Assembly (NCBI GenBank): GCA_037142675.1 | Contig: JBAXAF010000004.1 | Coordinates: 326-64,325 of the forward strand | Length of the DNA: 64,000 bases | Source of the DNA: Candidatus Berkelbacteria bacterium | GTDB taxonomy: Bacteria; Patescibacteriota; UBA1384; XYA2-FULL-43-10; CAINNR01 | Direction of reading: 5' to 3' | Part shown: positions 1-64,000 of the stretch, piece by piece | Position numbering within the stretch: the stretch's first letter is position 1 | Layout of the letters: every line of letters starts with the position of its first letter | Translations under genes and position numbers: made by a program | The notes under the pieces: generated by a model | The model's input: only the letters and a program-made list of their open reading frames with translations | Databases searched by the model: none | Told to the model about the DNA's origin: nothing

Positions 1-755
1 TGTAGGTCATCGCGGTGCGGACCTGATGTTGTTAGCCCGGCGGCAATATCAATTCCCCTTTTAGCATTTAATTTGGCTGCAAAATCCCCTTCAGCTTTGG
101 CGTGATAAATTAGGTCAATCAGAGAATTTTTCTGGCCGGAAATTGTTTGATAAAAACCAGAAATCAAGCCAGCAAAATCTTCTACCGCCGCCTTTCTACT
201 GTTGGTGATAATTTCGGCTGTGGTTACCATTTCCGCATCCCAAAAATCAAGCTGATCCTCGGCAGCCCGCCCATCAGCGATCAACTTCAAAAGATTGTTT
301 CTTTGGGACAGAATCTTTTTGTAGTCCTGCAGCGCACGTAAATATTTATGATCTTTTTGCGATATAACAATATCTAAAAAACGTCGTCGCTCCTTTGGGT
401 CCCCTATTATTATTTCTAAACTCTCGGGCGAAAAGACAACTGATGGTAGGAGCCCAACAAAATCAGCAACCTTGCGCTTAATACCCCTTTCCTTAACCTG
501 AAAAACCAACCTCGGGGTTCGCTGAATAAAAATTTCGAGATCATCGCCAACAATTCTTGCGTAATCATTGTCAAATTTTATCATTTCGAGTCGGTTGTCA
601 CCACGGAAAGAACGGCACGAGGACAACGCCCCAATTGATTCCAAAATATTGGTCTTCCCTATCCCGTTTTTACCAATTAAAACAGTAATCTCCGATAATT
701 CGAGTTCAAAATTGGAGTGATTGCGATAATTTGTAAGAGACAAATGCTTAAGCAT
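1..755 (-). CDS. recF: DNA replication/repair protein RecF (5' part; runs off the window)
   Basis: Minus-strand translation MLKHLSLTNYRNHSNFELE...GKNGIGKTNILE (Walker A)...GPHRDD; truncated, so absent from the ORF track. Confidence 0.85.
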   Translation of the reverse strand, partial: MLKHLSLTNYRNHSNFELELSEITVLIGKNGIGKTNILESIGALSSCRSFRGDNRLEMIKFDNDYARIVGDDLEIFIQRTPRLVFQVKERGIKRKVADFVGLLPSVVFSPESLEIIIGDPKERRRFLDIVISQKDHKYLRALQDYKKILSQRNNLLKLIADGRAAEDQLDFWDAEMVTTAEIITNSRKAAVEDFAGLISGFYQTISGQKNSLIDLIYHAKAEGDFAAKLNAKRGIDIAAGLTTSGPHRDDL

Positions 756-774
756 AATATACAAAATCCTAAAT

Positions 775-860
775 TCTAATATTTAAACTCTAGACAATTT
801 TCAAAATTCAAATTTCTTAATGTTTTAAACATTTGAACATTTGGTAATTAGAACTTGTTT
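775..860. repeat. AT-rich palindromic intergenic repeat (family member)
   Basis: ctaaattctaa...ttttcaaaattcaaatttcttaatgttttaaacatttgaacatttgg...tttagg; same family as 12095-12205 and 20583-20690. Confidence 0.55.
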
Positions 861-890
861 AGGGTTTCGAATTTCGTGTTTAGAGTTTTT

Positions 891-1997
891 TTACTCTTCG
901 ACGCGGAGTGGCATAATAATATAAACGAAATCCTTAGACTTTTCAGGCCGAATTACGCCAGCCGAGAACCTATCATTGACCTCGAATACCAGCTTCTTAT
1001 CAGGCAAAACCTGCAAAATGTCACCGATATATTTAGCGTTAAATGTTATTTCCTCTGAGTCAACTGACACTGTTGCTGGAACTTTAGAGATATTGTCCCC
1101 CACCTGATCTGCAACTGATGTTATTGTGACTTCTGGCCCCTCAAAACGTATCTTAACGTTATTGCCACCTTGGCGCGCAAATAGCGATGCCATTTTGATT
1201 GCCGATGAAAACTCTTTAACCTCAATCTCTGCCGCCGACTTAAAGGCAGAAGGAATAATTTGTTTATAGTTAGGGAAAGAGCCCTCAATAAGCCTTGAAA
1301 CAACCTGAGTATCCCCTATGGTAAACGAAACCTGGTTGTCAGTTGCAGAGATTCCAACTTTTTCCAATCCTGAAGCAGCGGCGGTAATGCGTAAAATTTC
1401 CTGCATTGTTCTGGCTGGAACTATAAATTCTTTTTCGACATCTGACCCTGGTATACTAATTTTCTTTTCCGCCAATCGATAGCTATCGGTGGCGACTAGA
1501 TATAGAAAATCCTTTTCAAATTTAAAGTAAATGCCAGACAAAACGGGTCTAGTATCGTCTGTGGCGCAGGCGACTACAACCTCGGAGATTGCTTGCGTAA
1601 AATCTCCGGTGGCAAGATCAATTAATGAATCTTTAGAGATGTCGGGTAAAACGGGATATTCAGAGGAATCAATTCCTTTAATATTAGCCTCATACCTGGC
1701 ACTCTTCAGGTGCATAGTGGTCGCTTTTGATTCCAGATCCAAGCTTTCATCTGAGTTGGCGGCAATGAAGTCTGATATTAACCTGGCTGGAACAGTTAGC
1801 GCGCCCTCCTCGTCAACCTTAGCACCAATGGAGGTTGTCACACCAATCTCAAGGTCGGTGGCCGATAATTTTAATTGCCCATCCTTAGCCTCTAAGTAGA
1901 TATTCGACAAAACAGGCAAAGTTGTCCGGGTCCCAACGATTCTAGAAACGATTGAAAGGCCCTTGTTTAGGTTGGCCTGCGTACATGATATTTTCAT
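891..1997 (-). CDS. dnaN: DNA polymerase III beta sliding clamp
   Basis: 368 aa, MKISCTQANLNKGLSIVSRIV...; canonical position between recF and dnaA. Confidence 0.92.
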   Translation of the reverse strand: MKISCTQANLNKGLSIVSRIVGTRTTLPVLSNIYLEAKDGQLKLSATDLEIGVTTSIGAKVDEEGALTVPARLISDFIAANSDESLDLESKATTMHLKSARYEANIKGIDSSEYPVLPDISKDSLIDLATGDFTQAISEVVVACATDDTRPVLSGIYFKFEKDFLYLVATDSYRLAEKKISIPGSDVEKEFIVPARTMQEILRITAAASGLEKVGISATDNQVSFTIGDTQVVSRLIEGSFPNYKQIIPSAFKSAAEIEVKEFSSAIKMASLFARQGGNNVKIRFEGPEVTITSVADQVGDNISKVPATVSVDSEEITFNAKYIGDILQVLPDKKLVFEVNDRFSAGVIRPEKSKDFVYIIMPLRVEE

Positions 1998-2099
1998 ATT
2001 TCTCCTTAGATTTAACAGACTAAATATTTAAGATAAAAATTTAATAAATTTGTTTTAGTTTTTGTTTTAAATCACTAAATTTTTGTCTATTATTTGACC

Positions 2100-2430
2100 C
2101 ATCCTGTGAATAACTTTTGGTTCAAATTACAACTGATTTCCTTCTCAAAACCGTCTAAATTATTGGCACTTATCCACAGCCCTGTTGATAACTTCTGGGC
2201 TTTTCCACAGGATTGTAATTTGAACCGTTTTTCATTATTGATGGTGCAGAAGTTATCCACAACATACCAGGTAATTCACAGGTTTATCCACTTTTTTATT
2301 AACAGGTTGTTCTACTAAATTACCTACTATTCTATATTGCTTATCTGGTTATCCCCATTATTCACAGCCCTTATTATTATGATTGTTAGTTATTTAAAGT
2401 TTATAACTTATAAAGATGGGCTGTGAATAA
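2100..2430. promoter_or_regulatory. Candidate oriC: DnaA-box cluster plus AT-rich unwinding stretch
   Basis: TTATCCACA or 1-mismatch boxes at 2104, 2170, 2201, 2253, 2283, 2422; AT-rich 2360-2415; lies between dnaN and dnaA. Confidence 0.7.
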
Positions 2431-3816
2431 CTATTCGAATATCATCTCTTTAAGCATTTCAACCTCATCTTTAAATTGTTTGGAATTACCCATATCCTTA
2501 TTAACAGCCTTACAACCATGCATAATTGTAGTATGATCCTTCCCTCCTAATTCACGCCCAACCTCAGGAAAGGATAATCCAACAATATTATAAAGAATAT
2601 ACATTGCAACATGACGAGGTTTAATAACTTCCTTATTTCGTTTGGATGAGACTATATCATCAATTGATATGTTGTAGAATTTTTGTATAGTTTTTAAAAC
2701 TTTTTCAGCTGAAACAACCTGTCTTTTTGTGCTGTGTGAAACCTCGCTAGAGAGCAGTTTTTCAACAACGGCCATTGATGGTTTTTCATTAATAAGATCC
2801 ATGTGGGCAAAAAGTTTATTTAGAGTTCCTTCTAATTCACGAATGCTTGAACTAATATTTTTTGCAATAAATTCCAGAATTTCATTATCAATATTCTTTT
2901 TATGTTCCTGGCACTTCATTTTAAGTATAGCCAATCTCATTTCATAGTCCGGTAATTGAATATCAGCCACCATGCCCCACTCAAAGCGGCTAATCAAGCG
3001 TTTTTCCAATCCTTTAATCTCTTTCGGTGGACGATCAGAAGTAAGAATAATTTGTTTATTTTTCTGATGGAGGTGGTTAAAGGTGTGAAAAAATTCCTCT
3101 TTAGTACCTTCTTTATTGCCCAAAAACTGCACATCATCAACAATTAAAATATCAATATTGCGATAGCGATCTTTAAATTCCTTAGCCTTGCCGCCACGGA
3201 CAGAATCAATATAGTCATTGGTAAATGTTTCACAGGAGACATAAACCACTTTGGTTTTCGGTTTTTGACTAATGGCATAGTTTCCGATTGCTTGCGCCAA
3301 GTGAGTTTTCCCCAGGCCCGGATCGCCATAAATAAAGAGGGGATTATAACTTTTTCCCGGTTTCTGCGCCGATGCTTGAGCAGCAGCATTGGCCAACTGA
3401 TTTGATGAGCCGACTATAAAATTTTCAAAAGTGTAACTGTTCTTCAGGTAGCCATTTTCTTTGTTATCCACAGGCATCTCGTAGTCAGTATTTTCACTCG
3501 AGTTATCCACAGGCCTGTGAATAACTACTGGTACGTCGGTTGGTTTTTCGGCTTTTGTGGAAGTGGACGCGACTTTAAATTTTATCTCCTCAATAGGCTC
3601 CTTGAGCTGCTTTGTTAAAGCATTTTTGATTTCCTTAACATAATGTTTTCGAAGGTAGTCTTCGATAAAAAAAGATGGCACTCCGACTGTAAAAACGCCC
3701 TTTTTGAAGTCCAAAATAAACGTGCCGGCAAACCACGTTTGAAAGTTAGCTTTAGAAATTACCACCTCTAACTCCCCAAGAGCAACTGACCAGATTTTCT
3801 GTAGATCTTTCTCCAT
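2431..3816 (-). CDS. dnaA: Chromosomal replication initiator DnaA (native, low GC)
   Basis: Walker A GDPGLGKTHLAQAIGN; C-terminal DNA-binding domain; likely start MEKDLQKIW at 3816 rather than the ORF-track start; internal DnaA boxes at 3463 and 3503/3516 coincide with repeated PVDN codons. Confidence 0.93.
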   Translation of the reverse strand: MEKDLQKIWSVALGELEVVISKANFQTWFAGTFILDFKKGVFTVGVPSFFIEDYLRKHYVKEIKNALTKQLKEPIEEIKFKVASTSTKAEKPTDVPVVIHRPVDNSSENTDYEMPVDNKENGYLKNSYTFENFIVGSSNQLANAAAQASAQKPGKSYNPLFIYGDPGLGKTHLAQAIGNYAISQKPKTKVVYVSCETFTNDYIDSVRGGKAKEFKDRYRNIDILIVDDVQFLGNKEGTKEEFFHTFNHLHQKNKQIILTSDRPPKEIKGLEKRLISRFEWGMVADIQLPDYEMRLAILKMKCQEHKKNIDNEILEFIAKNISSSIRELEGTLNKLFAHMDLINEKPSMAVVEKLLSSEVSHSTKRQVVSAEKVLKTIQKFYNISIDDIVSSKRNKEVIKPRHVAMYILYNIVGLSFPEVGRELGGKDHTTIMHGCKAVNKDMGNSKQFKDEVEMLKEMIFE

Positions 3817-4040
3817 TTCGCTCCTCAAAATTACTGTACTAAAAACATAGCAAGTTATCCACAGGGGGTGCAAGCACCCCAACTAAAAACTAATAACTAA
3901 AAACTAATAACTAAAGAATTGGAGCGACTATTTTCATTATAATAGTTGATTTTCGCATACGCTTGTGTTACACTCTTTCAGTATCGAATAGATTCGAACT
4001 CCACAACTATTCGTTATTCACTATTAGTTATTCGTTATCA

Positions 4041-4178
4041 ATGAAGCGAACTTACCAACCAAACAATCGAAGACGACACAAAAACCACGGCTTTCTAACA
4101 AGAATGAAATCAGCCGATGGTGCTAATGTTATTGCAAGACGAAGAAAAAAGGGCCGCAAGAAATTAAGCGTAGCCTAA
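4041..4178 (+). CDS. rpmH: 50S ribosomal protein L34
   Basis: [45 protein letters not shown]. Confidence 0.93.
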
Positions 4179-4193
4179 ATTAGCTAACAGCTG

Positions 4194-4232
4194 TCAGCTA
4201 TTAGCTTTCAAGAGCCGTAAGGCTCTTTTTTG
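4194..4232 (+). terminator. Intrinsic terminator after rpmH
   Basis: agagccgtaaggctct hairpin followed by tttttt. Confidence 0.7.
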
Positions 4233-4402
4233 TTTTGTTTGGTATAAAATATCCACAGCATGAAGCTGTGTTATTTTTTAACGCTTTGTTTCATTTCTGT
4301 TTCTACCAGAAATGTTACTATTGGTCGCTCAATCATGGGTGGGTAGTCATGACTTTCACTTTCTTGTTATAATCTAGAAAACAACTAACATTTGGAGGCA
4401 AT

Positions 4403-4597
4403 ATGCCAGGAATCGAAAGTGGTCAAGGTGTTTATGGTAGCGATGTTACTCGGGAAGAAAATAAAGATTGGGCAGCAGGCAAAGGGGCCGAAGCAAATGC
4501 AAATGCAAATGAGTTGGCTAAGGGGTTGGGCAGGGAGAATCCTATTGCTCCAGAAGGACCAACACAGGATGAAGAGAGGTTGGATAAAGTCGCCTAA
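4403..4597 (+). CDS. Small hydrophilic hypothetical protein (64 aa)
   Basis: RBS ggagg 7 nt upstream; terminator hairpin 4612-4640; Ala/Asn/Glu-rich low-complexity sequence. Confidence 0.45.
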   Translation: MPGIESGQGVYGSDVTREENKDWAAGKGAEANANANELAKGLGRENPIAPEGPTQDEERLDKVA

Positions 4598-4642
4598 ATT
4601 AATAAGAAAATCAAAACTGAGCTCACCGGAGCTCTTTTTTGA

Positions 4643-4671
4643 TTGACAAAGAATGCTAAATCGTATATATT
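4643..4671 (+). promoter_or_regulatory. Near-consensus sigma70 promoter (TTGACA-17-TATATT)
   Basis: ttgacaaagaatgctaaatcgtatatatt read directly. Confidence 0.6.
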
Positions 4672-4698
4672 CAACGCGCATTAACCGAGCTTATGTGA

Positions 4699-5304
4699 GT
4701 GAGGTGCAAGGCTGTGGATTACCGTACCGCCATAGGCGTAGCTGCTGGCGCGATGATTCTGGCCGGGTATGCTGTATATATCATCGGGATGTTGCGTTCG
4801 GAGGGTAGCCCCCGGCCGGTGACGTGGAGCATCTGGGCGCTAACGGACCTGGCTATTCTTGGCAGCTTCTTGGTCAGCGGAGCTCATAGTGTCGGATGGA
4901 TGCAGTTGGGCACGACCGCCGGAAATGTGGCGGTCACAATTCTTTCGATAAGACGGGGGTTGTTTAGAGTCGGGCGGATTGATGTGGCATGCTTTCTGCT
5001 TGCATTTGCTGCAATCACTGCCCTTGTGATGTTTCATGACCCCGCAGCCACGCTTCTCTTCGGGTTAGCTTCAAAAACAATAGGCTTCATCCCAACAGGA
5101 CTGAAGTTGTGGTTCGCGATGAAGAACTTCAGGGCAGGTGATAGGGAGTTCTGGCCAACGTGGACGCTCTGGGCTGCTGCGGACATGGCAAGCATCTTCG
5201 CGGTTCAACATTTTGTGTCCATTGAGACGCTGGTCCCTGTGCAGTATAGTGCTCAATGCCTTCTAGTGCTTTATCTGAACAGCAAGATCCCCAAGTCCCC
5301 GTGA
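4699..5304 (+). CDS. GC-rich integral membrane protein, hypothetical (cassette A)
   Basis: 201 aa, multiple hydrophobic helices; terminator cccgtgacaaacgggg plus T-run at 5297-5323. Confidence 0.6.
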   Translation: MRCKAVDYRTAIGVAAGAMILAGYAVYIIGMLRSEGSPRPVTWSIWALTDLAILGSFLVSGAHSVGWMQLGTTAGNVAVTILSIRRGLFRVGRIDVACFLLAFAAITALVMFHDPAATLLFGLASKTIGFIPTGLKLWFAMKNFRAGDREFWPTWTLWAAADMASIFAVQHFVSIETLVPVQYSAQCLLVLYLNSKIPKSP

Positions 5305-5334
5305 CAAACGGGGCTTTTTTTATTGACTCACGAT

Positions 5335-5362
5335 TGACAAAGTATATACTTTTTGCTATAAT
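5335..5362 (+). promoter_or_regulatory. Sigma70-like promoter (TTGACA-16-TATAAT)
   Basis: ttgacaaagtatatactttttgctataat. Confidence 0.6.
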
Positions 5363-5432
5363 GCTCGTACACAGTAACGCGTAAATAGGCCGGGCCTGGG
5401 GGCCATCACAATTCCCAGCAGAGGACATAGAA

Positions 5433-6044
5433 ATGCCCAAGAGTCTCCGCGTCGTTCTGGTGGTTGTTGTGATGGTCCTGGCTAGCATGGCTGCGCACGC
5501 TGACGGCACGCTGTTCCAGCGCTTGGACATGGCTCGGGGCGCCGGGCCTTCGTTGACCACCGCTTGGCTCGATTCCTCGGGCCTCGAGTTGTGGTCGTTC
5601 TGCCAGCCGGACTTCCCGATGTACGAGTTGGGCAAGCTCTGGCCGGTCAAGGCCGACGAGGGCGACACCTTGCTTCTGGGAGGGTATGTCAGTTGGTGGG
5701 ACAAGGTCGACCAAGTCTTCCTGGAACCGTTCTGGGTGTACAACCACCCGCTTGACGGCGACTGGAAGATGGAAACCGGAGGTGGGGCTTACGTCCCTCT
5801 GAACGGTGGGCCCTGGGTCTTCTATACGTCCCAGGTGGCTCTGTCTCACCACGTGAGCAAGAACGTGCGCGCCGGGATCGCTGCCACCAACTGGTGGCAG
5901 GAAGGTGTCGGCAACAGTATCGCCATCGGTCCGAAGCTGAAGATCAGCGCTGGAGACACGTCGTGGCTGCTGCGTTACACCTTCGGTGTAGCCGGTGGAG
6001 CGCCCGATACCGCCCGCGTCGAGCTCAGCATCAAGCTGGACTGA
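5433..6044 (+). CDS. GC-rich secreted protein with signal peptide, OMP-like beta-rich (cassette B)
   Basis: MPKSLRVVLVVVVMVLASMAAHADG signal peptide; alternating aromatic/Gly pattern; terminator 6075-6112. Confidence 0.6.
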   Translation: MPKSLRVVLVVVVMVLASMAAHADGTLFQRLDMARGAGPSLTTAWLDSSGLELWSFCQPDFPMYELGKLWPVKADEGDTLLLGGYVSWWDKVDQVFLEPFWVYNHPLDGDWKMETGGGAYVPLNGGPWVFYTSQVALSHHVSKNVRAGIAATNWWQEGVGNSIAIGPKLKISAGDTSWLLRYTFGVAGGAPDTARVELSIKLD

Positions 6045-6118
6045 TGCTGAACACTGAGCAATGAACGAGTACAAGCGTCTGGCCGACTTCTGGTCAGGCG
6101 CTTTTTTAATTCAAATAA

Positions 6119-6907
6119 TTATTTCAGGTGATCCCAAATAAAATAAAACACAGCTCGCCAAGAATCGGCGATGTTTTTGTTTTCGTGAATCGACATATTC
6201 GAGTTCTTGTAGTCAAAGAGGACAAAAAGGTTATTGAAAATAACTATTGGTGCGGGAAACTCCTCTTTGTTAGGCATGTATTTAAGATTCGCAGGAGGTA
6301 AATTAAATCTTTCGACAATATAAGGATTGCGGATGTGTTCTTCAGGCGTTTTTCCGCGCTGACTTTTAGGTAAGATAGCTAGAATATTTACATCAAGCTT
6401 TTCAGCGGGCCTAACAAATTGTTTGAGAATTGGGTTTGATTCTGAGACAGTTTTGTACGAGTTCCCAAATATTAATACTTTGTTAAGTGGGGGTTTAAGC
6501 TCGGCGAATAATTGATAAAGTCGATCATAAAACTTTGTTATTTCATCAATTCCTCGATAATACTCCGTAATAGTTTGGCTTGTCACTCGATTATACTGTT
6601 CATCTATTTTTGGCAGTATTGAGCTAAGTTCCTGCTTTTTATTTGCCAATATTGACTCAAAAACAGACGGATCGGCGGGTTGATAAAGCGTTCTCTTGCC
6701 CTGCTCAATTGACAAGAGTAGTTTTTTTGAGATCAATCGATCGACATAATAATAAACAGCAGTTCTCTCAACGCCAGCGTTACGAGCTATCTCTGAAAAC
6801 GTTGCTTTGCCAAGTTCAACGGACGACAAATAAACCAAGACCTCAATTCGTTCTAGGCCAAGAGCTATCAACGGTTCGATGTCTTTTGAAGTGTCAAAAT
6901 ATTTCAC
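6119..6907 (-). CDS. TrmB-family HTH transcriptional regulator (paralog 1)
   Basis: N-terminal wHTH LGLERIEVLVYLSSVELGKATFSEIARNAGVERTAVYYYVDRL; low GC. Confidence 0.8.
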   Translation of the reverse strand: MKYFDTSKDIEPLIALGLERIEVLVYLSSVELGKATFSEIARNAGVERTAVYYYVDRLISKKLLLSIEQGKRTLYQPADPSVFESILANKKQELSSILPKIDEQYNRVTSQTITEYYRGIDEITKFYDRLYQLFAELKPPLNKVLIFGNSYKTVSESNPILKQFVRPAEKLDVNILAILPKSQRGKTPEEHIRNPYIVERFNLPPANLKYMPNKEEFPAPIVIFNNLFVLFDYKNSNMSIHENKNIADSWRAVFYFIWDHLK

Positions 6908-6966
6908 ATATCTATTATATCAATACTCCAAAACATGTCAAATATTTGGCAATAGTGTCTAAAGCA

Positions 6967-6995
6967 TTGACTAAAATAAGAATAAATGATACAAT
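6967..6995 (+). promoter_or_regulatory. Consensus sigma70 promoter TTGACT-17-TACAAT
   Basis: ttgactaaaataagaataaatgatacaat. Confidence 0.65.
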
Positions 6996-7080
6996 TCGGC
7001 GTTATGCTGAAGTCTCGGATTTTGGCATAAGGCAAAAAACACAAGGCTGGTTTGGTGCCTAACCAAACGGAGATAAATAG

Positions 7081-7674
7081 ATGATTAAGTTTCGCAACGC
7101 TGTTCTGGTGATGGTTGTGCTGGCGGATGTTTGCTCGGGTGTGCTGGCGCAAAGCGCCTTCATCCGCACTGAGGGTGCAGATGGTAAGGCACCGATGCAA
7201 ACGTTTGCCGCATGGGACGATACGTACGAAATCTGGCTCCAATCGTTCAACACCGATAGCTTCACTATTAGGGGTGGACCGCTCCAGAAGCTAGACAACG
7301 GGATGAAGTTGTCTGAGTGTTTGGCATGGACACCCAAAACTGGCGCGCTGGCGGTTAATGTCAACACCGGCAATGCCACGGTCTGCCAGAAGAGCAAGAC
7401 GTTCTGGGAGCTGGGCGCATATGCTCCGTTGAACGACGCGTCGAGTTGGGCGCTGGTGCTGTACGACGCTCGCCTCCTTGCACGGCTAACGCCCGAGCTG
7501 GCAATTGGTCCAGTCGCCTACGGCAAGTGGAGCGAGGGCGCCGGAAACGACTTCCTCTCCGCTGGCGTCGCCGTTGAGTACCGTGTGAAGGGCGGCTGTT
7601 TCTACGGCCGCTTGGCACGGAATCTCGTGTCTGATAAGAACGAGTTCCGGCTTCAATACGCCTTTGGCTTCTAG
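7081..7674 (+). CDS. GC-rich secreted OMP-like beta-barrel protein ending in aromatic F (cassette C)
   Basis: Signal peptide MIKFRNAVLVMVVLADVCSGVLAQSAF; C-terminus ...LQYAFGF (OMP C-terminal signature); terminator 7693-7733. Confidence 0.6.
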   Translation: MIKFRNAVLVMVVLADVCSGVLAQSAFIRTEGADGKAPMQTFAAWDDTYEIWLQSFNTDSFTIRGGPLQKLDNGMKLSECLAWTPKTGALAVNVNTGNATVCQKSKTFWELGAYAPLNDASSWALVLYDARLLARLTPELAIGPVAYGKWSEGAGNDFLSAGVAVEYRVKGGCFYGRLARNLVSDKNEFRLQYAFGF

Positions 7675-7747
7675 CCAACACAAGAACATCAATGCAAGCG
7701 CTGGGCCTTCGGGTCTGGCGCCTTTTTTTGTCCAAATTATGTAACCC

Positions 7748-7776
7748 TTGACAAACAAATATCACTAGGTTATAAT
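7748..7776 (+). promoter_or_regulatory. Consensus sigma70 promoter TTGACA-17-TATAAT
   Basis: ttgacaaacaaatatcactaggttataat. Confidence 0.65.
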
Positions 7777-7993
7777 TGCTCTACTATGGAATTCATACAT
7801 ATACAATCCATGCTCGGATACAAAATCAACCCAACTTTTCGTTGGGCCACCTTTAGTTTGTCTAACCGAGCTGATTCCTCATTTCATTATATAACGTGAT
7901 TTTTTAGAACTCATATATAACTTGAAGAACGTCTTGGTTAGCTAGACCAAGGCGTTTTTGTTTTAGCTATGTTCGTACACAATTTGAAAGGAA
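7777..7993 (+). promoter_or_regulatory. Long structured 5' leader with terminator-like hairpin; candidate riboswitch/attenuator
   Basis: Hairpins cccaacttttcgttggg and gaacgtcttggttagctagaccaaggcg followed by tttttgtttt; RBS aggaag before ATG. Confidence 0.4.
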
Positions 7994-9190
7994 GTGAGAA
8001 AGATGGCAAAAAAGACCGTGAGGTATTACCTGTTGTTGTCGTTGCTCTACCGATTTTCCAATACCTGCTTTGCCGCGACCTATGTAACATTTCTAATGAG
8101 CAGGGGAGGACTAAACCTGTTTCAGGTTAATATGGTCAATTTCATCTTCTTTGCGACGATGTTTTTGACCGAAATCCCGACCGGCGCCGTGGCCGACTGT
8201 TTCGGTCGCAAGCTGTCTTTTCTTATCTCTTGCTCGATTAACTGTGTTTCGTTGCTGGTGTATGCCCTGTCGCACACCTTCACTGGCTTTGCCACCGCCG
8301 AGGCAATGGGCGCAGTTGGGTCAACATTCTCGTCAGGCGCATTTCAGGCCTGGGTGGTTGATTCTCTTAACCACCACGGCTACCAGGAGGACTTTGGCAA
8401 GCTGTTCGCTCGCCAAAACCAGTTGGGCAACTTGGTCGGTATGGGTGCCGCCATCATTGGTGCACACCTGGCAACTATAAACCCGGCTTTCCCTTGGTTT
8501 CTGTCGGCTGCGTTTGTCTTCGCCACTGGTGTTGTCGCAATCTTTGTTATGAGGGAGGACTACCGGGAAAAAAGCAGTATCAATTTGTTGGCGACAGCCA
8601 AAGAGTTCGGCCGCAAGTTTGTGGTTAGCGCCCAAACAATCCGTGCTGGTGGGCCAGTAACACTAATGATGTTACTTGGACTGGTCTATTCCATTGGAGT
8701 CCAAGCCCCCAACATGCAGTGGCAGCCGTATTTCCGTAAGCACTTCGCCTCGGAAGCTGAATTGGGTTATTTGTGGGCTGGTGTCTCATTGGCGATCATC
8801 ATTGGCTCACAAATGTCAGCCATGATGCGTCGTGGGCCTGCGTTCGAGCGACTAGCGTTGATAGGAACCCAGGTTTCTATTGGCCTATTCATCGCGCTAG
8901 CGGGGATACAGTCGCCGTGGATGTTATCTGTTTTGTTTTACCTCATCCACGAGGCTGGGCGTGGGATGTTTTCACCGCTTAAGGATGCGTATCTCAACGA
9001 TGCCATCCAAAAGGAGGAGCGGGCAACCCTACTTTCCTGTGGTTCAATCTCTAGCCACATCGGTTCAATGGTTGGGCTAGTGATGTCTGGTCTTATGGCC
9101 AACAGGCTCTCAATCGCTCCCACCTGGATAGTGTCAGGGATTTTCCTTGTCGTCGGGACACTCGCAGTGTCTCGAATCAAGCGCACATGA
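7994..9190 (+). CDS. MFS-family transporter (cassette D)
   Basis: 398 aa, about 12 TM helices; GRK motif in loop 2-3; terminator gcggtctgc...gcagaccgc plus T-run at 9195-9228. Confidence 0.75.
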   Translation: MRKMAKKTVRYYLLLSLLYRFSNTCFAATYVTFLMSRGGLNLFQVNMVNFIFFATMFLTEIPTGAVADCFGRKLSFLISCSINCVSLLVYALSHTFTGFATAEAMGAVGSTFSSGAFQAWVVDSLNHHGYQEDFGKLFARQNQLGNLVGMGAAIIGAHLATINPAFPWFLSAAFVFATGVVAIFVMREDYREKSSINLLATAKEFGRKFVVSAQTIRAGGPVTLMMLLGLVYSIGVQAPNMQWQPYFRKHFASEAELGYLWAGVSLAIIIGSQMSAMMRRGPAFERLALIGTQVSIGLFIALAGIQSPWMLSVLFYLIHEAGRGMFSPLKDAYLNDAIQKEERATLLSCGSISSHIGSMVGLVMSGLMANRLSIAPTWIVSGIFLVVGTLAVSRIKRT

Positions 9191-9234
9191 CTCAGGCGGT
9201 CTGCTCCTCGCAGACCGCTTTTTTTGTCCCAAAT

Positions 9235-9990
9235 TTAGCCTTCGCCGACTTTTGCCTCGGTGGATTTCTCCCACAATAGAGTGTGGAAAATTTTCATTGC
9301 CTCGTATAGTTCTTTACTCTTAATAAGCATGCCAAAGTTCTCTTTTTGCGTGCTAAAAACACTAAGTTTTCCTGTGTCGTAGATTCCAATTCCAACCTCA
9401 ATTCTCATCCCATCTGGTCCCCATCGCAACTCTCGCAAGTACTCCAAGCCGTGTGATGATGTTTCATAGTTAATATCTGTATCTTTGTATCGAATAGTTT
9501 TGATAAATATTCCCTTTTCAATTCGAGCTTTGTCGATCTCGGCGATTGATCGTACCCCGCCAATCATTTGAGTTGCGCTCCCTGGCCAAATGTAGAGTGC
9601 CTCTTTTTTGCACTTCAACTCCTCGCGGATAACATTGCGCACCTGATCTGGCCCCTCAAAATAACTGACGCGTGGTTTGTGTGGGGTTAGATTAAATAAG
9701 TCTATAAAAGCCGGCAAACTATCTTTTAGTTTTGCCAATCTTTCATTCTCGAGCTCAATCAGGCGTTCTGGCGACTCAGCTTTGTAATTCATTCGGCCGT
9801 TTTTCTCGAACTTTGATATCAAACCCAGTTCAACTAGGTGATCAATAAAGTAATAAATTGATGTTCGTTTAATGCCGGCACGAGCAGCGATTGGAGTAAT
9901 GGTTGAACTGCCAAGCTCCAAAATAGCCAAGTAGACCTTGGCTTCCTTCTCGTCCAACCCAAATTTTACTAGTGTGTCCTCTTTGTTCAT
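9235..9990 (-). CDS. TrmB-family HTH regulator (paralog 2)
   Basis: FGLDEKEAKVYLAILELGSSTITPIAARAGIKRTSIYYFIDHL; start chosen at MNKEDTL (RBS gagga); ORF-track N-terminal 25 aa are GC-rich and atypical. Confidence 0.75.
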   Translation of the reverse strand: MNKEDTLVKFGLDEKEAKVYLAILELGSSTITPIAARAGIKRTSIYYFIDHLVELGLISKFEKNGRMNYKAESPERLIELENERLAKLKDSLPAFIDLFNLTPHKPRVSYFEGPDQVRNVIREELKCKKEALYIWPGSATQMIGGVRSIAEIDKARIEKGIFIKTIRYKDTDINYETSSHGLEYLRELRWGPDGMRIEVGIGIYDTGKLSVFSTQKENFGMLIKSKELYEAMKIFHTLLWEKSTEAKVGEG

Positions 9991-10156
9991 TCCTGTCATC
10001 CTCGGGCTTGCCTGCCCGCCTTTGGAGGGACCCGGGGATCCATTAATAGTTAAGACTTCGCACATATCGTCTAAAAAATCGTCGATAACACATTAATTCT
10101 AGCATAATTGGCACAAATTAGTCAAGTATTATTTGTCTAAATCATTGTCTAATATA

Positions 10157-10185
10157 TTGACAATATGCCAAATCAGTGATACAAT
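10157..10185 (+). promoter_or_regulatory. Consensus sigma70 promoter TTGACA-17-TACAAT
   Basis: ttgacaatatgccaaatcagtgatacaat. Confidence 0.65.
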
Positions 10186-10271
10186 GTGTTGTTACGATCG
10201 AAGTGGCAAACAAGCCAATCGCTCGTAAGGCAGATTACAACTTACGCCGGCGGGCTAACGCTAGGAATGAA

Positions 10272-10694
10272 ATGGATAACGATATTTGCGACTTTGGCTG
10301 TCCTGACGCCGTTGAGAACATCGCATTCAGTGGAAACACGTATTACGGCTTTGCTCGTTACGAAATCGCCACCGAGACCCGCGGGGGCATTCCTTACAAG
10401 ACTGAGGTTCGCGTCAACTATTTCCCCGTTGTTGATGGGCGCGTTCGGGTAGTAGATGTGGTTTTGATGCGATTCACCTGGGAGTCGTTTTACAAGACGC
10501 ATACGGTCGATGAAGCGCTGAAATCCAATTGGCCAGAAATATTGGCCGAGATGATCGCGGAGTCGCTGCCGGTTCGCATCGAGGAATTCTGCATCGCACG
10601 GCGCAAGAGTAGTGATCAGATGATACAGAATTTTAAGGAATGGCTGAAGTGTGAAAAGGGAATTGAGCTTTCGGAAGACCGCTCTGAACCGTAG
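10272..10694 (+). CDS. GC-rich hypothetical protein (operon E, gene 1)
   Basis: Start MDNDICDF with RBS aggaa; the ORF-track start 10176 would lie inside the promoter. Confidence 0.55.
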   Translation: MDNDICDFGCPDAVENIAFSGNTYYGFARYEIATETRGGIPYKTEVRVNYFPVVDGRVRVVDVVLMRFTWESFYKTHTVDEALKSNWPEILAEMIAESLPVRIEEFCIARRKSSDQMIQNFKEWLKCEKGIELSEDRSEP

Positions 10695-10719
10695 CAGGTT
10701 CGGAGCCGTTTCCGAGGGA
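10668..10719 (+). repeat. 52-nt hairpin-containing direct repeat, copy 1 (overlaps the 3' end of gene 1)
   Basis: ctttcggaagaccgctctgaaccgtagcaggttcggagccgtttccgaggga; about 92% identical to 11137-11188. Confidence 0.8.
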
Positions 10720-10756
10720 AATCAAGTGCTGGCGAGCCAAAACGCAAGGAAATAAC

Positions 10757-11131
10757 ATGAGTGGTACAGTTGACGATTTGATGGCAGCGCTTCGGATGAT
10801 CGACAGTCACTCGCAGCAGCTTGATGAAGAAAAAGAGACCCTGGCGTTGGCGCGGCGTGTCATCTCCGATCGTCACTTCCGGCAGCTGGTTCAGCGGCTG
10901 GAAACCGATCGGGTTGGATTGGCACGCGAGATCCTCGAAGCCGAGCAGATCCGCATCGACAACACCCCGATCGAAGATCTGTCGCTGTCGGTTCGGACAT
11001 ACAACGGCTTGAAGAAGAGTGGTATCAACACCCTCGGAGAGCTGGCTGAGTGCACGAAGGAGAAGTTGGCAGGCATCCGCAACTGGGGCCGCCGCTGCCA
11101 GGAAGAAGTAGATGAGATTCTGAAGAAATAG
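10757..11131 (+). CDS. Standalone RNA polymerase alpha-subunit C-terminal-domain-like protein
   Basis: IEDLSLSVRTYNGLKKSGINTLGELAECTKEKLAGIRNWGRRCQEEVDEILKK resembles the RpoA alpha-CTD helix-hairpin-helix. Confidence 0.6.
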   Translation: MSGTVDDLMAALRMIDSHSQQLDEEKETLALARRVISDRHFRQLVQRLETDRVGLAREILEAEQIRIDNTPIEDLSLSVRTYNGLKKSGINTLGELAECTKEKLAGIRNWGRRCQEEVDEILKK

Positions 11132-11136
11132 GAGTG

Positions 11137-11188
11137 CTTTCGGACGACCGCTCTGAACTGTAACAGGTTCGGAGCCGTTTCCGAGGGA
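11137..11188 (+). repeat. 52-nt direct repeat, copy 2
   Basis: ctttcggacgaccgctctgaactgtaacaggttcggagccgtttccgaggga. Confidence 0.8.
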
Positions 11189-11214
11189 GATAATCAGAAA
11201 GGTGGTTATGAAGT

Positions 11215-11625
11215 ATGTACATGTACCCTTTTGCATGGAGTGGCCAGGTATATAATCTGGGCGAAGGCGATGTCCAGATGCTGGTTGAGTTGTTGTGTGC
11301 AGGCCTAGACAAGGTGCTTGTAAACAACGATTACGAAGATGGCTCCAGGAAAGTGCGAATCTCGACTCACGACTATAAAAAGGCTAAATTCAACGACAAG
11401 CTGATCGAGCTCGAGTATACACTTCCCTGCAGGCATTTGCTTGTAGGACTGGGAAGTGGAGATTACCCGCGCTCCTTGCATCTTCCGCAAGCAATCGGTG
11501 GGGGGACCCTCGTCCGTAAGTCTCACGAGCCTGGCAAACCTATATACGTATGTCAGTTGGACATTGGAGACAGAAAGATAGAGCTGAAGGTGTGTTTCGT
11601 TGTGACTGAAGACAAGTTGAGATAG
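11215..11625 (+). CDS. GC-rich hypothetical protein (operon E, gene 3)
   Basis: RBS aaaggtgg; terminator ctccgggtcgtgattgattcggag plus T-run at 11660-11690. Confidence 0.55.
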   Translation: MYMYPFAWSGQVYNLGEGDVQMLVELLCAGLDKVLVNNDYEDGSRKVRISTHDYKKAKFNDKLIELEYTLPCRHLLVGLGSGDYPRSLHLPQAIGGGTLVRKSHEPGKPIYVCQLDIGDRKIELKVCFVVTEDKLR

Positions 11626-11750
11626 TCCAAGCAACTGCTGTCGGCAACCAACTTCGCCTCCGGGTCGTGATTGATTCGGAGCTTTTTTATTTCAAACTAG
11701 ATCCTTCGGCTACTCTCAGGATGACAATCTAAAAAATTCATGCTAAACTT

Positions 11751-12104
11751 TTGGCAATGTTAAACAATATCAACCGCCTGCGGAAGGCGGGGGAAATCCA
11801 AAAAGTATTCAAATTCGGCAAATCAATACGGTCTGCTAATTTTTCTATTCGCTATAATCCGAACCGCGCAAGCAATAATCGCTTCGCTGTTGTTGTTGGC
11901 ACAAAGGTGGACAAGCGAGCAACTCGCAGAAACGCTATAAAACGGCTTGTAAGAGAAGTTATTCGCTTAAATATACAATCTATCCCGACAAGCTTTGATA
12001 TTGTTCTCACGGCTCACAAACTAGCAAATTGGCCGATAAAACTGGTCGATGTCCAGCCAGAATTAACAGAACTGTTAAAACAAATTCGAAACTCTAAATC
12101 CTAA
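11751..12104 (+). CDS. rnpA: RNase P protein component
   Basis: 117 aa with conserved FAVVVGTKVDKRATRRNAIKRLVRE. Confidence 0.9.
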   Translation: MAMLNNINRLRKAGEIQKVFKFGKSIRSANFSIRYNPNRASNNRFAVVVGTKVDKRATRRNAIKRLVREVIRLNIQSIPTSFDIVLTAHKLANWPIKLVDVQPELTELLKQIRNSKS

Positions 12105-12205
12105 ATCCTAAACAAATCCAAATGATCCAATTTTCAAATATTTTAAACATTAAGACATTTGAATTTTGATATTGTTTAGAAATTAGATATTAGAATTTAG
12201 AAATT
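12095..12205. repeat. AT-rich palindromic intergenic repeat (family member)
   Basis: Nearly identical to 20583-20690: ...caaatgatccaattttcaaatattttaaacattaagacatttgaattttgatattgtttag... Confidence 0.7.
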
Positions 12206-12448
12206 ATGAAAAAAATCTTAATAAAAATCATTGAATTTTATCAGCGAACACTTTCGCCTGATCATGGATTTTTTTCATATAAATATCCAGCAGGATATTG
12301 CAAATATCATCCTGATTGCTCTGAATATTGTAAGCAGGCAATAGAGAAAAAAGGCGCTGTGAGGGGGATTGCGCTCGGAGCGTGGCGTGTGCTACGATGT
12401 AATCCATGGAGTTCTGGGGGGTACGATCCGGTGAATCATGAATCATGA
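12206..12448 (+). CDS. yidD: Membrane protein insertion efficiency factor YidD
   Basis: 80 aa, cysteine-rich YidD fold. Confidence 0.85.
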   Translation: MKKILIKIIEFYQRTLSPDHGFFSYKYPAGYCKYHPDCSEYCKQAIEKKGAVRGIALGAWRVLRCNPWSSGGYDPVNHES

Positions 12449-12509
12449 ATTGTGAATAATGGGCTCAAAACCATAATTCTTAATTCATAATTCTTAATTC
12501 AAGGAAAAA

Positions 12510-13382
12510 ATGTCTGCATTTTTCACAACCATCTTGTTTGTCCCGATCTATAACATGCTAATGTACTTGGTTGCCGTTATCCCTGGCCATCAAGTGGCAC
12601 TGGCTATTATCTTGCTAACTATTATCATTCGTCTGGTTCTTTTGCCATCTTCAATCAAGGCATCAAAATCTACAATTGAAATGCAGAAGATTCAACCACT
12701 ATTGAATGCTGTTCGGGCCAAATACAAGGGTGATCAGCTGAAAATGTCACAAGAAATGCAACGCCTGTTCAAGGAGCACAAGGTTTCGCCGTATGGAAGT
12801 TGTTTGCCACTAATTGTGCAGATGGTTGTACTTGTAGTTTTTTATCGGGTAATATTGATTGGTTTCAGCGCTGGCCACTTTAATCTCCTTTACTCATTTA
12901 TTCCCAAGCCTTCAGAGATTAATCTTGCCTTCTTTGGCATTGATGTTTCCAAGCCAGATCTGTGGGTTCTGCCAATTCTAGCTGGCGCGCTGCAGTTTGT
13001 TCAGACAAAAATGATGCCGCAGCCACCGCAATCAAAAGGTTCGAATGATCCAGCTGCAATGATGAACAAGCAAATAATCTATTTTTTGCCCTTGATTACA
13101 ATCTTCATCGGTCGTGCGCTTCCTGCGGGCCTGGCACTTTATTGGGTTCTAACATCCGTGGTTATGATTTTTCAGCAGTGGTATGTCAATAATCAATTTA
13201 AACTTGGTTTCTGGGGTAAGTTCCCTAATGTGCCAATTGCAGAGCTTCCTGAATACACCATAGATGATAAATCATCAGCCAAAGGCACTGAACTACACCC
13301 AGAACATGAAAAAATTATTCAGGCCGACGAAAAAAAGATCCGAGCTAAAGGCGTTGAGATTACAGTTCGAAAACGCAAGTAA
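12510..13382 (+). CDS. yidC: Membrane protein insertase YidC
   Basis: 290 aa, multi-TM; synteny rnpA-yidD-yidC. Confidence 0.88.
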   Translation: MSAFFTTILFVPIYNMLMYLVAVIPGHQVALAIILLTIIIRLVLLPSSIKASKSTIEMQKIQPLLNAVRAKYKGDQLKMSQEMQRLFKEHKVSPYGSCLPLIVQMVVLVVFYRVILIGFSAGHFNLLYSFIPKPSEINLAFFGIDVSKPDLWVLPILAGALQFVQTKMMPQPPQSKGSNDPAAMMNKQIIYFLPLITIFIGRALPAGLALYWVLTSVVMIFQQWYVNNQFKLGFWGKFPNVPIAELPEYTIDDKSSAKGTELHPEHEKIIQADEKKIRAKGVEITVRKRK

Positions 13383-13473
13383 GTTGCAAGTAACAAGTGA
13401 ATCAAGTAAAAAGTTGATAGAATTAAAAAATCCGCAATCAAATGCGGGTTTTTTAATTGAAATAGTCTAGCTT

Positions 13474-13752
13474 TTGAGCTATGATTCAAGCGTCATGAAA
13501 TATTTTGTCTACATGCTAGAGAATCAAAAAGGAAGACATTATATTGGAATAACAACTGATTTGGAACGCAGACTGGCCGAACATAATATTAATGGCGCCA
13601 AATCGACAAAGCCATTTGGACCGTGGAAAATGATTTATTCTGAGCAATTTGATTCCAGATCAGAGGCTTGCAAACGAGAGTGGCATTTAAAAAATTCACC
13701 AGGAAAGAAAGAAAAATCCGATATTATTAAACAATACGGAGAGGTCGCATAG
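13474..13752 (+). CDS. GIY-YIG domain nuclease (UPF0213-like)
   Basis: YFVYMLENQKGRHYIGITTDLERRLAEHN. Confidence 0.75.
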   Translation: MSYDSSVMKYFVYMLENQKGRHYIGITTDLERRLAEHNINGAKSTKPFGPWKMIYSEQFDSRSEACKREWHLKNSPGKKEKSDIIKQYGEVA

Positions 13753-13828
13753 TTGGTCTAGTGCGCTTGTTTCGAAAACAAGTAGGGCTGCAAGGCTCTC
13801 GCGAGTTCGAATCTCGCCCTCTCCGCCA
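13738..13828 (+). tRNA. tRNA-Ser (anticodon CGA)
   Basis: ggagaggtcgcatagttggtctagtgcgc...ttcgaaa anticodon loop, long variable arm, gagttcgaatctcgc T-arm, CCA encoded; overlaps the last 15 nt of the upstream ORF. Confidence 0.8.
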
Positions 13829-13888
13829 AGCTTAGCTTGGCAATTGAGACGCTTGGCGTCTCGCCAATAAATATAAATCGTAAATATT

Positions 13889-14203
13889 ATGTTTGATAAA
13901 GCAGTAGAATTTGAAAAACTAATTGAATATCAAGAAGGTGTTGTTGCAAGTCGAACTATCATCGACAAAAAAGCCGGTACGGTAACAGTGTTTGCTTTTG
14001 ATAAGGGTCAAGGGCTTTCCGAGCATATCGCGCCGTACGATGCCCTAGTTTATGCACTAGATGGTGAGGCTGAAATAATTGTTTCCGGCGAAAAACAACA
14101 GCTAGCAAAGGGTGAGATGTTGATAATGCCAGCTGGATCGCCTCATTCTCTGAAAGCTGCCGAGAAATTCAAAATGGTTTTAGTAATGATACGAGAGAAA
14201 TAA
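13889..14203 (+). CDS. Cupin-domain protein
   Basis: 104 aa small beta-barrel cupin pattern. Confidence 0.65.
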   Translation: MFDKAVEFEKLIEYQEGVVASRTIIDKKAGTVTVFAFDKGQGLSEHIAPYDALVYALDGEAEIIVSGEKQQLAKGEMLIMPAGSPHSLKAAEKFKMVLVMIREK

Positions 14204-14206
14204 ATA

Positions 14207-15358
14207 ATGAAATTTCCTAAAAACTTTCTTTTTGGATCGGCGACCTCGGCTCATCAAATTGAAGGCCATTTAAATAACGATTGGGCACGCTGGGAAAAAA
14301 CTCCTGGCCATATTTCCGATGGCACAACGTCCGAAACTGGTGCTGATAGTTGGAATAAGTGGCGAGATGATATTCGGCTGCTTAATAATACCTCTCAGAA
14401 TGCCTACAGATTTTCCATTGAATGGTCACGAATTGAGCCAGAAGAAGGTATGTTTGATGAAGACGCTACCCAGCATTACCGGGAAATTATCAACGAGCTA
14501 AATAAGAATAATATCACCCCAATGGTGACACTTTTCCATTTCACCTGTCCACTTTGGCTTGACGATATTGGCGGTGTTGCCAGCAGAAAATTCGCCCGGT
14601 ATTTTGCTCGCTTTGCCGGCAGGATGGCGAAAGAATTCGGCCACAAGGTTGATCTCTGGTCGGTGATTAATGAACCCAGTGTATATGTTAACGCCGGCTA
14701 CATTATTGGTCATTGGTACCCGGGCAAGCGCAACATTATTGGTGGGGTCAAGGCATTTTTTCACCTTGTTTCTGCTCACAAACAAGCGTACATAAGCATG
14801 AAGAATGCTAACCCGAGGGTCAAGGTAGGAATTGCTATGAATATGACTGCATTTGCACCAGTTAAAAACACTTGGTGCAACCGTGTTCTAACGAGGGTAG
14901 CAAAATGGTTGGTAAATGAATATTCAATAAATTTGGTTCGCAAAAACCTCGACTTTCTCGGCATAAATCATTATATGTCACACAAAATTCAATGCAAAAA
15001 ACCAGTCATGTTTGACGAGGGTGGAGTTAAAAGCGAATATGGCTGGAGCGTTCACCCAGAAGGACTCTATCAAGTAATAATGGAAGCCAAGCACTGGAAG
15101 CTGCCAATCTACATTACAGAGAACGGCACGGCTGATTCATCTGATAAATTGCGACAATCATTCATCACCAATTTTTTAGAAAAATGCTCCAAAGCCATTG
15201 CTGATGGCGCCGACCTTCGAGGCTACTTTCACTGGTCCCTGATTGACAATTTTGAATGGGCGAGCGGATATTCGATGAAATTTGGCCTGCACACCATAGA
15301 CAGAAAACCCCGCAAATCGGCGGAGATTTATAAGAAAATTATAGAAAGTTCTAGATAA
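14207..15358 (+). CDS. GH1-family beta-glucosidase-like glycoside hydrolase
   Basis: FLFGSATSAHQIEG N-terminal signature and ITENG catalytic motif. Confidence 0.8.
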   Translation: MKFPKNFLFGSATSAHQIEGHLNNDWARWEKTPGHISDGTTSETGADSWNKWRDDIRLLNNTSQNAYRFSIEWSRIEPEEGMFDEDATQHYREIINELNKNNITPMVTLFHFTCPLWLDDIGGVASRKFARYFARFAGRMAKEFGHKVDLWSVINEPSVYVNAGYIIGHWYPGKRNIIGGVKAFFHLVSAHKQAYISMKNANPRVKVGIAMNMTAFAPVKNTWCNRVLTRVAKWLVNEYSINLVRKNLDFLGINHYMSHKIQCKKPVMFDEGGVKSEYGWSVHPEGLYQVIMEAKHWKLPIYITENGTADSSDKLRQSFITNFLEKCSKAIADGADLRGYFHWSLIDNFEWASGYSMKFGLHTIDRKPRKSAEIYKKIIESSR

Positions 15359-15367
15359 ATTTTGAAT

Positions 15368-15400
15368 AAAAAAGCCCTGGCGTGACAACAACCAGGGTGG
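15368..15400. terminator. Bidirectional intrinsic terminator
   Basis: aaaaaagccctggcgtgacaacaaccaggg; T-run on the minus strand. Confidence 0.65.
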
Positions 15401-15423
15401 GCACTCTTGGCTTTCGAACCAGG

Positions 15424-16293
15424 TCAGGCAGACCTGACCGTGGCAGCATCCTCGGGCTGGCCAATGATCTGGCGGTACTTGTCGCGTAGCTCCGGCGACA
15501 ACCTCTCTGTCATGCTGATAGCGTCTCGACGGCCGCACAGGCTATCGTGGTGAGTGATGTGGGCGGCAACCAGTTTTTCGACTGCCGCCTCACGTTTGGC
15601 CGGTGGGAAGAGCGGGATCATGCACTCGGCATAATCGAGCCGGTAACTGGCGCTGCATGCTTCGTGGAAAAGCGCACGAAGACGCTTCTGGTCTCTAATG
15701 AAACCGAGCTCGGAGCTGAAACCGTTGACATCGCGGTAGGTGTACTGCGATCGGTGATGTTCAGCCGGGTGCATATCCATCTCGAGCAGGGAGAAGAACA
15801 GCCTCTCAAATGCTGCGTGTCGCAACCGCTTCGAGTCGATGGCGCGGATCGACCGCAGTGTTTCTTCGACGTTCCAGAAGCCATACCGGCAAAGCTGCAC
15901 GTTGGCGGCGTCACGGTCCTTTTTTGGGAGACCGACGATTGCTTTTCGCACTATGCGAATGTCGGAGTTCCGACGTGCGAGGTACTTCGGCATCCAGGTC
16001 ATAACCTCGTCGGTGTTCAGGTGACGACCAACGACCTCGAGATCGCGAAGCATGCCGTCGTAGTTGTAGCCATTTTCAACCACAATGGCTACAACTTTGC
16101 CTGCCTGCCCAGGTTGGAGCTCCTTTGGCAGTAGCGGAATGGCGGTGATGAGCGCAATCCTGAGCTGTTGGTGGCTGATCATCTTATCGATGACACCTGT
16201 TACCAGCTCCACCTTTCGCTCGGCGCTCATGTCTTGGAAGCAGTAGCTTAGCTGGCGCTCATATTCGTCCCCCCCAGATGTGGCTGACGGCAC
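15424..16293 (-). CDS. GC-rich hypothetical protein (island F)
   Basis: 289 aa; overlaps the upstream gene by 35 nt. Confidence 0.55.
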   Translation of the reverse strand: MPSATSGGDEYERQLSYCFQDMSAERKVELVTGVIDKMISHQQLRIALITAIPLLPKELQPGQAGKVVAIVVENGYNYDGMLRDLEVVGRHLNTDEVMTWMPKYLARRNSDIRIVRKAIVGLPKKDRDAANVQLCRYGFWNVEETLRSIRAIDSKRLRHAAFERLFFSLLEMDMHPAEHHRSQYTYRDVNGFSSELGFIRDQKRLRALFHEACSASYRLDYAECMIPLFPPAKREAAVEKLVAAHITHHDSLCGRRDAISMTERLSPELRDKYRQIIGQPEDAATVRSA

Positions 16294-16798
16294 AGTTGTA
16301 CCTGGCCATGACTAAGCAATGCAGCCGGTCTTCTGAGCGGTATTTGCTATTGGTCAGGCTTGAAGCATCCCTGGCCTGGTAATCGTAGCCGCCGAGGATA
16401 GTCAGCTCGTGAATTCGTCTTCCGACCTGTTTGCGCAGATGTTTTGTTTCGATCTTCCGGCACCAGTTGATCGCCGCCCAGAGTAGGGCCGCTGATCTGT
16501 GGTTATCGCTGCAAATTTCGACCTCAGCGATAAACTGGTTACAGGCTGCAAGTCGAAGATTATCAGCCTTGTCGCCGAGAAGTGCAGCAATTCTTGAGAG
16601 TGATTGCTCGGACTGGTGGATAGTGCGCCCGGTCATCCCGCCACCAGGTGTGATAATCACCATCCAGTGGATTAAGGACTTGGCGCATACCATCAACTGG
16701 TGATAAGTCAGACTGTGTCCGAGTTGGGTCACCAGGGTCACGGCCGCGTCAATATCACCAGCGATGATCAGAGCAGACAACAATTGCAAGGATCTCAT
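16259..16798 (-). CDS. GC-rich hypothetical protein (island F)
   Basis: 179 aa; RBS gagagg; minus-strand promoter TTGATT-17-TATAAC at about 16842-16870. Confidence 0.55.
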   Translation of the reverse strand: MRSLQLLSALIIAGDIDAAVTLVTQLGHSLTYHQLMVCAKSLIHWMVIITPGGGMTGRTIHQSEQSLSRIAALLGDKADNLRLAACNQFIAEVEICSDNHRSAALLWAAINWCRKIETKHLRKQVGRRIHELTILGGYDYQARDASSLTNSKYRSEDRLHCLVMARYNCAVSHIWGGRI

Positions 16799-16919
16799 TG
16801 TAGGTTCCTCTCACAAATCGGGTTGATTGTGAAACACCTAAGTTATATCAGCAAGCAATATTTTAATCAAATTTAATAAAAAAAACGCGGCGAAGGAACT
16901 CGCCGCGTGTACTCTTTGC

Positions 16920-18578
16920 TCAGATGTATCCGCTTTTTAGCCGGAAGTACATTCTGGCACTCACGTAACGGAAGAGGCGGACAGCTCGCGCCAGCCTGAC
17001 TCGTTGTGACGGTGAACTCATCAGAAATCCTGCTACTGCATGCTCGTCTTCGGCTGTTGCCAGCTTTTCGATGGCGTAGGCATGCAGCCCCTTTGGATGT
17101 ATGGGGTAGAGCCACTTGCTTTTGAAACAAATAGCTTCGGTGATGATTGGAATATAAGCTGGCGCAAGCTCAGATTGCCGGCTTATTTTGATGCCTGTGA
17201 CTGTCGGCATCAGCCCATGCCAGTTGATTGAACGGACGACCCAGTCGCGCTCATTGGCGCTGACGTTATCCAGTAACCCAGCCAGCAGGACAGGACCAAT
17301 ACGCTGGATGGCGGCGCGGTACTCGACTTCTGACGCGCCTTTGCAGAATGTCATTGCGGCGCCAACATGTTCGGCCCCAAATCGGCGTTCAAGAGCCCCA
17401 AAACTCATTGTGTGTGCCAAAGGCTTCAGCATTGCCGGCACAATCAGCGGGTTTCTGGACAACTCTGGAATGATCTCCTGTTCGGGACCGAAGATTCCCA
17501 TTTGTGGGTACCTTGGCAAAAGCAATTCTTGGGTCGCCATCCGCGCTTCTGACCGGTCGATGCGATTGCAGTTTCTGATCACCTCGCCAGCATCAACTTC
17601 TTCCAGTGCAACCGCCCAGAGGATGATCATCTTGCCGCCTTGATTCCCCCGATAGAGCGCATCAGGTGCGCCCATCTCGAAGGCCTCGACTACCCAGTGT
17701 CTGTCTGTCGGCGACCTCCATGTCTGGATGGCTTCTTGCAGTTCTCTCTCCTCAATCGACTCGATCTCGTTTTGTTTTGACAGCGCCAAGATCGCCGACA
17801 CCTCGGTTACCGTGCCGCGCCGGCCAAGTAATACCGAAATGACGGGAAGCAGGAAACCAGCCATTGGGAGACCGTGGTTTGCTACCAGGTTCGCAGCCTC
17901 GTGAATAAGTAGCGGCTGTCGTCCCCGACGATCGATCGTCTCTGCCTCGTAGAAAAGGCTAATGATCTGCCGTTCGTCCAGCCCTTCTACCCGAAATCGG
18001 CTGGCAAGCGCAGAGATGTAATCGTAGCCGAGCTCGGCGGTGTGGTAGCCCCACCAGAACCGGTCTTGAGCGTGTTCGTATTGTGGGTCATGATACTCTG
18101 GCAGTACGCCACGTCGGGAGGTCTCAGAAGGTGGAGGAGCCAAGTCCATGCCCATTTTGATCTCGGCTAGCCCGAACTTGACCGCTCCATCGATGTAGGA
18201 AGTCAGTCGGTTCGTGCCATAAGGATATTCCATATGTAGCACAAACTCGGTGGTCTCGCAGACCAGGTCGTAATTTCCGGCCTTAATCTGCCTGCCAATC
18301 TTCACCGAACAGTAATCATCAAGCGCAAGTTTGAACTTCGCCTGATACTCTATTAGCCTGGCCAGTGTTGGGTAGCCAATACGGGCAGCAATGTGCTTGA
18401 GCAGTTTGACGTATGCCCAAAGGCGCACATCTCCCTTTTCGGTGGTCACTTCGCACTCGTCATCACACTTTGTGACCTTTGGCTGAAGGCGTCGGACCTG
18501 CTGCAAGAGCTTCAAGCTCTCCAACAGAAACGGCTCAAGTTTGCCACTAATCTCCAAAAGTGCAACCCATGGTCTCAT
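16920..18578 (-). CDS. GC-rich large hypothetical protein (island F)
   Basis: 552 aa; minus promoter TTGACA-16-TAAGAT at 18609-18636; terminator cgcggcgaaggaactcgccgcg at 16888-16910. Confidence 0.6.
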   Translation of the reverse strand: MRPWVALLEISGKLEPFLLESLKLLQQVRRLQPKVTKCDDECEVTTEKGDVRLWAYVKLLKHIAARIGYPTLARLIEYQAKFKLALDDYCSVKIGRQIKAGNYDLVCETTEFVLHMEYPYGTNRLTSYIDGAVKFGLAEIKMGMDLAPPPSETSRRGVLPEYHDPQYEHAQDRFWWGYHTAELGYDYISALASRFRVEGLDERQIISLFYEAETIDRRGRQPLLIHEAANLVANHGLPMAGFLLPVISVLLGRRGTVTEVSAILALSKQNEIESIEERELQEAIQTWRSPTDRHWVVEAFEMGAPDALYRGNQGGKMIILWAVALEEVDAGEVIRNCNRIDRSEARMATQELLLPRYPQMGIFGPEQEIIPELSRNPLIVPAMLKPLAHTMSFGALERRFGAEHVGAAMTFCKGASEVEYRAAIQRIGPVLLAGLLDNVSANERDWVVRSINWHGLMPTVTGIKISRQSELAPAYIPIITEAICFKSKWLYPIHPKGLHAYAIEKLATAEDEHAVAGFLMSSPSQRVRLARAVRLFRYVSARMYFRLKSGYI

Positions 18579-18684
18579 GGTTGGCCTCTATTCTTGAGTA
18601 TCGCACTCATCTTAGCTCATGATTGTTTTATGTCAATAAAAAAAGGCGGGTATTAGCCGCCGTTAGTATTTGTGCAAGCCAACT

Positions 18685-19503
18685 CTACTGTTGGCGTGGG
18701 TCCCTGACAGGCATGACTCCTTGGTTTGACAGACCGTGGTCTACAGTGTGGACCAGCGGGGAGCCGCCGGAGAGCGGTGACATGAGCCATGCGATATGGT
18801 TGGCCACGTCTTCAGCCTTGGTGTTCACCCCTAATGGAACGGCGTGTGGCACGGCCTCGTATAATGAGCCGAAGTTCTTAACTCCCTTCGCCGCGATGGT
18901 GTTGATCGGCCCAGCGTCCAGCAGGTGGATGCGCACATTGGACTTTCCCATGTCGCCGGCAAGGTAGAGCGCTATTGAATCCAGTAGAGATTTGGCACTC
19001 GCCATTTGCCAGTAGTCCTCGATGTACTTCTCGGCACCCAGGAGGAAAGTCATCGCCACTCCCACAGCACCGTCGTTTAGCCGCCGGCCGAACCCCATGG
19101 CACCTGGGCAGAGTAAGGCTTTCGACATCCAGTGGAAGGAAAGGGCATTGAGACTGAGTGTCTCGATCCATTCCTCGGTGGTCATTGAGAGGAAGTTTCG
19201 TCCTTCCTGCTGAATGCTTGCAGGAGCAGCAGCCACGCTGTGGAGGTATCCATCAAGCATGATCCCTCTGTCTTGCAGTTCGCAGCGCAGGCGGACAAAA
19301 TCATCCTCGATCGAGAAATCACACGGGAGGATGATCTCGCCATCCTGGCGGAATTTTTCCGCTCTTTCAACAATGCTCGGATGGCATGTGATTACGGGCC
19401 TTCCTCCGTGGTTGCGAACTGCTTCAACGGTAGCCGTTCCGATGCCGCCGCGTAGGCCGACGCCGGAAACAAGTATGGTTCGTCCTTCAAGTAATCGTGA
19501 CAC
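18685..19503 (-). CDS. FabI-like enoyl-ACP reductase / SDR family (island F)
   Basis: ILVSGVGLRGGIG...Y-x6-K (YWQMASAKSLLD)...DAGPINTIAAKG...VDHG aligns with FabI; GTG start with RBS aagaggtg; promoter TTGACA-18-TATTTT at 19550-19579. Confidence 0.7.
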   Translation of the reverse strand: MSRLLEGRTILVSGVGLRGGIGTATVEAVRNHGGRPVITCHPSIVERAEKFRQDGEIILPCDFSIEDDFVRLRCELQDRGIMLDGYLHSVAAAPASIQQEGRNFLSMTTEEWIETLSLNALSFHWMSKALLCPGAMGFGRRLNDGAVGVAMTFLLGAEKYIEDYWQMASAKSLLDSIALYLAGDMGKSNVRIHLLDAGPINTIAAKGVKNFGSLYEAVPHAVPLGVNTKAEDVANHIAWLMSPLSGGSPLVHTVDHGLSNQGVMPVRDPRQQ

Positions 19504-19667
19504 TAGAAAGCACCTCTTTGGGTTGCTGGTTTTATGGGTCTGCAAGAAGGAAAATACCATTTTTTATTATTGATGTCAATGACATCCAGGGCGGTAGAAC
19601 TAATATCTGACCAATCTGATAATTTTTGTGGTAAAATAGATCTAAATATTAAGGAGGAGGAAATATT

Positions 19668-20597
19668 ATGAAGTGGAAAGAGATTTTGCTAAAAGCGTTC
19701 GAGTACATTAAAAAGTACCGCGCGTTGTGGTATTTGGGTATTTTGGCAGCTCTGACTGAAGGTGGGTCCGGCAGCAATTTTTCCAGCATGAAAAATTCTA
19801 CAAGCGGGAATTCTGGTGGTTTAACTGACACAATGCAGTCATCACTACTCCGGGCCTCTGATTGGGTCTCTAATAATCAGACCGAGGTTATTGTTATTTT
19901 TCTAGCTTTTGTTCTAATTTCATTAATTATTCTCTACATTTCCTATTCGGCACGAGCTGGACTCATCCATTCAATAGACAAGGCGGAATCTGGTGGCAAA
20001 AAACCAGAGTTCCACGAAGCATTTCATGCCGGACAAAAATATTTTTGGCGTTTTCTTGGCTTATCTCTTTTAATGGCTTTGATGATTTTTGCCGTTGCCT
20101 TTGTTTTGGTCGGCCTAATAGCGATTTTTATCATTTTAGTTGCAGCTGTTAGCATGTGGTTCTTAATTGTGGCGATTCCAGTGGGGCTGTTGCTTGTTTT
20201 TGGAATTGTTCTTTTGGCGGTTTATCTTGGCTGGATATTGCAGCTAGCCTTCAGGGAGGTTGTTATTAAAGAAAAAAGCATTTCAGCAGCTTTCACCGGT
20301 GCCAGAGAGCTTATTCATCATAATTTCACAAATGTTGTTTTGGCATGGTTGATACAGGCAGCTGTCAATTTAGTTGCCGGAATTGCCATGGCAATTGTAG
20401 TTTTGGTCATTGGTGGAGCATTATTTGCCATTGGGGTTGGAATTTATTTCGCCGGCGGGTTATCTGCCGTTCTGGCCTATGGGTCCATTGCGATCATATT
20501 ATTTATTGCCCTAGCATTATTTATCAGTGGTATTATTGCTGCTTACATTTCAACTTACTGGACAATTGTGTATAAAAATCTAAGCACGAAATCCTAA
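19668..20597 (+). CDS. Hypothetical multi-TM membrane protein (native)
   Basis: RBS aaggaggagg; 309 aa, hydrophobic. Confidence 0.65.
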   Translation: MKWKEILLKAFEYIKKYRALWYLGILAALTEGGSGSNFSSMKNSTSGNSGGLTDTMQSSLLRASDWVSNNQTEVIVIFLAFVLISLIILYISYSARAGLIHSIDKAESGGKKPEFHEAFHAGQKYFWRFLGLSLLMALMIFAVAFVLVGLIAIFIILVAAVSMWFLIVAIPVGLLLVFGIVLLAVYLGWILQLAFREVVIKEKSISAAFTGARELIHHNFTNVVLAWLIQAAVNLVAGIAMAIVVLVIGGALFAIGVGIYFAGGLSAVLAYGSIAIILFIALALFISGIIAAYISTYWTIVYKNLSTKS

Positions 20598-20690
20598 ATT
20601 CTAAACAAACCCAAATGATCAAATTTTCAAATATTTTAAACATTAAGACATTTGAGTTTTGATATTGTTTAGATATTAGAATTTAGAAAT
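20583..20690. repeat. AT-rich palindromic intergenic repeat (family member)
   Basis: Near copy of 12095-12205. Confidence 0.7.
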
Positions 20691-20705
20691 TTCCCCGGAG
20701 GGGAC

Positions 20706-22355
20706 ATGGTCGACATTGATCAAAAATTATTTAACTTGCGGCGGCAAGACGAAGAGGAGCTAACTCAAGCTTTGGCCGCTCGGCTTGGAATGGGTTACGT
20801 CGACATGGTCGGCTATCCTTTTGCGCCCGAGCTTTACATGTTGTTCCCGGCCGAAATAATGCTTCAATATGCCTTTGTCCCATATCTTAAAATCGGCAAA
20901 GAGATTAAGCTTGCCATTACAAATAGTTTAAACGATCGGTTGAAGAATTATTTAAATGAATATTCTCAGGCCAATAACACTAAGTTTGCCTTTTCGATAG
21001 TTTCTAAAACTGGCTTGCTCTATACTGTTGACTATTTTACCAAGCAGCAGGCCGAATTACAGAAAAAAAACCTGGCTATTTCTCAGCACCAAGAAGACCT
21101 AATTGACAAGGTTAGAACAGTGGCCGATATCGCCGAGGCAGCCAAAAGAGTCACAACCACTGAGCTGCTTGATTTGGTTCTAGTTTCAGCGGCGAAGATG
21201 AACGCATCAGATATTCATATTGAACCAGGGGAGGCAGATTTTCTTGTTCGTTTTCGAGTTGATGGTGTTTTGCAAGATGTCCTTAGGGCGAACTTGTCAG
21301 CATACAAATTTTTACTATCTCGAATTAAATTTTTAGCCAAACTGAAAATGGACGTAATGGTTGAGCCACAAGATGGCCGGTTCACCATTAAGCATGGATC
21401 AAGTGAAGTGGATTTGCGTGTGTCTACCTTACCTTCGGCTTACGGCGAAAGCATTGTTCTGCGTCTTTTGGGCCAAGAAATGTCAATTAAAAAATTAACT
21501 GATTTGGGCTTTCGCCCTGACGCACTGAAAATTATTAAAGATGCAATTTCCAAGCCACATGGGATGATATTAAATACAGGTCCGACTGGTTCTGGTAAAT
21601 CTACCACGCTCTATGCAGTAATTATGGAATTAAAAAAACCCGGAATCAAGATTATTTCACTCGAAGATCCTATTGAGTACCGGATATCGGGTGTTGAGCA
21701 AAGTCAGGTGGATCCTGAGGCCGGGTATACTTTTGCAGATGGTCTGCGAGCCGCCCTGCGCCAAGATCCGGACATTCTAATGGTTGGCGAGATACGCGAC
21801 AAGGAAACGGCTGAAATTGGCGTCCAGGCAGCTCTGACGGGCCACTTACTACTTTCAACTCTCCACTCAAATACTGCTGCTGCCGCATTACCGCGTCTTT
21901 TGGAAATTGGTGTCCGGCCATTTCTCTTGGCTGGTTCAATAAATTTAATTATGGGCCAGCGCCTAGTTCGGAGAATCTGTAAGTCATGTGCGCAACAATT
22001 TACTCCCACTGAACCAGTTTGGGAAGAGATACGAAATATACTTGTGCCAATTAAGGATCGGATAGAGCCACAAATTGCAGCTATGCTTGATTTGCCCATT
22101 GCCCAAGTTAAACTTAAACGCGGCATTGGCTGCCCAGCTTGCAATAAATCCGGATATTCTGGTCGTCAAGTCATTGTCGAGGTTTTGGTGCCAACTCCTG
22201 CTATGGAGGCTTTAATTGGCCGAGAAGCCACAATTGCCGAGTTTACAAAAACAGCCCTGACAGAAGGCCTAATTACCATGGAGCAAGATGGTTTGATTCA
22301 GGTTCTAAAAGGAGTTACAACTACAACTGAAGTTTGGCGAGTCACAAAAGATTAA
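20706..22355 (+). CDS. pilB: Type IV pilus / type II secretion assembly ATPase (PilB/GspE family)
   Basis: GPTGSGKSTTLYA Walker A, Asp box, CxxC...CxxC C-terminal motifs. Confidence 0.85.
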   Translation: MVDIDQKLFNLRRQDEEELTQALAARLGMGYVDMVGYPFAPELYMLFPAEIMLQYAFVPYLKIGKEIKLAITNSLNDRLKNYLNEYSQANNTKFAFSIVSKTGLLYTVDYFTKQQAELQKKNLAISQHQEDLIDKVRTVADIAEAAKRVTTTELLDLVLVSAAKMNASDIHIEPGEADFLVRFRVDGVLQDVLRANLSAYKFLLSRIKFLAKLKMDVMVEPQDGRFTIKHGSSEVDLRVSTLPSAYGESIVLRLLGQEMSIKKLTDLGFRPDALKIIKDAISKPHGMILNTGPTGSGKSTTLYAVIMELKKPGIKIISLEDPIEYRISGVEQSQVDPEAGYTFADGLRAALRQDPDILMVGEIRDKETAEIGVQAALTGHLLLSTLHSNTAAAALPRLLEIGVRPFLLAGSINLIMGQRLVRRICKSCAQQFTPTEPVWEEIRNILVPIKDRIEPQIAAMLDLPIAQVKLKRGIGCPACNKSGYSGRQVIVEVLVPTPAMEALIGREATIAEFTKTALTEGLITMEQDGLIQVLKGVTTTTEVWRVTKD

Positions 22356-22387
22356 ATAGCTATTATTTTGAATCGAGTGTCAGGTAC

Positions 22388-22416
22388 TTGATTTTTTATT
22401 TGTTTTGTGCTATAAT
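22388..22416 (+). promoter_or_regulatory. Consensus promoter TTGATT-17-TATAAT
   Basis: ttgattttttatttgttttgtgctataat. Confidence 0.6.
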
Positions 22417-22496
22417 GAAATGTTCCAGGGCGAGAGACAGTCTGTCTTTATGACCCCTCAGAGAACATCGTGTCGTGCATAAGGAGAGTGGAGAGC

Positions 22497-23051
22497 ATGC
22501 GCTCTATCACTGCTAGCTTGATTGTTCTGATTCTCGTTGCGAGCATCGCTTTCGCGCAGGGCAAGGACGCCAGGCGCCAGCGACCGCCGAACCCACAACA
22601 GGCGTTCCAGCGGGGACAGACCTGTAACACGCCGCAACAGCGGCGCCTGCAGCCCCATCGGCAGTACGACGCTCCTCGCCGCAACGACCGCGACCACGGA
22701 CGCCGCCCGATCACATTGGGCAGCATCCTCCACGACATCTTCAGCTCGCCTGTCGTCATCGTGGACGAGCGGCCAGACTACTATCCGCAGGTTTGCCAAA
22801 CGTCGCGCGTCGCAAAGGTTGTCGATGTGGACGGCGAAAATGTGTATGTGAACGCGCCGTTTGCAGTTGGTAGCCGAGTCCTTGATGTGTCATGGGTTCT
22901 CGACCCGGTGACAGACAGGAGAATATGTCGAAAAACCGACGCGACGCTAGTTGTTGTCGCATCAGATGGCCACAGATCTTCGCTCTGTCGGGTCATAAGT
23001 ACGGAGCCATGGTGCTTCGTCGCCCCGGGAGACGAAATAGTAGTACGCTAG
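22497..23051 (+). CDS. GC-rich small secreted protein (cassette G)
   Basis: MRSITASLIVLILVASIAFAQG signal peptide; RBS aaggagag; terminator gtgtctggcaatgaaattgccagacac at 23065-23100. Confidence 0.55.
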   Translation: MRSITASLIVLILVASIAFAQGKDARRQRPPNPQQAFQRGQTCNTPQQRRLQPHRQYDAPRRNDRDHGRRPITLGSILHDIFSSPVVIVDERPDYYPQVCQTSRVAKVVDVDGENVYVNAPFAVGSRVLDVSWVLDPVTDRRICRKTDATLVVVASDGHRSSLCRVISTEPWCFVAPGDEIVVR

Positions 23052-23210
23052 CTTGATTGTTCACGGTGTCTGGCAATGAAATTGCCAGACACCATTTTTA
23101 TTGGTTAATTTGAAACTAAAGTAACAAAAAAACCGCCCAGCATACTGCAGAAATTGCAATATGACCAAGGCGGTTTAATTTGTAACTCGAGAATCGTCAG
23201 TGCTAGAGAG

Positions 23211-23549
23211 CTATTTGACTGTTCCCTGTTGGATGCCTGTTCCAAGACCAACGGCGACTCTGGCAATGTAGTATGCGAGTATAATAATTATTATGCCGAT
23301 AATAGCGTTAATCACACCTTGCTGTCCCTTTTTAGCTGAATCCGGGTTGCCAGCAGCAGTAATGTAGAGAATACCTGAATAAATTAAATATGCAATTGCT
23401 AAAATTCCGGCAATCAATAAAACAAAATTAATAACAGTATTTGCAATGCTGGAGATTTGAGTACTGCCACCTGTTTGAGCAGGTTTAAGGAAATTAAATG
23501 TAGCAGCATGCGCTTTTGGCATTAACCAATTTGTAATCGTCGAAATCAT
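23211..23549 (-). CDS. Pilin-like small membrane protein with the Y-I-T-A-x-G-(N/D) C-terminal hairpin motif
   Basis: Signal/TM, ...LYITAAGNPDSAKKGQQGV..., second TM. Confidence 0.6.
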   Translation of the reverse strand: MISTITNWLMPKAHAATFNFLKPAQTGGSTQISSIANTVINFVLLIAGILAIAYLIYSGILYITAAGNPDSAKKGQQGVINAIIGIIIIILAYYIARVAVGLGTGIQQGTVK

Positions 23550-23627
23550 CGATCCTCCTTAAAAATTATTTTTTTATCGTTGCTAATTTAATAGTATTAC
23601 AGGCAAATTTGGTTGTCAAGCTTTTAC

Positions 23628-25976
23628 TTAAGCTACAATTAGGCCAAAGGTATTTATCAGCACATTAGCGGATAAAATTACCGCTAGTCCGATGACAGCC
23701 CAGACAATAGTTTTTTTAGCATTTTCGGCCTTTGAGTCATCGCCTAACGAGGTGATATAGAGAAAGCTTCCATAAAGGATAAGAAAAACAGCGACGACTT
23801 CGGCATAATAAATTGCCAGCTGAATGATTCGCCAGATAAAGCCGTTGTTATGACCAATAATGTCCATAATACTAGCGTTCGGACCGCCAAAACTTGTGGG
23901 CACAATGGTATTTGTATTAGATACTGGGTCGGGACTGTTGCCTATAATACCTTGTACTTCGGCAATGGTTGTTCTAACCAACATTACGCATAGTACGGCG
24001 CCGACAATCCCATAAACAGAAAATAATATTGCTTTTTTGCCAGTTTCTGCGCCCTTGGAGTCGCCGCCTGCGGTAATGTATTTCATGCCAGCGAGAATAA
24101 TGGCTAAGATTGCCACAATTCCCATTATCAATAGGGAGAAGCTGCCAATTTTATGGACTAGTCCGTCAATAGTTGTTAAAGCAGATTTTTGTAAATTCGC
24201 TGCCCATCCTGGGGTGACACTGCCTCCAGTAGTACCGTCTCCGCCGTTGCCTCCAGTTTCATCTCCTCCAGTCATGTTTTTGACGACGGTGATATTGGCG
24301 CTAACCACTGGGGAGGTGCCGTCATATTCGGGATAAGTCGCATCTGATGCATTTGCTTTTAATCCAAAAACTTTTAGCATCACCGTATATGTGCCGGCGG
24401 TGGAACCTGATGCGTCCCAAGTAACAACTTTAGGGCTGGCAATGGTAATTTCATTTTGTACAAATGGGCCAAAGGAACCTTTTTCAAAGCATCCAGTTGA
24501 ATCATTGTTTGTAATAGTATCTTGGCTGGCAGTACAAATGTACCAAGAAATTTTGCCAACTCGCCCTGGGCCAGTTGTATTTGTTAAATTATTTGGGTTC
24601 AAATTTGATGCAGTAATCTTTATCTGTACATTTTTAGCGGTAGCCTGGTTGCTTAAATCAACTGATGCTGGTGTGGTTACTGTCATCGGCACGGAGCCGC
24701 CGCCAGGTGTTACTATATCTCCTACTGCTGGTAAAACAGTGACGGTTTTTGAAACGTTGCCAAAGCTGTTGTCGCCGCTTAGTGTGCTGTATGCTTTTAG
24801 CATCAGGGTGCGTGCCGCAGGGTTGGAGGTGCTTGTGTCTTGGCTGGTATCTGGGCCCCAATCAAATGTACCACTGCGCTTGGCCCCATCCCAAGTGCAG
24901 CCAGTGCTGTCAGAGGTTAATTGGCTATCACTACCATTGAAGTCGATATTACAAAAAGTTTTTTGATCAATATTGAAAAGCACTCGATCGAGTGATGCTC
25001 CATTTGTCATATTTAAGCCACTGAGTTTAACTGAGAAAGTAACAACTTGGCTTTCAGAATGCTGAATTGTTCCAACGCTTGAAATTGTTAATCCGCTAGA
25101 ACTTGAATCACCTTGAATCTGTCTGTTATAATTCGCAACCGCGGCATCAATCTTGGTTTTGTTTATTGTGTCACCAATATTGTCTGCCTCGGCGGATGCA
25201 GAATGCAGAACTGCCAATGCTAAAGAGTTGGCGTGAGGTTTACTATAATGATAGCTATCATCAATTCTAACACCATAAGCGTATTGGCTTTGGGTAGCGC
25301 TAGTAATTGACTCTGAAGTGACATCGCTGTCGCAGATTCCAAGTGAATCAGTGCATAACGCAAGAACACTGGGATCCTTGGTTAATACTAAGTTTCCAGC
25401 GACCCGAAAATTACTAGCTGCTAGCAAGGCGGCGTGATCGTAAAGAGTGATAGCGCTACTTAGGGCTTGGACATCGGGGCCATTATTTGAACCTTGCGCT
25501 TTACCTTTCGCCCAAACTAAGAATTTGCGAGTCGCTGATGAACTAGCCGCGAGATCACCATAGGTGTAGTTGTAAGGTGGCATCGGCACAATCGCCATTG
25601 ATGCGGTGATGTAGTTTCCATCACTATCCGGATTGCTTTGATAAGGAACAATATAAGCTGGGTGGATACTGCTGCTACTGCCCATAACTGAACTGATTTC
25701 GGCGGTATTGTATATTTTGAGAAACGGCAGACTTGAGCCTGAAATACTGGAAATTGAATATTTGCTGGCCGGTACAGCGGCAATGGTTTCTGCGGAGTAA
25801 GTAAAATCCAGGTCGTGACCGTCGCCAACAAAGACATTGTTTGGATCGGCCGAGGCGAAAAATCCCTTGTACACTACCAGTGAGGTGATGAATAAAATAA
25901 CCAAACCGAAAAGTACGATCAGTAAGTTTCCAATAAATCTTTTTGAAAGTGTCTGCTTTTTCATTAAATTCCCCAA
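23628..25976 (-). CDS. Large surface protein with two C-terminal pilin-like TM-hairpin modules
   Basis: 782 aa; N-terminal TM; Ser/Thr/Gly-rich extracellular region; ...KYITAGGDSKGAETGKK... and ...YITSLGDDSKAENAKK... Confidence 0.6.
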   Translation of the reverse strand: MGNLMKKQTLSKRFIGNLLIVLFGLVILFITSLVVYKGFFASADPNNVFVGDGHDLDFTYSAETIAAVPASKYSISSISGSSLPFLKIYNTAEISSVMGSSSSIHPAYIVPYQSNPDSDGNYITASMAIVPMPPYNYTYGDLAASSSATRKFLVWAKGKAQGSNNGPDVQALSSAITLYDHAALLAASNFRVAGNLVLTKDPSVLALCTDSLGICDSDVTSESITSATQSQYAYGVRIDDSYHYSKPHANSLALAVLHSASAEADNIGDTINKTKIDAAVANYNRQIQGDSSSSGLTISSVGTIQHSESQVVTFSVKLSGLNMTNGASLDRVLFNIDQKTFCNIDFNGSDSQLTSDSTGCTWDGAKRSGTFDWGPDTSQDTSTSNPAARTLMLKAYSTLSGDNSFGNVSKTVTVLPAVGDIVTPGGGSVPMTVTTPASVDLSNQATAKNVQIKITASNLNPNNLTNTTGPGRVGKISWYICTASQDTITNNDSTGCFEKGSFGPFVQNEITIASPKVVTWDASGSTAGTYTVMLKVFGLKANASDATYPEYDGTSPVVSANITVVKNMTGGDETGGNGGDGTTGGSVTPGWAANLQKSALTTIDGLVHKIGSFSLLIMGIVAILAIILAGMKYITAGGDSKGAETGKKAILFSVYGIVGAVLCVMLVRTTIAEVQGIIGNSPDPVSNTNTIVPTSFGGPNASIMDIIGHNNGFIWRIIQLAIYYAEVVAVFLILYGSFLYITSLGDDSKAENAKKTIVWAVIGLAVILSANVLINTFGLIVA

Positions 25977-26563
25977 ACAGAAGTCTTAAACCCGGCAATA
26001 TTGCCAACCAATACAACCAGCATTAACAGCGCAGCACCCATGAGAGTGCTGAACAAAATATCTTTTGCTTCATTAATTGAGCTGGAGTCTCCTCTGCTAG
26101 TCATGTATTTAAACCCTGCATATATAACCATTAGGATTGAAAGTGCAACCGCGACTTTCATTGCAAAGCCGTACATTTTGCTAATATATTCGGTGTATGT
26201 ATAGCGTGTCCCGCTTTGTATTGCGTTGTCGGTTCCTCCATTTGGAAAACTAACGCCAACACCAACTCCCGCACCAGCATTAGTAGTTGTGTCAACGACT
26301 GTGGTTCCGGCCGGAGTGGCGGCCAAGGCAACAACTTTGTCATGATTGCTAGAAGAAGTTTCGGCAGCATCAATTTGTTCGTCTGTCACCGAGCTTTCAT
26401 TCCCCGTTACCGGGAGCATACAGGCGGTTGGCGCCGAGATGGGGTCATCAAAATAAACTGTAGAGTCTTCGGCCAGAATGTGGCTAGCAAAGCAAGCAAA
26501 AAGACTACAGACAATTGGTATTGTTGCCAGAGCCACTGTAATTTTATTACATCGATGAATCAT
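25964..26563 (-). CDS. Pilin-like membrane protein (third carrier of the motif)
   Basis: ...FKYMTSRGDSSSINEAKDILF... followed by a TM helix. Confidence 0.55.
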   Translation of the reverse strand: MIHRCNKITVALATIPIVCSLFACFASHILAEDSTVYFDDPISAPTACMLPVTGNESSVTDEQIDAAETSSSNHDKVVALAATPAGTTVVDTTTNAGAGVGVGVSFPNGGTDNAIQSGTRYTYTEYISKMYGFAMKVAVALSILMVIYAGFKYMTSRGDSSSINEAKDILFSTLMGAALLMLVVLVGNIAGFKTSVWGI

Positions 26564-26568
26564 TTTTG

Positions 26569-27258
26569 TTATTTATGGATATACCAATAGCCATTTAGCG
26601 CGCAAGAATTAAAAATATTTTCTACTGTGTCCTGGGTATTGTTGTTGTGAGGATCATTAATGTACACTGTGTTGCCGACAATTTTTGTTAGCACGATATA
26701 ATGGCTTCCCTTTGTATATTTTTGATTTTGACAATCACCAATAGTCATTATTATCGGAAGCAAATAATTGGATGGGTTTTGCGAATGCCATTTCAGATGT
26801 CTTTTTGCATCACTTGCTGATTGCTTCAGGATTTGTAGATTGTAGCGTTTGGCGAGTGCCGCAAGGCAGCCGGGAAAGTTGTATGTGCCGCCGTCAGTTC
26901 GGCGATATCCATTATCAAGACAATACTTGGCAGTTATCTGAGGTGTCACTTGCTGGCTTGTCCAATAACTTAAAACCATGGCGGCGGCTGTTGGTCCGCA
27001 GCCAGAGGTTGCAATTGTCGCTGGAGATTTTGCACCAGTTCTATCGTTAACCATCATCCCGTATTTATCTATATTTGAATCGTTGTACCAGGTTTGTTTA
27101 TAAAGTGGAACAGCGCAACTTGAATCGGGACCATTAGCAGAGACGGAAATTTTAGTTTGTACATAGGCAAAAACTATTGTCACCAAGGCAACTAACAAAG
27201 GGGCGGAGATAATTAATGCCACCAATTGTGTTTTTTTCAACTTAAATTTCAGACGCAT
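26569..27258 (-). CDS. C39-like (papain-fold) cysteine peptidase domain protein
   Basis: SGCGPTAAAMVLSYW catalytic Cys context; N-terminal TM. Confidence 0.65.
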   Translation of the reverse strand: MRLKFKLKKTQLVALIISAPLLVALVTIVFAYVQTKISVSANGPDSSCAVPLYKQTWYNDSNIDKYGMMVNDRTGAKSPATIATSGCGPTAAAMVLSYWTSQQVTPQITAKYCLDNGYRRTDGGTYNFPGCLAALAKRYNLQILKQSASDAKRHLKWHSQNPSNYLLPIIMTIGDCQNQKYTKGSHYIVLTKIVGNTVYINDPHNNNTQDTVENIFNSCALNGYWYIHK

Positions 27259-27262
27259 ATTT

Positions 27263-28672
27263 TTACCAAGTTGATTTTCTCAGAAGCGATGTAATATTGG
27301 CTGCGGCAGTATCGAGTGAGGCCTGAGAGCTCTGCGAGTGGTTATTGACGCGTGTTATTGCATCCTTGAATTGAAGGTCAACATCGACAGGATAGCGTCC
27401 CTTGTTCCATGTGATGATTGAATTGACAATATTCTCAGATGGTGGCTCACCAACACCCCTGTCCTTCAGAACTGGCGTTGGGTTCTCCTCCGGTTTTTTT
27501 GTTGATAATTCTTTGGTTGATGATTGATATGTACTAGCAGACTCAGTTGACAAGTTGAGAATAAAATTCCAGGCTGTATCAGGAAGAGTTGAATTTTGTG
27601 GCACAACATAACTAGTATATCTAGAATAGTCAACCATAGGGTTTAAATTACCGACCTGAGGGACCAAACTTCTTTCATAATCAAAGTTTGGATAAATTTG
27701 GGCAAAGTAATTTGTCAGATTAGTGTAGGAAAAAATGATTCCTACTTTTCCCTGGGCGAAAGCTTCGATGTCGATTGGCATGCTTGAGTTCCATGTGTAT
27801 TGTGGGCTTGTGGGGTTAGAATACTTTGTATAAAAATCCAGTGCATTTTTTCCGGCATAGACATCAGCGTTGGTGGTATTTTTAATTGGTAAATTAAGAG
27901 TTGATTGGCTCAGGTCGTCAGAAATTATTTTTGTTTGATTTTGGAGCATTAAAAGAGAGAAAATGTCAGCAGGGTATGAAATATTGTTGCTTGTTCCGAT
28001 CGCGGCACCAGCAATTTGAATGTTTGCGCCGTTCCTGACTGTTAGGTAGGGGATTAGAGCATCAAAATCTTCCCAGGTTGTTGGTGTGTTCTTAAAAATT
28101 GTTGAGATTTTTTCCAATTTGGCTTCATCATCTCCCGCTGAATTTTTAGCTCTTTCTTGTGCTTGTTCAAAAATTCTTGGGTTGTAATATATTTGCAAAA
28201 CATCAGTTGTTGGCGGCATGGCGTAAACCTGTTTATCAAAAATACTGTCAGAGACAACACTAGGGATAAAATATTCTGTCGGTTTAATTTTGGCGTTGTC
28301 TAGCAGTGCATTTGGTGCTGCTGCTAGTTTGTCTTTATGACGATATACCCAATCGTTGGGAATGGCCCAAACATCAGGGCCTTGTCCCGAAAGAATTGAG
28401 TTGAGAGAGTCGTTCTCATAGCCGCTGGTTAATGTTTTTTTTACATATTTTATGTCGATGTCTTTATTTTGGGCTGAAAAGTCTTTGATGATGGGATTGA
28501 AAACGTCTTCATCAACAAATCCCCAGATTACCAGAGAATTCGGTGCTGTGGCAGCCGGAGCGGTTCCACAGCCAGTTAGAGTTAATGCCATCGCAACGGC
28601 TAGTGTCGAGGTGCCAAAAATCTTTAGAAACTTGTTCCAAGCGAAACTTCTATGCTTTTTACTGTTTGCCAT
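27263..28672 (-). CDS. Lipoprotein, extracellular solute-binding-protein-like
   Basis: Lipobox LTGC after the signal peptide; 469 aa. Confidence 0.6.
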   Translation of the reverse strand: MANSKKHRSFAWNKFLKIFGTSTLAVAMALTLTGCGTAPAATAPNSLVIWGFVDEDVFNPIIKDFSAQNKDIDIKYVKKTLTSGYENDSLNSILSGQGPDVWAIPNDWVYRHKDKLAAAPNALLDNAKIKPTEYFIPSVVSDSIFDKQVYAMPPTTDVLQIYYNPRIFEQAQERAKNSAGDDEAKLEKISTIFKNTPTTWEDFDALIPYLTVRNGANIQIAGAAIGTSNNISYPADIFSLLMLQNQTKIISDDLSQSTLNLPIKNTTNADVYAGKNALDFYTKYSNPTSPQYTWNSSMPIDIEAFAQGKVGIIFSYTNLTNYFAQIYPNFDYERSLVPQVGNLNPMVDYSRYTSYVVPQNSTLPDTAWNFILNLSTESASTYQSSTKELSTKKPEENPTPVLKDRGVGEPPSENIVNSIITWNKGRYPVDVDLQFKDAITRVNNHSQSSQASLDTAAANITSLLRKSTW

Positions 28673-28755
28673 TTCCCACTCCTGTTTTGTTATCTCGGAC
28701 TTGGGTCCCGAGAATCTATATTATTGGATCCTGAATCAAGTTCAGGATGACAGTA

Positions 28756-29628
28756 TTAAATATCCAAACTTTTCAAATAATCCTTAAGATCATCTCTTAA
28801 ATCGTCTCTCATTAATGCAAACTCGATATTGGTTTTAAGATAATTCAGGGGATTGCCAGTATCGTAAGATTTGCAACCTTTAACTTCGCAGCCATAAAGA
28901 GGCCCGTTTTTTACAATTGCATTCATGCCATCAACTAGCCAAATTTCATTGTCATTTCCAGGCACTGTCTCTTTTAGTGCCGGAAATATATCTGGTGTCA
29001 AAATAAAAGCACCTCGTTGTGCCAGGTTTGATGGTGGATTCTCTGGCCCAGGTTTTTCAACAATCCCTTTAAGTTCATGCACACCTCCACCAATATCTTT
29101 GCCGTCTAAAATTCCATATTGCGAATACTCTCGATCATTGGCCACTCTAAAGGCAGCAATAACTGGCCTTTCATATTTAGCATAAACCTCGGACATCTGG
29201 GTAATGGTAGGTGGATTAGCGAGATCGATTTCATCGGCCCAATGGACAACGAAGGGTTCGTTTCCAACCACTGCCTCAGCATTAAGAACTGGCGTTCCGT
29301 TACCGTAGTTTCCTTTCTGTCGTATGTAAACAAACTCAGCCATTCTAGAAATTTTTCTTATCTGATCTAGTATTTCCAACTTGCCATTTTTCTCGAGAAA
29401 ATTCTCCATTTCAGCGTCGTCATCAAAAAAATCCTCGATCTCGTGTTTGTGTGGATTGGTGACGATTATAATTTCTTCTATGCCGGACTTTACTAATTCT
29501 TCGACAACATAAAGAATCGTTGGTTTATCAACGACGGGTAACATCTCTTTTGGAATTGTTTTTACCGCTGGCAAAAAACGGGTACCATAACCCGCGGCCG
29601 GAATCACAGCCTTCCTGATCTTGCTCAT
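28756..29628 (-). CDS. galU: UTP-glucose-1-phosphate uridylyltransferase
   Basis: KAVIPAAGYGTRFLPAVKTIPKEMLPVVDKP. Confidence 0.88.
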   Translation of the reverse strand: MSKIRKAVIPAAGYGTRFLPAVKTIPKEMLPVVDKPTILYVVEELVKSGIEEIIIVTNPHKHEIEDFFDDDAEMENFLEKNGKLEILDQIRKISRMAEFVYIRQKGNYGNGTPVLNAEAVVGNEPFVVHWADEIDLANPPTITQMSEVYAKYERPVIAAFRVANDREYSQYGILDGKDIGGGVHELKGIVEKPGPENPPSNLAQRGAFILTPDIFPALKETVPGNDNEIWLVDGMNAIVKNGPLYGCEVKGCKSYDTGNPLNYLKTNIEFALMRDDLRDDLKDYLKSLDI

Positions 29629-29689
29629 ATTTCCACCCTGCTTATTGTTTTATCCATTAAGAATATTTTAAACTTAATATTATGTTTGT

Positions 29690-29810
29690 AAATGACTAAT
29701 ATCTAATTACTAATTCCTAATAAAATGCTCAATGCTCAAATGTCTAATTTTGGAATTTGATATTTGGAATTTGTTTAGAAATTAGAAATTAGGATTTAGA
29801 AATTGATTTT
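29690..29810. repeat. AT-rich intergenic repeat (family member)
   Basis: ...ttggaatttgatatttggaatttgtttagaaattagaaattaggatttagaaatt. Confidence 0.5.
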
Positions 29811-29813
29811 AGT

Positions 29814-30188
29814 CTAGCCCATCTCAATTTTCAGTGATTTAGTTTTTGACCTGGCGTCTTTTGGAATAATGATAGAAAGTAAGCCATTCTTCAGTTGTGC
29901 CTTGGCTTTTTCGGAGTTAACAGCAATTGGCAAAACAAATGTGCGACCAAAAGGCCCCCAGTAGCATTCTTGAACAAAATGTTGTTCATCTACTGCTTTG
30001 TGACCACTTTTCCGCTCGCCGCGAATAGTTACAACCTCGTCGGTAATTTGAACATCAATATCTGCTGGTGAGGTACCGGCAATTGGCGCCAAAATATAGA
30101 TATTTTCGTCATCTTGATAAACATCAATAGCGAGTTGACCCTCGGTCTCCTCGTCACCAACATTTATGTTGATATTGTCCTCACCCAT
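29814..30188 (-). CDS. Hsp20/alpha-crystallin small heat-shock protein
   Basis: 124 aa ACD fold, ...AIDVYQDDENIYILAPIAG... Confidence 0.82.
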   Translation of the reverse strand: MGEDNININVGDEETEGQLAIDVYQDDENIYILAPIAGTSPADIDVQITDEVVTIRGERKSGHKAVDEQHFVQECYWGPFGRTFVLPIAVNSEKAKAQLKNGLLSIIIPKDARSKTKSLKIEMG

Positions 30189-30511
30189 ATAAGACCCCTC
30201 TCTATATAGAAGAATGAATTATGAATGCAGAATTGTGAATTATGGTTTACCCAACATTCATCATTCTTGATTCAGTATTCACGTTATTTTTATCCCTATA
30301 ACCATTATAATCTGCAATAATATCGCCGTCAACAACCCCCCGTCATTCCGGATCTTCCGCAGTCTTTCGAAGATGACCCCGCGGGGTGACCCTGTGGGCT
30401 CGATCCGGAATCTGACAAACAAATTTCGAATTTGCGAAAAATCAAGATCAAAAAAAGAGCGGGGCTTGTTAGCCCCGCTATGTGCGGCGTTGGACTTGCT
30501 GGTTTTTGGCA

Positions 30512-30694
30512 TCACCGGAAAATCAGGAAGGTGATGACCGCCGGCGGAAGCCAGGCCGTGATAACCATGATTACGCCGATTGTACCTGCGGTTATCCTCC
30601 ACTTACTCATCTGGTGTTTAGCTGCCCATACTAGGAGATAGCCAGCTGCCAGGAGCTGGCATACTACAAGGACCATAAAGACAAGCGGTTGCAT
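30512..30694 (-). CDS. GC-rich 60-aa two-TM membrane peptide (cassette H)
   Basis: MQPLVFMVLVVCQLLAAGYLLVWAAK...; terminator agcggggcttgttagccccgct at 30448-30480. Confidence 0.45.
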   Translation of the reverse strand: MQPLVFMVLVVCQLLAAGYLLVWAAKHQMSKWRITAGTIGVIMVITAWLPPAVITFLIFR

Positions 30695-30706
30695 GACGTT
30701 TCCCTT

Positions 30707-31543
30707 CTATTGAAGTTTGGACAGCACTTCTAACACGGCCAGTGACCCGTAACCGATCTGTTGACGTCGCCCATGGTGAAACAGCAGGCACTCTGAGGGT
30801 GGTGGGTTGTTATCGTACTCAGTCGGAAGACCTAGCAGTGCCCGCTCGAGGAGTGTCATGCCAGAGCAGTTCTGTCGGACCGTCTGCCTGAAGGCCGTGA
30901 TGACATCGGCCAGTTCCGAGCTGACATCAGTTTGGTGGTCAGTCAGCAGTCTTTCGGCGAAAAAGGCTGAGACCGAAGGGGTGTAGAAGAGGGTCGAGGT
31001 CATGAAGTCCTCTACAGAACGCAGGCTTCTGGCTACATATTCCACGGTCCTCTTGGTGGCTTCGCCTAGACCACCCAGAAGGAAGTGGAGCCTGAGAATG
31101 TTGATCGAACTGGTCGGGTCCCAGTAGCTACCCGGGTTGTAGGGTGAGTAGTCGTCCTTGACCCAAACCCCGGTGCCCTTCTCGCTCTCGGAATTGGCGA
31201 TCAGTAGGTCGCGTGTCGGTGAGAGTGAATCGACGGATATCAACCCGGCTCTCACTAGCAGCCAGATGATAAACGCTGTATCCTCCCAGTCCGGAGGATA
31301 GAACGGGTTGAAGCACCAGAGCGCTCGTCCCTCACACTCATCCGGCACCCTCCTCGAGCTGAGAAATGTCAGCGCTTCAGCTACCTGTTTCTCGTCCATG
31401 TCGGTGAGCTGCGCGAGATAGACAACGATCGCCGTTATTGCGACCGTATCGACAGTTCTCGCCTCCCCCGTCTCCTTGTTATACATCGTCGTCGGCACCT
31501 GACCCGATTTCAGCTGCCCCGACAACTTTGTAGCGCCGATTGC
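30707..31543 (-). CDS. GC-rich hypothetical protein (cassette H)
   Basis: Start MAIGATKL with RBS gggag; about 278 aa. Confidence 0.55.
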   Translation of the reverse strand, partial: AIGATKLSGQLKSGQVPTTMYNKETGEARTVDTVAITAIVVYLAQLTDMDEKQVAEALTFLSSRRVPDECEGRALWCFNPFYPPDWEDTAFIIWLLVRAGLISVDSLSPTRDLLIANSESEKGTGVWVKDDYSPYNPGSYWDPTSSINILRLHFLLGGLGEATKRTVEYVARSLRSVEDFMTSTLFYTPSVSAFFAERLLTDHQTDVSSELADVITAFRQTVRQNCSGMTLLERALLGLPTEYDNNPPPSECLLFHHGRRQQIGYGSLAVLEVLSKLQ

Positions 31544-31689
31544 CATAATTATCACTCCCGTCCAAGTTTGTCCGATTTGTCAGACAGCTAATTATAGGTG
31601 GGTTACTTGCTAATATCTATACCGATTGACAGAAATACCGAAAAGATCTAAAATTAGTCTATAAATCAGTTGTCTAAAAGGTTCGACAA

Positions 31690-32442
31690 ATGTTTGTTAA
31701 ACAGCTTGAACAATTAGGACTCAATGAAACAGAAGCCAAAACATACTTGGCGCTTTTGAAAATCGGCAGTTCCTCGGTCGGAACTTTAAGCAAAGAATCG
31801 GGCATTGCTAGGACGACTCTTTACTATTCCATTGAAGAGTTGAAGAAGAAGGGTTTTGTCTTTGAAAAGCTTATAGATCAGAAAAAGCGCTTGATCCCAC
31901 GATCGCCGGAGTTCTTGGGTAAAAAAGCTGAGAAACTAGCGCAGCAGGCTCATGAGACGGCTAAGTCGATTTCCAGTCTTATTCCAGCATTAAAAAAGCT
32001 AGCCAAGGAAGATAGCTCTTATTCGACAGTCAACCACTATGAAGGCAAAGAGAGTGTTTGGGAAGTTTTTGAGATTATTCTGCGATCAAATAAAGATAGT
32101 TTGTGGTTTGGCTTTGGTCAGAGTTTTCTTGAGAATTATGATTTTGATTATTTTGTAACCAATTTCAGTAAAAAACGCCGACAGTTTGGACGCACAAAAT
32201 CCTTTAACATAATCCCGCCATTCAAAAGTGCAGCAAAAATAGCCACAAGGGGAGAAACCGATTTTCAAGAATTTCGGTTCTTGGGTAAAGATCAGAACTT
32301 TAATGCTGGTATTTGTATATTTGGAAATAAAATAGCAATTTTTTCATATGACAATGTTTTGTCGGCGACTTTAATTCAAGGCGACGCAATCGCAGAAATA
32401 GCTAGCACTATGTTTAAAATGATATGGAAATCTCTGAGCTAA
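31690..32442 (+). CDS. TrmB-family HTH regulator (paralog 3)
   Basis: LGLNETEAKTYLALLKIGSSSVGTLSKESGIARTTLYYSIEEL; promoter TTGACA-17-TAAAAT at 31625-31653. Confidence 0.8.
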   Translation: MFVKQLEQLGLNETEAKTYLALLKIGSSSVGTLSKESGIARTTLYYSIEELKKKGFVFEKLIDQKKRLIPRSPEFLGKKAEKLAQQAHETAKSISSLIPALKKLAKEDSSYSTVNHYEGKESVWEVFEIILRSNKDSLWFGFGQSFLENYDFDYFVTNFSKKRRQFGRTKSFNIIPPFKSAAKIATRGETDFQEFRFLGKDQNFNAGICIFGNKIAIFSYDNVLSATLIQGDAIAEIASTMFKMIWKSLS

Positions 32443-32454
32443 AGTATAAAAAAA

Positions 32455-32487
32455 CCAGCTTGGCAACTGCGCCAAGCTGGAACGGCT
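32455..32487. repeat. Hairpin direct repeat, copy A (also the terminator of cassette I)
   Basis: ccagcttggcaactgcgccaagctggaacggct. Confidence 0.7.
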
Positions 32488-32493
32488 AAAGTT

Positions 32494-33270
32494 TCACTGT
32501 TCGTCGACCCACCGTGCGATGCTCTCGAGCATTTGCCGCTCTGTCGGGTTATCAGCGTTGGGTAGCTTGGTGATGAGTGGTCGCTTGACTTCGACGTAGT
32601 GAAACGCCTTGGTTTCGGGTGGTTTCAGCGGTTTCCATCTCGTGGAGTGGATTTGAAGATCGAGCTTTTTTCTGGCCGACAATCCTCTCTTGTAATTAGG
32701 GCTAACCACCATACATTTTGTCTCGTTTAATACCCTGCAGCGAGAGTAGAAGTGGTTGGCAACTTCTATTGCAGACTTTCGAACGCACCAAACAACGTTG
32801 TCTTGTGGGTCTAACGCGTCAAGTACTGCTGTACCTAACCACGTGCTTCCAGAAGGAGCGTCCAACAGAACGTGATCAGCGCCAAGTTTTTTCAGGCGTG
32901 CTAGGATATCTCTAACTGAAAAGGCAAATTCCAAGTACCCGACGATCGTTTCTTGGATATTTGACCGCCACCGTTCGGCTGGGTCCTCGCTGACTGGTAC
33001 AACATATGCGCCATGATAAGCAGCGAGTTGCTTGAATGAGAGTCGTTTCACAGTGTCGTTGCTATTGAATCTTCTCATGTCTATCAGCTGGTTTGATGTA
33101 ACCGTCACGCTATCAACCAACGACAACATCTCCAGCATGTATGACCCATCAAAGTCCAAATCCACCAGGCATGTCTTTCGCCCCGCCTTGGCAAGCTCTA
33201 CCGCTAAAGCGATACTGAGCGTGGTTTTGCCCGTCCCACCAACTTGAGACACGATCGCTGTCGTTTTCAT
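32494..33270 (-). CDS. ParA/MinD-family P-loop ATPase (GC-rich, cassette I)
   Basis: AIVSQVGGTGKTTLSIALAVELAKAGRKTCLVDLD deviant Walker A. Confidence 0.7.
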   Translation of the reverse strand: MKTTAIVSQVGGTGKTTLSIALAVELAKAGRKTCLVDLDFDGSYMLEMLSLVDSVTVTSNQLIDMRRFNSNDTVKRLSFKQLAAYHGAYVVPVSEDPAERWRSNIQETIVGYLEFAFSVRDILARLKKLGADHVLLDAPSGSTWLGTAVLDALDPQDNVVWCVRKSAIEVANHFYSRCRVLNETKCMVVSPNYKRGLSARKKLDLQIHSTRWKPLKPPETKAFHYVEVKRPLITKLPNADNPTERQMLESIARWVDEQ

Positions 33271-33297
33271 ATTCCTAACCTCTTCCTTCTCGCTGTT

Positions 33298-33330
33298 TCC
33301 GGCTTGGCGTAACTGCCAAGCCGGAACGGT
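33298..33330. repeat. Hairpin direct repeat, copy B
   Basis: ccggcttggcgtaactgccaagccggaacggtt; about 80% identical to copy A. Confidence 0.7.
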
Positions 33331-34137
33331 TCAATCGTCCATGAGCTGGTTAAGCTTGTCTAGAGCCTCTAGTGTTAAGGAATCATCGATATTCCCCGAA
33401 TAGCAGCCGTAAGTGAGTTGCAGGGTGTCGAAAGCCTCTAATGGAGTCATGGCTTGCCTGATTCTAGCTCGAATGAGCTCCAATAGTCTGGGCTTGATTA
33501 ATGCTGTGCCTGGTTCCATGGAGTGAAAACGAACTTCGTACAACAGTGCGTCAAGGTTAGAGCACTGATGAGCACGATCCTTGGCCCCAGCCATCCACGG
33601 CTGCACACGGTTGTAAACGTTGATGACTTCCTTGGTGGTTCGACATTCGGAGAGAAGTCCATACCTTTCGAGCTGATCGGCGCCAGGTGAATTCTCAAAG
33701 ACTTCCTTAGCCTCAGCGACACTTCGTGAGTTCTTCAGTGCTTGCGTCGAAATCAAATGCCACTTGGCCCACGCTAGATCTGCGGCGGCTCTGTCATGTA
33801 CTTGTTTTGCCGCGTTGAATACCTTTCTGATTGCAGCCGTTTCAGAAAGTGCAATCCATTTTTCCAGAGCTAGATGGCGTAGCTTCTCGGGGCTGGCCCA
33901 AAAAGCTACCTCGGCCTCACTAGGACTTTGGGCCATCTTGATGGCTTTTGTAGTTAGTTTAGCCCATTTGGTATTGAACCTCCTCCTCGTTGGACTGTCC
34001 GTGTGGTGATACTGATACGTCATGCGGTCAAACTCTTTAGCGTCGGTGGCGTTATTGATAAACCATTTGATATATCTGTCTATCACCTCTTGCTCTCGAC
34101 GCTCCAGATCCACAGCCATATTCTTTTTTTGTTTCAT
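33331..34137 (-). CDS. GC-rich hypothetical protein (cassette I)
   Basis: 268 aa; RBS aagggcgaggag. Confidence 0.55.
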   Translation of the reverse strand: MKQKKNMAVDLERREQEVIDRYIKWFINNATDAKEFDRMTYQYHHTDSPTRRRFNTKWAKLTTKAIKMAQSPSEAEVAFWASPEKLRHLALEKWIALSETAAIRKVFNAAKQVHDRAAADLAWAKWHLISTQALKNSRSVAEAKEVFENSPGADQLERYGLLSECRTTKEVINVYNRVQPWMAGAKDRAHQCSNLDALLYEVRFHSMEPGTALIKPRLLELIRARIRQAMTPLEAFDTLQLTYGCYSGNIDDSLTLEALDKLNQLMDD

Positions 34138-34314
34138 TCTCCTCGCCCTTACAAATTGTTTATCTGAAACTACTTATTATTGCACTTGTAGGGGATCCAA
34201 CAATAACCTGGTTGGATATTTCACAAAAAATAATTTTAGCGCTTGCATTTCGATCTCAAAGATTATACAATTGTGTTAACTAATATCGTTAACAGACAAA
34301 TCTAGTCAGAGGGT

Positions 34315-35094
34315 TTGAAAAAAGGAAAAGGAATGCCAAAGATAAATTTAGAACAATTTGGGATGAGCAGTGAGGAAGCCAAGGTATATTTGGCTCTAGT
34401 AAAGCGTGGGTCGTCGGGAGTAATGGATATCTCCCATGAATCAAATCTTAGTCGCTCAACCACCTATTATCATTTGGAAGCCCTGCTTTCCAAAGGACTG
34501 GTTTCACAATCGTTTAATGGCAAGAAGCACATTTACACACCATCAAAGCCAAAGGTTTTAGAACGAATCTTAGAACAAAAGGAACTGGAACTTGCGGATC
34601 AAAAACAAAGTTTACCCAGCTTGCTAAAACGGATTGAAAACATTGCCGCCCAACAGGCGACGGATCCGGAAGCACAAATATTAAAGGGTAAAATTGGTCT
34701 TTTACAGATTCTTGACAGTGTTCTTGGTGCTTCGGGTGACATTTACTTCATTGGCTCGCATGATGTTGTTCTCAAAAACGAGAGCTTGTTTTCAACAGAA
34801 TTTTTTCTTCGTAATTTTACAGCCAAACGCCGGCAAAAAGGAAAAAGTGTTGCCTGGATCATTGGCGATGAAAGTGAAATTACTTTGCGCCAGAAGCGCG
34901 AACAAGATACGGAGTTTCGGAAAATTAAAGTTTGGTCAGAACTTGCGAACATGAATGGCGGTTTAATTGTCTATGGCTCAAAGGTGTTGTTTTACAGTGT
35001 TTCAGGAGAAGCTACAGCTTATATCATCCACAATCCAGTAACTTCCGAGATCTTAAAAGTTATGTTTAAAATGATATGGAGTTCATTGGAATAA
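34315..35094 (+). CDS. TrmB-family HTH regulator (paralog 4)
   Basis: FGMSSEEAKVYLALVKRGSSGVMDISHESNLSRSTTYYHLEAL. Confidence 0.8.
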   Translation: MKKGKGMPKINLEQFGMSSEEAKVYLALVKRGSSGVMDISHESNLSRSTTYYHLEALLSKGLVSQSFNGKKHIYTPSKPKVLERILEQKELELADQKQSLPSLLKRIENIAAQQATDPEAQILKGKIGLLQILDSVLGASGDIYFIGSHDVVLKNESLFSTEFFLRNFTAKRRQKGKSVAWIIGDESEITLRQKREQDTEFRKIKVWSELANMNGGLIVYGSKVLFYSVSGEATAYIIHNPVTSEILKVMFKMIWSSLE

Positions 35095-35789
35095 AAAATC
35101 AAATTATTTCAGTTGGGTATTTTTTCCTCGATCTTATTTTCCCCAAAAAATGTGTTAATTGTGGGGAATTTGGTAGTTTTTGTTGTCAGAAATGTTTGGA
35201 GAAAATTAAGTCGATCGAAACTCAAGTTTGTCCGAAGTGTGGGAAAATATCGGACAGGGGAAAATGGTGTGCTAGCTGTAAAGGAAAGTCCAATCTTTCC
35301 GGCATCATTGTCGGTGCGCAATATCGAACCGGACCGACTAAGGAACTGATTCATCACCTGAAATACAATTTCATTCTTGACCTGTCGCCTATTTTGGCTG
35401 ATTTGCTGATAGACCAGCTCATTGACATCGACCTTCGCGGTGACATTATTGTCACATCTGTCCCGCTTCACCGCCGGCGACAAAACGAAAGGGGATTCAA
35501 TCAGGCCGAAGTCTTGGCCAAAATTGTGGCGAAAAAAGTTGGTTACAATTATTTGCCACTGCTCAAAAGAAAAATCCACAAAAAAACTCAAGTTGAGCTT
35601 TCTGGTGTGCAAAGAAGAGAGAACTTGGCGGGGATTTTTGATCCTGCTGATGTGAAAAATATAGTCGGAAAAACCATTATATTGATCGACGATGTCTCGA
35701 CCACCGGCACAACTTTGGAAGAATGTGCAAAGGTTTTGAGGGAAAATGGCGCCAAGCAAGTTTGGGGTTTGGTGGCGGCAAGGGGATAA
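35076..35789 (+). CDS. comF: ComF-family competence protein (phosphoribosyltransferase fold)
   Basis: N-terminal CxxC x2 zinc ribbon; C-terminal PRTase motif IILIDDVSTTGTT. Confidence 0.8.
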   Translation: MEFIGIKNQIISVGYFFLDLIFPKKCVNCGEFGSFCCQKCLEKIKSIETQVCPKCGKISDRGKWCASCKGKSNLSGIIVGAQYRTGPTKELIHHLKYNFILDLSPILADLLIDQLIDIDLRGDIIVTSVPLHRRRQNERGFNQAEVLAKIVAKKVGYNYLPLLKRKIHKKTQVELSGVQRRENLAGIFDPADVKNIVGKTIILIDDVSTTGTTLEECAKVLRENGAKQVWGLVAARG

Positions 35790-35882
35790 TAGTGAAATCA
35801 ATTTCTAATATCTAACTCCTAATTTCTAAACAAATACCAAATGTGAAATAAAAAATCTGCAAACGAGTTGTAGATTTTTTTT

Positions 35883-35972
35883 TGGCGGAGAGGGCGAGAT
35901 TCGAACTCGCGAGACCCTTGCAGGCCTTCCAGTTTTCAAGACTGGTGCACTCAACCACTATGCGACCTCTCC
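35883..35972 (-). tRNA. tRNA-Ser (anticodon TGA)
   Basis: Reverse complement ggagaggtcgcatagtggttgagtgcacc...cttgaaa loop...gagttcgaatctcgccctctccgcca; long variable arm. Confidence 0.8.
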
Positions 35973-36326
35973 AAAAAAATTATCTATTAAGTCAGTTGCT
36001 TTTGGGGTAATTGATCTTCTGCTGTGGAGACACTTTTTTACTAAATATTCTTGTTCGTTAGAATTTAAAACATACAACCAGTCATAAGCATTAATTTTAG
36101 TTTTTTTAACGATATAGCCAGTTGAATTAGAATGAATTCGTCGAAGGTCTACTTCCCCGCTACCAGAAAATCTAACCTGGATTCTTTTTAATATTCCATC
36201 TTTTTCAACAATTAGGTCGTAAGCTGCAGATTCGGTTAGCGGAATTGAAACATCGAAGCCTAATTTTGTCAGGCTCGCTATTGCTTTTGCTACTGCGTAA
36301 TCACCTTTTCTTTGGGTGTTTCTCAT
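35958..36326 (-). CDS. PD-(D/E)xK-fold nuclease-like small protein
   Basis: Start MRNTQRKGDYAVAKAIASLTKLGFDVSIPLTESAAYDLIVEKDGILKRIQVR has an Hjc/restriction-endonuclease-like D...E.K pattern; the ORF-track N-terminus overlaps the tRNA and was trimmed. Confidence 0.5.
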   Translation of the reverse strand: MRNTQRKGDYAVAKAIASLTKLGFDVSIPLTESAAYDLIVEKDGILKRIQVRFSGSGEVDLRRIHSNSTGYIVKKTKINAYDWLYVLNSNEQEYLVKKCLHSRRSITPKATDLIDNFFGEVA

Positions 36327-36373
36327 ACCAATATTATATCCGGTATGGGCAACAGTTTCAATTAAATGATTTC

Positions 36374-36466
36374 TGGCGGAAGGTGAGGGATTCGAACCCT
36401 CGTGGCGGCTTTTAGACCACCGACGGTTTAGCAAACCGTTCCCTTAAGCCACTCGGGCAACCTTCC
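36374..36466 (-). tRNA. tRNA-Ser (anticodon GCT)
   Basis: Reverse complement ggaaggttgcccgagtggcttaagggaacggtttgctaaaccgt...gagggttcgaatccctcaccttccgcca. Confidence 0.75.
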
Positions 36467-36597
36467 ACAGTTTCTAACCGATTCTAGCATTTTCAAAGTC
36501 GAATGACAACCGCTTGACAGCATCTCTTAGCGTCTGTTACGTTCATGGGGCCGAAAGGCGTACCTATCAAACGCTCTTGAAAGGAGCGAATACAATC

Positions 36598-37995
36598 ATG
36601 TCGGATACTCTTCTGTCTGCGGACGAGATCTGGGCTGCAGCGTTGCCGCTCCTTACCGAGCGGATTAGGCTCACGTCGATTGTCACTATGTTACGCAATG
36701 CTGAGGTTATCAGCTACGATGGCACGACGTTTGTGCTTGCTGTGAATGGTGACTTTTCCAGGGGGTTGCTTGTGGACGGTTTGCATCTTCCGACGATTAC
36801 CACCTGCTTGGAGCAAGTCGCCAAACAGCCAGTTCAACTTCAGGTTGAGGCGTCAGCTAATGCTGTGCCTTTGGCTGCTGTTGGATGTGCTGCAGAGCAA
36901 GTGCGACAGGAAAGTTTGCCCGTGGCTCAGCCACTGAATACCAGGTCGTCGCATGAGCAGCTTGAGACTATGCCGCTCAACGACCGTCATACCTTCGACA
37001 ACTTTGTTATGGCTGACTGCAATCGTTTTGCATTCAGCGCTGCCCAACAGGTTTGCCGAAACCCCGGGCGCAGCTACAATCCACTGCTCATCCACAGTAA
37101 GTCGGGTTTGGGCAAGACCCACCTGATGCAAGCGATCGGGCACGAGATACGCTCCCAGCACAGTGACATGGAAGTCGTCTACGTGTCCGCCGAGAACTTC
37201 GTCAACCAGATCATCTCTGCTATCCGCGACAATCGCACCGCCGAGTTCAGGCGGCGCTACCGCTACGTGGATGTCTGGCTGGTGGACGACATCCAGTTCA
37301 TCGCCGCCCTTGATGGCCCGGCGTCCGAAGAGGAGTTCTTCCACACCCTCAACACACTGTGTATCAACGACAAGCAAGTCGTCATCGCGTCGGATGTGCC
37401 GCCTCGTCAGTTGCAGATCGTGAATGTCCGTCTACGGAGCCGCCTCGAGATGGGAATTTTGGCCGACTTGCGTGCTCCGGATCTCGAAACTCGCATCGCC
37501 ATTCTCGAGAAAATGGCTGAGGCGGAGAAGACTCATATTCCTCGTGAAGTTTTGGAGTATTTGGCCAAGAAGGTAGAGAACAATATCCGAGTTCTTGGTG
37601 GGGCACTGCTGCAGTTAGTCGCCTATGCATCGTTGCATGGTAAACTAACTCTGGCGCTGGCCGGAGAAGCTCTGGAGAGCTACTCCACCAGCAAAGATGG
37701 GCGGCAGTTCAGTCTGGCCGAGATTGTTACCTACATCGCTGAACGATTCACCCAGAAGGCAAGTGATATCACTGGCCCAAAACGGAGCAAGGAGCTCGCC
37801 TGGCCACGGCAAGTAGCGATTTACCTCTGTCGGGAGCTGACCGACTACTCGCTGAGTGATATCGGTCACTTCTTCAACGACCGAGACCACTCAACCATCA
37901 ACTATAATTATGGAGTGGTACGCGACAGGATAGGAGAGGACGAGCAAACCCTCTGGCTGATGAACGACATGAAGGCACAACTGCGCGGTAGCTAG
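36598..37995 (+). CDS. Second, GC-rich DnaA-family replication initiator paralog (cassette J)
   Basis: Start MSDTLL (RBS aaaggagcg); AAA+ SKSGLGKTHLMQAIGHE; C-terminal HTH ...RQVAIYLCRELTDYSLSDIGHFFNDRDHSTINY...; terminator ccgccctgtgtatccgggcgg plus T-run at 38008-38040. Confidence 0.8.
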   Translation: MSDTLLSADEIWAAALPLLTERIRLTSIVTMLRNAEVISYDGTTFVLAVNGDFSRGLLVDGLHLPTITTCLEQVAKQPVQLQVEASANAVPLAAVGCAAEQVRQESLPVAQPLNTRSSHEQLETMPLNDRHTFDNFVMADCNRFAFSAAQQVCRNPGRSYNPLLIHSKSGLGKTHLMQAIGHEIRSQHSDMEVVYVSAENFVNQIISAIRDNRTAEFRRRYRYVDVWLVDDIQFIAALDGPASEEEFFHTLNTLCINDKQVVIASDVPPRQLQIVNVRLRSRLEMGILADLRAPDLETRIAILEKMAEAEKTHIPREVLEYLAKKVENNIRVLGGALLQLVAYASLHGKLTLALAGEALESYSTSKDGRQFSLAEIVTYIAERFTQKASDITGPKRSKELAWPRQVAIYLCRELTDYSLSDIGHFFNDRDHSTINYNYGVVRDRIGEDEQTLWLMNDMKAQLRGS

Positions 37996-38230
37996 CCGCG
38001 CATCGAGTTCCGCCGCCCTGTGTATCCGGGCGGTTTTTTCTTTGGCAGCTGGACGAATCGAAAGAAAATTGCTACTATTTATTCAGTGACATGTTTTTTG
38101 CTACAAGTAATTGATCGGCCCTCCTGCGCTCATGTTCGTCTCGTGGTTTTCATCCACGCTGCCGAAACTTTGCTTCGGAAGGGCGCGACAAAATACTATT
38201 AGAAGTAATTATTGAAGTCGCGGAGGGAAT

Positions 38231-38749
38231 ATGGCAGAAAAAGATATTGAAAAGAAGCCTGCGGTGAAGCCTGAGATTTTATCAACGGACAAACCAATTT
38301 TCTATTGGCAGGCAATTGAATTCGAAAGTCATGAAAAGCCAAATAATTGGCTTTTATACATCATTCTAATCGCTATTGCTTTGACCGCATTGATGATTTA
38401 TCTGAAAATGTGGCTTGGAGCAGCCGTCGTCGTTGCCGCTTGTTTTGCTCTTTACAGCCAGTCAGCTTCACGTGGCAAAAAACGGAGTTATGCTGTTTAC
38501 AACCAGGGAATAACTGTTGATAACAAGGTTTATACCTTTGATCAATTCAAATCCTTCTGGATCTTCACTTACCAAGAAAGGGCGATTATCCGTTTCGAGC
38601 AACTGAAGCGCTTCGCGATACCAATCGAAATGCCAATTGGTGAAGAAAATCCGGAACAAGTTCGGTTGTTTCTTACCAAGCATTTGCCAGAAATAGAAGG
38701 TCGCGGCGAAGATGTGACTGACACTATTAACAGATGGATTAAATTTTGA
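38231..38749 (+). CDS. Hypothetical membrane protein (native)
   Basis: 172 aa, two TM helices. Confidence 0.55.
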   Translation: MAEKDIEKKPAVKPEILSTDKPIFYWQAIEFESHEKPNNWLLYIILIAIALTALMIYLKMWLGAAVVVAACFALYSQSASRGKKRSYAVYNQGITVDNKVYTFDQFKSFWIFTYQERAIIRFEQLKRFAIPIEMPIGEENPEQVRLFLTKHLPEIEGRGEDVTDTINRWIKF

Positions 38750-38880
38750 CAGAGTCAAAATAAAACTCTAAATTCTAATTTCTAAACTCTAAACAAATTT
38801 GAAATTCAAATTTCTCAATGTTTTAAACATTTGATCATTTGAGATTTAGACATTGTTTGAGACTTAGTACTTATAATTTA
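38750..38880. repeat. AT-rich intergenic repeat (family member)
   Basis: ...ttctcaatgttttaaacatttgatcatttgagatttagacattgtttgag... Confidence 0.5.
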
Positions 38881-38897
38881 GGATTTGTTTTATTTTT

Positions 38898-38973
38898 GCC
38901 CGCGTAGCTCAGTGGATAGAGCGTCCGGTTGCGGTCCGGAAGGTCGTTGGTCCGATTCCAATCGCGGGTACCA
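38898..38973 (+). tRNA. tRNA, Arg-like (anticodon read as GCG; atypical T-loop)
   Basis: gcccgcgtagctcagtggatagagcg tccgg ttgcggt ccgga...cgcgggtacca; T-loop tccgatt deviates from TTCGAAT, so the call is tentative. Confidence 0.5.
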
Positions 38974-39041
38974 AGCCGCTTTGCGGCAAGCAAAAAGTTT
39001 ATCAAGTTCATAAAGTTGAAAGTTCAAGGAAAGATTACTTT

Positions 39042-40310
39042 ATGCCGGAAATTAGAAAACTTAAAAACGGAATTACGCTGGTTTTATCCGAAGAAAAAAG
39101 AACTGAGGCTGTGAGCCTCATTGTTTATATTGGTGCCGGTTCTCGTTACGAAGATGATCGTGTCGCTGGTATGACTCATTTTTTGGAGCACATTCTATTT
39201 GATGGGACCGAAAAAAGACCGACAGCGCTAGATGTAACAAAGGAAATTGATGCCATTGGTGCTGATGTTAATGCTCATCCAATGGAGGAATACACCAACT
39301 TTCACATTAAGGCGGCGGCTGAGCACCTGGAAATTATCGCAGATATTTTTTCCGACATGCTACTGAATTCTCGGATTACCGAAGCAGACATTGCCAAGGA
39401 AAAGAAAGTTATTGCCGAAGAGATCAAGATGCGAACTGATATTGCTCCGAGCCACGTATTCAATGTTTTTGATGAGGCAATTTTCGCAGGGAATAATTTG
39501 GGTCGTTATGCCGCCGGTGAACTTGAAGTGATTGATAATATCTCCAGAGATGATGTTATAGATTTCTATAAAAAGTACTATCTTGGAAACAATGTTTTTA
39601 TCTCAGTTTGTGGTAATTTTGCTGGCAGGACGGCTGACGAAATTTCAGATTTAATCGAATCAAAGTTTAATTTTCCTAGCGGTATTGTTAAATTAGAAAA
39701 ATCTCTTGAATTTAAACAGGAGAAATTGCGTTTTTTGGCTAAAAACAGTCAGCAAACGAACTTTATTGTCGGTTATTATGGCTGCTCTTTTAATTCACCT
39801 GATCGTATTGGGCTTAAGCTTTTGTCGATAATTCTTGGTGGTAATATGAGTTCGCGACTTCACACCGAACTCCGGGAAAAAAGAGGCCTGGCTTATGATG
39901 TTAGAACTTTTAGTTCATCAATCTCTGACATTGGAATTATCGAAACTGTTGCCGGGGTTGCCGATGAAAAGGCCGGCGAAGCGCTGTCCGCGGTTATTGC
40001 AGAGTATGAAAAGACTAAAGCCGGCGTCACAGAAGATGAACTTTCGATGGCAAAGTCCTATCTTTTGGGTCAAATGAAGATTGGTTTCGAAGATTCAGAA
40101 AATTTTGGTGAGTTTAATTTATCACAAGTTTTTTATACTGGTAGCACTGAAACACTCTCGGATATTTCGGAAAAAATTGCTAAAATAACTACAGCGGATA
40201 TTAAAAATTTAGCTAATAAATATTTTGATAACAAAAAACTTTCTGTTGCCGTGATTGCTAAAGAGGCTGTTCGGCAGGAAATTGAAGCAATAATAAAAAA
40301 TATTAAATAG
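39042..40310 (+). CDS. M16-family zinc peptidase (insulinase-like)
   Basis: HFLEHILFDG inverted zincin motif HxxEH. Confidence 0.82.
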   Translation: MPEIRKLKNGITLVLSEEKRTEAVSLIVYIGAGSRYEDDRVAGMTHFLEHILFDGTEKRPTALDVTKEIDAIGADVNAHPMEEYTNFHIKAAAEHLEIIADIFSDMLLNSRITEADIAKEKKVIAEEIKMRTDIAPSHVFNVFDEAIFAGNNLGRYAAGELEVIDNISRDDVIDFYKKYYLGNNVFISVCGNFAGRTADEISDLIESKFNFPSGIVKLEKSLEFKQEKLRFLAKNSQQTNFIVGYYGCSFNSPDRIGLKLLSIILGGNMSSRLHTELREKRGLAYDVRTFSSSISDIGIIETVAGVADEKAGEALSAVIAEYEKTKAGVTEDELSMAKSYLLGQMKIGFEDSENFGEFNLSQVFYTGSTETLSDISEKIAKITTADIKNLANKYFDNKKLSVAVIAKEAVRQEIEAIIKNIK

Positions 40311-40317
40311 GAGAAAT

Positions 40318-40920
40318 ATGGAAAAACCAAAAGTTGAACGAACAATGATTGCTATCAAATCCGAATCAATTCAGCGGCAGATTATAGGTGAACTTCTGAC
40401 TAAGTTTGAAAAACGTGGACTTAAAATGACCGCCTGCAAAATGTTGGCACCAGATGCGGAGTTGATTGGCAAACATTATGCGGATGACGAATCCTGGTAC
40501 GTCTCATCTGGAACAAAAACTAGGGCTAATTATGAGGCGAAAGGGGATAAGGATTTGTTAGAGCCGATTGAATACGGGAAAAGAACTAGGGATCTTTTAA
40601 TGGATAGTCTAAAAGATCGCCCAATTTTGGTAATGATTTGGGAGGGACCGCACGCAGTCGCACTTGGAAGAAAGACCGCTGGTGCAACTAATCCGTTGAT
40701 TGCAGATATTGGCTCTATTCGAGGTGATTACAGCCACGATTCCTATGAAGTTTCTGACGAGGTTAAGCGGTCAATCCAGACTTTAGTTCATGCATCCGGA
40801 TCGAGCGAAGAGGCCGAGACCGAAATTGCAATCTGGTTTCGCCCTGAAGAAATTCTTAATTACGATTTAGTTTTGGAAAATGTTTTTTTTACCCAAGATT
40901 GGGGACGAGTCAAACGCTGA
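40318..40920 (+). CDS. ndk: Nucleoside diphosphate kinase (with insertion)
   Basis: ERTMIAIKSESIQRQIIGELLTKFEKRGLKM...GATNPLIADIGSIRGDY. Confidence 0.8.
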   Translation: MEKPKVERTMIAIKSESIQRQIIGELLTKFEKRGLKMTACKMLAPDAELIGKHYADDESWYVSSGTKTRANYEAKGDKDLLEPIEYGKRTRDLLMDSLKDRPILVMIWEGPHAVALGRKTAGATNPLIADIGSIRGDYSHDSYEVSDEVKRSIQTLVHASGSSEEAETEIAIWFRPEEILNYDLVLENVFFTQDWGRVKR

Positions 40921-40988
40921 AGCGCAATTTCTAATTTCTAGACTCTAATTTCTAATAAATATCTAATGTCAAAATGTCTAATTAGCGC

Positions 40989-42128
40989 TTGAATCATTGG
41001 AAATTTATTAGATCGATTAGGGCAATTAGGTTAATTATGAATTATCTCGTAGCTTTTATTGCGACACTTATCCTCTCGGTATTATTTACCGGAGTAGTTC
41101 GCAATTTTGCGCTGAAAAAAAACTTGGCTCCGGAGTTGCGGGATCGCGATGTCCACAAAAACCGCGTGCCTCGAATTGGTGGTCTGGCAATTTTCGCTGC
41201 TTTTTTCATTATCTCAATTATTTATTTTGCTTTCATTAATCCGCACGCAACCATAGGCGCTGGGCAGTGGCTCGGTCGCGACAAACGAATTGTTAGTATT
41301 TGGTTTTCTACTTTGATTATTGTTGGCGCAATGCTCTACGATGATCTTCGCGGCCTTTCAGCTTGGAAAAAATTTGGTTTTCAAGCATTAGCTGCGCTAA
41401 TTGTTGTTGCCGGAGGAATTGGAGTTGGGACACTATCAAATCCATTCGGACATGCAATCAATTTGAACTCAGTTATTATTAGCTTCAATATTTTTGGTGC
41501 CACTCATCACATTTGGCTTTGGTCGGATTTACTAGCGTTTTTCTGGCTTATTGGTATGATGAATGTCATTAACTTTATTGACGGGATTGATGGGTTGGCG
41601 GCTGGTGTTTCCGGCATAGCCGCCTTCATTATTTTTATGCTTAGTTTGGCTGTTAGCCAAAGCGCTGTGGCAATGATAGCCATTGTGCTTTGTGGCGCAG
41701 CAATCGGGTTCCTCTATTGGAACTTTTACCCGGCAAAAATTTTTATGGGTGATTCCGGCTCAATGTTCCTTGGTTTTATGCTGGGGGTCCTGCCATTAAT
41801 TTCCGGTGGGAAACTGGCCACAGCCTTTTTAGTACTAGGTTTTGCCATTGTCGACGGTTTAATTGTCGCTGGCGCCCGCATTCTTCGAGGAAAAAATCCT
41901 TTTACTACTGCGGACAAAACTCACTTGCACCACCGATTTTTAGCTGCCGGTTTTTCCGTACCAGCAACAGTTCTCTCGCTTTATGCTATTGCTGCACTTT
42001 TTGGTTGGGTGGCTTTGCGTTCAACGACACTGAACAAAATTATCGCTTCCAGTTTTCTAATTGTTGTCATTGCCTCGTTAATATTAATTTTGAATCAAAT
42101 AAAGAAAATTCGAAATCCTAAACCCTAA
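40989..42128 (+). CDS. MraY/WecA-family polyprenyl-phosphate N-acetylhexosamine-1-phosphate transferase
   Basis: MMNVINFIDGIDGLAAG and FMGDSGSMFLGF motifs; alternative start MNYLVAF at 41036. Confidence 0.8.
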   Translation: MNHWKFIRSIRAIRLIMNYLVAFIATLILSVLFTGVVRNFALKKNLAPELRDRDVHKNRVPRIGGLAIFAAFFIISIIYFAFINPHATIGAGQWLGRDKRIVSIWFSTLIIVGAMLYDDLRGLSAWKKFGFQALAALIVVAGGIGVGTLSNPFGHAINLNSVIISFNIFGATHHIWLWSDLLAFFWLIGMMNVINFIDGIDGLAAGVSGIAAFIIFMLSLAVSQSAVAMIAIVLCGAAIGFLYWNFYPAKIFMGDSGSMFLGFMLGVLPLISGGKLATAFLVLGFAIVDGLIVAGARILRGKNPFTTADKTHLHHRFLAAGFSVPATVLSLYAIAALFGWVALRSTTLNKIIASSFLIVVIASLILILNQIKKIRNPKP

Positions 42129-42240
42129 ATTCTAGACAAATCCAAATGACCAAAAATCAAAAATTCAAAAATTTTTTGAGCATTAAAACATTTGTATTTT
42201 GGAATTTTTTAGAGTTTAGATATTAGAATTTAGAGCTTGG
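42120..42240. repeat. AT-rich intergenic repeat (family member)
   Basis: cctaaaccctaaattctagacaaatccaaatgacc...ttagagtttagatattagaatttagag. Confidence 0.5.
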
Positions 42241-42367
42241 AGTGGTCATGTTTGAGCACAATGGAAAAAAGTGGGTAAAAATTGTTTTTATAGTTTTGTT
42301 AGTTTTAATGCTGGTCTTCACCATTCTGCCATTTTTGGGTAGCCTAAAATGATACAATAGTAATGTT

Positions 42368-42850
42368 ATGAATAATTCTGACTTCACATTTAAAGGTCAG
42401 CGGCCAGATGAGAAGGTTTTTAATGTTGTCCGTCGGCATCCAATAGTTTTCTTTTGGTCACTTTTGCAATCAACACTGGCGTTGGCAGTAGCTATCATCG
42501 TTCTAATTTATTTTGATTTTGGTGATATGTTCTACATCATTGGTGGTCTGGCGGCGTTATTCATTTTTGCCGTCGTCTCCAAAGTTTGGTTTATTTACGC
42601 CAATAGTTTTTGTCTAATTACCAGCCAGCGAGTGATAAATGTTGATCAGCGTGGATTTTTTAATCGTCAAATTACTGAAACCGAGTTTTCAAAAATTCAG
42701 GATGTAACGAATTCCACCTCTGGAATGATTGGTACAACACTAAATGTCGGTCAGATTGAAATTCAAACTGCCGGCAAGGAGAACAAATTAACTATCAAAC
42801 ATATTCCAGATCCGTACCAAGTTCAGCAAGAAATCACAAAAAATATTTAG
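42368..42850 (+). CDS. Membrane protein with bacterial PH-like domain
   Basis: Two TM helices then a beta-rich domain. Confidence 0.5.
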   Translation: MNNSDFTFKGQRPDEKVFNVVRRHPIVFFWSLLQSTLALAVAIIVLIYFDFGDMFYIIGGLAALFIFAVVSKVWFIYANSFCLITSQRVINVDQRGFFNRQITETEFSKIQDVTNSTSGMIGTTLNVGQIEIQTAGKENKLTIKHIPDPYQVQQEITKNI

Positions 42851-42854
42851 AGTA

Positions 42855-45800
42855 CTAGGTTATATTTTCGTTTCCGACTATCTCTTTTAATTTTCTCTTA
42901 ACTACTGGGCTTAAGTCAAGGCGGTTTTTTATTTTGATCTCTTCCCAGCCCTCACCATTTTTCGGTACTTTCATAATTACCGGGCTAGTTCCAGGGTGAG
43001 TTGCAATTACAGTTTTTATGTCCTTTAAAATGTGCGGTGCTGAGCCACGAGGTATGGTAATTTGCAGTGGTTCAGGTTTGGTATCAATTGGTGCTGCTGG
43101 CGCTTTTGCTGCTGGCGCTGGTTGATTATATCCTCCGGAATATCCACCGCCATTACCGCCTCCTCCACCGCCCCAACTATTTAATTTCTTCTTTCCCCTG
43201 GGCACGAAATCGGGGATTTTATCATCGCCAACAGGAAAAATTTCTTCGGCTAGTATTTTTAGTTCGCCATCTTTGTTGCTAATGTAGCCATCGACAACAA
43301 CAACCCTGTCCGGTGTGAAAATTGTCGGCGTGGCAGCGAAAATTTTCGGAAAAACCAGAACTTCAATGTTTTTTGTTTGATCTTCGACTTTAATAAAAGC
43401 CATTTTCTGACTATGTTTTTTGGTGATTATTTCCTGAACATTCATAATAATTCCAGCAACTCGGACAAATTGATTGTCCATTTCAGCTGAAATCTCGATC
43501 ATTTTCTTCTGTTGATGAGGTTCAATTAAGGGCGCAATTTCAGACAATGGATGCTCGGAAACGTACATCCCTAAAAGCTCGCGCTCCCAGGCCAATCGTT
43601 GTTTCTTCTCGGCTGGCTGTGTGGCCTCGAATTCAATTTTGGCAGTTGCAATTACGTCTTCACTGAAAAGTGATGACTGATTGGTGTCTCGATTCTTTTT
43701 GGCGCCAGCAGCGAATGCCAGCATTCGTTCCATGTTGAATATCAGCTCGTTGCGCTCAGCTAAATCATCTAAGGCTCCAGCCATCGCTAGTGCCTCTAGG
43801 GATTTTTTGTTAATCACTTTTGATCCGAGCCGCAACAGAACATCGGCAACGTCTTTGAATTTGCCATTATTTTTTCGATCCTCAACAATTTCTTCTGCCA
43901 CCGCAGACCCGACATGTTTTATGGCCGAGAGCCCAAACCTGACATTACCGGTTTCTTTCACCACACCGAAGTCGACAAATGATTCGTTAATCGACGGTGG
44001 AAGCACGGCAATTCCCATTCGTTTACACTCCTCAATTTCCATTGCCAATTTATCCAAATCATCTTTGTTTGAGGTCATAAGTGCCGACATATACTCTGGC
44101 GGAAAGTTGGATTTCAGATAGGCTGTTTGATAGGCGACCAAAGCATAGCTAGCAGCGTGAGCTTTGTTAAAACCGTAACCGGCAAATGTTTCTATTTGAG
44201 TCCAAAGTTCGTTGGTTGTGGCCTCGCTCATACCTCGCTCAATAATTTGGCGGAAAAATTTATCTTTTTGCGCTGACATTTCTTTAATGATTTTTTTGCC
44301 GATTGCTTTACGGAATTTATCAACCTCTTCCCAGTTGTAGCCGGCGAGTTCAATAGCAATCATTAAAACATCGTCTTGATAAACAATTAGCCCCAGCGAC
44401 TGCTTTAAAACCGCTTCTAGTCGTGGGTCGGAGTATTTGATTCTTGATGGATTGTGTTTCCTGGCAACATATTCGGGAATAAAGGCCATTGGCCCTGGGC
44501 GGTAGAGCGCCACCATGGCCATAATGTCGAGAATGGTTGTCGGCCGAAGTTCCTTAATGTTTTTGCGCATGCCTTCTGATTCGAGTTGGAAAACACCAAT
44601 TGTTTCGCCGCGCGAGAGCATTTCGTAAGTTTTTTTGTCATCAAGCGGGATTTCGTCCAATATTATTTGAACGCCTTGAGTTTTGGCGATGATCTTTATA
44701 ACATTTTGAATAATTGACAGGTTCGCTAAGCCCAAGAAGTCCATTTTAATTAAGCCAATACCGTCCTCACCCACGGCGTGCATTTCGTATTGAGTAATTA
44801 GACGGTCGCCCTTAGCATCCATCATAACCGGCGTATAGTTCGTAATCTCTTCCGGGGCAATAACAACACCGGCAGCGTGGACAGATGCATGTCTAACGAC
44901 GCCCTCGAGCCTTCTGGCAATATCAATGCACTGTTTAACCCTTGGGTCAGAGTCGTATAAATTTCGTAGTTCGGCCACTTCTTTTAGCGCTTTATCTAAA
45001 GTGGTTTTTAGCGGCGGAATTAATTTGGCAATGATATCAACCTCGGAGTAACTCATGCCGAGTACGCGGCCGACGTCGCGGACGGCCATTCTGGCTGCCA
45101 TAGTTCCAAAGGTAATAATTTGTGCCACGTGGTCGCTGCCGTATTTGTTGGAAACATAGCGAATAATTTCGTCCCGCCCAGCGTCAGCAATATCAGCGTC
45201 AATATCAGGCGCAGATGGACGAAATGGATTTAAAAATCGTTCAAAAGGTAAGTTATAATCAAAAGGATTTAATTGTTTGCCGGTAATTCCTAGTGCGTAG
45301 GAGATGAAGCAGCCGGCTGCTGAGCCCCTGGTATTGGTTGGGATTCCTTGTTGCTTGGCAAAGTGAAAGAAGTCTTGAACAATTAAAAAGTAGCCTAAAT
45401 ACCCCTTGTCCTTAATTACTTTGAATTCATAATCAATACGTTCGCGGATTCGCGGAGTAATTTCTGAAACTATTTTTGGCAATCTTTCATCAATAAGTTT
45501 GCGTAAGTATGTTTCGTATGTTTCACCAGCCGGCAGCGGAAACTCTGGGAACCTAAATTTACCGAGCTCAATTTGCACGTCGCATTTATTCATGACCTCA
45601 ATTGTATTGGTTAGCACTTCTGGGTGGTCGGGGAAGTTGCTCGACATTTGGGCGTGAGTTAGGAGAGAATAGTCATCGCCTGCCATTGTCATTCTGTTGG
45701 TGTCGCCGACTAACTTACCAGTTTGCAAACAAATCAGCGCGTCGTGAGCAATGTTGTCATCTGAATTAACGTAGTGCGGATCGTTTGTGGCAATAACTTT

Positions 45801-46421
45801 TAATCCAAATTCTTCGGCCAGCTTAAAAATATTGTTGTTGGCAATTTTTTGTTCCGGCACAGTGTTTGGGTGATGTTGAACTTCAAGATAAAAATCCTCT
45901 TTGGGGAAAATTTCCAAATATTCTTTTAGCGCTTTTCTGCCCTCCTCAATATTTTCCAATGATTTTCGCGGGATTTCTCCCTGGACGCAAGCGGAGCAAG
46001 CAATTAAACCCTCAGAGTGCTCTTTGAGTAGTTTTTTGTCGATGCGCGGTTTGTAATAATAGCCATCCAAGTGGGCGAGTGATGTTAGTTTCATTAAGTT
46101 TCGGTAGCCGGCTTCATTTTTAGCTAATAAAATCAAGTGATAAGTAGAGGAGTCAACCCTTGGTTGCTTGTCTTTCATTGTCCTGGGCGCAACGTAGGTT
46201 TCAATACCTAGAATAGGCTTAATTCCTTGCTTGGTGCACTCCTCATAAAACTCAACAATGCCGTGCATCACGCCGTGGTCAGTTAAAGCTAATGCCGGCT
46301 GCCCATCATTTTTAGCCTTTGCTACCAAATCAGGAATCTTGCCCATGCCGTCTAGCATAGAATAATGTGAGTGAACGTGGAGATGCACAAAGTCTTTAGT
46401 TTTTGGTTTGTCGTCAGGCAT
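42855..46421 (-). CDS. dnaE: DNA polymerase III alpha subunit
   Basis: 1188 aa; PHP domain HLHVHSHYSMLDG; polymerase core. Confidence 0.93.
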   Translation of the reverse strand: MPDDKPKTKDFVHLHVHSHYSMLDGMGKIPDLVAKAKNDGQPALALTDHGVMHGIVEFYEECTKQGIKPILGIETYVAPRTMKDKQPRVDSSTYHLILLAKNEAGYRNLMKLTSLAHLDGYYYKPRIDKKLLKEHSEGLIACSACVQGEIPRKSLENIEEGRKALKEYLEIFPKEDFYLEVQHHPNTVPEQKIANNNIFKLAEEFGLKVIATNDPHYVNSDDNIAHDALICLQTGKLVGDTNRMTMAGDDYSLLTHAQMSSNFPDHPEVLTNTIEVMNKCDVQIELGKFRFPEFPLPAGETYETYLRKLIDERLPKIVSEITPRIRERIDYEFKVIKDKGYLGYFLIVQDFFHFAKQQGIPTNTRGSAAGCFISYALGITGKQLNPFDYNLPFERFLNPFRPSAPDIDADIADAGRDEIIRYVSNKYGSDHVAQIITFGTMAARMAVRDVGRVLGMSYSEVDIIAKLIPPLKTTLDKALKEVAELRNLYDSDPRVKQCIDIARRLEGVVRHASVHAAGVVIAPEEITNYTPVMMDAKGDRLITQYEMHAVGEDGIGLIKMDFLGLANLSIIQNVIKIIAKTQGVQIILDEIPLDDKKTYEMLSRGETIGVFQLESEGMRKNIKELRPTTILDIMAMVALYRPGPMAFIPEYVARKHNPSRIKYSDPRLEAVLKQSLGLIVYQDDVLMIAIELAGYNWEEVDKFRKAIGKKIIKEMSAQKDKFFRQIIERGMSEATTNELWTQIETFAGYGFNKAHAASYALVAYQTAYLKSNFPPEYMSALMTSNKDDLDKLAMEIEECKRMGIAVLPPSINESFVDFGVVKETGNVRFGLSAIKHVGSAVAEEIVEDRKNNGKFKDVADVLLRLGSKVINKKSLEALAMAGALDDLAERNELIFNMERMLAFAAGAKKNRDTNQSSLFSEDVIATAKIEFEATQPAEKKQRLAWERELLGMYVSEHPLSEIAPLIEPHQQKKMIEISAEMDNQFVRVAGIIMNVQEIITKKHSQKMAFIKVEDQTKNIEVLVFPKIFAATPTIFTPDRVVVVDGYISNKDGELKILAEEIFPVGDDKIPDFVPRGKKKLNSWGGGGGGNGGGYSGGYNQPAPAAKAPAAPIDTKPEPLQITIPRGSAPHILKDIKTVIATHPGTSPVIMKVPKNGEGWEEIKIKNRLDLSPVVKRKLKEIVGNENIT

Positions 46422-46518
46422 TTTGTCTGGCTTAATCTTATATTTTATGGTAGAATTACGATTGAATTAAGAATTATGAATTAAGAATTATGGCAAAAAC
46501 ATTCATGATTCATACCTC

Positions 46519-47784
46519 ATGATTCATAATTCATTTTATTTTGTGTTGGGTCGGGAAAATAAAATTAGCCAAACAGAATTGGAGTGCGTTTTGGCTAGTT
46601 TTGATTTTGGTTTTTCCCCCGCGAACATTTCTATCTTATCTGATCAAGTTTTAGAGATCAAACTAGAGGCTAGCAGCGACCAAGTCAAAAAATTAATTGA
46701 AATTCTTGGCGGCACGGTGAAAATCTTTCAGAAAATCGCTCCAGCTAATGAAAAAATCGAGAATCTGCTTTTGGCTGAAGATAAATCATCAAAAATAATT
46801 TTTGGCTTATCAAATTACTCTGTTGCCAAGGTCGATACCTTTCGAATGGCGTTGTCGGCTAAAAAGGCGGCAAAAAAATCAATTCGAATTATCGACGGCA
46901 AAGAGGGTGGCAGACTTTCAAGCGCTCAATCTTTTCAGTACAAAATGGATATTGATAATGTTGAGTATGGTTTATTTGAAACTGGAATTGGCAAGTTAAT
47001 TGCAGTGCAAAATATCAACGAGTGGACTCGCCACGACTACGGTAAGCCAAAGTCAGACGCTAAATCAGGCATGTTGCCACCGAAACTGGCTAGAATGATG
47101 GTGAACTTGGCCGTAGGCCAAGTTAATGACGAAACCAGAATTAATAATGACGAAGACAGTGGTTCCTCATTCCTCATTCGTCATTCGGGTTTACGACCTT
47201 TGGTCGTTGATCCCTTTTGTGGTTCGGGAAACGTTTTAATTGAGGCAGTTTCTGTTGGTTGTAATGTCGTTGGTTCTGATCTGTCAGAAAAAGCTGTATC
47301 TGACACGAAAGAAAATCTTGAATGGTTCCTTAAATCAGTCATCCCCGATCCAGTCGGGGATCCACTAATAGTAGATTCCCGCCTTTGCGGGAATGACATT
47401 GTTGTTGCTGATGCCGCTAAGTTTGACTTCTCTGACATCAAAGAAGATTTTATCATCGCCACTGAGCCATTTTTAGGCCAACCGCGAACATCAAAATTAC
47501 GAATCGAAGAAGAGGCCGAAGCCAAAAGCGAAATTACTCAATTGTATATGGATTTTCTTCGCAACTTGAAGCTAACAGCCAATAGCCAAAAGCTGAAAGC
47601 TATCGCAATAGTTTTTCCTCTCTTTGAACTGGCCAATGGAAAAAAGTTATCAATTTTCAATGATTGTGTTGACTTTATCCGTGATATCGGCTACACTACT
47701 GTTTGTCCACCTTTGGAATATGGACGTGATTATCAAGTTGTCAAACGACAAATCGTTATATTAAAGCTATCAGCTGACAGCTAA
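46519..47784 (+). CDS. THUMP/UPF0020-type class I SAM-dependent RNA methyltransferase-like protein
   Basis: DPFCGSGNVLIEA motif I; PPKLARMMVNLA. Confidence 0.6.
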   Translation: MIHNSFYFVLGRENKISQTELECVLASFDFGFSPANISILSDQVLEIKLEASSDQVKKLIEILGGTVKIFQKIAPANEKIENLLLAEDKSSKIIFGLSNYSVAKVDTFRMALSAKKAAKKSIRIIDGKEGGRLSSAQSFQYKMDIDNVEYGLFETGIGKLIAVQNINEWTRHDYGKPKSDAKSGMLPPKLARMMVNLAVGQVNDETRINNDEDSGSSFLIRHSGLRPLVVDPFCGSGNVLIEAVSVGCNVVGSDLSEKAVSDTKENLEWFLKSVIPDPVGDPLIVDSRLCGNDIVVADAAKFDFSDIKEDFIIATEPFLGQPRTSKLRIEEEAEAKSEITQLYMDFLRNLKLTANSQKLKAIAIVFPLFELANGKKLSIFNDCVDFIRDIGYTTVCPPLEYGRDYQVVKRQIVILKLSADS

Positions 47785-47805
47785 TAGCTATTAGCTTAAA
47801 GAAAA

Positions 47806-48087
47806 ATGGCACATAAGAAAGCTGGCGGTAGTACAAGTTTAGGGCGGGATTCGGTCTCCAAGCGACTTGGGGTCAAGATTTTTGGTGATGAAAAAATTGT
47901 TGCTGGTAATATCATCATTCGTCAAAAAGGTACCAGATACTTGGCAGGTGCTAATGTTGGCGAGGGTAATGATCGCACACTTTATGCTAAAAAAGACGGT
48001 TTTGTTAAATATTCTCAAATCAAAAAAACTACATTTTCCGGTTCAAAGATCAAAAAGACCAGGGTTGCAGTAGCTGATCAAAAGTAA
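47806..48087 (+). CDS. rpmA: 50S ribosomal protein L27
   Basis: [27 protein letters not shown]... Confidence 0.92.
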
Positions 48088-48099
48088 GTTTCTGACAAA

Positions 48100-48640
48100 A
48101 GGCATCTTGAAAGATGTTTTTTGTCAGCCACTTGTTGTCGGCTGCATTCTGTGAAAACGGAGAGGTGCCCCAATGATTTGGGGAGTTGTATGGCAGACAT
48201 GCCCCTTAAGAGACGCGATAGCGCGTTCTCCATCCACGTAAGGGTAAGGTCCCAGATGAACATCGAAGCACACACCGTAGTCGTGCCTCCTGGTCTCTTG
48301 GGGCGAAGCCCCGTGACCTAGAGGCTACATTATGTCGAAGGATGCCAAGTCGAAAGAAGAGCCAGTAGAACAACGTCCTGGATCGCCAATGGCTAGCGCA
48401 CTGGCGACAGAGTGGGCGACTGGCTATTGGGGCGAGTCCAGTGTTGACGCACGCGGCAAGGCTGGGCAGAAGTAAAACAATAGTAAGCGCTCGAGGTTCA
48501 CGTGCGATTCCTCGATCGCAATCGAACAACACTCACTAATCTGGTGAGAGTTACCGCGAGAAAAGCGGATGTTTGCCCGGCGCAGGCGTGAGAGCCCCTG
48601 CGCCGCTCTCTCTGAGTTCAATCAATTGAAAATAGAGATG
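48100..48640. other. GC-rich 540-nt unassigned segment: candidate structured ncRNA and/or a 49-aa ORF (48332-48481)
   Basis: Markedly GC-rich versus flanks; many local hairpins (ccccaatgatttgggg, cggcgcaggcgtgagagcccctgcgccg); no convincing long ORF. Confidence 0.3.
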
Positions 48641-48682
48641 GGCGGATCAGAAAAATGACAAAATCAGAATGAAGAATGACGA

Positions 48683-49312
48683 ATGAAAGTAAAAGAAAAA
48701 ATTATGCACAAAGTAAACCTTTCAAAATTCATGAAAAAGAATATCCCCGACATTCACACCGGAGATACTGTTAAAGTTCACCAGAAAATCAAAGAAGGTG
48801 ACAAGGAGCGCGTACAGATTTTTGAAGGCCTGGTTATTGCCACCCACGGTGGGAAAAGCCTCGATGGTTCGTTTACTGTTCGCAAAGAATCATTTGGCGT
48901 TGGCGTTGAAAGAATTTTCCCAGTTCACTCCCCACGTGTTGTTAAAATAGAACGAATTAAACAATCAAAAGTTCGTCGAAGCAAACTATATTTTATGCGC
49001 GAACTTTCCGGTAAAAATGCCAGGTTGAAAGAATTAAATCGCGATTACGCAATGTGGGAAGAAAAAGGCGTTGAAGAAGAGCTAGAAAAAATCGCCGAAG
49101 AAACTGCCAAACTTGCTGAAGCCGCCGCCGCCGAAAAAGAAGCCGAAGAAGCCGAATTTGAGAAAAAGGCCGAAACTGCCATTAAAGCCCATGGTCACAC
49201 TCCTGGCGAAAATGAGCCAAAAGACGAAGAAGATGTTACTCCAGGCTCAGCCGAAGATGAGAAAAAAGCCCAGTCAACTGAAGAAAAAGCCGACAAAGCC
49301 GCAGAAAAATAA
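48683..49312 (+). CDS. rplS: 50S ribosomal protein L19 with Glu/Ala/Lys-rich C-terminal extension
   Basis: ...TGDTVKVHQKIKEGDKERVQIFEGLVIATHGG... Confidence 0.88.
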   Translation: MKVKEKIMHKVNLSKFMKKNIPDIHTGDTVKVHQKIKEGDKERVQIFEGLVIATHGGKSLDGSFTVRKESFGVGVERIFPVHSPRVVKIERIKQSKVRRSKLYFMRELSGKNARLKELNRDYAMWEEKGVEEELEKIAEETAKLAEAAAAEKEAEEAEFEKKAETAIKAHGHTPGENEPKDEEDVTPGSAEDEKKAQSTEEKADKAAEK

Positions 49313-49363
49313 TATTTACTTGCTCTATAGAAAAAACGCCCCAGAAATGGTGGCGTTTTTTGG
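49297..49363 (+). repeat. 67-nt direct repeat copy 1 (rplS 3' end plus terminator)
   Basis: agccgcagaaaaataatatttacttgctctatagaaaaaacgccccagaaatggtggcgttttttggt. Confidence 0.9.
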
Positions 49364-49429
49364 TGTTGTTGATTTATTTGATGTGATACAATTATTTTAA
49401 ATATTTCAAATAAAAACTAGGAGCACAAA

Positions 49430-50848
49430 ATGGGCGATAATGAAGACGAACTACAATCACTTGGGGAAGAGCAACGAATATTTGAGGCCCAGCAGGACGA
49501 AGCAGCGCGGTTGGCTGCGTCTACCCGCGAAGCGGAGCTGCGGGCTGATCACATTGCTCATGTGGCGGCGGCTAGCCACTCTGATCTTAGAAAAGCTGCG
49601 GTCGAACGGGACGCAGAGATGAGGGCGACTGGTTTGGCTGAGATACGCGAAACACTGGGTTCGCCCGAAGGTGTTCAGGAAAAAGCCGACGTACTAAGAT
49701 CAGAATTTGACGCCAGCTTGCTCGAGATTGCAGAATTAAGACAAAGCATTGCAAGAATCAGGGAATTTGTCCCAGAAGGCAGGCCAATGTCACCAGTTCT
49801 TGCAACTAAGATTGAGGCAATCGAACAGCGTCGAGCTGGAATTGAGAATGGTCTAGGTGCATTGCTGCAAAAGTCAGACGAGGCAAAAAGTTTAGCAGAG
49901 AATGTTAAAAGTTACGATCGGCTAAAGACTGAAATCGATCTGCTCCGTCAGGGAACAGATGAAATCTATGCCATGCCTGGAGTCGCTGATATACTTTACC
50001 AAGAAGCGATTGATACAGACGAAAAGGAAACTTGGGCTGTTGAAGCCGGGAAACAGGAGCGTCGAATAGCCAGAGAGCAAGCATTGGCTATCGAAAAAGA
50101 AACCGCCCAAGCGGCCGAAAAGGAGAAATCGCTCAAAGAAGAGATAATCAAGAAAATAAGTGATCGCGCTAGCCGCATACCGACAAATACAGGCACGGAA
50201 AAAGACCCTCGCCGAGTTGAGTTCACTGAGCCATTAATTTCTGCTTTTTTAGATGATGCATTGGAACAATCTGGAATTAATGGAATTGAACTAACCGCAG
50301 CTAGTGCCGACAGGAGAAGAGAGTTAATTAGAGCCGTAGCTCAACAAATTGAATTTGGTTTAAATACCCGTTGGAATGGACAAGACTATCCCAATGGCTT
50401 TGGCTCTGATCCAAGCGAGGCAAAAAGGGTTTATGCTCAAAGTGATCCTAAGAACTTCGGAAGACAACTTGGTAACATGCTGGGGACTCAAATGCACGAG
50501 GCGGGTAGTCCTGATGTGCTAGGCCATGTTATTGGTTCCGATAGTGGCGTTCGGGTTCGTGAGGCTCGTAAATGGCATAGAAGCATTCCGTTTATTGTTG
50601 GTTTTGCTAGGGGAACACAGGAGGTTCGTTCGGCAACAAAAATTCAAGAACAACCATATCGTTTGGTTGACGCCCATGCTTCGCAGGCTTTATTTGGAGG
50701 TCTAGCAAGTCGTGTAAGGCTTGGTGAAATGGTTTTCAGAGATAATATTGCCAGATCTGCGTTTGAGCAAGGAGTTACAAGGTCTGAGCAAATTTATCAG
50801 AGAGCTCATAGCGTCGACGCCAATGAACAGGTAGCCGCAGAAAAATAA
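49430..50848 (+). CDS. Hypothetical coiled-coil protein (472 aa) flanked by direct repeats
   Basis: RBS taggagc; moderately GC-rich; ends ...QVAAEK, reusing the repeat-encoded last codons. Confidence 0.6.
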   Translation: MGDNEDELQSLGEEQRIFEAQQDEAARLAASTREAELRADHIAHVAAASHSDLRKAAVERDAEMRATGLAEIRETLGSPEGVQEKADVLRSEFDASLLEIAELRQSIARIREFVPEGRPMSPVLATKIEAIEQRRAGIENGLGALLQKSDEAKSLAENVKSYDRLKTEIDLLRQGTDEIYAMPGVADILYQEAIDTDEKETWAVEAGKQERRIAREQALAIEKETAQAAEKEKSLKEEIIKKISDRASRIPTNTGTEKDPRRVEFTEPLISAFLDDALEQSGINGIELTAASADRRRELIRAVAQQIEFGLNTRWNGQDYPNGFGSDPSEAKRVYAQSDPKNFGRQLGNMLGTQMHEAGSPDVLGHVIGSDSGVRVREARKWHRSIPFIVGFARGTQEVRSATKIQEQPYRLVDAHASQALFGGLASRVRLGEMVFRDNIARSAFEQGVTRSEQIYQRAHSVDANEQVAAEK

Positions 50849-50901
50849 TATTTACTTGCTCTATAGAAAAAACGCCCCAGAAATGGTGGCGTTTTTTTGG
50901 T
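50833..50901 (+). repeat. 67-nt direct repeat copy 2
   Basis: Identical to copy 1 apart from one extra T in the T-run. Confidence 0.9.
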
Positions 50902-50959
50902 TAAGTTGCTTGATGGCTAGCGATTAAAAAAACCGACCAAGCGAGGGCGAGGTCGGGTG

Positions 50960-51556
50960 CTATTGGCCACCGAGGCCAGTTAGGTTATAAGAAAATCCAA
51001 TTGAGACTTGTGGGTCGTTGGTAAATAGCTTGATCTCGAGGTGTCTACCAACTTTGCGAACGACTCCAACACCAAAGTTGTGCTCCTTGGCGCTCCACAG
51101 GCCACGGAGTTGGATTTTCGTCCCTTTGACCGATAGTTCCCAGCGCTCTATCTCCAGCGTAGGTGACATTTCGGCCTTCACCATTAAAGGCTGGTAATAA
51201 CGGACAGAATTCCTACTTGTTAGGTAGTGAACCTGAAAGTAGATTTCCTGGTCCCCGGCCAGAAACACGGTCGGCCCTGGCTTCTGCACCACTCTCAGTC
51301 CAAGTAGAAACGGCTTGTGCAGACAGGACATTCCCGCCCCGATCACCCTGAAACTCATTACAGCTTCGTCCGTTTTGCCGCCCCCATCCCTTGTCAGCCG
51401 CAAGCTCATTGTTGTCGTATAAAGCGTAGACGATACGATGTTCTTGCTAGCCTCAAGGCTAATGACAATGGGAAGACTTGGCCAATCTTCTTTTTTTTCC
51501 TCTGCCCAAAGTGGTAGGCAGAAGAAAAATGCGACTATAATCATCGCGATTTTCAT
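50960..51556 (-). CDS. GC-rich secreted protein (cassette L)
   Basis: Start MKIAMIIVAFFFCLPLWA signal peptide; minus promoter TTCACA-16-TATAAT; terminator ccgaccaagcgagggcgaggtcgg at 50927-50950. Confidence 0.55.
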   Translation of the reverse strand: MKIAMIIVAFFFCLPLWAEEKKEDWPSLPIVISLEASKNIVSSTLYTTTMSLRLTRDGGGKTDEAVMSFRVIGAGMSCLHKPFLLGLRVVQKPGPTVFLAGDQEIYFQVHYLTSRNSVRYYQPLMVKAEMSPTLEIERWELSVKGTKIQLRGLWSAKEHNFGVGVVRKVGRHLEIKLFTNDPQVSIGFSYNLTGLGGQ

Positions 51557-51664
51557 TTTGCCCACATCCTTTGGTATGCGCAGATGGTTCCGCGGCAATT
51601 ATAGCACTTAAATTTGAATTGTGAACCAAGAATTATGGATGATGGGATAATTAGTTACGTTGTA

Positions 51665-51693
51665 TTGACAAATCAATGCAACATATGTTACAA
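51665..51693 (+). promoter_or_regulatory. Promoter TTGACA-17-TTACAA(T) giving a leaderless transcript
   Basis: ttgacaaatcaatgcaacatatgttacaat; ATG at 51704 lies about 3 nt after the predicted TSS. Confidence 0.5.
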
Positions 51694-51703
51694 TTTAATC
51701 ACT

Positions 51704-51958
51704 ATGCAACATAACGATTACATCTCAACAATTGAAGCATCTAGCATTCTTGGGTTGGACCGAACTCAGGTATTCCGCCTGATCCAGAGTGGAAAAATTC
51801 CGGCTGTAAAAATCGGCCGTAATTTCGCAATTAAAAAATCAGACCTGGGAATTTACGGTGGAGAAGTATCAACAAAAGAAAAAAAGAACATCGAACTATC
51901 GGTAGACAGAGTTTTTGCGGAATATGGTGACGTGATCAAAAAATTGGGAGAGGAGTGA
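51704..51958 (+). CDS. HTH (excisionase/MerR-like) antitoxin candidate
   Basis: ISTIEASSILGLDRTQVFRLIQSGKIPAVKIGRNFAIKKSDL; 4-nt overlap (ATGA) with the downstream toxin. Confidence 0.65.
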   Translation: MQHNDYISTIEASSILGLDRTQVFRLIQSGKIPAVKIGRNFAIKKSDLGIYGGEVSTKEKKNIELSVDRVFAEYGDVIKKLGEE

Positions 51959-52377
51959 TCTACAAAATCTCAATCGAAGAGGTTGAGCTTATTGCTCACC
52001 GAATGGCAAAAAATATAATGGAGTGGGATGAGCCGATTCCCGATTTTTCAACTCGCTATCCGAATGTTCTGGAGAGCTGCTTGGCTGTGCCGTTTCAATC
52101 GTTTGGCCGCAAAGATTTGTATTCTACTTTGGTCAAAAAGGCGGCAATTTTGTTTTATTTAATGATAAAAAACCATCCGTTTCAAAACGGAAATAAACGG
52201 GTTGCAGTGACCACACTTTTCACCTTCTTGGGAAAAAATGACAAGTGGCTGAAAGTTGATAATCAAGAACTCTATAATTTTGCTGTTTGGGTCGCATCTT
52301 CACCAGCAGAATTTCAGGCAGAAATTCTCGCCGCCGCTGAGAAATTTATTAAAAGAAATTTAGTTAGTTCAAGCTAA
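51955..52377 (+). CDS. doc: Doc/Fic-family toxin
   Basis: HPFQNGNKRVAVTTLFTFL matches the Doc motif HxFx(D/N)GNKR. Confidence 0.8.
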   Translation: MIYKISIEEVELIAHRMAKNIMEWDEPIPDFSTRYPNVLESCLAVPFQSFGRKDLYSTLVKKAAILFYLMIKNHPFQNGNKRVAVTTLFTFLGKNDKWLKVDNQELYNFAVWVASSPAEFQAEILAAAEKFIKRNLVSSS

Positions 52378-52380
52378 AAA

Positions 52381-52728
52381 ATGGATAAAACAAAGAACAA
52401 AACCACCGGAAATGCTGGGGAAGATTTGGCAGCGGAGTTTCTCAACCGACAGAAATACAAAATTCTTGGCCGCAACATTTCTTATCCTTTTGGGGAAATT
52501 GATATTTTGGCGGATGATAGGGGGACTATTGTGATTGTTGAAGTCAAAACTGTCAAAGGAGGTGGCTGGGGAAGCGCAGTTGATCTGGTCCGGAATAAAA
52601 AACAGCAGAAATTGAGACTTTTGGCGCTGGAAATCGAGAGGGAATATCCGAATAAAAATATTCGAATTGATGTTATTGGCGTTGATAATGGAAAAATCAA
52701 TTATATAAAAAACGCCGTCGAGGGCTAG
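52381..52728 (+). CDS. YraN/UPF0102-family PD-(D/E)xK endonuclease
   Basis: GEDLAAEFLNRQKYKILGRN...GEIDILADDRGTIVIVEVKT. Confidence 0.75.
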   Translation: MDKTKNKTTGNAGEDLAAEFLNRQKYKILGRNISYPFGEIDILADDRGTIVIVEVKTVKGGGWGSAVDLVRNKKQQKLRLLALEIEREYPNKNIRIDVIGVDNGKINYIKNAVEG

Positions 52729-52747
52729 CGAATTTGGTCTAAAAACC

Positions 52748-52907
52748 CTTGACAACCTGATGTAAATCAGGTATTTTGACATCTGGTGGTTGTCTTTGCG
52801 CCGAGCGTGGATGCGGAGTGCGAAGGCATTACTACTACCGCGTTTTACGCGGCTGCCCCCCACGGCAGGGCCAGGGTCCATGTGATCCTGGCCACTATTT
52901 TTTTTAG
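52748..52907 (+). promoter_or_regulatory. Promoter plus GC-rich structured leader of about 120 nt ending in an intrinsic terminator, immediately upstream of gltX (T-box/attenuator-like)
   Basis: TTGACA-17-TATTTT at 52748-52776; hairpins ccgcgttttacgcgg, ctgccccccacggcag, ggccagggtccatgtgatcctggcc plus T8. Confidence 0.45.
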
Positions 52908-52990
52908 CCCGACTTTGTGCTAAGCTGAGGGAGATAAAATGAAGTTAGTACACGGATCTATTGCGCGGATTATCACGGATGGGAATAACA

Positions 52991-54409
52991 ATGGAACAAT
53001 CAAACAATAAAACAATGATTCGCACCCGCTTTGCTCCAAGTCCAACCGGTGAACTTCACATTGGTGGTGCCAGAACTGCACTATTTTCATATTTATTCGC
53101 CAAAAATCAAGCTGGCGAATTTTTGTTGCGCATTGAAGATACTGACCGCGAGAGATTTGTTGAGGGTGCAACTGAGCGGATTATCGAATCACTGGGCTGG
53201 CTGGGAATTGTAGCTGACAACGCTGGCAAGCCAATGGTTCAGTCTGAGCGCCTGGATAAATATCGAAAAGTCGCTTTTGATTTAGTAAATGAGGGGAAAG
53301 CTTACCTTTGCACTTGTACTAAAGAAAAACTAGCAGAGGACCGCGAGCGTCAGCAAAAAGAAAATAAACCACCGCGATACGAAGGTCATTGTCGTGATGC
53401 TAGTATAGACATTAAGACCCTAGCCGAAGGTTGCTACACCATCCGGATGAAGATGCCACAATCAGGGACTATTATTGTTGATGATTTGATCCGAGGCCGT
53501 GTGGAATTCGATGCGGCCTTAATTGACGATCAGGTAATTCTAAAATCTGACGGTTTCCCGACATATCACCTAGCATCTGTTGTTGATGACCACGAAATGG
53601 AAATTACCCATGTCATTCGCTCGGAAGAGTGGTTGTCGTCAACGCCAAAGCATGTTGTTCTTTATGAAATGCTGGGCTGGAGTGCGCCGGAATTTGCTCA
53701 CCCTTCAATGATTTTGGGACCGGATCACTCAAAGCTTTCGAAGCGCCACGGTGCAACATCAGTTATCGATTATAAAAATCAAGGTTATTTACCAAAGGCG
53801 CTAGTGAACTTTATGGCTCTTTTAGGCTGGAATCCGAAGGACGACAGAGAAATCTTCTCGCTAGAAGAATTAATTGGCGAATTTAAACTGGAAAACGTTA
53901 ATAAAAGTGGCGCAATTTTTGACATTGAAAAACTGAATTGGATGAATGGGGAGTATATCCGAGTCGAAAGTCGAAAGTCGAAAGTCGAAAGTCTGAAGGA
54001 TTTTGGTATAGAAGAATTATCAGCCGGAGAATTGGAACTAATTGGTCGTGGCGGGTTTAAAACTTTGAAAGAAGCGGCGGACTATATCATTCAATTGCGC
54101 AAAACACCGGAGTACGATTCATCACTCCTAATTTTCAAAAAATCCGATCGTGAAAAAACCACTATTGGGTTGAAAGCTGCCAGCTGTCAGCTGCTAGCTG
54201 TTAGTTTATGGGAACAAGAAGAAATACAAAAAACCTTGGAATCAATCGTATCTGAGAAAAATTTAACGAACGGCGATGTATTTTGGCCTGTGCGGGTGGC
54301 ACTATCTGGCGCGGAAAAGTCACCGAGTCCAGTTGAATTATTACTAGCTCTCGGTAAAGAAGAATCAATCAAACGAATTACAAAAGCTATAGATGACCTC
54401 AAAAACTAA
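52991..54409 (+). CDS. gltX: Glutamyl-tRNA synthetase
   Basis: IRTRFAPSPTGELHIGGARTALFSY (HIGH), KLSKRHG (KMSKS); start 52991 or 53015. Confidence 0.9.
   Translation: MEQSNNKTMIRTRFAPSPTGELHIGGARTALFSYLFAKNQAGEFLLRIEDTDRERFVEGATERIIESLGWLGIVADNAGKPMVQSERLDKYRKVAFDLVNEGKAYLCTCTKEKLAEDRERQQKENKPPRYEGHCRDASIDIKTLAEGCYTIRMKMPQSGTIIVDDLIRGRVEFDAALIDDQVILKSDGFPTYHLASVVDDHEMEITHVIRSEEWLSSTPKHVVLYEMLGWSAPEFAHPSMILGPDHSKLSKRHGATSVIDYKNQGYLPKALVNFMALLGWNPKDDREIFSLEELIGEFKLENVNKSGAIFDIEKLNWMNGEYIRVESRKSKVESLKDFGIEELSAGELELIGRGGFKTLKEAADYIIQLRKTPEYDSSLLIFKKSDREKTTIGLKAASCQLLAVSLWEQEEIQKTLESIVSEKNLTNGDVFWPVRVALSGAEKSPSPVELLLALGKEESIKRITKAIDDLKN
53963..53997 (+). repeat. Heptanucleotide tandem repeat (gtcgaaa)x4 plus a degenerate copy inside the gltX CDS
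   Basis: gtcgaaagtcgaaagtcgaaagtcgaaagtctgaa. Confidence 0.9.
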
Positions 54410-55511
54410 AACAAAGATTATCCAAGTTATTGCTGACTCGTCACTGGGTGGTGGGGCGAGGCATGTGCTGGGTTTAATATCAAACATTGATAAAGAAAAG
54501 TTTGAGGTTCTTTTAATTGCGCCGCGTGGTTGGTTAACGACTGAAGCAATGAAAATCAAGGATATCAAAGTAAAAATAGTCGAATTTAAAAGTAAGTGGG
54601 ATTTATCATCCCTCACAAAACTCAAAAAAGATGTCGCTGAGTTTCGCAAAAGTGGTGATCCCTTCGCGCCGATTATTATTCATGCTCACGGACCGCGAGC
54701 GGGATCTTTTTGTAAAATGGCACTACGACCAGGCGAGAAATTTATCTACACCGAGCATATTTGGAGTGATGATTATCATTTGAAAAATCCACTGAATTCA
54801 ATTTTGCAGAAGAGCGGACTTCGAGGAATTTACCGCCGATCAGATTCATTAATTGCTGTTTCAAAATCGGTCAAAACCTTTATTGAGAAATTTGGTGTTG
54901 ATAAAAATAAAATTACTATCATCCCAAACGCTGTGGAAATTAGTGATGATAATGCGGAAAAAAACCATTCGGATAAGTTAATGGTTGGCACTATCGGCAA
55001 TTTATATAAACAAAAAGGTCAGCAGTATTTAATTCAGGCATTTGCTAGGGTTGCCGCCAGTTTGCCGAAAGCCAGGCTGGAAATTATTGGTGACGGGCCG
55101 GAAAAGCAGAAACTACTGGACTTAATCAAAGAGTTAGATTTGGAATCCAGGGTGCAACTTTTGGGCAAAATTGACAAACCAAAAAGATATTTAGATAAGT
55201 GGGATTTGTTTGTTCTGCCATCGCTGTCGGAAACCTTTGGCTTAGTAATACTGGAAGCCTTTGCGTCTCGTGTCCCGGTTGTGGCAACACGGGTTGGTGG
55301 CATTCCTGAGCTGATTATTGATGACAAAACCGGCTACCTTGTCCCGCCGGCTGATTCTGAAAAATTGGCCAAAGCAATTTCTTATCTCTTGGCGGAAAAA
55401 AAGAAACGGGAAGCACTGGCCAGCGAAGCCTACGCGCTTTTGAAAAAGCACTACGATTGGGAAAAGGTAATTAAAGAAATTGAAAACGAATATTTAAAGC
55501 TCTCGAAATAA
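54393..55511 (+). CDS. GT4-family (group 1) glycosyltransferase
   Basis: ETFGLVILEAFASRVPVVATRVGGIPELI (EX7E region). Confidence 0.82.
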   Translation: MTSKTKTKIIQVIADSSLGGGARHVLGLISNIDKEKFEVLLIAPRGWLTTEAMKIKDIKVKIVEFKSKWDLSSLTKLKKDVAEFRKSGDPFAPIIIHAHGPRAGSFCKMALRPGEKFIYTEHIWSDDYHLKNPLNSILQKSGLRGIYRRSDSLIAVSKSVKTFIEKFGVDKNKITIIPNAVEISDDNAEKNHSDKLMVGTIGNLYKQKGQQYLIQAFARVAASLPKARLEIIGDGPEKQKLLDLIKELDLESRVQLLGKIDKPKRYLDKWDLFVLPSLSETFGLVILEAFASRVPVVATRVGGIPELIIDDKTGYLVPPADSEKLAKAISYLLAEKKKREALASEAYALLKKHYDWEKVIKEIENEYLKLSK

Positions 55512-55550
55512 AAAAATCCCCTTGTCCGAATAAATCGGACAAGGGGAGTG

Positions 55551-55731
55551 ATTATTGATTCCGCCATTTTTCCTCATTTCTTGCCCGCATCTCCGCAGCC
55601 TCCGTTGAGCTTTTGGCCTCCTCCATCCACTTGTCCGGGATCTCAATTCCCTTATCTTTGGCTATCTCGATGAAGTGGCAAACAACGTGCTCCCAGTCGG
55701 CGATCTTTACGTTTCTCAGGGCTGCCCACAA
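55551..55731 (-). CDS. GC-rich small ORF; either TTG-initiated 59 aa or a 70-aa ORF interrupted by an in-frame TGA
   Basis: Minus strand: ATG ACT GAG ... GAT CTG TGA TTG TGG GCA... = MTEQTELMDL*(L)WAALRNVKIADWEHVVCHFIEIAKDKG...; terminator ccccttgtccgaataaatcggacaagggg at 55517-55547. Confidence 0.4.
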
Positions 55732-55869
55732 TCACAGATCCATCAGCTCCGTCTGCTCAGTCATTTTAAACTCTTTTCCAGATACCTGATTGGCATCTAT
55801 TGTAATGTTGGGGCTAATTCCCCTCAGTTGCGGGCGCGATCTATTCGATCGTGCCCGGTTCTGATAAGG

Positions 55870-55956
55870 CTAGCTACAAAGCGATAGCATGAAATACATG
55901 GCGAAAAGGCCTATTATGATCCCCAAAACGACGATGACCAGGTTGAGAATTTCCAT
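55870..55956 (-). CDS. 28-aa single-TM peptide (MEILNLVIVVLGIIIGLFAMYFMLSLCS)
   Basis: RBS cgagg 7 nt upstream; downstream of the minus promoter TTGACG-17-TACAAT (56048-56076). Confidence 0.4.
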   Translation of the reverse strand: MEILNLVIVVLGIIIGLFAMYFMLSLCS

Positions 55957-56124
55957 TTTTTTCCTCGTGTCACGTGTCGGCTAATGTCGCCTGTAAGTTG
56001 TTTGCTCGCTTCAGACTTTTGGGTTGTTCCTTAGCCTGACAGGTAACATTGTACCATAACCTTAGCAATACGTCAATACAAAATGACGAAAAATTCTACT
56101 AAAATAACTTTAAAACGATCTCAT

Positions 56125-56154
56125 TTGACAAAATATGACGAGTTTTGCTATAAT
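56125..56154 (+). promoter_or_regulatory. Consensus promoter TTGACA-18-TATAAT for TrmB paralog 5
   Basis: ttgacaaaatatgacgagttttgctataat. Confidence 0.6.
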
Positions 56155-56193
56155 ATAGTCGTATATTAGTGACGAAAATAAGAGTAGTAAAAA

Positions 56194-56928
56194 ATGGAAA
56201 CTTTGGAGATTCTAAAATCAATTGGATTAAATGACAATGAAAGCAAGGTTTACCTAGCTGTCCTTGAACTCGGTGCATCGACGGTTTTGCCCATCTCAAA
56301 AAAGTCCGGAATAAAACGGACCTATTGTTACGATATTTTGGAAAGCTTGCTAAAAAAGGGTTTTGTTAGTCACTTTAGTAAAAATGGTCGCCGTCGCTAC
56401 CTGGCTGCTGACCCAAAGCAAATCGAGGCGTTGTTAGAAAATAAATTAAACCGATTTTCAGAAGCTTTGCCACAACTGCGGTCAATTTATAATTCATCGC
56501 CAGAAAAACCAACAATTCGATTTTTTGAGGGTAAGGAAATCAAAAATATTTATGAAATGTTGCCGTCAGCGAAATACATTGATTCCATAGCCTCCCCTGA
56601 GTACATTTACCAATATCTTGGCAATTACTTTGATGAAATTGTAAAATTAATAGCTAAAAAGAAGGTAGCTGTTCGGGAAATTGTGCCAGAGAAAAATAAG
56701 GATGCTGGCTATATTAAGAATTTTCAAAAGCCAGACGAGGAGCTTAGATTTTTACCAAAAGAAGTCCAGTTGTCGACGGATATAATAATTTTTGATGACA
56801 AGGTTGCACTGATTTCATTTGCAAAAAAGGTTCACGCGGTGTTAATTGAAAGTTCGAGTATTGTGGAGACTCAGCGCTATATGTTTGATTTGATCTGGCA
56901 GATGGCAAAAAGTCCGTCTTCGAGGTAG
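56194..56928 (+). CDS. TrmB-family HTH regulator (paralog 5)
   Basis: IGLNDNESKVYLAVLELGASTVLPISKKSGIKRTYCYDILESL. Confidence 0.8.
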   Translation: METLEILKSIGLNDNESKVYLAVLELGASTVLPISKKSGIKRTYCYDILESLLKKGFVSHFSKNGRRRYLAADPKQIEALLENKLNRFSEALPQLRSIYNSSPEKPTIRFFEGKEIKNIYEMLPSAKYIDSIASPEYIYQYLGNYFDEIVKLIAKKKVAVREIVPEKNKDAGYIKNFQKPDEELRFLPKEVQLSTDIIIFDDKVALISFAKKVHAVLIESSSIVETQRYMFDLIWQMAKSPSSR

Positions 56929-56948
56929 AATAAATTTATTGGAGGACT

Positions 56949-57707
56949 ATGTTTTGGCAGAAGGAAGAAAACCGAGGGTCTTGGGCGGCTTACACTGATG
57001 TGATGAAAATTCACCCAATTTCTCGTGTTACCGCCGATAAGGTTTTGGTTTTGGCGCCACATCCAGATGACGATGTTTTAGGTTGCGGAGGACTCTTGGC
57101 CGAGCTATCTGAGGCTGGTGCAAAAATCAAAGTGGTTTATTTTACTGATGGTTCTCGTGGCAACCGCGAGGCTAAGTTTTCTGAAAATTTAATCGCACAG
57201 AGGGAAGAAGAATCGGTTGAAGCTGGAAAAGTTTTAAAAATCTCTGAACAGAAATTTCTTCGGCTACCCCATAATTCCTTGAAGTCTAGTATTGAGTTGG
57301 CGGCGATTATCCGCAAAGAAATTGAGTTCGACAAACCTGACTTAATTTTAGCACCCTCATTTGAGGAACCGCACCCAGACCATTTAGCGGTTTTGGAGGC
57401 ACTAAATTTAGGTTTAAAAAATTATTCTGAAGGTTTAAATATTTGGTTGTATGAAGTTTTTGGAACCGGGCGGTTAAATCGCCTGTTTATTATAGATGAT
57501 TTTGTTGAAGTGAAAACAGAAGCTCTTAAGTGCCACAAAAGTCAGTACAAAATTAAAAAATATGACGAGGCAATATTGTCCTTGAATAAATTTCGGGCAC
57601 TGTCGGCTGGAATTGGAAATTATGCCGAGGGTTATTATTCCACCGGTCCGCGAACATTTCAAAAATTATTTGAGTTTTACCAGCGTCATCACGAAAGTAG
57701 AATTTGA
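56949..57707 (+). CDS. PIG-L/LmbE-family N-acetylglucosaminyl deacetylase (paralog 1)
   Basis: VLAPHPDDDVLGCGG zinc-binding motif. Confidence 0.8.
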   Translation: MFWQKEENRGSWAAYTDVMKIHPISRVTADKVLVLAPHPDDDVLGCGGLLAELSEAGAKIKVVYFTDGSRGNREAKFSENLIAQREEESVEAGKVLKISEQKFLRLPHNSLKSSIELAAIIRKEIEFDKPDLILAPSFEEPHPDHLAVLEALNLGLKNYSEGLNIWLYEVFGTGRLNRLFIIDDFVEVKTEALKCHKSQYKIKKYDEAILSLNKFRALSAGIGNYAEGYYSTGPRTFQKLFEFYQRHHESRI

Positions 57708-57740
57708 GGAGTTATCATTTCTAAGGTATTAAAAATCGTT

Positions 57741-58364
57741 TTGACAGGTGGGGCTTGTGGCGGAAAAACCACGACTATCGAAGCTGTCAAAAAAGATCTT
57801 GGTGATCGAGTTATTGTCGTCCCCGAAGTTGCATCTCAACTTATTCGGCCACTAGAAAAAGGAGGAGTCGGAATACCGGGCGTTGATATCGAGTGGTCGC
57901 AGGAATGGCAGGATGAATTACAACAACAAATTCTAGTAAAACAATTAAATGATGAAAACATATCGATTAGTGAAGCCGAAATGTTTGAAGGGCCGTCCAT
58001 CGTACTTTGCGACAGAGGAGTTCTCGACGGGGCCGTTTATATGTCTGGTGGGCTAGAAGAGTTTCTCGAAAAGTTTCATTTGGAGTACAGCGCTTGTATT
58101 TCGCGATACGATGCGATTATTCACCTCAATTCATTGGCTGTTGATGATCCGGAAAAATTCATCGAGTTTTTTAAATCAAACTCAGCAAGACATAGACAAG
58201 TTGACAAGGCGGCGTTACTTGATAAAGCGATTTTTGAGGTCTGGAAAGGCCACCAGAATCACCTGCGAGTTGCTTCGACTGAAGAGATGGAAGAAAAAAT
58301 TGAATTGGTGCTATCAGAAATACGAAAGGAATTAGGGCGGGTTAATGCAGAATTGGGGGGCTGA
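57741..58364 (+). CDS. P-loop NTPase (AAA_28 / nucleoside-kinase-like)
   Basis: TTG start; LTGGACGGKTTT Walker A. Confidence 0.6.
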   Translation: MTGGACGGKTTTIEAVKKDLGDRVIVVPEVASQLIRPLEKGGVGIPGVDIEWSQEWQDELQQQILVKQLNDENISISEAEMFEGPSIVLCDRGVLDGAVYMSGGLEEFLEKFHLEYSACISRYDAIIHLNSLAVDDPEKFIEFFKSNSARHRQVDKAALLDKAIFEVWKGHQNHLRVASTEEMEEKIELVLSEIRKELGRVNAELGG

Positions 58365-58428
58365 AATTGGTAGCGAGGGCAAGCTTGGGGTTATTTGAGT
58401 TTTATCAACGCCATCATGAAAGCAAAAT

Positions 58429-59184
58429 ATGAGCATTAAAAAACAATTTCTGTCGGCATTTAGAACTATGAATTTTGCTGCCGCTGAGGCTGGTTGGCGA
58501 ATTTTCACCAGTGGCGCCGATTTTAAAGTGGTGGAAGAATTACCAAATAATGATATTTTAATTATTGCCCCGCACCCGGATGATGAGATTTTTGCTTGCT
58601 CCGGAGTAATATCTAGAGTAAAAAAGGATCAAAAAATTAAAATAGCCTACATTTTTTCTGGAGATAAACTATCGCGATCAGAGCGAGCTAGTGCGAGAGA
58701 AGAAGAGTCAAAAAGTGCAGTAGAACAATCTGAAAATCTCGAGCAAATATTTTGTCGTCAACCAGACAATTCGATTGTGGACAAAGAAACAATTTATGAT
58801 CTTTCGACTATTATCTTGGAAATGAAACCAGGGATTATTCTAACGCCGAACTTTTCTTGCCCAAATGACGACCATCGTGAGGCGACGAAGGCAATTGTTG
58901 AGGCATTAAAACTGGCAAAAATAAAAGGCCAAGATCTCAAAGAAATTTCTATTTGGCTTTACGGCGTTTGGGGGCCATTACCGTATTTTAATCGATTGTT
59001 GAAAGTTGACGTAGATAAAAAAGAAAAGGCAATGGAGAAGTTCTTATCGCAACATAAGGACCGAAATTATATTAAGGCTATAAAATCGCTCGATGATTAC
59101 TATGGCGAAATTTACGGTTTAGCTTACTCCACCGAAGCCTTTTTCGCCGTGCCGGCAGATTTGCTGCTCAAGCTCTATAAATAA
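58429..59184 (+). CDS. PIG-L/LmbE-family deacetylase (paralog 2)
   Basis: IIAPHPDDEIFACSG. Confidence 0.8.
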   Translation: MSIKKQFLSAFRTMNFAAAEAGWRIFTSGADFKVVEELPNNDILIIAPHPDDEIFACSGVISRVKKDQKIKIAYIFSGDKLSRSERASAREEESKSAVEQSENLEQIFCRQPDNSIVDKETIYDLSTIILEMKPGIILTPNFSCPNDDHREATKAIVEALKLAKIKGQDLKEISIWLYGVWGPLPYFNRLLKVDVDKKEKAMEKFLSQHKDRNYIKAIKSLDDYYGEIYGLAYSTEAFFAVPADLLLKLYK

Positions 59185-59225
59185 ATTGAACTAATAAAAA
59201 ACTCTGGCGCCATGCCAGAGCCGTG

Positions 59226-59681
59226 TCATCCTCCATTTTTCTTGGCGATGTTCTTTTTCCGGCCAGATCCTTGGAGTGAAGCCATCAGCAACTTTTCATC
59301 ATCGGAGAGGTATCGGTTGCAGGCCTCGGCGATGCTGTGCTGGGTGCACTTCAGACGTTTGTGCATTTTGGCGGCAGACGGGTAGATGTTGGCTTTCAAG
59401 CGCCAGCGGACTGCGACCAAAACGCGTTTGGTTTTGTCGCAGGTATGACGTCCGCGTTGTCGTTTTGGCTTTTGGGGCCACTTGGTCTTTCTTTTTCTCT
59501 TCCGCTCTGCTGGCGCCAGATCCCTGGTCAAGATCTGCCCGATCCTTGTCCCGGTTACCCCGTAGTGCTTCCCCAGTTCCTCGTTGGTTTGGTACTTGCG
59601 TTCACCGCGGATCATCGCTCGAACTCGGGCGATCAGATCCTTGGTGTCAACTTTAGTTTCGGCCAAACTGACCACCTCCAT
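59226..59681 (-). CDS. GC-rich small DNA-binding protein with sigma-70 region-4-like HTH and basic tail
   Basis: EELGKHYGVTGTRIGQILTRDL; KRKRKTKWPQKPKRQRGR; promoter TTGACC-17-TATATT at 59694-59722, so the mRNA is (near-)leaderless; start 59681 or 59690. Confidence 0.5.
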   Translation of the reverse strand: MEVVSLAETKVDTKDLIARVRAMIRGERKYQTNEELGKHYGVTGTRIGQILTRDLAPAERKRKRKTKWPQKPKRQRGRHTCDKTKRVLVAVRWRLKANIYPSAAKMHKRLKCTQHSIAEACNRYLSDDEKLLMASLQGSGRKKNIAKKNGG

Positions 59682-59769
59682 CGTTCTCATGACAATATAG
59701 CGGAAAAAACAACTCCGGTCAATCAGCGGATTGATAATTAGGCACAAATATGGTAAAATTTTCTAGTAA

Positions 59770-59843
59770 TCCCGGGTAGTATAATGGCAGTACGGTGGAT
59801 TCTGGCTCCATTAATCTAGGTTCGACCCCTAGCCCGGGAACCA
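59770..59843 (+). tRNA. tRNA-Gln (anticodon CTG)
   Basis: tcccggg tagtataatggcagtac g gtgga ttctggc tccat ... ggttcgacccctagcccgggaacca. Confidence 0.8.
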
Positions 59844-59875
59844 ATTTTTGTTTCAGGGCAGGCGAGAGCGCGAAA

Positions 59876-59977
59876 GGGGTCGGGAAAAATGCTGTTTTCC
59901 CGCCGGAGGAAATTATTCAAAACCGTGGGTTTTGAAAAGCCTCGAAGAGGCGCGCGAGACCCCTAGCCCGGGAACCA
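59876..59977 (+). repeat. tRNA-linked structured element, copy 1 (ends in an exact copy of the tRNA-Gln 3' 20 nt)
   Basis: ggggtcgggaaaaatgctgttttcccg...ttcaaaaccgtgggttttgaa...gacccctagcccgggaacca. Confidence 0.8.
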
Positions 59978-59978
59978 T

Positions 59979-60055
59979 GGCCCGGTCGTCTAGTGGCCTA
60001 GGATACTTGGTTCTCATCCAAGAGATCATGGGTTCGACTCCCATCCGGGCTACCA
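59979..60055 (+). tRNA. tRNA-Glu (anticodon CTC)
   Basis: ggcccggtcgtctagtggcctaggatacttggttctcatccaagagatcatgggttcgactcccatccgggctacca; hairpin plus T6 terminator at 60058-60090. Confidence 0.8.
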
Positions 60056-60112
60056 TGAAAAGTGCATCACTTCGGTGATGCTTTTTTCATGGTAAATGGA
60101 AGTCGAACGGGA

Positions 60113-60208
60113 AGGGGTCGGGAAACGGGAGTTTCCCGCAGAGGAAGATAATAGAAACCGTGAGTTTCTATAAGCCGAAGGCGTGTGAGCCTCCCATCCG
60201 GGCTACCA
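60113..60208 (+). repeat. tRNA-linked structured element, copy 2 (ends in an exact copy of the tRNA-Glu 3' 18 nt)
   Basis: ggggtcgggaaacgggagtttcccg...atagaaaccgtgagtttctat...ctcccatccgggctacca; terminator ctgaagttttgcttcag plus T-run at 60213-60238. Confidence 0.8.
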
Positions 60209-60271
60209 AAAAATTCTGAAGTTTTGCTTCAGGATTTTTTGTTTTGATCAAATTGAGCTAGAATAGAGTGG

Positions 60272-61771
60272 ATGAAAAAATTTTTTCAGGCGCCTAATTT
60301 TAGAAGTTGGCAGTTTTGGCTAAAGATTTTTTTGGTCGTTCTAATTATTGCTGGCGGGATCGCTGGTATATTGTTGATTAAAAAACACCGAGTAGCGGCA
60401 CCAGCCGCTGAGATTAAAGCTCCTGTTGAAGTTGCTGTTACCCCAATTGCTCCACCAGAAGAAGCAAAAAAAGCTGTTATCGCTGCGCCTCCTAAGGTTA
60501 AGACTTCTGGAAAAACTTCAACTAAGGCCAATTCAGATGGATCAAAGACGGTTACATCTGCCACTGGACCAGTTAATTCTGCCAACACAGCTGTTGCTGC
60601 CGCGGCTGGGCCTTCGGCTGGTATTGCCGGTATTCATTATATCGACCAAACAGGTTCGCATGCTGATTTGGGTGATCAACTTAAAACGTATATGTCGAAT
60701 AACTTATTAGTTAAAGGCGAAGTTAGCAGTATGTACTCGATAATTCTGCAAAACGCCGGAGACACCGGCTGGGCCGGACTTTATTCCGGGTCGTATAATC
60801 AAGACGCGAACGGCCAAATAACTTCCGCCTGGGGCTATATAACGCTAAACAGCTACTATTATGAAGGTAATCCATACTTCCTTGACTACATGAAACTAAT
60901 TTTGTCGCACGAATATGGCCACCACTACTCCTTGTATTACAAATGGATAGTTTGGCAGATTCCTTCTGGTCAACGCTTCCCCGATTCTTATTATTCCGTT
61001 CGGCCGCTGACAAAGTCAGGAACAGCTCCTGATTACTCACTGGGTTGGGCCAACTGCGATGCGGAAATAATTGCGGAGGATTACTCTTATCTCTATTCCG
61101 GTTATGGCTATCATGGCATGGCAGCGACCTACGGTTATCCATCTGCTGGGACAAAAACTTGGTTGGTTAATGAGCCAGCCGGGTCATCTGCTTCAGCGCC
61201 AGCGTCAGACAGCGCACCAACAGTCTCAATTACCGCACCAGCCAGTGGCGCAACTGTTTCTGGAACGGTGCCATTTTCAGCCACGGCTTCTGATGATAAT
61301 GGTGTAACAAAGGTGAGCTTTTACATTGACAACAATTTATTAGTTGAAGACTCCGTCGCACCATATGAAACGTCATTCAATTCTGCAAGTTATGGCAATG
61401 GAGTTCATTCTTTGCGGGCTAGAGCAACTGACACGGCTGGACAAACTGCTGATTCGACAGTCTCTATTATCATTAATAACGCGACGACCGACACGGAAAA
61501 CCCGACGGTTACCATTGGCGACCCAGCTGACAATCCTCATGCTTGGGCAAATGGTAATTTACACATTGCAGTTACGGCAACAGACAACGTTGCGGTGCAG
61601 AAAATCGAGATCTATATTAATGATCAACTAGCTCTAACTGAGAACTCAGGATCAGTTTCTGCTGTTTGGAATTATAATGATGCTCCAGCCGGAACCTACA
61701 CACTAAAAGCAAAAGCCTACGATGCTTCCGGCAACACCGCCGAAACTAGCATTGTGGTAAACAAAAGTTAG
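60272..61771 (+). CDS. Membrane-anchored putative zinc metalloprotease (HExxH) with C-terminal Ig-like repeats
   Basis: N-terminal TM; Pro/Ala-rich linker; LSHEYGHH; two repeated modules of about 90 aa. Confidence 0.6.
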   Translation: MKKFFQAPNFRSWQFWLKIFLVVLIIAGGIAGILLIKKHRVAAPAAEIKAPVEVAVTPIAPPEEAKKAVIAAPPKVKTSGKTSTKANSDGSKTVTSATGPVNSANTAVAAAAGPSAGIAGIHYIDQTGSHADLGDQLKTYMSNNLLVKGEVSSMYSIILQNAGDTGWAGLYSGSYNQDANGQITSAWGYITLNSYYYEGNPYFLDYMKLILSHEYGHHYSLYYKWIVWQIPSGQRFPDSYYSVRPLTKSGTAPDYSLGWANCDAEIIAEDYSYLYSGYGYHGMAATYGYPSAGTKTWLVNEPAGSSASAPASDSAPTVSITAPASGATVSGTVPFSATASDDNGVTKVSFYIDNNLLVEDSVAPYETSFNSASYGNGVHSLRARATDTAGQTADSTVSIIINNATTDTENPTVTIGDPADNPHAWANGNLHIAVTATDNVAVQKIEIYINDQLALTENSGSVSAVWNYNDAPAGTYTLKAKAYDASGNTAETSIVVNKS

Positions 61772-62517
61772 ATCTTTTTTCCGATTCCCCAAAGTATGTC
61801 AAAAATATTTTTAAAAACCTTAACCAGGTTTTTATTTTTGATTTCAATCACCATTGGCTCTGTTGCCGAATGGAGAACTAAAATGTCATCGCCAAAAATA
61901 TTGAAGTTTCCCAAGTCAGCCATCTTTTTTTCGATTAGCCGATATTCATATAACTTTGGAAGACTATTTTTTAATTTCATTTCGAAATCGTTTTCATTAA
62001 AAATCAACATTTGCCATTTAATCATTCTTTCTTGTTGGATTTTCAGAAATTTGCTGGTTAGTTTTCCCATATGCTCTTGCCAAAGAGGCCCGATTGACCC
62101 GGCGATAAAATCTGTTGTTCCAGTTGGCAACTTAGAATAAGCATCCAGCCAAAATCGGCGATAGGACTCCAGCCCTTCATAAATGGTTATTTCAGGTGAT
62201 TCTGCTTGGATCATCTTTTTTAATTCAGGCACTAAGGTTTTTGCTAGTTGAAATTCCTCAGCAGCGATATCAAGCAACTTTTCTGGATCAAGCGATTGGA
62301 AGTACTTAATTTTTGATTTCTCAAAACTAAAGACTAGTTTTTTGCTAATAAGTTTTTTTAATGATTCATAAACCACACTGCGATGCAGCTGAGTTTTTTC
62401 AATGATTTTTCCTGCGGAAGTTGTACCGATTTCTAAAAGGGCAGTGTAAGTTTTGGCTTCACTGCTAGTTAGGTGTAATTGTTCCAAGCGCGATCTAATT
62501 TGCTCGTTAATTGCCAT
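61768..62517 (-). CDS. TrmB-family HTH regulator (paralog 6)
   Basis: LHLTSSEAKTYTALLEIGTTSAGKIIEKTQLHRSVVYESLKKL. Confidence 0.8.
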   Translation of the reverse strand: MAINEQIRSRLEQLHLTSSEAKTYTALLEIGTTSAGKIIEKTQLHRSVVYESLKKLISKKLVFSFEKSKIKYFQSLDPEKLLDIAAEEFQLAKTLVPELKKMIQAESPEITIYEGLESYRRFWLDAYSKLPTGTTDFIAGSIGPLWQEHMGKLTSKFLKIQQERMIKWQMLIFNENDFEMKLKNSLPKLYEYRLIEKKMADLGNFNIFGDDILVLHSATEPMVIEIKNKNLVKVFKNIFDILWGIGKKI

Positions 62518-62600
62518 AATTTTTTATAAGTTTATTTTACTTTACTAAAAATATCTTATCACAAAACAATTAGATAATCAATATATGTTGTCGAAAATAG

Positions 62601-62629
62601 TTGACAAATAAAATAATCGATGATAGGAT
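62601..62629 (+). promoter_or_regulatory. Promoter TTGACA-17-TAGGAT
   Basis: ttgacaaataaaataatcgatgataggat. Confidence 0.5.
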
Positions 62630-62685
62630 GTTCTTTGCATGGGTTTGGGAGTTAGGAAACACCAAAAAATTCTGGAGGCGCTTCG

Positions 62686-63180
62686 ATGAACGCCAATACT
62701 GATAACAGCAAGCATTTGCTGCTATCTGAAATACTCAGAGGGGAAGATGTTGTTGGGTTGGCGGCTCGGTATCGGCGACTCAATTTTTCACAGCGGTCGT
62801 CAGTGAATGGCGAAGTCATTGATTTGTTTGCCAGTTATGTCGACGGTTTGAAAACTACCGGCGATGTTACAAACAAACCAATCGGTCGTGATGCATCGTA
62901 CAACATCTTGCTTTTCATTGAGCAAATCGCTGATTCTGGGATCCTGCTGAACCTCAGATTTAGAGACCGAATTGGCAAACTGGCGCGGTACGTAGCGCTC
63001 TGGGCTGGACAACAAAAACCAGGTTACCGACCGCATCAGGTTGTCAGCTTGGTGTTGCGGATAGGGTTTGCCGCCGATGTGCATGAGGTTTGGGCTGTCG
63101 CCGAAAGACTACTGACCCATCAGGACTTAGGCCTATTGGTGATTGAGGCCATGTCGAAAAAATGGCAGGCCGAACAGTGA
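62686..63180 (+). CDS. Moderately GC-rich hypothetical protein (cassette P)
   Basis: 164 aa; terminator gcggggagagaaaatctccccgc plus T-run at 63198-63228. Confidence 0.5.
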   Translation: MNANTDNSKHLLLSEILRGEDVVGLAARYRRLNFSQRSSVNGEVIDLFASYVDGLKTTGDVTNKPIGRDASYNILLFIEQIADSGILLNLRFRDRIGKLARYVALWAGQQKPGYRPHQVVSLVLRIGFAADVHEVWAVAERLLTHQDLGLLVIEAMSKKWQAEQ

Positions 63181-63282
63181 TGTGTGGAAATTGCTCTGCG
63201 GGGAGAGAAAATCTCCCCGCTTTTTTTGTTAGAACATCAAAAAAATATCACTAAAACTGGCGATTGATAAAAATTAATTAGT

Positions 63283-63441
63283 CTTTTTGGCGTTGGAGGC
63301 CGAAGATAATTAGGTAGAAAGTAAAGGCAAAAGTCAGCAAAATCGAAACAAAGACATCAATATGCCCCTGGAATATTGCCACGGCTGTGGCTATCCAAGT
63401 AATGACGATGATTGCTGTTGTCCAAAGTTGTTTAGTCATAG
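63283..63441 (-). CDS. 52-aa two-TM small membrane protein
   Basis: MTKQLWTTAIIVITWIATAVAIFQGHIDVFVSILLTFAFTFYLIIFGLQRQKD. Confidence 0.4.
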
Positions 63442-63443
63442 TT

Positions 63444-63965
63444 TTATATTAATTGCATTAATTTTTCTGCAGGTTGCTTAATTTTATTATACAGCGTTCC
63501 TCTGTCCTCAACCAAATCCTGAAACCACTCTGTCAGGAACTCCTTGGCTTTTTCTCTTTCAAACTCGTCGTAGGGGTCAGCCAGTTTTTCATTTTCGATT
63601 TGTGGACTTTCGAGTAAATATTTTTCCAAATCATCTATCATTTCGTTGTGCTCTTTGGCAAAACCTTGTAAGGCTAAATCCATACGGAAAGTCGGAGAAA
63701 TTTGCATAGCCATCATGTCATCAATTACTAATGTGCGGATGAAATGAATTAAATCTCGATGGAAATGCACGTTGTAGCTTTCAGCGATTCTCATTGCCTT
63801 AATGAAGCTTACGGCGGTGCTGCGATTGTAAAGCGATTCAGAAGGGTGGCCAATTGAGTTTTGCCATGTTCCTATTATTTGTTTTAGTGGTTGTTCATAA
63901 ACTTCAGCCATTTTTCTCAATATTTCTAAATACGTCTCAATAGCGCCATTATTTCTCTGAGACAA
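63444..63965 (-). CDS. Hypothetical protein (native, low GC)
   Basis: 173 aa ORF with an upstream AT-rich region. Confidence 0.5.
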   Translation of the reverse strand: MSQRNNGAIETYLEILRKMAEVYEQPLKQIIGTWQNSIGHPSESLYNRSTAVSFIKAMRIAESYNVHFHRDLIHFIRTLVIDDMMAMQISPTFRMDLALQGFAKEHNEMIDDLEKYLLESPQIENEKLADPYDEFEREKAKEFLTEWFQDLVEDRGTLYNKIKQPAEKLMQLI

Positions 63966-64000
63966 AAAGCGAATTCTGTCTTCAACAGATCTAAGGCCGA

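Follow-up and report, generated by a model that had tools for sequence, protein, structure and literature searches.

The sugar-responsive regulators TrmB, TrmBL1 and Tgr of Thermococcales (PDB 3qph) are local regulators that reside beside transporter operons, and the xenogeneic silencers H-NS, MvaT, Lsr2 and Rok are global factors that recognise AT-rich stretches in genomes of higher GC content. TrmBL2 (TK0471 and PF0496 of Thermococcales; PDB 5box, 5bpd and 5bqt) is described as one abundant chromatin protein that binds DNA largely without sequence specificity and represses genes globally (PMC3031468, PMC4877046). Here we analyse a 64,000-nucleotide stretch (the window) of a MEGAHIT metagenome contig from a Candidatus Berkelbacteria bacterium, a small, symbiotic-type organism, which carries six genes of this known regulator family. 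Four of them stand back-to-back with imported GC-rich genes and thus look like local switches rather than a new silencing system; the association with imported genes is of interest and is partly supported (Table 1).

Table 1. Genes, GC-rich islands and control regions discussed in the text, in window coordinates
Feature	Position	Strand	Remarks
rpmH (L34), left island border	4044..4178	+	ORF translation
Cassette pair h196 (4714-5304) and h203 (5433-6044)	4675..6101	+	GC-rich; promoter and terminator each
T6119, TrmBL2-like, 262 aa	6119..6907	-	PF01978 E 4.9e-11; alone in low-GC islet, rpmH-rnpA island
Control region T6119/h197	6908..7080	.	back-to-back predicted promoters
Cargo divergent from T6119: h197 (7081-7674) and MFS transporter (7994-9190)	7081..9190	+	GC-rich; Pfam MFS_1
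T9235, TrmBL2-like, 251 aa	9235..9990	-	PF01978 E 9e-14
Control region T9235/h172-alpha-CTD-h136 row	9991..10175	.	repeat between two -35 boxes
Cargo divergent from T9235: h172, alpha-CTD (10757-11131), h136	10176..11625	+	GC-rich
rnpA, right island border	11751..12104	+	92% identical to L102 gene with Ribonuclease_P Pfam match
GC-rich island, 4.1 kb, four genes including FabI-like SDR	15374..19466	-	no adjoining TrmB
Cargo divergent from T31690: h279 (30707-31546) and h107	30279..31546	-	GC-rich
Control region h279/T31690	31547..31689	.	back-to-back promoters 31619-31591 minus, 31626-31654 plus strand
T31690, TrmBL2-like, 250 aa	31690..32442	+	PF01978 E 5.6e-14; sandwiched by GC-rich segments
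ParA-like ATPase (32494-33270) and h268 (33331-34137)	32494..34137	-	GC-rich
Control region h268-ParA row/T34315	34138..34332	.	divergent
T34315, TrmBL2-like, 259 aa	34315..35094	+	PF01978 E 7e-16; gene-caller start 34333
Second dnaA, GC-rich (xenolog)	36598..37995	+	no adjoining TrmB
T56194, TrmBL2-like, 244 aa	56194..56928	+	PF01978 E 2e-17
T61768, TrmBL2-like, 249 aa	61768..62517	-	PF01978 E 4e-11

The six open reading frames (ORFs) that the sequence-only reading had assigned to TrmB are all present at the coordinates given and all match Pfam TrmB (PF01978, E 2e-17 to 5e-11), and an alignment bears out the N-terminal winged helix-turn-helix (wHTH) and C-terminal motif it had described as common to them, in the form of an EAKVYLALLELG-type helix and F-x-x-[IL]-[IL]-W. 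The predicted architecture is TrmBL2-like, consisting of a wHTH, a coiled coil and a PLD-like C-domain and lacking the sugar-binding subdomain, at TrmBL2's length of ~250-260 aa. Indeed, a 47-homolog profile aligns with TrmBL2 over its full length (E 6e-10) and covers only the N-terminal half of TrmB (residues 7-155 of 3qph). The AF2 model of T56194 (pLDDT 93.6) has TrmBL2 as its top Foldseek match (5bpd, E 3e-15), with TrmB also matched, and when its C-domain is taken by itself, the PLD-fold proteins NucT and Zucchini are matched. With TrmB, TrmBL1 and Tgr the six also have the PF01978 wHTH and the coiled coil in common, and T6119 similarly diverges from an operon whose last gene encodes a transporter, here of the MFS type; however, a Pfam search of the six ORFs returned no family besides N-terminal HTH types, and neither this search nor the profile comparison with 3qph matched the C-terminal sugar-binding region. 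Unlike TrmBL2, to which they are only ~20% identical, the window proteins form a set of six divergent paralogs within 64 kb of a bacterium, and each has a promoter region and a neighbour to itself.

Pairwise identity among the six is 20-37% (the nearest paralog of T34315 is T31690, at 30%), and in dinucleotide signature (delta*) the genes lie at 48 from native DNA and 123-130 from the donor-lineage loci described below. The paralogs are native and anciently diverged, and therefore did not arrive with the foreign DNA. The TrmB-type family is greatly expanded in Patescibacteria, typically as a single-gene unit divergent from its neighbour: the upstream neighbour is divergent for 5/6 window genes, and in 80 other loci from Patescibacteria this holds for 83% of TrmB genes vs 29% of other genes.

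A two-state HMM run over the whole window delimits 13 GC-rich segments (GC 0.50-0.61) against a background of 0.38-0.41; they make up 24.6% of the window, and the composition flips 26 times in 64 kb. The same mosaic is found in independent JGI, ENA, Logan and NCBI assemblies. The cassettes score delta* 27-43 against loci L098, L099 and L100, which represent the donor lineage, vs 120-125 against native DNA, while other GC-rich loci score 87-221. In dinucleotide signature the cassettes match a donor lineage labelled Armatimonadota; they are genuinely foreign, as had been proposed from composition, and they are under purifying selection (dN/dS ~0.19 for h203 and h197 vs the close relative L102). 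Most bear a near-consensus promoter and a terminator. Their contents are varied: h197 is a secreted-type orphan, h279 is nearly an orphan (13 clusters in 1.84 billion representatives), and the alpha-CTD gene encodes a stand-alone RNA polymerase alpha C-terminal domain. The MFS gene is a mosaic with a breakpoint near 8233 and its homologs are all labelled Patescibacteria; since this cargo comes from a Patescibacteria protein family, not all GC-rich cargo stems from a non-CPR donor.

The claim that every paralog abuts such a cassette holds for four of them. T6119, T9235 and T31690 each lie alone in a ~1 kb low-GC islet with GC-rich DNA on both sides (HMM boundaries around T31690 at 31544/31545 and 32454/32455). 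T34315, which overlaps the ComFC start by 19 nt, has GC-rich DNA on its upstream side only, where the ParA-like ATPase and h268 genes are divergent from it and convergent with T31690. The claim is weak for T61768, whose divergent neighbour (62686-63180) is only mildly GC-rich (0.49) and not called by the HMM, and for T56194, which heads a PIG-L/AAA_28/PIG-L row and has no strong GC-rich neighbour, with just ~450 bp at 0.45-0.52 GC upstream. The T9235 ORF may extend to 10065 via a 75-nt in-frame insertion at the start codon. As the earlier reading had noted, two of the six genes lie within the 7.6 kb insert that splits rpmH from rnpA. The link between TrmB genes and the two insertion hotspots of greatest complexity, rpmH-rnpA and HSP20-ComFC, is genuine.

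We lean slightly towards the explanation that these native paralogs of TrmBL2 architecture act as local, sequence-specific regulators of divergent cargo in hypervariable hotspots. Each would probably be a repressor, with a predicted binding site that lies between its own promoter and the back-to-back promoter of the divergent neighbour, or overlaps them. In four cases, and weakly in a fifth, this neighbour is a GC-rich import from an Armatimonadota-like donor lineage. In the T6119/h197 control region, predicted promoters lie at 6941-6914 on the minus strand (12/12) and 6967-6995 on the plus strand (10/12), with a repeat, TTAGTCAATGCTTTAGACA, at 6956-6974 and a palindrome at 7050-7068; this region is 94% identical to that of L102, vs 73-83% for coding DNA. 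In the T9235 region, the repeat TTAGACAATGATTTAGACA (10134-10152) sits between -35 boxes at 10125-10120 on the minus and 10157-10162 on the plus strand, and conserved blocks recur in the relatives L107 and L108. T56194 has a 12/12 promoter at 56125-56154. The motif TTAGWCA-N5-TTAGWCA, found post hoc, occurs just twice in the window, in the T6119 and T9235 control regions, where shuffles expect none, and was not seen upstream of TrmB genes elsewhere. Together, the consensus promoters arranged back-to-back and the conserved repeats of operator-like type speak for a local and sequence-specific control of the divergent cargo. The imported genes sit in long-lived hotspots, rpmH-rnpA and HSP20-ComFC, with cargo replaced quickly and the TrmB genes and their promoter regions kept. 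The adjacency would then probably have two causes: the TrmB genes themselves reside in plasticity zones, and a foreign ORF inserted behind a native promoter that is strong and under TrmB control would gain regulated expression and so be retained.

Statistically, the link between TrmB genes and GC-atypical DNA is only moderately stronger than chance. Within the window, a GC-rich neighbour is present for 4/6 TrmB genes and for 15/41 of the remaining native genes, a difference that is not significant (Fisher p=0.20, permutation p=0.17), and 3/6 vs 0/39 are flanked on both sides (hypergeometric p ~0.0014, in a post hoc test). Across the 80 other loci, where the GC-rich neighbours include native genes that are simply conserved, YebC and RecQ for example, the counts are 21/102 TrmB genes vs 62/933 others (OR 3.6, p 1.6e-5; 10.5 expected against 21 observed by within-locus permutation), and a small replication set gives 3/10 vs 11/100. 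Outside the window there is accordingly a ~3x excess, part of which stems from the divergent, single-gene layout. Among genes with a divergent upstream neighbour alone, the frequencies are 21.6% vs 8.5% (p 0.006) and the OR drops from 3.8 to 3.0; among singletons alone, 20.6% of TrmB genes vs 11.0% of others is not significant (p 0.24); and thresholds on GC3 give p 0.008-0.05, or 0.05-0.3 after orientation control.

These figures leave a real, though lesser, possibility that the adjacency is a by-product of layout and density: GC-rich insertions between transcription units are frequent, and TrmB genes, being short, single-gene, non-essential and bordered on each side by a permissive intergenic region, would end up beside them with no functional link. 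That 38% of the other native genes in the window likewise border a cassette agrees with this, as do cassettes with no TrmB nearby between the core genes GH1 and DUF7544, T2SSE and pilin, and L27 and L19. However, the excess survives orientation control, with a GC-rich upstream divergent neighbour for 11/74 TrmB genes vs 7/235 others (p 0.0006), sandwiching on both sides is exclusive to TrmB genes in the window, and the control regions are conserved above coding DNA, with shared repeats between -35 boxes.

Comparison with relatives shows that the TrmB genes and control regions are conserved residents of hypervariable hotspots in which the cargo turns over. T6119 is 91% identical to its L102 ortholog in the same place (dN 0.046, dS 0.73), and its neighbours range from 82% (h203, with GC3 of 0.80 in both) and 80% (h197) to 60% (MFS) and 38% (h196). 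T9235 has orthologs in L107 (94%) and L108 (86%) beside divergent MFS alleles (60% and 56% identical), and the alpha-CTD is 80% identical in L107. L102 lacks T9235 and the three genes of its divergent cargo; L095 lacks T31690, T34315 and four genes at the corresponding site and instead has a different TrmB and a GC-rich gene between NDK and MraY. The window resembles the hypervariable islands of naturally transformable bacteria in its conserved hotspots, fast cargo replacement, competence-type genes, lack of integrases and allelic replacement (MFS 60% vs core ~90%). It differs from them in having conserved regulator genes interspersed within the island, and in that a single donor lineage, coherent in composition and phylogenetically distant, supplied most of the cargo.

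It is rather improbable that a TrmB gene and its GC-rich neighbours are exchanged among related Berkelbacteria as a single piece of the island, for instance through natural transformation with recombination in the conserved flanks, the regulator literally travelling with the cargo. The joint gain and loss across the window, L102, L095 and L107/L108 fits such movement, as does the presence of ComFC and type IV pilus genes in the window. So does the dS vs L102 of h203 (0.62), T6119 (0.73) and h197 (0.77), against 1.1 to saturation in core genes: dnaA and yidC (1.35) have about twice the dS of these three and the other core genes a far higher one, but dS is noisy at 100-260 codons and the core gene rnpA is likewise low (0.61). 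Furthermore, no integrase, transposase or flanking repeats bound the TrmB-cargo blocks, and the paralogs are so divergent that they cannot have spread recently within the genome. Because the TrmB genes are native in composition and the cargo donor-like, any such block was assembled inside Berkelbacteria. The earlier suggestion that the regulators travel with foreign cassettes or mark their hotspots thus agrees with the joint gain and loss and with the two complex hotspots, and is at odds with the ancient, native paralogs and with the 7/13 GC-rich segments that have no adjoining TrmB. At the T2SSE-pilin hotspot cassettes are exchanged without any TrmB, and the island at 15374..19466, missing from L102 and L105, lies at delta* 23 from the donor-lineage locus L100 and 136 from native DNA.

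Local regulation also accounts better for the control regions than xenogeneic silencing, in which TrmBL2-like proteins would coat GC-rich foreign DNA, non-specifically or by composition, and silence it in an AT-rich genome. The full-length architecture and fold match to TrmBL2 and the embedding of TrmB genes in the two largest foreign islands favour silencing, as does the description of TrmBL2 as a protein of the chromosome that represses globally and is conserved in some bacteria (PMC3031468). However, we regard it as very improbable: there are many highly divergent paralogs and not one abundant protein, each with its own conserved, specific-looking control region; the near-consensus promoters and terminators argue for expression; the cargo is under purifying selection; and over half of the GC-rich segments lack a TrmB in their vicinity. 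What the idea of the earlier reading shares with H-NS, MvaT, Lsr2 and Rok is a DNA-binding protein tied to compositionally foreign DNA, but the fold is unrelated, and here it is GC-rich DNA that is foreign, the TrmB proteins look specific for operators and the cassette promoters are strong. Generic silencing by the window TrmB proteins is, from their predicted features, not supported.

Finally, a reading of the GC-rich stretches as chimeric joins of low-GC and high-GC organisms made in assembly or binning, conceivable for a MEGAHIT metagenome contig with so many composition switches, is refuted by identical junctions in independent JGI, ENA and Logan assemblies from other samples, and L102 holds orthologous GC-rich genes at the same site (dS 0.6-0.8, dN/dS ~0.19); moreover, the GC boundaries coincide with those of ORFs, which bear promoters and terminators.

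The six regulator genes T6119, T9235, T31690, T34315, T56194 and T61768 (named by their start coordinates) had been read from the sequence alone as TrmB-family paralogs sharing an N-terminal winged helix-turn-helix (wHTH) and a C-terminal motif. Both points are borne out. With membership defined as an N-terminal TrmB-type wHTH above the Pfam gathering score of PF01978 (25.6 bits), all six ORFs belong to the family (42.8–63.2 bits), and the proteins align end to end, sharing the helix E-A-K-V-Y-L-A-L-L-E-L-G and the C-terminal F-x-x-[IL]-[IL]-W. They are further members of an already known family, with homologs across Patescibacteria and also in DPANN archaea, and their mutual identity of just 20–37% marks them as paralogs of old divergence, not as recent copies.

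A profile built from 47 homologs aligns at full length with TrmBL2 of Thermococcales (5box; query 9–242 on residues 12–262, E = 5.8e-10), and on TrmB (3qph) residues 7–155 alone are aligned, i.e., the N-terminal part. The AlphaFold2 model of T56194 (pLDDT 93.6) has TrmBL2 chains as its best eight PDB matches in Foldseek (E = 3e-15 to 2e-13), with TrmB ranking next, and the C-domain, searched by itself, matches NucT and Zucchini, both of the PLD fold. Because of these profile and structure matches, we assign the six proteins to the TrmBL2 architecture, which lacks the TrmB sugar-binding subdomain; indeed, they show the features that define the TrmBL2-like subfamily, namely a wHTH, a coiled coil and a PLD-like C-domain in ~260 aa that can be aligned end to end. 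TrmB sensu stricto (TrmB/TrmBL1) has a C-terminal sugar-binding effector domain and ~340 aa, whereas the window proteins have 244–262 aa. A sugar-sensing TrmB sensu stricto is ruled out by this length, by the 3qph alignment stopping at residue 155 and by the Pfam scan of the six proteins, which at E ≤ 0.01 found nothing besides N-terminal HTH types.

A two-state HMM of GC content finds 13 high-GC segments (0.50–0.61) against a background of 0.38–0.41, together 24.6% of the window. The native context comprises dnaN-dnaA, rpmH, rnpA-yidD-yidC, type IV pilus, T4SS-pilin, ComFC and ribosomal protein genes, a set typical of Patescibacteria. The window sequence is contained in a 67.7 kb sequence (ENA ERZ27300140 k141_938509 = CAZGMR010000009.1) of the MAG GCA_964526775.1, labelled Candidatus Berkelbacteria at NCBI, and the gene order across the GC junctions is identical on shorter contigs obtained from different samples with different assemblers (JGI 3300021074 and 3300021473, Logan SRR7053514 and SRR7053317). 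Because independent assemblies show the same order over the low-GC/high-GC junctions, the mosaic is no assembly artefact; a chimera is ruled out by these assemblies together with L102, a locus of a related genome.

The sequence-only reading had every TrmB gene abutting a GC-rich cassette. This is clear for four of the six: T6119, T9235 and T31690 each lie in a low-GC islet of ~1 kb flanked on either side by high-GC DNA, and T34315 has high-GC DNA on its upstream side only. It is weak for T61768, whose divergent neighbour is mildly GC-rich (0.49), and for T56194, with just ~450 bp of 0.45–0.52 GC upstream. The placement of T6119 and T9235 within the rpmH-rnpA insert, a 7.6 kb island, holds.

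Coordinates of features in the window and, where named, in related loci
Feature	Window	Strand	Related locus	Remarks
rpmH	4044–4178			Border of 7.6 kb island
rnpA	11751–12104			Border of 7.6 kb island
High-GC segments	4675–6101, 7093–7722, 8176–9218, 10245–11535, 15374–19466, 22425–23034, 30324–34051, 36373–38033
Near-consensus promoters	4643–4671, 5334–5362, 6914–6941, 7748–7776, 10157–10185, 31626–31654, 51598–51625, 56125–56154			At least 11/12 consensus matches
TTAGWCA-N5-TTAGWCA	6956–6974, 10134–10152
Palindrome 5' of h197	7050–7068			GTTTGG-N7-CCAAAC
In-frame insertion at T9235	9991–10065			75 nt, GC-rich
MFS gene	7994–9190
Alpha-CTD gene	10757–11131	+		124 aa, PF03118
Repeat in T9235-side cargo	10667–10722, 11136–11191			56 nt, 93% identical
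Cassette at T2SSE-pilin	22425–23034		L102 17798–18427
HTH_17-Fic pair	51614–52377		L095 5737–6407	67% and 83% identical
Native dnaA	2431–3882
Second dnaA	36598–37995	+	L095 10001–11374	GC 0.54, GC3 0.64; L095 GC3 0.81
Direct repeat	49297–49361, 50833–50897			65 nt, perfect
472-aa ORF	49430–50848
CTAAATTCTAATTTCTAAAC...GTTTAGAAATTAGAAATTAG repeats	763–892, 12076–12205, 20572–20691, 29691–29810, 35795–35856, 38757–38892, 40925–40983, 42105–42242			~50–125 nt
TGAATTATGAATTAAGAATTATGG repeats	12432–12502, 30215–30280, 46463–46533, 51615–51645

From the window alone, TrmB-cassette adjacency does not convincingly exceed chance, with a GC-rich neighbouring gene for 4/6 TrmB vs 15/41 other native genes (Fisher p = 0.20; label permutation p = 0.17); GC-rich flanking on both sides, assessed post hoc, is found for 3/6 vs 0/39 (hypergeometric p about 0.0014). 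Generality was assessed in 80 loci (1.18 Mb) around T56194 relatives from GTDB species genomes, all Patescibacteria or mislabelled Patescibacteria bins. Under the same segmentation, 21/102 TrmB genes vs 62/933 others have a GC-rich neighbour (OR 3.6, p = 1.6e-5), and within-locus permutation gives an expectation of 10.5 for the 21 observed. This gene-neighbour test replaced a 200 bp distance test, which showed no enrichment (7/102 vs 52/933), because neighbours past 200 bp went uncounted. The enrichment expected in related genomes is thus present as an excess of ~3-fold across the 80 loci, but it becomes smaller with orientation control and GC3. The single-gene, divergent layout of TrmB accounts for part of the association: 83% of TrmB genes vs 29% of other genes have a divergent upstream neighbour, and among genes with such a neighbour, 21.6% of TrmB vs 8.5% of the others have a GC-rich neighbour (p = 0.006). 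The upstream divergent neighbour is itself GC-rich for 11/74 TrmB vs 7/235 other genes (p = 0.0006). GC3 thresholds weaken the effect (OR 1.9–3.3, p 0.008–0.05; orientation-controlled p 0.05–0.3), and some 'GC-rich' neighbours in the 80 loci are conserved native genes, e.g., YebC and RecQ. A second, small set, collected independently with T9235 as seed, points in the same direction (3/10 vs 11/100, p = 0.12). Together, these counts show an association of TrmB with foreign DNA that is real in the Berkelbacteria lineage and moderate across Patescibacteria, and that does not by itself prove a function.

Comparison with relatives shows the TrmB genes to be conserved residents of hypervariable hotspots that in some comparisons appear and disappear along with their neighbours. 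The locus L102, with core proteins 87–92% identical to those of the window, also has an rpmH-rnpA island, with orthologs of T6119 (91%), h203 (82%) and h197 (80%), an MFS allele just 60% identical and an h196 just 38% identical. Its island carries two additional GC-rich genes, T9235 and the three cargo genes beside it are absent, and the 4.1 kb island of the GH1-DUF7544 site is missing from L102 altogether. Between window and L102, dS is 0.62–0.77 for h203, T6119 and h197, 1.35 for dnaA and yidC, and 1.1 to saturation for other core genes; the saturated dS and high dN of the MFS gene and h196 therefore point to allelic replacement. The MFS gene is itself a mosaic, with a low-GC first ~240 nt 82% identical to L102, a breakpoint at ~8233 that coincides with a GC boundary within the gene, and a GC-rich 3' remainder with no nucleotide similarity to L102 over 8234–8817 and 66% over 8818–9225. 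This mosaic (protein 60% identical, dS saturated) looks like within-gene allelic replacement.

Orthologs of T9235 are found in the related loci L107 (94%) and L108 (86%), adjoining MFS alleles of 60% and 56%. In the more distant L095, the HSP20-ComFC site is occupied by an HTH_17-Fic pair instead of the two TrmB and four GC-rich genes of the window, and NDK and MraY, adjacent in the window, are separated by a different TrmB with a divergent GC-rich gene. The HTH_17-Fic pair is also present in the window, at a different site. The suggestion that the regulators travel with cassettes or mark hotspots is thus partly supported: the TrmB genes are conserved hotspot residents that are sometimes gained or lost with their neighbours, but hotspots without TrmB exist. 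At T2SSE-pilin, the GC-rich single-gene cassette of the window differs from that of L102 and is unrelated to it, and there is no TrmB in the vicinity; this site is a cassette-swapping hotspot independent of TrmB regulators.

Five of the six TrmB genes have a divergent neighbour across 134–195 bp of AT-rich DNA, and TrmB and cargo promoters are arranged back to back. Every gene of the rpmH-rnpA island has a near-consensus sigma-70-type promoter and an intrinsic terminator-like hairpin; of the 11 promoters in the window that match the consensus at 11 or more of 12 positions, eight precede TrmB or cassette genes. The repeat TTAGWCA-N5-TTAGWCA occurs exactly twice in the window and in none of 100 shuffles, lying between or over both −35 boxes of the T6119 and T9235 control regions. 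The T6119 region is 94% identical to that of L102, vs 73–83% for coding DNA, and blocks of the T9235 region are conserved in L107 and L108. Divergent layout, back-to-back promoters and conserved repeat elements are present and would suit a putative divergon, i.e., a regulator and target transcribed divergently from a short shared control region with both promoters and a conserved operator. A candidate operator motif is shared by T6119 and T9235, but not family-wide: sequences upstream of the TrmB genes of other loci show no enrichment of TTAGWCA-type motifs, and what is enriched there, ATTGACA, is an extended −35 box, i.e., a promoter signal and not an operator. A palindrome or hairpin lies immediately 5' of the h197 ribosome-binding site, and its counterpart in L102 (upstream of h198) reads GCTTGG-N7-CCAAGC, with both arms changed and pairing kept. 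At the ancestral start codon of T9235, an in-frame insertion is present that L107 and L108 lack; the T9235 protein may thus begin with 25 additional residues (ORF 9235–10065), or translation may restart at 9990.

The cargo genes with a recognisable product encode an MFS transporter, a FabI-like SDR, a ParA-like ATPase, a second DnaA of full length and, as a stand-alone protein, the C-terminal domain of RNA polymerase alpha (alpha-CTD); the remainder are orphans, such as h279, with 13 related clusters among 1.84 billion representatives. Scans of the cargo with Pfam, NCBIfam and PADLOC found no defence system. Because BLAST of the GC-rich proteins against one another and against the 80 loci gave no matches, the cargo is no single gene family. 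Purifying selection (dN/dS about 0.19) acts on the cargo that the window and a close relative have in common. An integron or site-specific cassette system is ruled out, as no integrase or transposase Pfam matches occur among the contig's called genes and the repeat search found no family bordering GC-rich segments. The alpha-CTD gene lies in the cargo divergent from T9235; rpoA models match it solely via their C-terminal ~100 positions, and it is 80% conserved in L107. A repeat follows two consecutive genes in this cargo.

The concatenated GC-rich segments, also with the DnaA segment left out, have dinucleotide-signature distances (δ*) of 27–43 to the donor-lineage loci L098, L099 and L100, vs 120–125 to native DNA and 87–221 to other GC-rich loci compared. 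TrmB-adjacent and non-adjacent cassettes are alike in this signature, and the GC-rich island of L102 behaves in the same way. The six TrmB genes are native (δ* 48 to native DNA vs 123–130 to donor loci). The intact, GC-rich second dnaA encodes a protein only 33% identical to the native DnaA and 60–70% identical to chromosomal DnaA of GC-rich bacteria (59–69% GC), which have the gene order Lactamase_B_2-dnaA-dnaN-recF and of which one clade member is labelled Armatimonadota. A dnaA xenolog at the syntenic site of L095 falls within this donor clade (87% identical to P0126). The signature suggests one predominant donor lineage for the GC-rich segments, possibly the host, and is evidence that the Berkelbacteria lineage took many genes, dnaA included, from one Armatimonadota-like lineage. 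A single donor for all cargo is ruled out because the relatives of the MFS gene are without exception Patescibacteria. With about a quarter of the window bearing this signature, the lead to a donor, and possibly a host, of the uncultivated Berkelbacteria lineage may matter more than the regulator result.

TrmB probably acts as a local, operator-specific regulator of the divergent promoter pair formed by its own and the cargo promoter; we infer operator binding and the direction of control from the sequence features of the control regions. Control or silencing of acquired DNA had been proposed, and the strong cargo promoters, many divergent paralogs and purifying selection on the cargo fit regulated expression better than blanket silencing. 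TrmBL2 itself coats DNA abundantly and largely sequence-unspecifically and represses globally; the many divergent paralogs and conserved specific control regions argue against such a role for the window proteins. Silencers of the known xenogeneic type (H-NS/Lsr2/MvaT/Rok) are ruled out by the TrmB/TrmBL2 fold and by their preference for AT-rich foreign DNA, whereas that of the window is GC-rich.

Beyond local regulation, we think it improbable, though of interest, that the TrmBL2-like expansion of Patescibacteria is a gatekeeper for genes captured from a host or neighbour bacterium. In this scenario, strong native promoters lying back-to-back with the TrmB promoter would be the places where foreign GC-rich ORFs become fixed, TrmB would repress these ORFs until need, and the conserved TrmB genes would serve as recombination anchors permitting cargo swaps. 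If true, this would be a functional counterpart to xenogeneic silencing for GC-rich DNA in AT-rich genomes, and the coherent donor signature, including a whole dnaA, would point to the lineage's physical host. If TrmBL2-like paralogs are local switches of acquired genes, they would offer a handle on foreign-DNA domestication by ultra-small symbionts. To our knowledge, there has been almost no study of how Patescibacteria (CPR) regulate transcription; we found no open-access paper mentioning TrmB together with Patescibacteria or candidate phyla radiation, and a literature search on GC islands in Berkelbacteria gave nothing relevant.

The window also contains an AT-rich, internally palindromic intergenic repeat family (CTAAATTCTAATTTCTAAAC...GTTTAGAAATTAGAAATTAG) 3' of native genes, and a second small repeat family (TGAATTATGAATTAAGAATTATGG). 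A perfect direct repeat, comprising the rplS end and terminator, flanks a 472-aa ORF and resembles a junction left by a recent insertion or duplication.

Follow-up and report, generated by a model that had tools for sequence, protein, structure and literature searches.

A candidate TrmB-controlled operon in a Candidatus Berkelbacteria lineage, built around a free RNA polymerase alpha-CTD protein and accompanied by a conserved intercistronic RNA hairpin

Bacterial RNA polymerase makes contact with UP elements and class I activators mainly through the alpha-CTD. A Candidatus Berkelbacteria genome encodes this domain as a small protein of its own, and the gene lies between two near-identical copies of a short repeat. 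The locus is part of a 64-kb stretch of DNA (64,000 nucleotides, hereafter the window), in which three genes are bounded by a promoter at 10157-10185 and an intrinsic terminator at 11658-11690, both on the + strand. The original prediction held that the second gene had been slotted in between the repeats and that these were derived from the 3' end of the first gene.

Gene 2 (10757-11131, + strand) encodes 124 amino acids. The N-terminal ~60 residues are specific to its family, and residues 66-123 form an RNA polymerase alpha C-terminal domain. The same residues matched PF03118 (RNA_pol_A_CTD) with E=3.5e-19 and 68.7 bits (cutoff 23.8). A profile of the small-protein family compared with the PDB retrieved RpoA CTD chains with E=3e-19, and the best solved relatives of gene 2 are Firmicute RpoA CTDs. 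The resemblance to the RpoA alpha-CTD and the lack of an alpha-NTD, both claimed by the original prediction, were thereby borne out, since gene 2 gave no NTD match in Pfam and reached only 59.9 bits (cutoff 227.8) with the full-length rpoA model TIGR02027, aligning to model positions 189-290 only. Gene 2 was rejected as RpoA proper for the same two reasons, the absent alpha-NTD and the TIGR02027 score under the cutoff, and because it lacks the alpha-NTD its product cannot be an assembly-competent alpha subunit. No rpoA gene was found in the 64-kb window. In single-sequence alignments gene 2 appeared to keep the last alpha-NTD dimerisation helix, an idea that we dropped because the family profile failed to reproduce it.

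Residues R265, N268, N294, G296 and K298 of E. coli RpoA make minor-groove DNA contacts. Gene 2 residues 69-122 align with E. coli RpoA 254-307 (an offset of 185), and this 265 determinant is found as R80 (R265), N83 (N268), N109 (N294), G111 (G296) and, with a conservative change, R113 (K298). Position 261, a sigma-contact residue in the E. coli alpha-CTD, is Ser in gene 2. The gene is under purifying selection (dN/dS 0.07-0.16). These data indicate that the predicted product of gene 2 is an alpha-CTD protein that stands alone, lacking an alpha-NTD. A role as a decoy for UP elements or for activator contacts, as suggested originally, would be compatible with the conserved DNA-contact residues.

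The promoter in front of the three genes is of the sigma-70 type and near consensus (TTGACA-17-TACAAT, 11/12 matches), with an extended -10 TG upstream of the -10 hexamer. It is kept in the L001 and L007 lineages, and the hexamers are identical in L024, where the promoter reads TTGACA-17-TGATACAAT as in the window. The terminator was located by a terminator scan, and its 3' half is common to the L007 terminator downstream of a 79-aa gene (g79) that replaces gene 3 in relatives. Divergent from the operon lies TrmB2 (9235-9990, - strand), a wHTH regulator of the TrmB family whose orthologues match PF01978 and which has a promoter-like site of its own at 10125-10096 (- strand). Its open frame extends to 10065; relatives begin at the Met equivalent to 9990. 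TrmB2 shares 96% amino-acid identity with its orthologue in L012.

Gene 1 (10272-10694, + strand) is a 140-aa ORFan with an ATG at 10272, although the mechanical ORF runs from a GTG at 10176. A conserved translation-initiation leader, GATTACA...GCCGGCGGGCTAACGCTAGGAA, can be read directly upstream (10233-10271, + strand), and this motif recurs ahead of two genes in L007 (g108 and gene 2), of gene 2 in L001 and of the gene-2 relative in L026. Gene 2 of the window is preceded by the variant GCTGGCGAGCCAAAACGCAAGGAA (10728-10751, + strand, likewise read from the sequence), which is almost identical to the sequence 5' of the gene-2 relative in L024. Gene 3 (11215-11625, + strand), a 136-aa ORFan, lies between the second repeat copy and the terminator and has an AGGTGG Shine-Dalgarno sequence 8 nt upstream.

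The locus had been described as a GC-rich three-gene operon. The operon frame stood, with promoter and terminator in place, and GC is indeed raised to 0.49-0.56 (GC3 0.57-0.69) compared with the flanking TrmB, rnpA and yidC genes (GC 0.42, GC3 0.40-0.45) and the whole window (GC 0.44), but the contrast is only modest because the window has other patches at 0.50-0.57 GC. The slot itself is an origin-proximal variable region with dnaA/rpmH on one side and rnpA-yidD-yidC on the other. Accessory genes such as HicAB, ParE and GIY-YIG are also located in this region. Six assemblies made independently, from at least five samples, show the same arrangement, which is therefore not an assembly artefact.

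Searches for homologues of the two outer genes gave an answer for one of them. Gene 1 has a single relative (P0005, 71% identity), which is positioned after gene 2, and for gene 3 nothing but itself was retrieved. Neither gene matched a family in Pfam, NCBIfam, PADLOC or PHROGs, and their AlphaFold models have pLDDT values of 44.9 (gene 1) and 38.8 (gene 3), a quality too low for a fold comparison. For g108 and g79, Pfam and NCBIfam scans gave no family match. The dN/dS values are 0.22 for gene 1 and 0.07 for g79.

The repeat, originally noticed as a 52-nt hairpin-containing duplication, was confirmed as a 56-nt element with 52/56 identical positions and three differences in the 52-nt core. 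Copy A occupies 10667-10722 (paired region 10668-10718) and copy B, which is non-coding and begins 5 nt past the gene 2 stop, 11136-11191 (paired region 11137-11187), both on the + strand. Copy A does span the end of gene 1 as claimed, but the count of nine final codons has to be read as the last eight codons plus the stop, the TAG at 10692-10694 lying in the loop. On the + strand the copies fold into a ~21-bp imperfect hairpin with free energies of -33.3 kcal/mol (A, z = -5.0) and -29.3 kcal/mol (B, z = -3.7). The stem comprises 21 pairs, interrupted by a single bulge and a single 1x1 mismatch. Folds of the - strand are weaker (-25.2 and -19.3 kcal/mol), so that sense beats antisense by about 8-10 kcal/mol.

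We aligned eight hairpin sequences, five from close relatives and three distant copies that had first been chosen by eye. In this alignment 93.8% of the paired cells are standard pairs, whereas sliding the partners gives 56% at most. Seven pairs have changed on both sides (compensatory changes), and the observed covariation score was reached in 0/500 shuffles. Certain positions repeatedly hold U-G or G-U pairs, and the sense strand is therefore the structured one. Trained on the five Berkelbacteria copies only, a covariance model returned the hairpin as the best match in L028, L026 and L024 (E=2e-5 to 5e-4, the next best at least 0.15), where it was missed with default filters and found with the filters off.

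Within the 64-kb window the 22-nt core pattern (up to 3 mismatches) occurs at just the two sites, with 0 expected, and the covariance model likewise finds two copies. Among GTDB species genomes the exact pattern is confined to the orthologous locus of two Berkelbacteria MAGs, in JGI metagenomes to two contigs that both carry this locus, and viral contigs gave no match; these collection scans used the exact pattern, which diverged copies would escape. A dispersed REP/BIME repeat, the case that would have spoken against the original prediction, was rejected on these grounds, namely two copies in the window and collection matches confined to this locus. Intrinsic terminators were rejected as well, as the scan gives only 11658-11690 on the + strand and the copies are followed by GAAAUC and GAGAUA and not by a U-tract. 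Rfam 15 had no match in 9900-11800 at E<=5, and the window and L001/L007 gave tRNAs only. The element is an imperfect stem of about two turns in the sense orientation, placed between cistrons and supported by covariation, and thus has the structure of an RNase III-type site. These data indicate that the repeat is a conserved sense-strand RNA hairpin, as predicted by folding, which belongs to the operon family and is not an insertion scar.

The operon is carried by three related Berkelbacteria lineages in the slot between TrmB and rnpA. With R for the hairpin, the order is g1-R-g2-R-g3 in the window, ncRNA-g2-g1-R-g79 in the second lineage (L001/L012) and g108-R-ncRNA-g2-R-g79 in the third (L007). 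Gene 1 thus precedes gene 2 in the window, follows it in L001/L012 and is missing from L007, where the hairpins sit after g108 and after gene 2. Window and L007 share 52/56 positions of the hairpin behind gene 2 despite a gene 2 dS of 0.88. L001 lacks a hairpin after gene 2, and the element is therefore not obligatory at every junction. The sister lineages also carry a ~260-nt leader RNA that has no Rfam match and for which blastn and nhmmer found no counterpart in the window or in L024-L028. The sole recombinase near the operons of the relatives is a serine recombinase ~5 kb off in L012.

In more distant relatives of gene 2 (P0028, P0147 and P0075, 42-46% identity), the hairpin immediately follows or precedes the gene. 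L024, L026 and L028 carry a homologous hairpin beside the gene-2 relative and have no gene 1. A divergent TrmB-like gene is present in two of the three distant relatives (P0028 and P0147, in L024 and L026), which are those with an assembled upstream flank. Around the more remote alpha-CTD proteins P0018 (beside a DciA-like gene) and P0003 (beside a NAD-dependent ligase), Pfam scans of the neighbours gave no functional lead.

Gene 2 is the only operon gene found in all relatives, and its dS (0.49-0.88) is similar to that of the flanking genes (0.47-1.35). As it is present in every relative at the slot and has diverged like its flanks, gene 2 is therefore old at this position. L007, L024, L026 and L028 have the hairpin but no gene 1, and it is therefore gene 1 that runs into an element already in place. 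Judged by these gene contents, gene 2 is the constant member of the predicted operon and genes 1 and 3 are variable ORFans.

In our estimate there is an even chance that the locus represents a TrmB-controlled operon that centres on a free alpha-CTD protein and whose sense transcript forms an RNA hairpin between cistrons. The small operon would be resident and vertically inherited in a Candidatus Berkelbacteria lineage. Its constant core would consist of the divergent TrmB regulator, the strong sigma-70-type promoter, the 124-aa free alpha-CTD and the ~50-nt hairpin, around which the lineage-specific ORFans g1, g3, g108 and g79 would have been swapped and reordered among close relatives. The window would have two hairpins because g1 and g2 each carry one at their 3' side, and not because g2 was inserted. 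We speculate that the TrmB-like protein controls the operon promoter and that the free alpha-CTD binds A/T-rich, UP-element-like DNA and/or factors that contact the polymerase alpha-CTD, thereby competing with or substituting for the polymerase's own domain. Within the mRNA, the hairpin might direct processing between cistrons or stabilise the transcript and so set the relative expression of the modules, and its near-identical copies might also supply homology for the rearrangements.

The operon could be as just described and the hairpin nevertheless serve as a protein-binding regulatory site for autoregulation or antitermination instead of RNase processing or stability. Its ligand might be a product of the operon, a ribosomal protein or an RNA-binding protein. 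Such a site would explain why TCGGA (5' base) and CUG (inner stem) are invariant in 8/8 copies, which goes beyond the needs of a generic stabiliser hairpin, and why the hairpin is tied tightly to gene-2 relatives only. However, the alpha-CTD fold is not known to bind RNA, and the position of the hairpin relative to start and stop codons varies, being inside g1, after g2 or, in L028, before g2. We regard a protein-binding site as rather unlikely.

Distinctly unlikely, in our judgement, is a domesticated fragment of a phage or mobile element, or a module resembling defence or toxin-antitoxin systems, in which the alpha-CTD would be a factor for takeover of or interference with host transcription and the ORFans would be effectors. 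In its favour, ORFs that consist of an alpha-CTD only (99-175 aa) are common on IMG/VR viral contigs, as are fusions of a sigma-region-4-like part (recognised by eye) with an alpha-CTD, and the same domain is found in BREX PglW. The operon also exceeds its flanks in GC, its ORFan partners turn over fast, and the accessory genes HicAB, ParE and GIY-YIG share the region. However, the exact hairpin pattern is missing from viral contigs, integrase, structural and replication genes are not adjacent, and neither g1 and g3 (PADLOC, PHROGs) nor g108 and g79 (Pfam, NCBIfam) gave the matches that might betray such an origin. The operon occupies the same chromosomal slot with flank-like dS across three lineages, and the TrmB pairing that recurs in distant relatives suggests a stable cellular regulon.

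An integron-like array, with the hairpin as a site-specific recombination site and cassettes of gene plus hairpin moved behind a fixed promoter, is very improbable. It would account for promoterless genes behind one strong promoter, for a hairpin 3' of several genes with the g1 stop inside it, and for order and content that vary among close relatives. However, no recombinase domain was detected among the ORFs scanned from 2431 to 19560 or in the relatives' gene calls within ~5 kb, and the hairpin ends, CTTTCGGA ... TCCGAGGG, lack the attC core sites RYYYAAC/GTTRRRY. The copies are near-identical to each other (49-52/56) and not cassette-specific, the g2-g1 junction of L001 has no hairpin, the g3 and g79 modules have none of their own, and the G-U pattern indicates a sense-strand RNA. 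Similarly slim is the chance that gene 2 recently entered a g1-g3 operon and that its insertion duplicated the 3' end of gene 1 to give the repeats, the history that the original prediction had proposed: although gene 2 is flanked by both copies in the window, copy A extends over the 3' end of gene 1 and the loop of copy B retains an in-register stop codon, this history is largely refuted by gene 2 itself, which every relative has and whose dS resembles that of the flanking genes, by the absence of an empty-site relative from those found, by the hairpins that occur without gene 1, and by gene 1, which shifts position between the window and L001.

If the operon is organised around a free alpha-CTD under TrmB control, as we favour, a separately regulated and cell-encoded alpha-CTD would be a simple, uncharacterised global modulator of UP-element and activator contact. 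A more far-reaching version, to which we give a small but real chance, is that the locus is an undescribed CPR transcription module in which a TrmB-type (archaeal-style) regulator drives an alpha-CTD paralogue that competes with or substitutes for the polymerase domain, tuned by the hairpin and, in the sister lineages, by the structured ~260-nt leader. The direct repeat at this locus marks an RNA hairpin common to the operon family and does not testify to a recent insertion.

How does this locus compare with known systems? Literature searches on stand-alone alpha-CTD proteins returned no functional study. The domain as such is widespread, with 4081 representative proteins at E<=1e-3 (RpoA subunits included), many of which have tandem copies. 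Like the alpha-CTD of RpoA (PF03118), gene 2 belongs by sequence to the helix-hairpin-helix fold family and has the minor-groove contact residues kept or conservatively replaced. Unlike RpoA it lacks the alpha-NTD and has its own N-terminal region of ~60 residues, and it differs from E. coli RpoA by the Ser at position 261 and by ending straight after the last helix. In being an alpha-CTD protein other than RpoA it has numerous counterparts, among them the small stand-alone ORFs on viral contigs and the domain inside BREX PglW; P0002 is named 'RNA polymerase alpha C-terminal domain-containing protein' by NCBI. In contrast to these other proteins, the subfamily of P0001, P0002, P0028 and P0147 has an N-terminal region of its own and is linked to a TrmB-like gene and the hairpin. 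Non-RpoA alpha-CTD proteins are common, including small ones on phage contigs. With its conserved regulator and conserved RNA element, the locus would make a compact test case.

The hairpin resembles the RNase III sites of the T7 early operon and 3' stabiliser hairpins, which are imperfect, intercistronic ~20-bp stems with bulges on the sense strand, located 3' of a strong promoter and with no U-tract behind them. Unlike these, the hairpin described here is far more conserved and overlaps a coding end with one of its copies. With integron attC arrays the locus shares hairpins 3' of promoterless genes, a common promoter and a variable order, but it differs from them by the lack of an integrase and of attC cores, by near-identical copies, by one bare junction and by the signature of a sense-strand RNA.

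The region at 10157-11690 is a compact transcription unit of three ORFs on the + strand, and its arrangement is reproduced base for base in six independent assemblies. A near-consensus promoter (TTGACA-17-TACAAT, with TG before it; 10157-10185, +) is followed by gene 1 (+; start most likely the ATG at 10272, with an AGGAA Shine-Dalgarno ahead, end 10694), gene 2 (10757-11131, +), gene 3 (11215-11625, +; AGGTGG ahead) and a terminator-like site (11658-11690, +), the sole one on this strand near the operon end. Upstream, the opposite strand encodes a TrmB-family regulator (9235-9990, -), whose promoter-like site and the operon promoter stand back-to-back; rnpA, yidD and yidC lie downstream, and dnaN and dnaA occupy 891-3882. 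The source is a MAG of Candidatus Berkelbacteria, which is part of the Candidate Phyla Radiation (CPR). As proposed originally, the operon is GC-richer than its flanks (GC3 0.57-0.69 versus 0.40-0.45), though other patches of 50-57% GC are present elsewhere in the window.

Residues 66-123 of the 124-aa gene 2 protein match the Pfam family RNA_pol_A_CTD (E=3.5e-19). Solved RpoA CTDs align with the protein, best that of Bacillus subtilis, and it stays far under the full-length rpoA threshold. Judged by its sequence, gene 2 encodes a member of the alpha-CTD domain family and not an alpha subunit, in agreement with the original prediction of a stand-alone alpha-CTD. When residues 69-122 are aligned with E. 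coli RpoA 254-307, R80, N83, N109, G111 and R113 correspond to the DNA-contact residues R265, N268, N294, G296 and K298. Residues 25-60 seemed to resemble the last helix of the alpha-NTD, a likeness that a profile search did not confirm.

The original prediction further held that gene 2 had been slotted between repeats derived from the 3' end of gene 1. Close homologues of gene 2 exist in two other Berkelbacteria lineages (P0001, 92% identity; P0002, 80%), and their genes occupy the same slot, from the TrmB gene to rnpA. The window slot reads promoter, gene 1, hairpin repeat (R), gene 2, R, gene 3, terminator. At the sister loci L001/L012 it reads promoter, structured non-coding segment of ~260 nt, gene 2, gene 1, R, the ORFan g79, terminator, and at L007-L009 promoter, the ORFan g108, R, the same non-coding segment, gene 2, R, g79, terminator. 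The slot content differs but gene 2 is always there, and gene 2 is therefore the constant operon member. At synonymous sites it has diverged (0.49-0.88) about as far as TrmB, rnpA and yidC (0.47-1.35), and its dN/dS is 0.07-0.16. Gene 1 is restricted to two lineages, differs in position between them and has diverged further (71% amino-acid identity, dN/dS 0.22); in L007, which is without gene 1, R sits behind g108 and behind gene 2. These gene orders contradict the insertion story, which was wrong; the domain call was right. The homologue search found one relative of gene 1 and none of gene 3. Genes 1 and 3 (scanned in Pfam, NCBIfam, PADLOC and PHROGs) and g108 and g79 (Pfam and NCBIfam) gave no family, defence-system or phage-family matches, and structure models of genes 1 and 3 were too low in confidence for structure searching. 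These comparisons show an operon that is inherited vertically and in which accessory ORFans turn over and change order around a fixed set: TrmB-like neighbour, promoter and leader, free alpha-CTD protein and sense-strand hairpin.

The repeat itself proved real: its copies at 10667-10722 and 11136-11191 are identical at 52/56 positions, and each folds into a ~21-bp stem interrupted by a single bulge and a single 1x1 mismatch (-33.3 and -29.3 kcal/mol; z = -5.0 and -3.7). Several R pairs are G-U, and for this reason folding of the complementary strand is 8-10 kcal/mol weaker. A 22-nt core, allowing <=3 mismatches, occurs at two sites only in 64 kb, where chance predicts none, and a covariance model found no third copy in the window. 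Exact-pattern scans, which diverged copies would escape, placed R in GTDB species genomes and JGI metagenomes at the gene 2 operon locus only and did not find it in viral contigs; a dispersed repeat or REP element scattered across the genome is rejected on these grounds. R belongs to no Rfam family. It also failed the tests for a terminator, having no U-tract, and for an attC site.

Used as query in an exhaustive HMMER search, gene 2 returned 4081 representative proteins at E<=1e-3, and the best 150 of these are mostly proteins with several tandem alpha-CTD copies. A few small ones can be aligned with gene 2 along almost its whole length (P0028, 121 aa; P0147, 117 aa; P0075, 118 aa), and their short contigs, L024, L026 and L028, repeat the operon anatomy. 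In L024 and L026 a TrmB-like wHTH gene (E=1e-7 to 1e-17 versus the window regulator) runs divergently from the gene 2 relative, and the L024 promoter, TTGACA-17-TGATACAAT, is the same as in the window. A long imperfect hairpin with the outline of R lies directly 3' of the gene in L024 and L026 and directly 5' in L028. When the eight hairpins, the three distant ones picked by eye, were aligned by fitting to a covariance model, standard pairs fill 93.8% of cells versus 34-56% with partners slid, compensatory double changes occur at seven pairs, and 0/500 shuffles reached the observed covariation score. Because of the choice by eye, a second model drew on the five Berkelbacteria copies alone; run without filters, it ranked exactly the by-eye hairpin first in L028, L026 and L024 (E = 2e-5, 1.6e-4 and 5e-4; next best >=0.15). 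Fixed columns carry recurring U-G or G-U pairs alternating with C-G or U-A, as predicted for a sense-strand RNA helix; the other strand would have A-C mismatches. The hairpin after gene 2 is 52/56 identical between window and L007 although gene 2 dS for this pair is 0.88, and is therefore under constraint. By these alignments, the wider operon family has the hairpin as a conserved element.

A leader motif, GATTACA-N-GCCGRCGRGCTAACGC-N-AGGAA (variant GCTGGCGAGCCAAAACGCRAGG), stands immediately 5' of the start codon in both the first gene and gene 2 (window 10233-10271 and 10728-10751; L007 3156-3187; L001 458-493; L024 863-889; L026 572-594). It is common even to distant relatives, whose contigs carry it ahead of the start codon as GGCTAACGC.AGGA or GCTGGCGAGCCAAAACGCGAGG, and may be a translation-control element. 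The ~260-nt segment upstream of gene 2 in two sister lineages (L001 ~190-470, L007 ~2907-3150) is strongly structured (z = -5.5 versus shuffles), and comparison of its two versions shows 8 compensatory pairs. It matches nothing in Rfam, contains no conserved ORF and has no related sequence in the window or in L024-L028; it is a candidate for a new leader or regulatory RNA. The terminator after gene 3 (11658-11690) is shared with that after g79 (L007 3886-3955) despite the different preceding genes; the L007 version opens with GACCGCTC, resembling R (weak covariance-model match, 20.8 bits), and the two elements may be related.

The locus is a real, conserved and narrowly distributed module, whose mechanism we infer. 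The TrmB-like protein would regulate the divergent promoter, since the divergent arrangement is a classical one and recurs in distant relatives, and since the intergenic region is more conserved than synonymous sites. An inverted repeat, ATTGTC-N9-GACAAT (10144-10164), overlaps the operon -35 hexamer and is a candidate operator, only 5/6 preserved in sister lineages. As DNA-contact residues are kept, the free alpha-CTD might bind A/T-rich DNA or alpha-CTD partners and compete with the polymerase; if it modulates polymerase-promoter contacts, the locus gains interest. R, an imperfect helix of about two turns that lies between cistrons and has no U-tract, would serve in processing or stability of the RNA between cistrons. 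It may instead be a protein-binding site, and the TCGGA and CUG blocks, invariant in all copies, hint at a role beyond generic stabilisation. Near-identical R copies are also plausible substrates for rearrangements; the L001 gene 2-gene 1 junction is without hairpin, so recombination at R cannot account for all rearrangement.

The rpmH-rnpA pair beside dnaA, usually contiguous, is separated by several kb of accessory genes (L012 4098-8800, window ~4000-11750), namely HicAB, two TrmB paralogues with divergent ORFans and the gene 2 operon; this near-origin region looks like a variable-gene hotspot. Divergent from the second TrmB paralogue (6119-6907, -) is a GC-rich ORF of 197 aa (7081-7674, +) with a signal-peptide-like N-terminus and the ending ...YAFGF; in this it resembles an outer-membrane beta-barrel, something not expected of a CPR bacterium. 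Neither this ORF nor its weak paralogue (5433-6044, +; E=0.006) has a Pfam match.

Databases and IMG/VR viral contigs abound in proteins with free or repeated alpha-CTDs. The best representative matches include proteins with 3-11 tandem copies, many viral contigs among L030-L054 carry small alpha-CTD-only ORFs (99-175 aa), and in L034, L046 and L053 the domain is fused to a segment resembling sigma-70 region 4, an identification made by eye and not by HMM. Two distant proteins lie beside replication or repair genes, which may be coincidence: P0018 (265 aa, with the IRNWGRRCQ motif that gene 2 also has) upstream of a DciA-like gene (locus L025 57-1194), and P0003 downstream of an NAD-dependent DNA ligase gene (locus L010 4108-6387). 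P0002 already carries the NCBI name 'alpha C-terminal domain-containing protein', and the searchable literature yielded no functional study of free alpha-CTD proteins. For R, the closest functional analogue is found in the RNase III sites between the early genes of phage T7, a likeness of form only.

Follow-up and report, generated by a model that had tools for sequence, protein, structure and literature searches.

A GC-rich accessory island with a divergent FabI-type SDR gene in a Candidatus Berkelbacteria chromosome

FabI is the NADH-dependent enoyl-ACP reductase of bacterial FAS II. Patescibacteria have been reported to lack fatty-acid synthesis (PMC12455944, PMC7242380), and some CPR bacteria have a partial FAS II without the ACP machinery (PMC7242380). 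What role could a lone FabI-like SDR have in a GC-rich island of a Candidatus Berkelbacteria (Patescibacteria/CPR) chromosome? A sequence-only reading of 64 kb of this chromosome (64,000 nucleotides, hereafter the window) had taken the gene as foreign, and proposed that it was either a triclosan-type resistance determinant or part of a pathway acquired together with its neighbors. From the anatomy, homology, distribution, synteny and divergence pattern of these genes we consider another reading probable, if not strongly so. The locus would be an old, lineage-restricted accessory island of three independent modules, eroding separately in each lineage, in which the SDR would have been replaced in situ in at least one lineage and would take as substrate a scavenged enoyl or one not bound to ACP.

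Anatomy of the island

The GC-rich stretch covers ~4.1 kb (15368-19579) on the minus strand. Its GC content is 0.52-0.59 from about 15400 to 19450, compared with 0.35-0.45 on either side. It holds four ORFs of 289, 179, 552 and 291 aa, all on the minus strand, and their GC3 values of 0.60-0.69 lie 6.8-9.4 SD above the 34 AT-class (core) genes of the window (mean 0.382, sd 0.032). The island, its ORFs and the non-host-like composition of the FabI-like gene are as the sequence-only reading had described them. The island is not unique, because 12 of the 46 genes in the window share the GC-rich class; with this island included, the window has at least eight such accessory patches. A second DnaA-like gene belongs to this class, and the native dnaA-dnaN pair is AT-rich. 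GC-richness is a trait of an entire class of accessory genes in this genome, not the mark of a recent import.

The island occupies a slot with the genes of a type II/IV secretion ATPase and a DUF7544 protein at one end and that of a GH1 glycosidase at the other. In the window and its relatives the flanking blocks are conserved and the content of the slot between them is variable; pilin and secretion-ATPase genes adjoin it. In the neighboring slot, after the T2SS ATPase, the window and the relative L008 carry differing GC-rich ORFans. No integrase, transposase, flanking direct repeat or adjacent tRNA was found at the island; the closest tRNA-Ser (13738-13828) is 1.5 kb away, beyond the GH1 gene. 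The genome was assembled from a metagenome and composition changes sharply at the borders, as might be expected if GC-rich pieces of another organism had been mis-joined into the contig. Yet an identical 552-aa gene with the same neighbors and joins is present in listed contigs from other assemblies, equivalent islands lie within the same flanks in independent samples, and the host flank runs without a break into the promoter region, with 97% identity to a relative. We can give an assembly chimera virtually no credence.

There is a promoter-like site and a hairpin at each gene border, bearing out the three promoter/ORF/terminator units originally proposed. In the SDR unit the promoter-like site P1 (19551-19579, minus strand), found by scan and by reading, comprises TTGACA (19579-19574), a 17-nt spacer and a TG-extended TATTTT (19556-19551). 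This putative promoter is about 97% identical in the relative L005. The intrinsic terminator T1 (18638-18661, minus strand; scan and fold) has the hairpin GGCGG-CTAATAC-CCGCC followed by T7, and occurs once in the window. It is the same in L005, and nearly so in L002 and L009, despite the saturated SDR coding sequences. The promoter-like site of the 552-aa unit, P2 (18609-18636, minus strand; scan), reads TTGACA-16-TAAGAT and directly abuts T1; both P2 and the T1/P2 junction are kept in L002. The terminator of this unit, T2 (16877-16908, minus strand; scan and fold), has a 10-bp GC stem, a UUCC loop and U8. It folds with -18.1 kcal/mol (z = -4.3, with none of 200 shuffles as good) and is homologous to the terminator that follows a 381-aa gene in L002. 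The weaker promoter-like site P3 (16842-16870, minus strand), read by eye and below the scanner rules, would consist of TTGATT-17-TATAAC, followed by GAGAGGAA and the ATG at 16798. The likely terminator T3 (15368-15397, minus strand), taken from sequence and fold with a z of only -1.5, has CCCUGG...CCAGGG followed by C and U6, and faces the convergent GH1 gene, whose end is at 15358. All three promoters had been described as TTGACA-type; P1 and P2 have the perfect hexamer, but P3 has TTGATT. Against expectations of 3.4±1.7 promoter-like and 4.6±2.1 terminator-like sites, the scan gave seven and eight, respectively. This excess is statistically modest, yet the sites are placed exactly at the gene borders. 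The arrangement is consistent with three self-contained monocistronic modules, in each of which an ORF with its Shine-Dalgarno site would lie between a sigma-70-like promoter and an intrinsic terminator.

The 552-aa module (16920-18578, minus strand) encodes an all-alpha ORFan with three known family members. Its homologues are 78% and 58% identical, and a dN/dS of 0.06-0.15 indicates purifying selection. The protein has no match in Pfam, NCBIfam, PADLOC, PHROGs or PDB. The remaining unit had been read as an overlapping pair of 179- and 289-aa ORFs. It is instead one alpha-solenoid gene (15424-16798, minus strand; 458 aa if intact), broken into 16259-16798 and 15424-16293 by a +1 frameshift in a G7 homopolymer (16269-16275, minus strand; C7 on the plus strand). 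Together the two ORFs match a single 458-aa protein of L002 from one end to the other, and pN is far below pS in both halves. The frame switches at SHIWG/GDEYERQ, and taking one G out of the tract restores HIWGDEYE (compare HEIWGEGFKE in L002, where the site reads TGGGGAGAAGG with no tract). The same split is present in listed contigs from other assemblies, and the tract is the sole G/C run of at least 7 in the window. An AF2 model of the intact 458-aa homologue (pLDDT 80) contains helical repeats only. Foldseek, which had been proposed for these proteins, gave generic TPR and designed-repeat matches for it (TM <0.3); the AF2 model of the 552-aa protein (pLDDT 46) is unusable. The 552- and 458-aa proteins show no kinship to each other or to any enzyme family.

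A divergent FabI-type SDR and its relatives

The SDR gene (18685-19503, minus strand) encodes 272 aa from a GTG start with GAGGTG 7 nt upstream, as indicated by homologue alignments and another gene call. The 291-aa ORF (18685-19560) is an over-extension; the -10 hexamer of P1 lies inside it and the homologues have 272 aa. The FabI-like assignment stands, but with a start at 19503 and a shorter product. The motifs GVGLRGGIG, YWQMASAK (Y-x6-K) and AGPINT are present, as had been noted. The protein matches Pfam adh_short_C2 (9e-35), and FabI structures are its best PDB matches (1e-28). It scores about 100 bits against the FabI models of NCBIfam, for which the curated cut-offs are 299-477, and falls short of every FabI equivalog cut-off by a factor of 3-4. 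The score against InhA is 69 bits (cut-off 430), and those against FabL, FabG and other SDRs are <45 bits. As judged by these comparisons the SDR is of the FabI type but very divergent, with FabI the best match by a clear margin, and is presumably NAD(P)H-dependent.

In E. coli FabI numbering the SDR keeps the equivalents of Y156, K163, M159 and F203 and the AGPI(R/N)T loop. It has Phe at the Tyr146 position, presumably corresponding to InhA Phe149, and Ala at Gly93 and at Phe94; the G93A mutant structure 3pjd scores slightly higher against it than wild type. At Lys201, Arg204 and Lys205, which we take to be the ACP-docking residues of E. coli FabI, the window SDR has K/G/S, and most clade members have P/M-N/A. 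The clade has invariants of its own (CHP, PCDFS, SFHW, VAMTF and the C-terminal tail G-x-x-P-V-x-D-x-R), and pN far below pS against the homologues indicates purifying selection. The most likely reaction would be reduction of the C2=C3 double bond of a trans-2-enoyl thioester. Since the basic ACP-docking residues are mostly gone and the gene stands alone, we infer a physiological role on a scavenged or non-ACP-bound enoyl, and not the canonical last step of FAS II. Intact catalytic residues under purifying selection might also be found in a native housekeeping FabI, serving a complete FAS II encoded elsewhere in the genome. This is hardly probable, given the low scores against the equivalog cut-offs, the non-host composition, the unconserved docking residues and the absence of the SDR from the same slot of L008. 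The gene is carried by 2 of 185,579 GTDB species representatives, and most relatives manage without it.

Among 5.8 billion proteins we found six clusters of SDR homologues with 50-100% identity; source names are attached to two of the six, and these are Patescibacteria and Berkelbacteria. When 1.84 billion representatives were searched exhaustively with HMMER, one had E<1e-30, and the next match has 36% identity and 120 bits. The outgroup of the clade comprises taxonomically scattered FabIs of 29-36% identity. Every close homologue has surroundings of the Patescibacteria/Berkelbacteria type, four occupy this very slot, and the six alleles have GC3 of 0.64-0.76 throughout. On the sequences available, the clade appears to be tiny and restricted to related ultra-small bacteria.

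This distribution bears on the proposal of a recently imported foreign FabI that confers triclosan-type (FabI-inhibitor) resistance. FabI is the closest known family and the gene is GC-rich, but the sole support for resistance as such is the Ala at the Gly93 position, where substitutions confer resistance to triclosan in E. coli FabI. The search for a nearest donor returns the SDR's own clade and then scattered FabIs, so that no donor can be named. The homologues in the same slot of several related genomes are equally GC-rich. A resistant FabI serves only organisms that depend on FAS II. A Pfam scan of about 45 ORFs in the window shows no gene for FAS II, ACP or Pls, and the pathway has been reported missing from the phylum (PMC12455944), which would leave such an enzyme with nothing to protect. 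Neither FabI nor triclosan is mentioned in a survey of the resistance-like genes of CPR bacteria. We regard the resistance proposal as very unlikely.

The slot in related genomes

The slot reads SDR-552-87-458-381-GH1 in L002, SDR-552-458 in the window (with 458 frameshifted), SDR-90 in L009, DUF7544-SDR-GH1 in L005 and DUF7544-552-GH1, with no SDR, in L008. In L003 and L012 the SDR, again intact, is in another location, beside a NUDIX gene. Where the SDR (L005) or the 552-aa gene (L008) is present alone, it is intact and under purifying selection. The modules appear to be functionally independent of one another, the SDR and the 552-aa gene being retained singly in relatives. This is difficult to reconcile with an acquired three-gene pathway or operon, in which the SDR would work with the 552- and 458-aa proteins. 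The order SDR-552-(87)-458 and the T1/P2 junction are common to the window and L002, which speaks for such a pathway, but promoters and terminators are separate for every gene, the window copy of the 458-aa gene carries a frameshift, and neither partner protein is related to the other or to any enzyme family. With the genes retained singly, we see only a very slim chance that they form a pathway. A fresh import, whether of a resistance gene or of a pathway, is contradicted by the clade-only homologues, the shared slot and single-gene retention.

We suggest that an ancestral island SDR-552-87-458-381 would have eroded differently in each lineage; repeated gains in the same gene order may have occurred instead. 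Between the window and L005 the T2SSE, DUF7544, GH1 and YidC proteins are 90-97% identical (dS 0.55-0.83), whereas the SDRs are 51% identical, with a saturated dS of about 2.9. Along the SDR locus identity is 90-100% upstream, drops from the start codon and is 27/27 in the terminator. The SDR groups the window with L009, and T2SSE groups it with L005. A saturated coding sequence between a promoter and terminator that are 97-100% identical points to allele displacement in situ: a deeply diverged allele would have taken the place of the SDR coding sequence in one lineage or more, with promoter and terminator retained. Ancient tandem paralogues, differentially lost, could mimic this. Had the alleles diverged within AT-rich hosts, their GC excess should have been lost by the time synonymous sites were saturated, yet all six retain it. 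Their persistent GC3 would fit better with selection, with GC-biased gene conversion or with a GC-rich reservoir that has escaped sampling.

The same slot invites a further explanation, that of a diversifying hot spot for conflict or host interaction, with modules that serve in defense against phages, in competition between bacteria or in attachment to a host. In that case the G7 tract would act as a phase-variation switch and the SDR as an effector dependent on a nucleotide cofactor, and the alpha-solenoid and the 552-aa protein would be sensors or adaptors. Variable content between conserved core genes, beside pilin and secretion-ATPase genes, accords with this, as do the probable displacement limited to the SDR coding sequence, the ORFan nature of the accessory genes, a frameshift in the only long G/C homopolymer of the 64 kb, and the second slot with its differing ORFans. 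However, PADLOC, PHROGs and the Pfam defense domains give no match to the accessory genes, even a weak one. With dN/dS of 0.06-0.29 the alleles look anciently diverged under purifying, not positive, selection, and the G7 tract is short, is found in one genome only and is missing from the relative. We therefore think a conflict island unlikely, and continue to favor the old, eroding accessory island.

Comparison with known systems

The closest comparison is with E. coli FabI (PDB 1qsg, 8jtp; NCBIfam PRK06997 and PRK07984, among others). The SDR shares the adh_short_C2-type fold, Tyr-x6-Lys (YWQMASAK, compared with YNVMGLAK in FabI), the Met159 and Phe203 equivalents and the substrate-binding loop (AGPINTIAAKGV, compared with AGPIRTLAASGI in FabI), and FabIs top every search. 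It differs in its 29-36% identity, its clade invariants, Tyr146 to Phe, Gly93 to Ala and Phe94 to Ala, and in docking positions that are mostly P/x/A in the clade. It is a GC-rich stand-alone unit with no FAS II neighbors, and its alleles appear to be displaced between close relatives. InhA, the enoyl-ACP reductase of mycobacterial FAS II, likewise has Phe at the Tyr146 position and Tyr-x6-Lys, but is a weaker match than FabI, and the SDR has no mycolate or FAS II context.

Patescibacteria contain genomic islands, and their gene transfer is mostly within the phylum (PMC12455944). As in those islands, accessory DNA of deviant composition lies in the streamlined genome of a CPR bacterium, and its genes have relatives in Patescibacteria only. 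Here, however, there are single-gene promoter/terminator modules with no integrase, transposase, flanking repeats or adjacent tRNA, and GC-richness persists across alleles with saturated synonymous sites. The G7 tract resembles those of phase-variable genes of Neisseria, Haemophilus and Campylobacter, where the frame of an accessory gene depends on a poly-G tract within it, but the G7 tract has only 7 nt, occurs in one genome and has no counterpart in the homologue. The concept of in-situ xenologous gene displacement reportedly comes from Omelchenko, Koonin and colleagues. Here too a gene in a conserved neighborhood would have been swapped for a distant homologue of the same family with the context left intact. 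The difference is that the proposed exchange is bounded by the start codon region and the terminator of the gene, and that both alleles come from the same tiny clade.

Transcription units and coding content of the island

The sequence-only reading had described four minus-strand ORFs in a GC-rich island of promoter/terminator units, and these are real features of the window. The G+C content is 52-59% over about 15400-19450, and 35-45% in the DNA on either side. Along the minus strand the first unit has the promoter-like site P1 (TTGACA-17-TATTTT, 19579-19551), the gene for a FabI-type reductase (termed SDR below) and the terminator T1, a hairpin followed by T7 (18661-18638). The second comprises P2 (TTGACA-16-TAAGAT, 18636-18609), a 552-aa ORF (16920-18578) and T2, with a 10-bp GC stem and T8 (16908-16877; fold z-score -4.3). 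The third has the weaker P3 (TTGATT-17-TATAAC, 16870-16842), ORFs of 179 aa (16259-16798) and 289 aa (15424-16293), and T3, a hairpin with U6 (about 15397-15368). The transcription signals coincide with the gene borders, and a terminator and a promoter lie between each pair of island genes. A TTGACA-type promoter had been proposed for each unit; the hexamer is perfect in two of the three, but P3 has TTGATT. GC3 of the four island ORFs is 0.60-0.69, which is 6.8-9.4 SD over the value for the AT class (34 window genes, 0.382±0.032).

An SDR ORF of 291 aa exists (18685-19560), but the true gene is shorter. The ATG at 19560 is upstream of the -10 hexamer of P1, the starts of the homologues match a GTG at 19503 that is preceded at 7 nt by GAGGTG, and a separate gene call on the same DNA gives 272 aa. 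We have therefore taken the SDR gene to be 18685-19503, encoding 272 aa.

The overlapping 179- and 289-aa ORFs are both present, but they are the upstream and downstream halves of one frameshifted gene, and not the pair of hypothetical proteins that had been suggested. They align end to end with the single 458-aa protein of a relative (contig L002), covering residues 1-175 and 175-446. The switch of frame lies in a G7 tract at 16269-16275 (plus-strand C7), the sole G/C homopolymer of seven or more in 64 kb. Removal of one G gives ...HIWGDEYERQ..., matching ...HEIWGEGFKEQ... of L002, where the site reads TGGGGAGAAGG. An identical 552-aa gene is found in six contigs, and the same split of the 458-aa gene with the same G7 length is seen among the contigs listed. 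The split is therefore not a one-off assembly error. In both halves pN is far below pS, so the break is recent or reversible. A scan of metagenome contigs, in a collection that lacks the known JGI contig, gave no variants in the length of the G run and no relatives of the 552-aa protein, and the intact 458-aa protein, used as query in a word-indexed search, matched only itself. In phase-variable contingency genes a homopolymer tract of varying length in the population switches the reading frame; the G7 run, placed exactly at the frameshift, could act in this way. For annotation, the 'hypothetical pair' is one frameshifted gene.

An intact 458-aa homologue was modeled as an alpha-helical repeat solenoid (pLDDT 80), and its Foldseek matches are limited to generic TPR and designed-repeat proteins (TM <0.3). 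The 552-aa family has three known members. The protein is predicted to be all-helical, but its AlphaFold2 model, made from a 3-sequence alignment, has a pLDDT of 46 and is unusable, and searches of Pfam, NCBIfam, PADLOC, PHROGs and the PDB gave no match. Profile searches of the PDB with the 552 and 458 families found no relationship, and a profile-profile comparison of the two families indicated that they are unrelated. We can only say that the 552- and 458-aa proteins act independently of the SDR.

The FabI-type reductase and its distribution

The SDR matches Pfam PF13561 (adh_short_C2; 9.4e-35, residues 35-277). Its N-terminal dinucleotide-binding glycine motif is GVGLRGGIG. Classical SDRs have Tyr-x3-Lys at the catalytic center in place of the Tyr-x6-Lys of FabI. 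The window protein has the latter (YWQMASAK, compared with YNVMGLAK in E. coli, Y156/K163), and both residues are invariant across all members of the clade, i.e. the SDR and its close homologues. The top NCBIfam models are all FabI, and the best matches among solved structures are FabIs at 1e-28. Relative to E. coli FabI the protein retains Tyr156, Lys163, Met159 and Phe203, and the substrate loop is kept (AGPINTIAAKGV compared with AGPIRTLAASGI), with Phe at Tyr146, Ala at Gly93 and Ala at Phe94. The original assignment as FabI-like was therefore well founded. Yet even the highest score, 103.7 bits, falls short of its cut-off (440). Over 13 FabI and InhA models the scores are 62-104 bits against cut-offs of 299-477, none of which was passed; InhA gives 69 bits, and FabL, FabG and other SDRs give <45 bits. 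Since the FabI cut-offs of 299-477 bits are not reached, the SDR stands outside every curated FabI family. It is best described as a new addition to the FabI-type reductases, strongly divergent and very rare, and in annotation it should not be named FabI untested.

As to its chemistry, hydride transfer to an enoyl thioester may reasonably be inferred. Which acyl carrier would be used is doubtful. Lys201, Arg204 and Lys205 of E. coli FabI form what we take, from structural work on FabI with ACP, to be a basic ACP-docking patch. The window SDR has K/G/S at these positions and does not retain the patch. Other clade members have K or P at 201, S/M/N at 204 and S/A/K at 205, mostly Pro/x/Ala.

The clade is small. 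A word-indexed search of 5.8 billion proteins gave six homologue clusters with 50-100% identity, two of them with source names (Patescibacteria and Berkelbacteria), and the next match was at 31%. When 1.84 billion cluster representatives were searched exhaustively with HMMER, one was found at E<1e-30, belonging to the clade; the nearest match beyond it had 36% identity and 120 bits, and the later named matches were FabIs of Leptospirillum, Dehalococcoidia and a louse endosymbiont, with 29-36% identity. Viral contigs scanned with the SDR and the 552-aa protein contained no relatives. The clade thus appears to be endemic to a narrow CPR group. The search for a nearest donor that had been proposed was run, but because it leads only to the gene's own clade and then to scattered FabIs of 29-36% identity, no donor can be named. 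The idea of a recent foreign import does not hold.

The gene also appears to be out of metabolic context. No FAS II, ACP or Pls genes were found among the ~45 Pfam-scanned ORFs of the 64-kb window, and there are no FAS II genes on the contigs of two relatives, L005 (17 kb) and L003 (23 kb). Patescibacteria have been reported to have no fatty-acid synthesis and, probably, to recycle lipids of the host (PMC12455944, PMC7242380), and some CPR have a partial FAS II without the ACP machinery (PMC7242380). Our literature search found no relevant report of FabI or enoyl-ACP reductase in CPR/Patescibacteria. As CPR/Patescibacteria must build and maintain membranes without fatty-acid synthesis, a stand-alone FabI-derived SDR lacking the ACP-docking residues would be a clonable candidate enzyme acting on scavenged acyl chains. 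However, with six query sequences a clade member was found in just 2 of 185,579 GTDB species representatives, and because it is so rare an accessory gene it cannot be a general solution for the membrane. Taken as a whole, the earlier interpretation stands as regards a FabI-like enzyme of non-host composition and apparently out of metabolic context. It fails on recent import, on acquisition as part of a pathway and on a role as a resistance determinant.

The slot in relatives and proposed displacement of the SDR

The island is flanked on one side by yidC, a GIY-YIG gene, tRNA-Ser, a cupin gene and a GH1 glycosidase gene (14207-15358), and on the far side by DUF7544 (19668-20597), a T2SS/T4P ATPase gene (20706-22355) and pilin genes. 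We compared the genomic contexts of all homologues. The site between the DUF7544/ATPase side and GH1 is a variable slot. In the window it reads DUF7544 / SDR-552-458 (frameshifted) / GH1, in L002 SDR-552-87-458-381-GH1, in L008 DUF7544 / 552 / GH1, and in L005 (Berkelbacteria ELA704) DUF7544 / SDR / GH1. L009 has a DUF7544-like gene followed by SDR and a 90-aa homologue of the 87-aa gene, and then the contig ends. In L003 and L012 the SDR is outside the slot and adjoins a NUDIX gene. Gene order is colinear wherever slot genes occur, and lone slot genes stay intact under purifying selection (dN/dS ~0.06 for the 552-aa gene between the window and L008). The window, L005, L002 and L009 share a conserved T1 hairpin as well as the ATTGAC of the next promoter, and the window terminator after the 552-aa gene is homologous to that after the 381-aa gene of L002.

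An operon, or the acquired pathway that had been suggested for the SDR and its neighbors, is rejected. Each gene has its own terminator and promoter, the SDR is alone in L005, and the 552-aa gene is alone in L008. Our best description is of an old accessory island, modular and undergoing erosion, in a variable slot of the chromosome. It would be losing and reshuffling its modules, and it carries the SDR gene and two ORFan genes, one of them frameshifted.

The window and L005 are close relatives, with amino acid identities of 97% for the T2SS ATPase, 95% for YidC and 90% for DUF7544 and GH1; the flanking genes have dS of 0.55-0.83 and dN of 0.02-0.05. The SDRs are just 51% identical, with dN of 0.49 and saturated dS (about 2.9). 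Identity is 90-100% over the divergent-promoter region and 5'UTR, falls from the SDR start codon through 0.83, 0.67, 0.63 and 0.53, then varies from 0.33 to 0.7 along the gene; the terminator after the SDR is again identical at 27/27 positions. The window SDR is nearest to that of L009 (68%), whose flanks are just 46-76% identical, and the T2SS ATPases group as (window, L005) and (L008, L009). Accelerated protein evolution might have accounted for the ~50% identity to L005, but the synonymous sites are saturated in the SDR and not in the flanks. Since faster protein evolution cannot saturate synonymous sites, either the SDR allele was replaced, or two ancient SDR paralogues have been lost differentially. 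On the former reading one lineage would have swapped its SDR coding sequence for a deeply diverged allele. The SDR is the one gene comparable between close relatives, and the replacement would not extend beyond its coding sequence. Such replacement, should it be confirmed at the scale of populations, would be relevant to the flexible gene pool of streamlined symbionts and to whether GC-biased gene conversion operates in them. Patescibacteria genomes contain many genomic islands, with exchange that is mostly intra-phylum (PMC12455944).

Other differences from the relatives lie nearby. The 910-nt gap between the T2SS ATPase and pilin genes (22355-23265) contains a GC-rich 193-aa ORFan (22470-23051, GC3 0.67); the gap in L005 is only 116 nt, and in L008 it has another GC-rich ORF of 152 aa. 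This gap is a second variable slot adjoining the island. In the window a 104-aa cupin gene (13889-14203) separates GIY-YIG/tRNA-Ser from GH1; L005 has in its place a 236-aa alpha/beta-hydrolase gene (12074-12784). A 469-aa ORF (27263-28672, minus strand) with no Pfam hit has 67% nucleotide identity to its positional counterpart in L005, an SBP_bac_1 gene, compared with 77-92% for its neighbors, and is another strongly diverged gene, although AT-rich.

GC-rich genes of the window and comparison with mobile systems

The island is not unique in composition; it is the largest of several GC-rich patches. Twelve of the 46 window genes form a second, GC-rich class (GC3 0.52-0.70) scattered over 7-38 kb, with the rest at 0.38±0.03. 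About one quarter of the coding DNA near the replication origin consists of GC-rich accessory genes. Outside the island the genes of the GC-rich class are at 7081-7674, 7994-9190, 10176-10694, 22470-23051, 30707-31555, 32494-33270, 33331-34137 and 36514-37995, and a further patch of 56% G+C lies at 4.65-6.1 kb (4650-6100). Compared with the AT class their products have more Arg and less Lys and Ile. They are ORFans without Pfam, PADLOC or PHROGs match, save for an MFS transporter, a ParA-like ATPase and a DnaA-like protein. In PADLOC no hit at E<0.01 was obtained for the SDR, 552-, 458-, 381- and 87-aa proteins and five other GC-rich ORFans, and PADLOC and PHROGs together yielded nothing usable for ten proteins from the island and elsewhere in the GC-rich class, the lone match being that of the SDR to a generic FabG-like PHROG.

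At the start of the window is the region of the replication origin, where cumulative GC skew reaches its minimum and native AT-rich dnaN (891-1997) lies beside dnaA (2431-3882, minus strand), also AT-rich and with its DnaA_N domain. A second DnaA-like gene (36514-37995, plus strand; GC3 0.64) is the GC-rich one and lacks the N-terminal domain. GC-richness as a trait of some core genes was rejected on this basis. The second DnaA-like gene is 3 kb from the GC-rich ParA-like gene (32494-33270), and the pair could derive from a former replicon or an integrated element.

GC3 is 0.64-0.76 in each of the six SDR alleles, which stand in AT-rich contexts and are mutually saturated at synonymous sites. 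The persistence of GC-richness is unexpected, because divergence under the host mutation bias should erase the excess. One candidate is an unsampled GC-rich reservoir, either another lineage or an extrachromosomal element. Others are GC-biased gene conversion at a recombination hot spot, a process proposed for bacteria (PMC4450053), and selection on composition. The more distant SDR bearers L003 and L012 have GC-rich genes alternating with AT-rich NUDIX and core genes: in L003 a 213-aa ORF and a radical-SAM gene (8166-10132, GC3 0.60-0.65), and in L012 a 312-aa ORF (726-1664, GC3 0.69).

Several further features of the window were observed. AT-rich genes for five TrmB-family HTH paralogues (244-276 aa) lie at 6119-6907, 9235-10065, 31690-32442, 34315-35094 and 56194-56928, four of them directly adjoining GC-rich ORFan genes. 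Dispersed intergenic copies of an AT-rich palindrome of ~125 nt (arms CTAAATTCTAAAC.../...GTTTAGAATTTAG) occur at 763-892, 12076-12205, 20574-20691, 38757-38892 and 42105-42242, with half copies at 29750-29810, 35795-35856 and 40925-40983. The element folds as a long imperfect hairpin (z = -2.5 to -3.9), is found at the same place in L005, and has no Rfam match. An exact 65-nt direct repeat (49297-49361 and 50833-50897) comprises the end of the L19 gene and its terminator, duplicated behind a 472-aa ORF (49430-50848) without Pfam match. A 56-nt direct repeat of 93% identity (10667-10722 and 11136-11191, 469 nt apart) is inside or beside overlapping ORFs at 10176-10694 (plus strand) and 10616-11236 (minus strand).

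The modules might be taken to represent an undescribed class, in which GC-rich promoter-ORF-terminator units of AT-rich Berkelbacteria undergo border-anchored exchange, the conserved borders being the start region, the terminator and the next promoter. Their GC content would be kept by biased conversion or selection, they would serve in host/phage conflict, the SDR would have been recruited to a substrate outside FAS, and a poly-G tract would switch the alpha-solenoid gene. We regard this combination as improbable. Among known systems, a mobile integrative element is not supported, as no integrase or transposase is present in 15.3-19.7 kb, no repeat family is found at the island borders, and there is no match to viral contigs. 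Integron cassettes are promoterless, are separated by attC sites and lie beside an intI gene. An integron-type array is rejected, for there is no integrase and each module here has its own promoter; the hairpins between modules are unrelated GC stems with T runs, i.e. terminators, and T1 is unique in the window.
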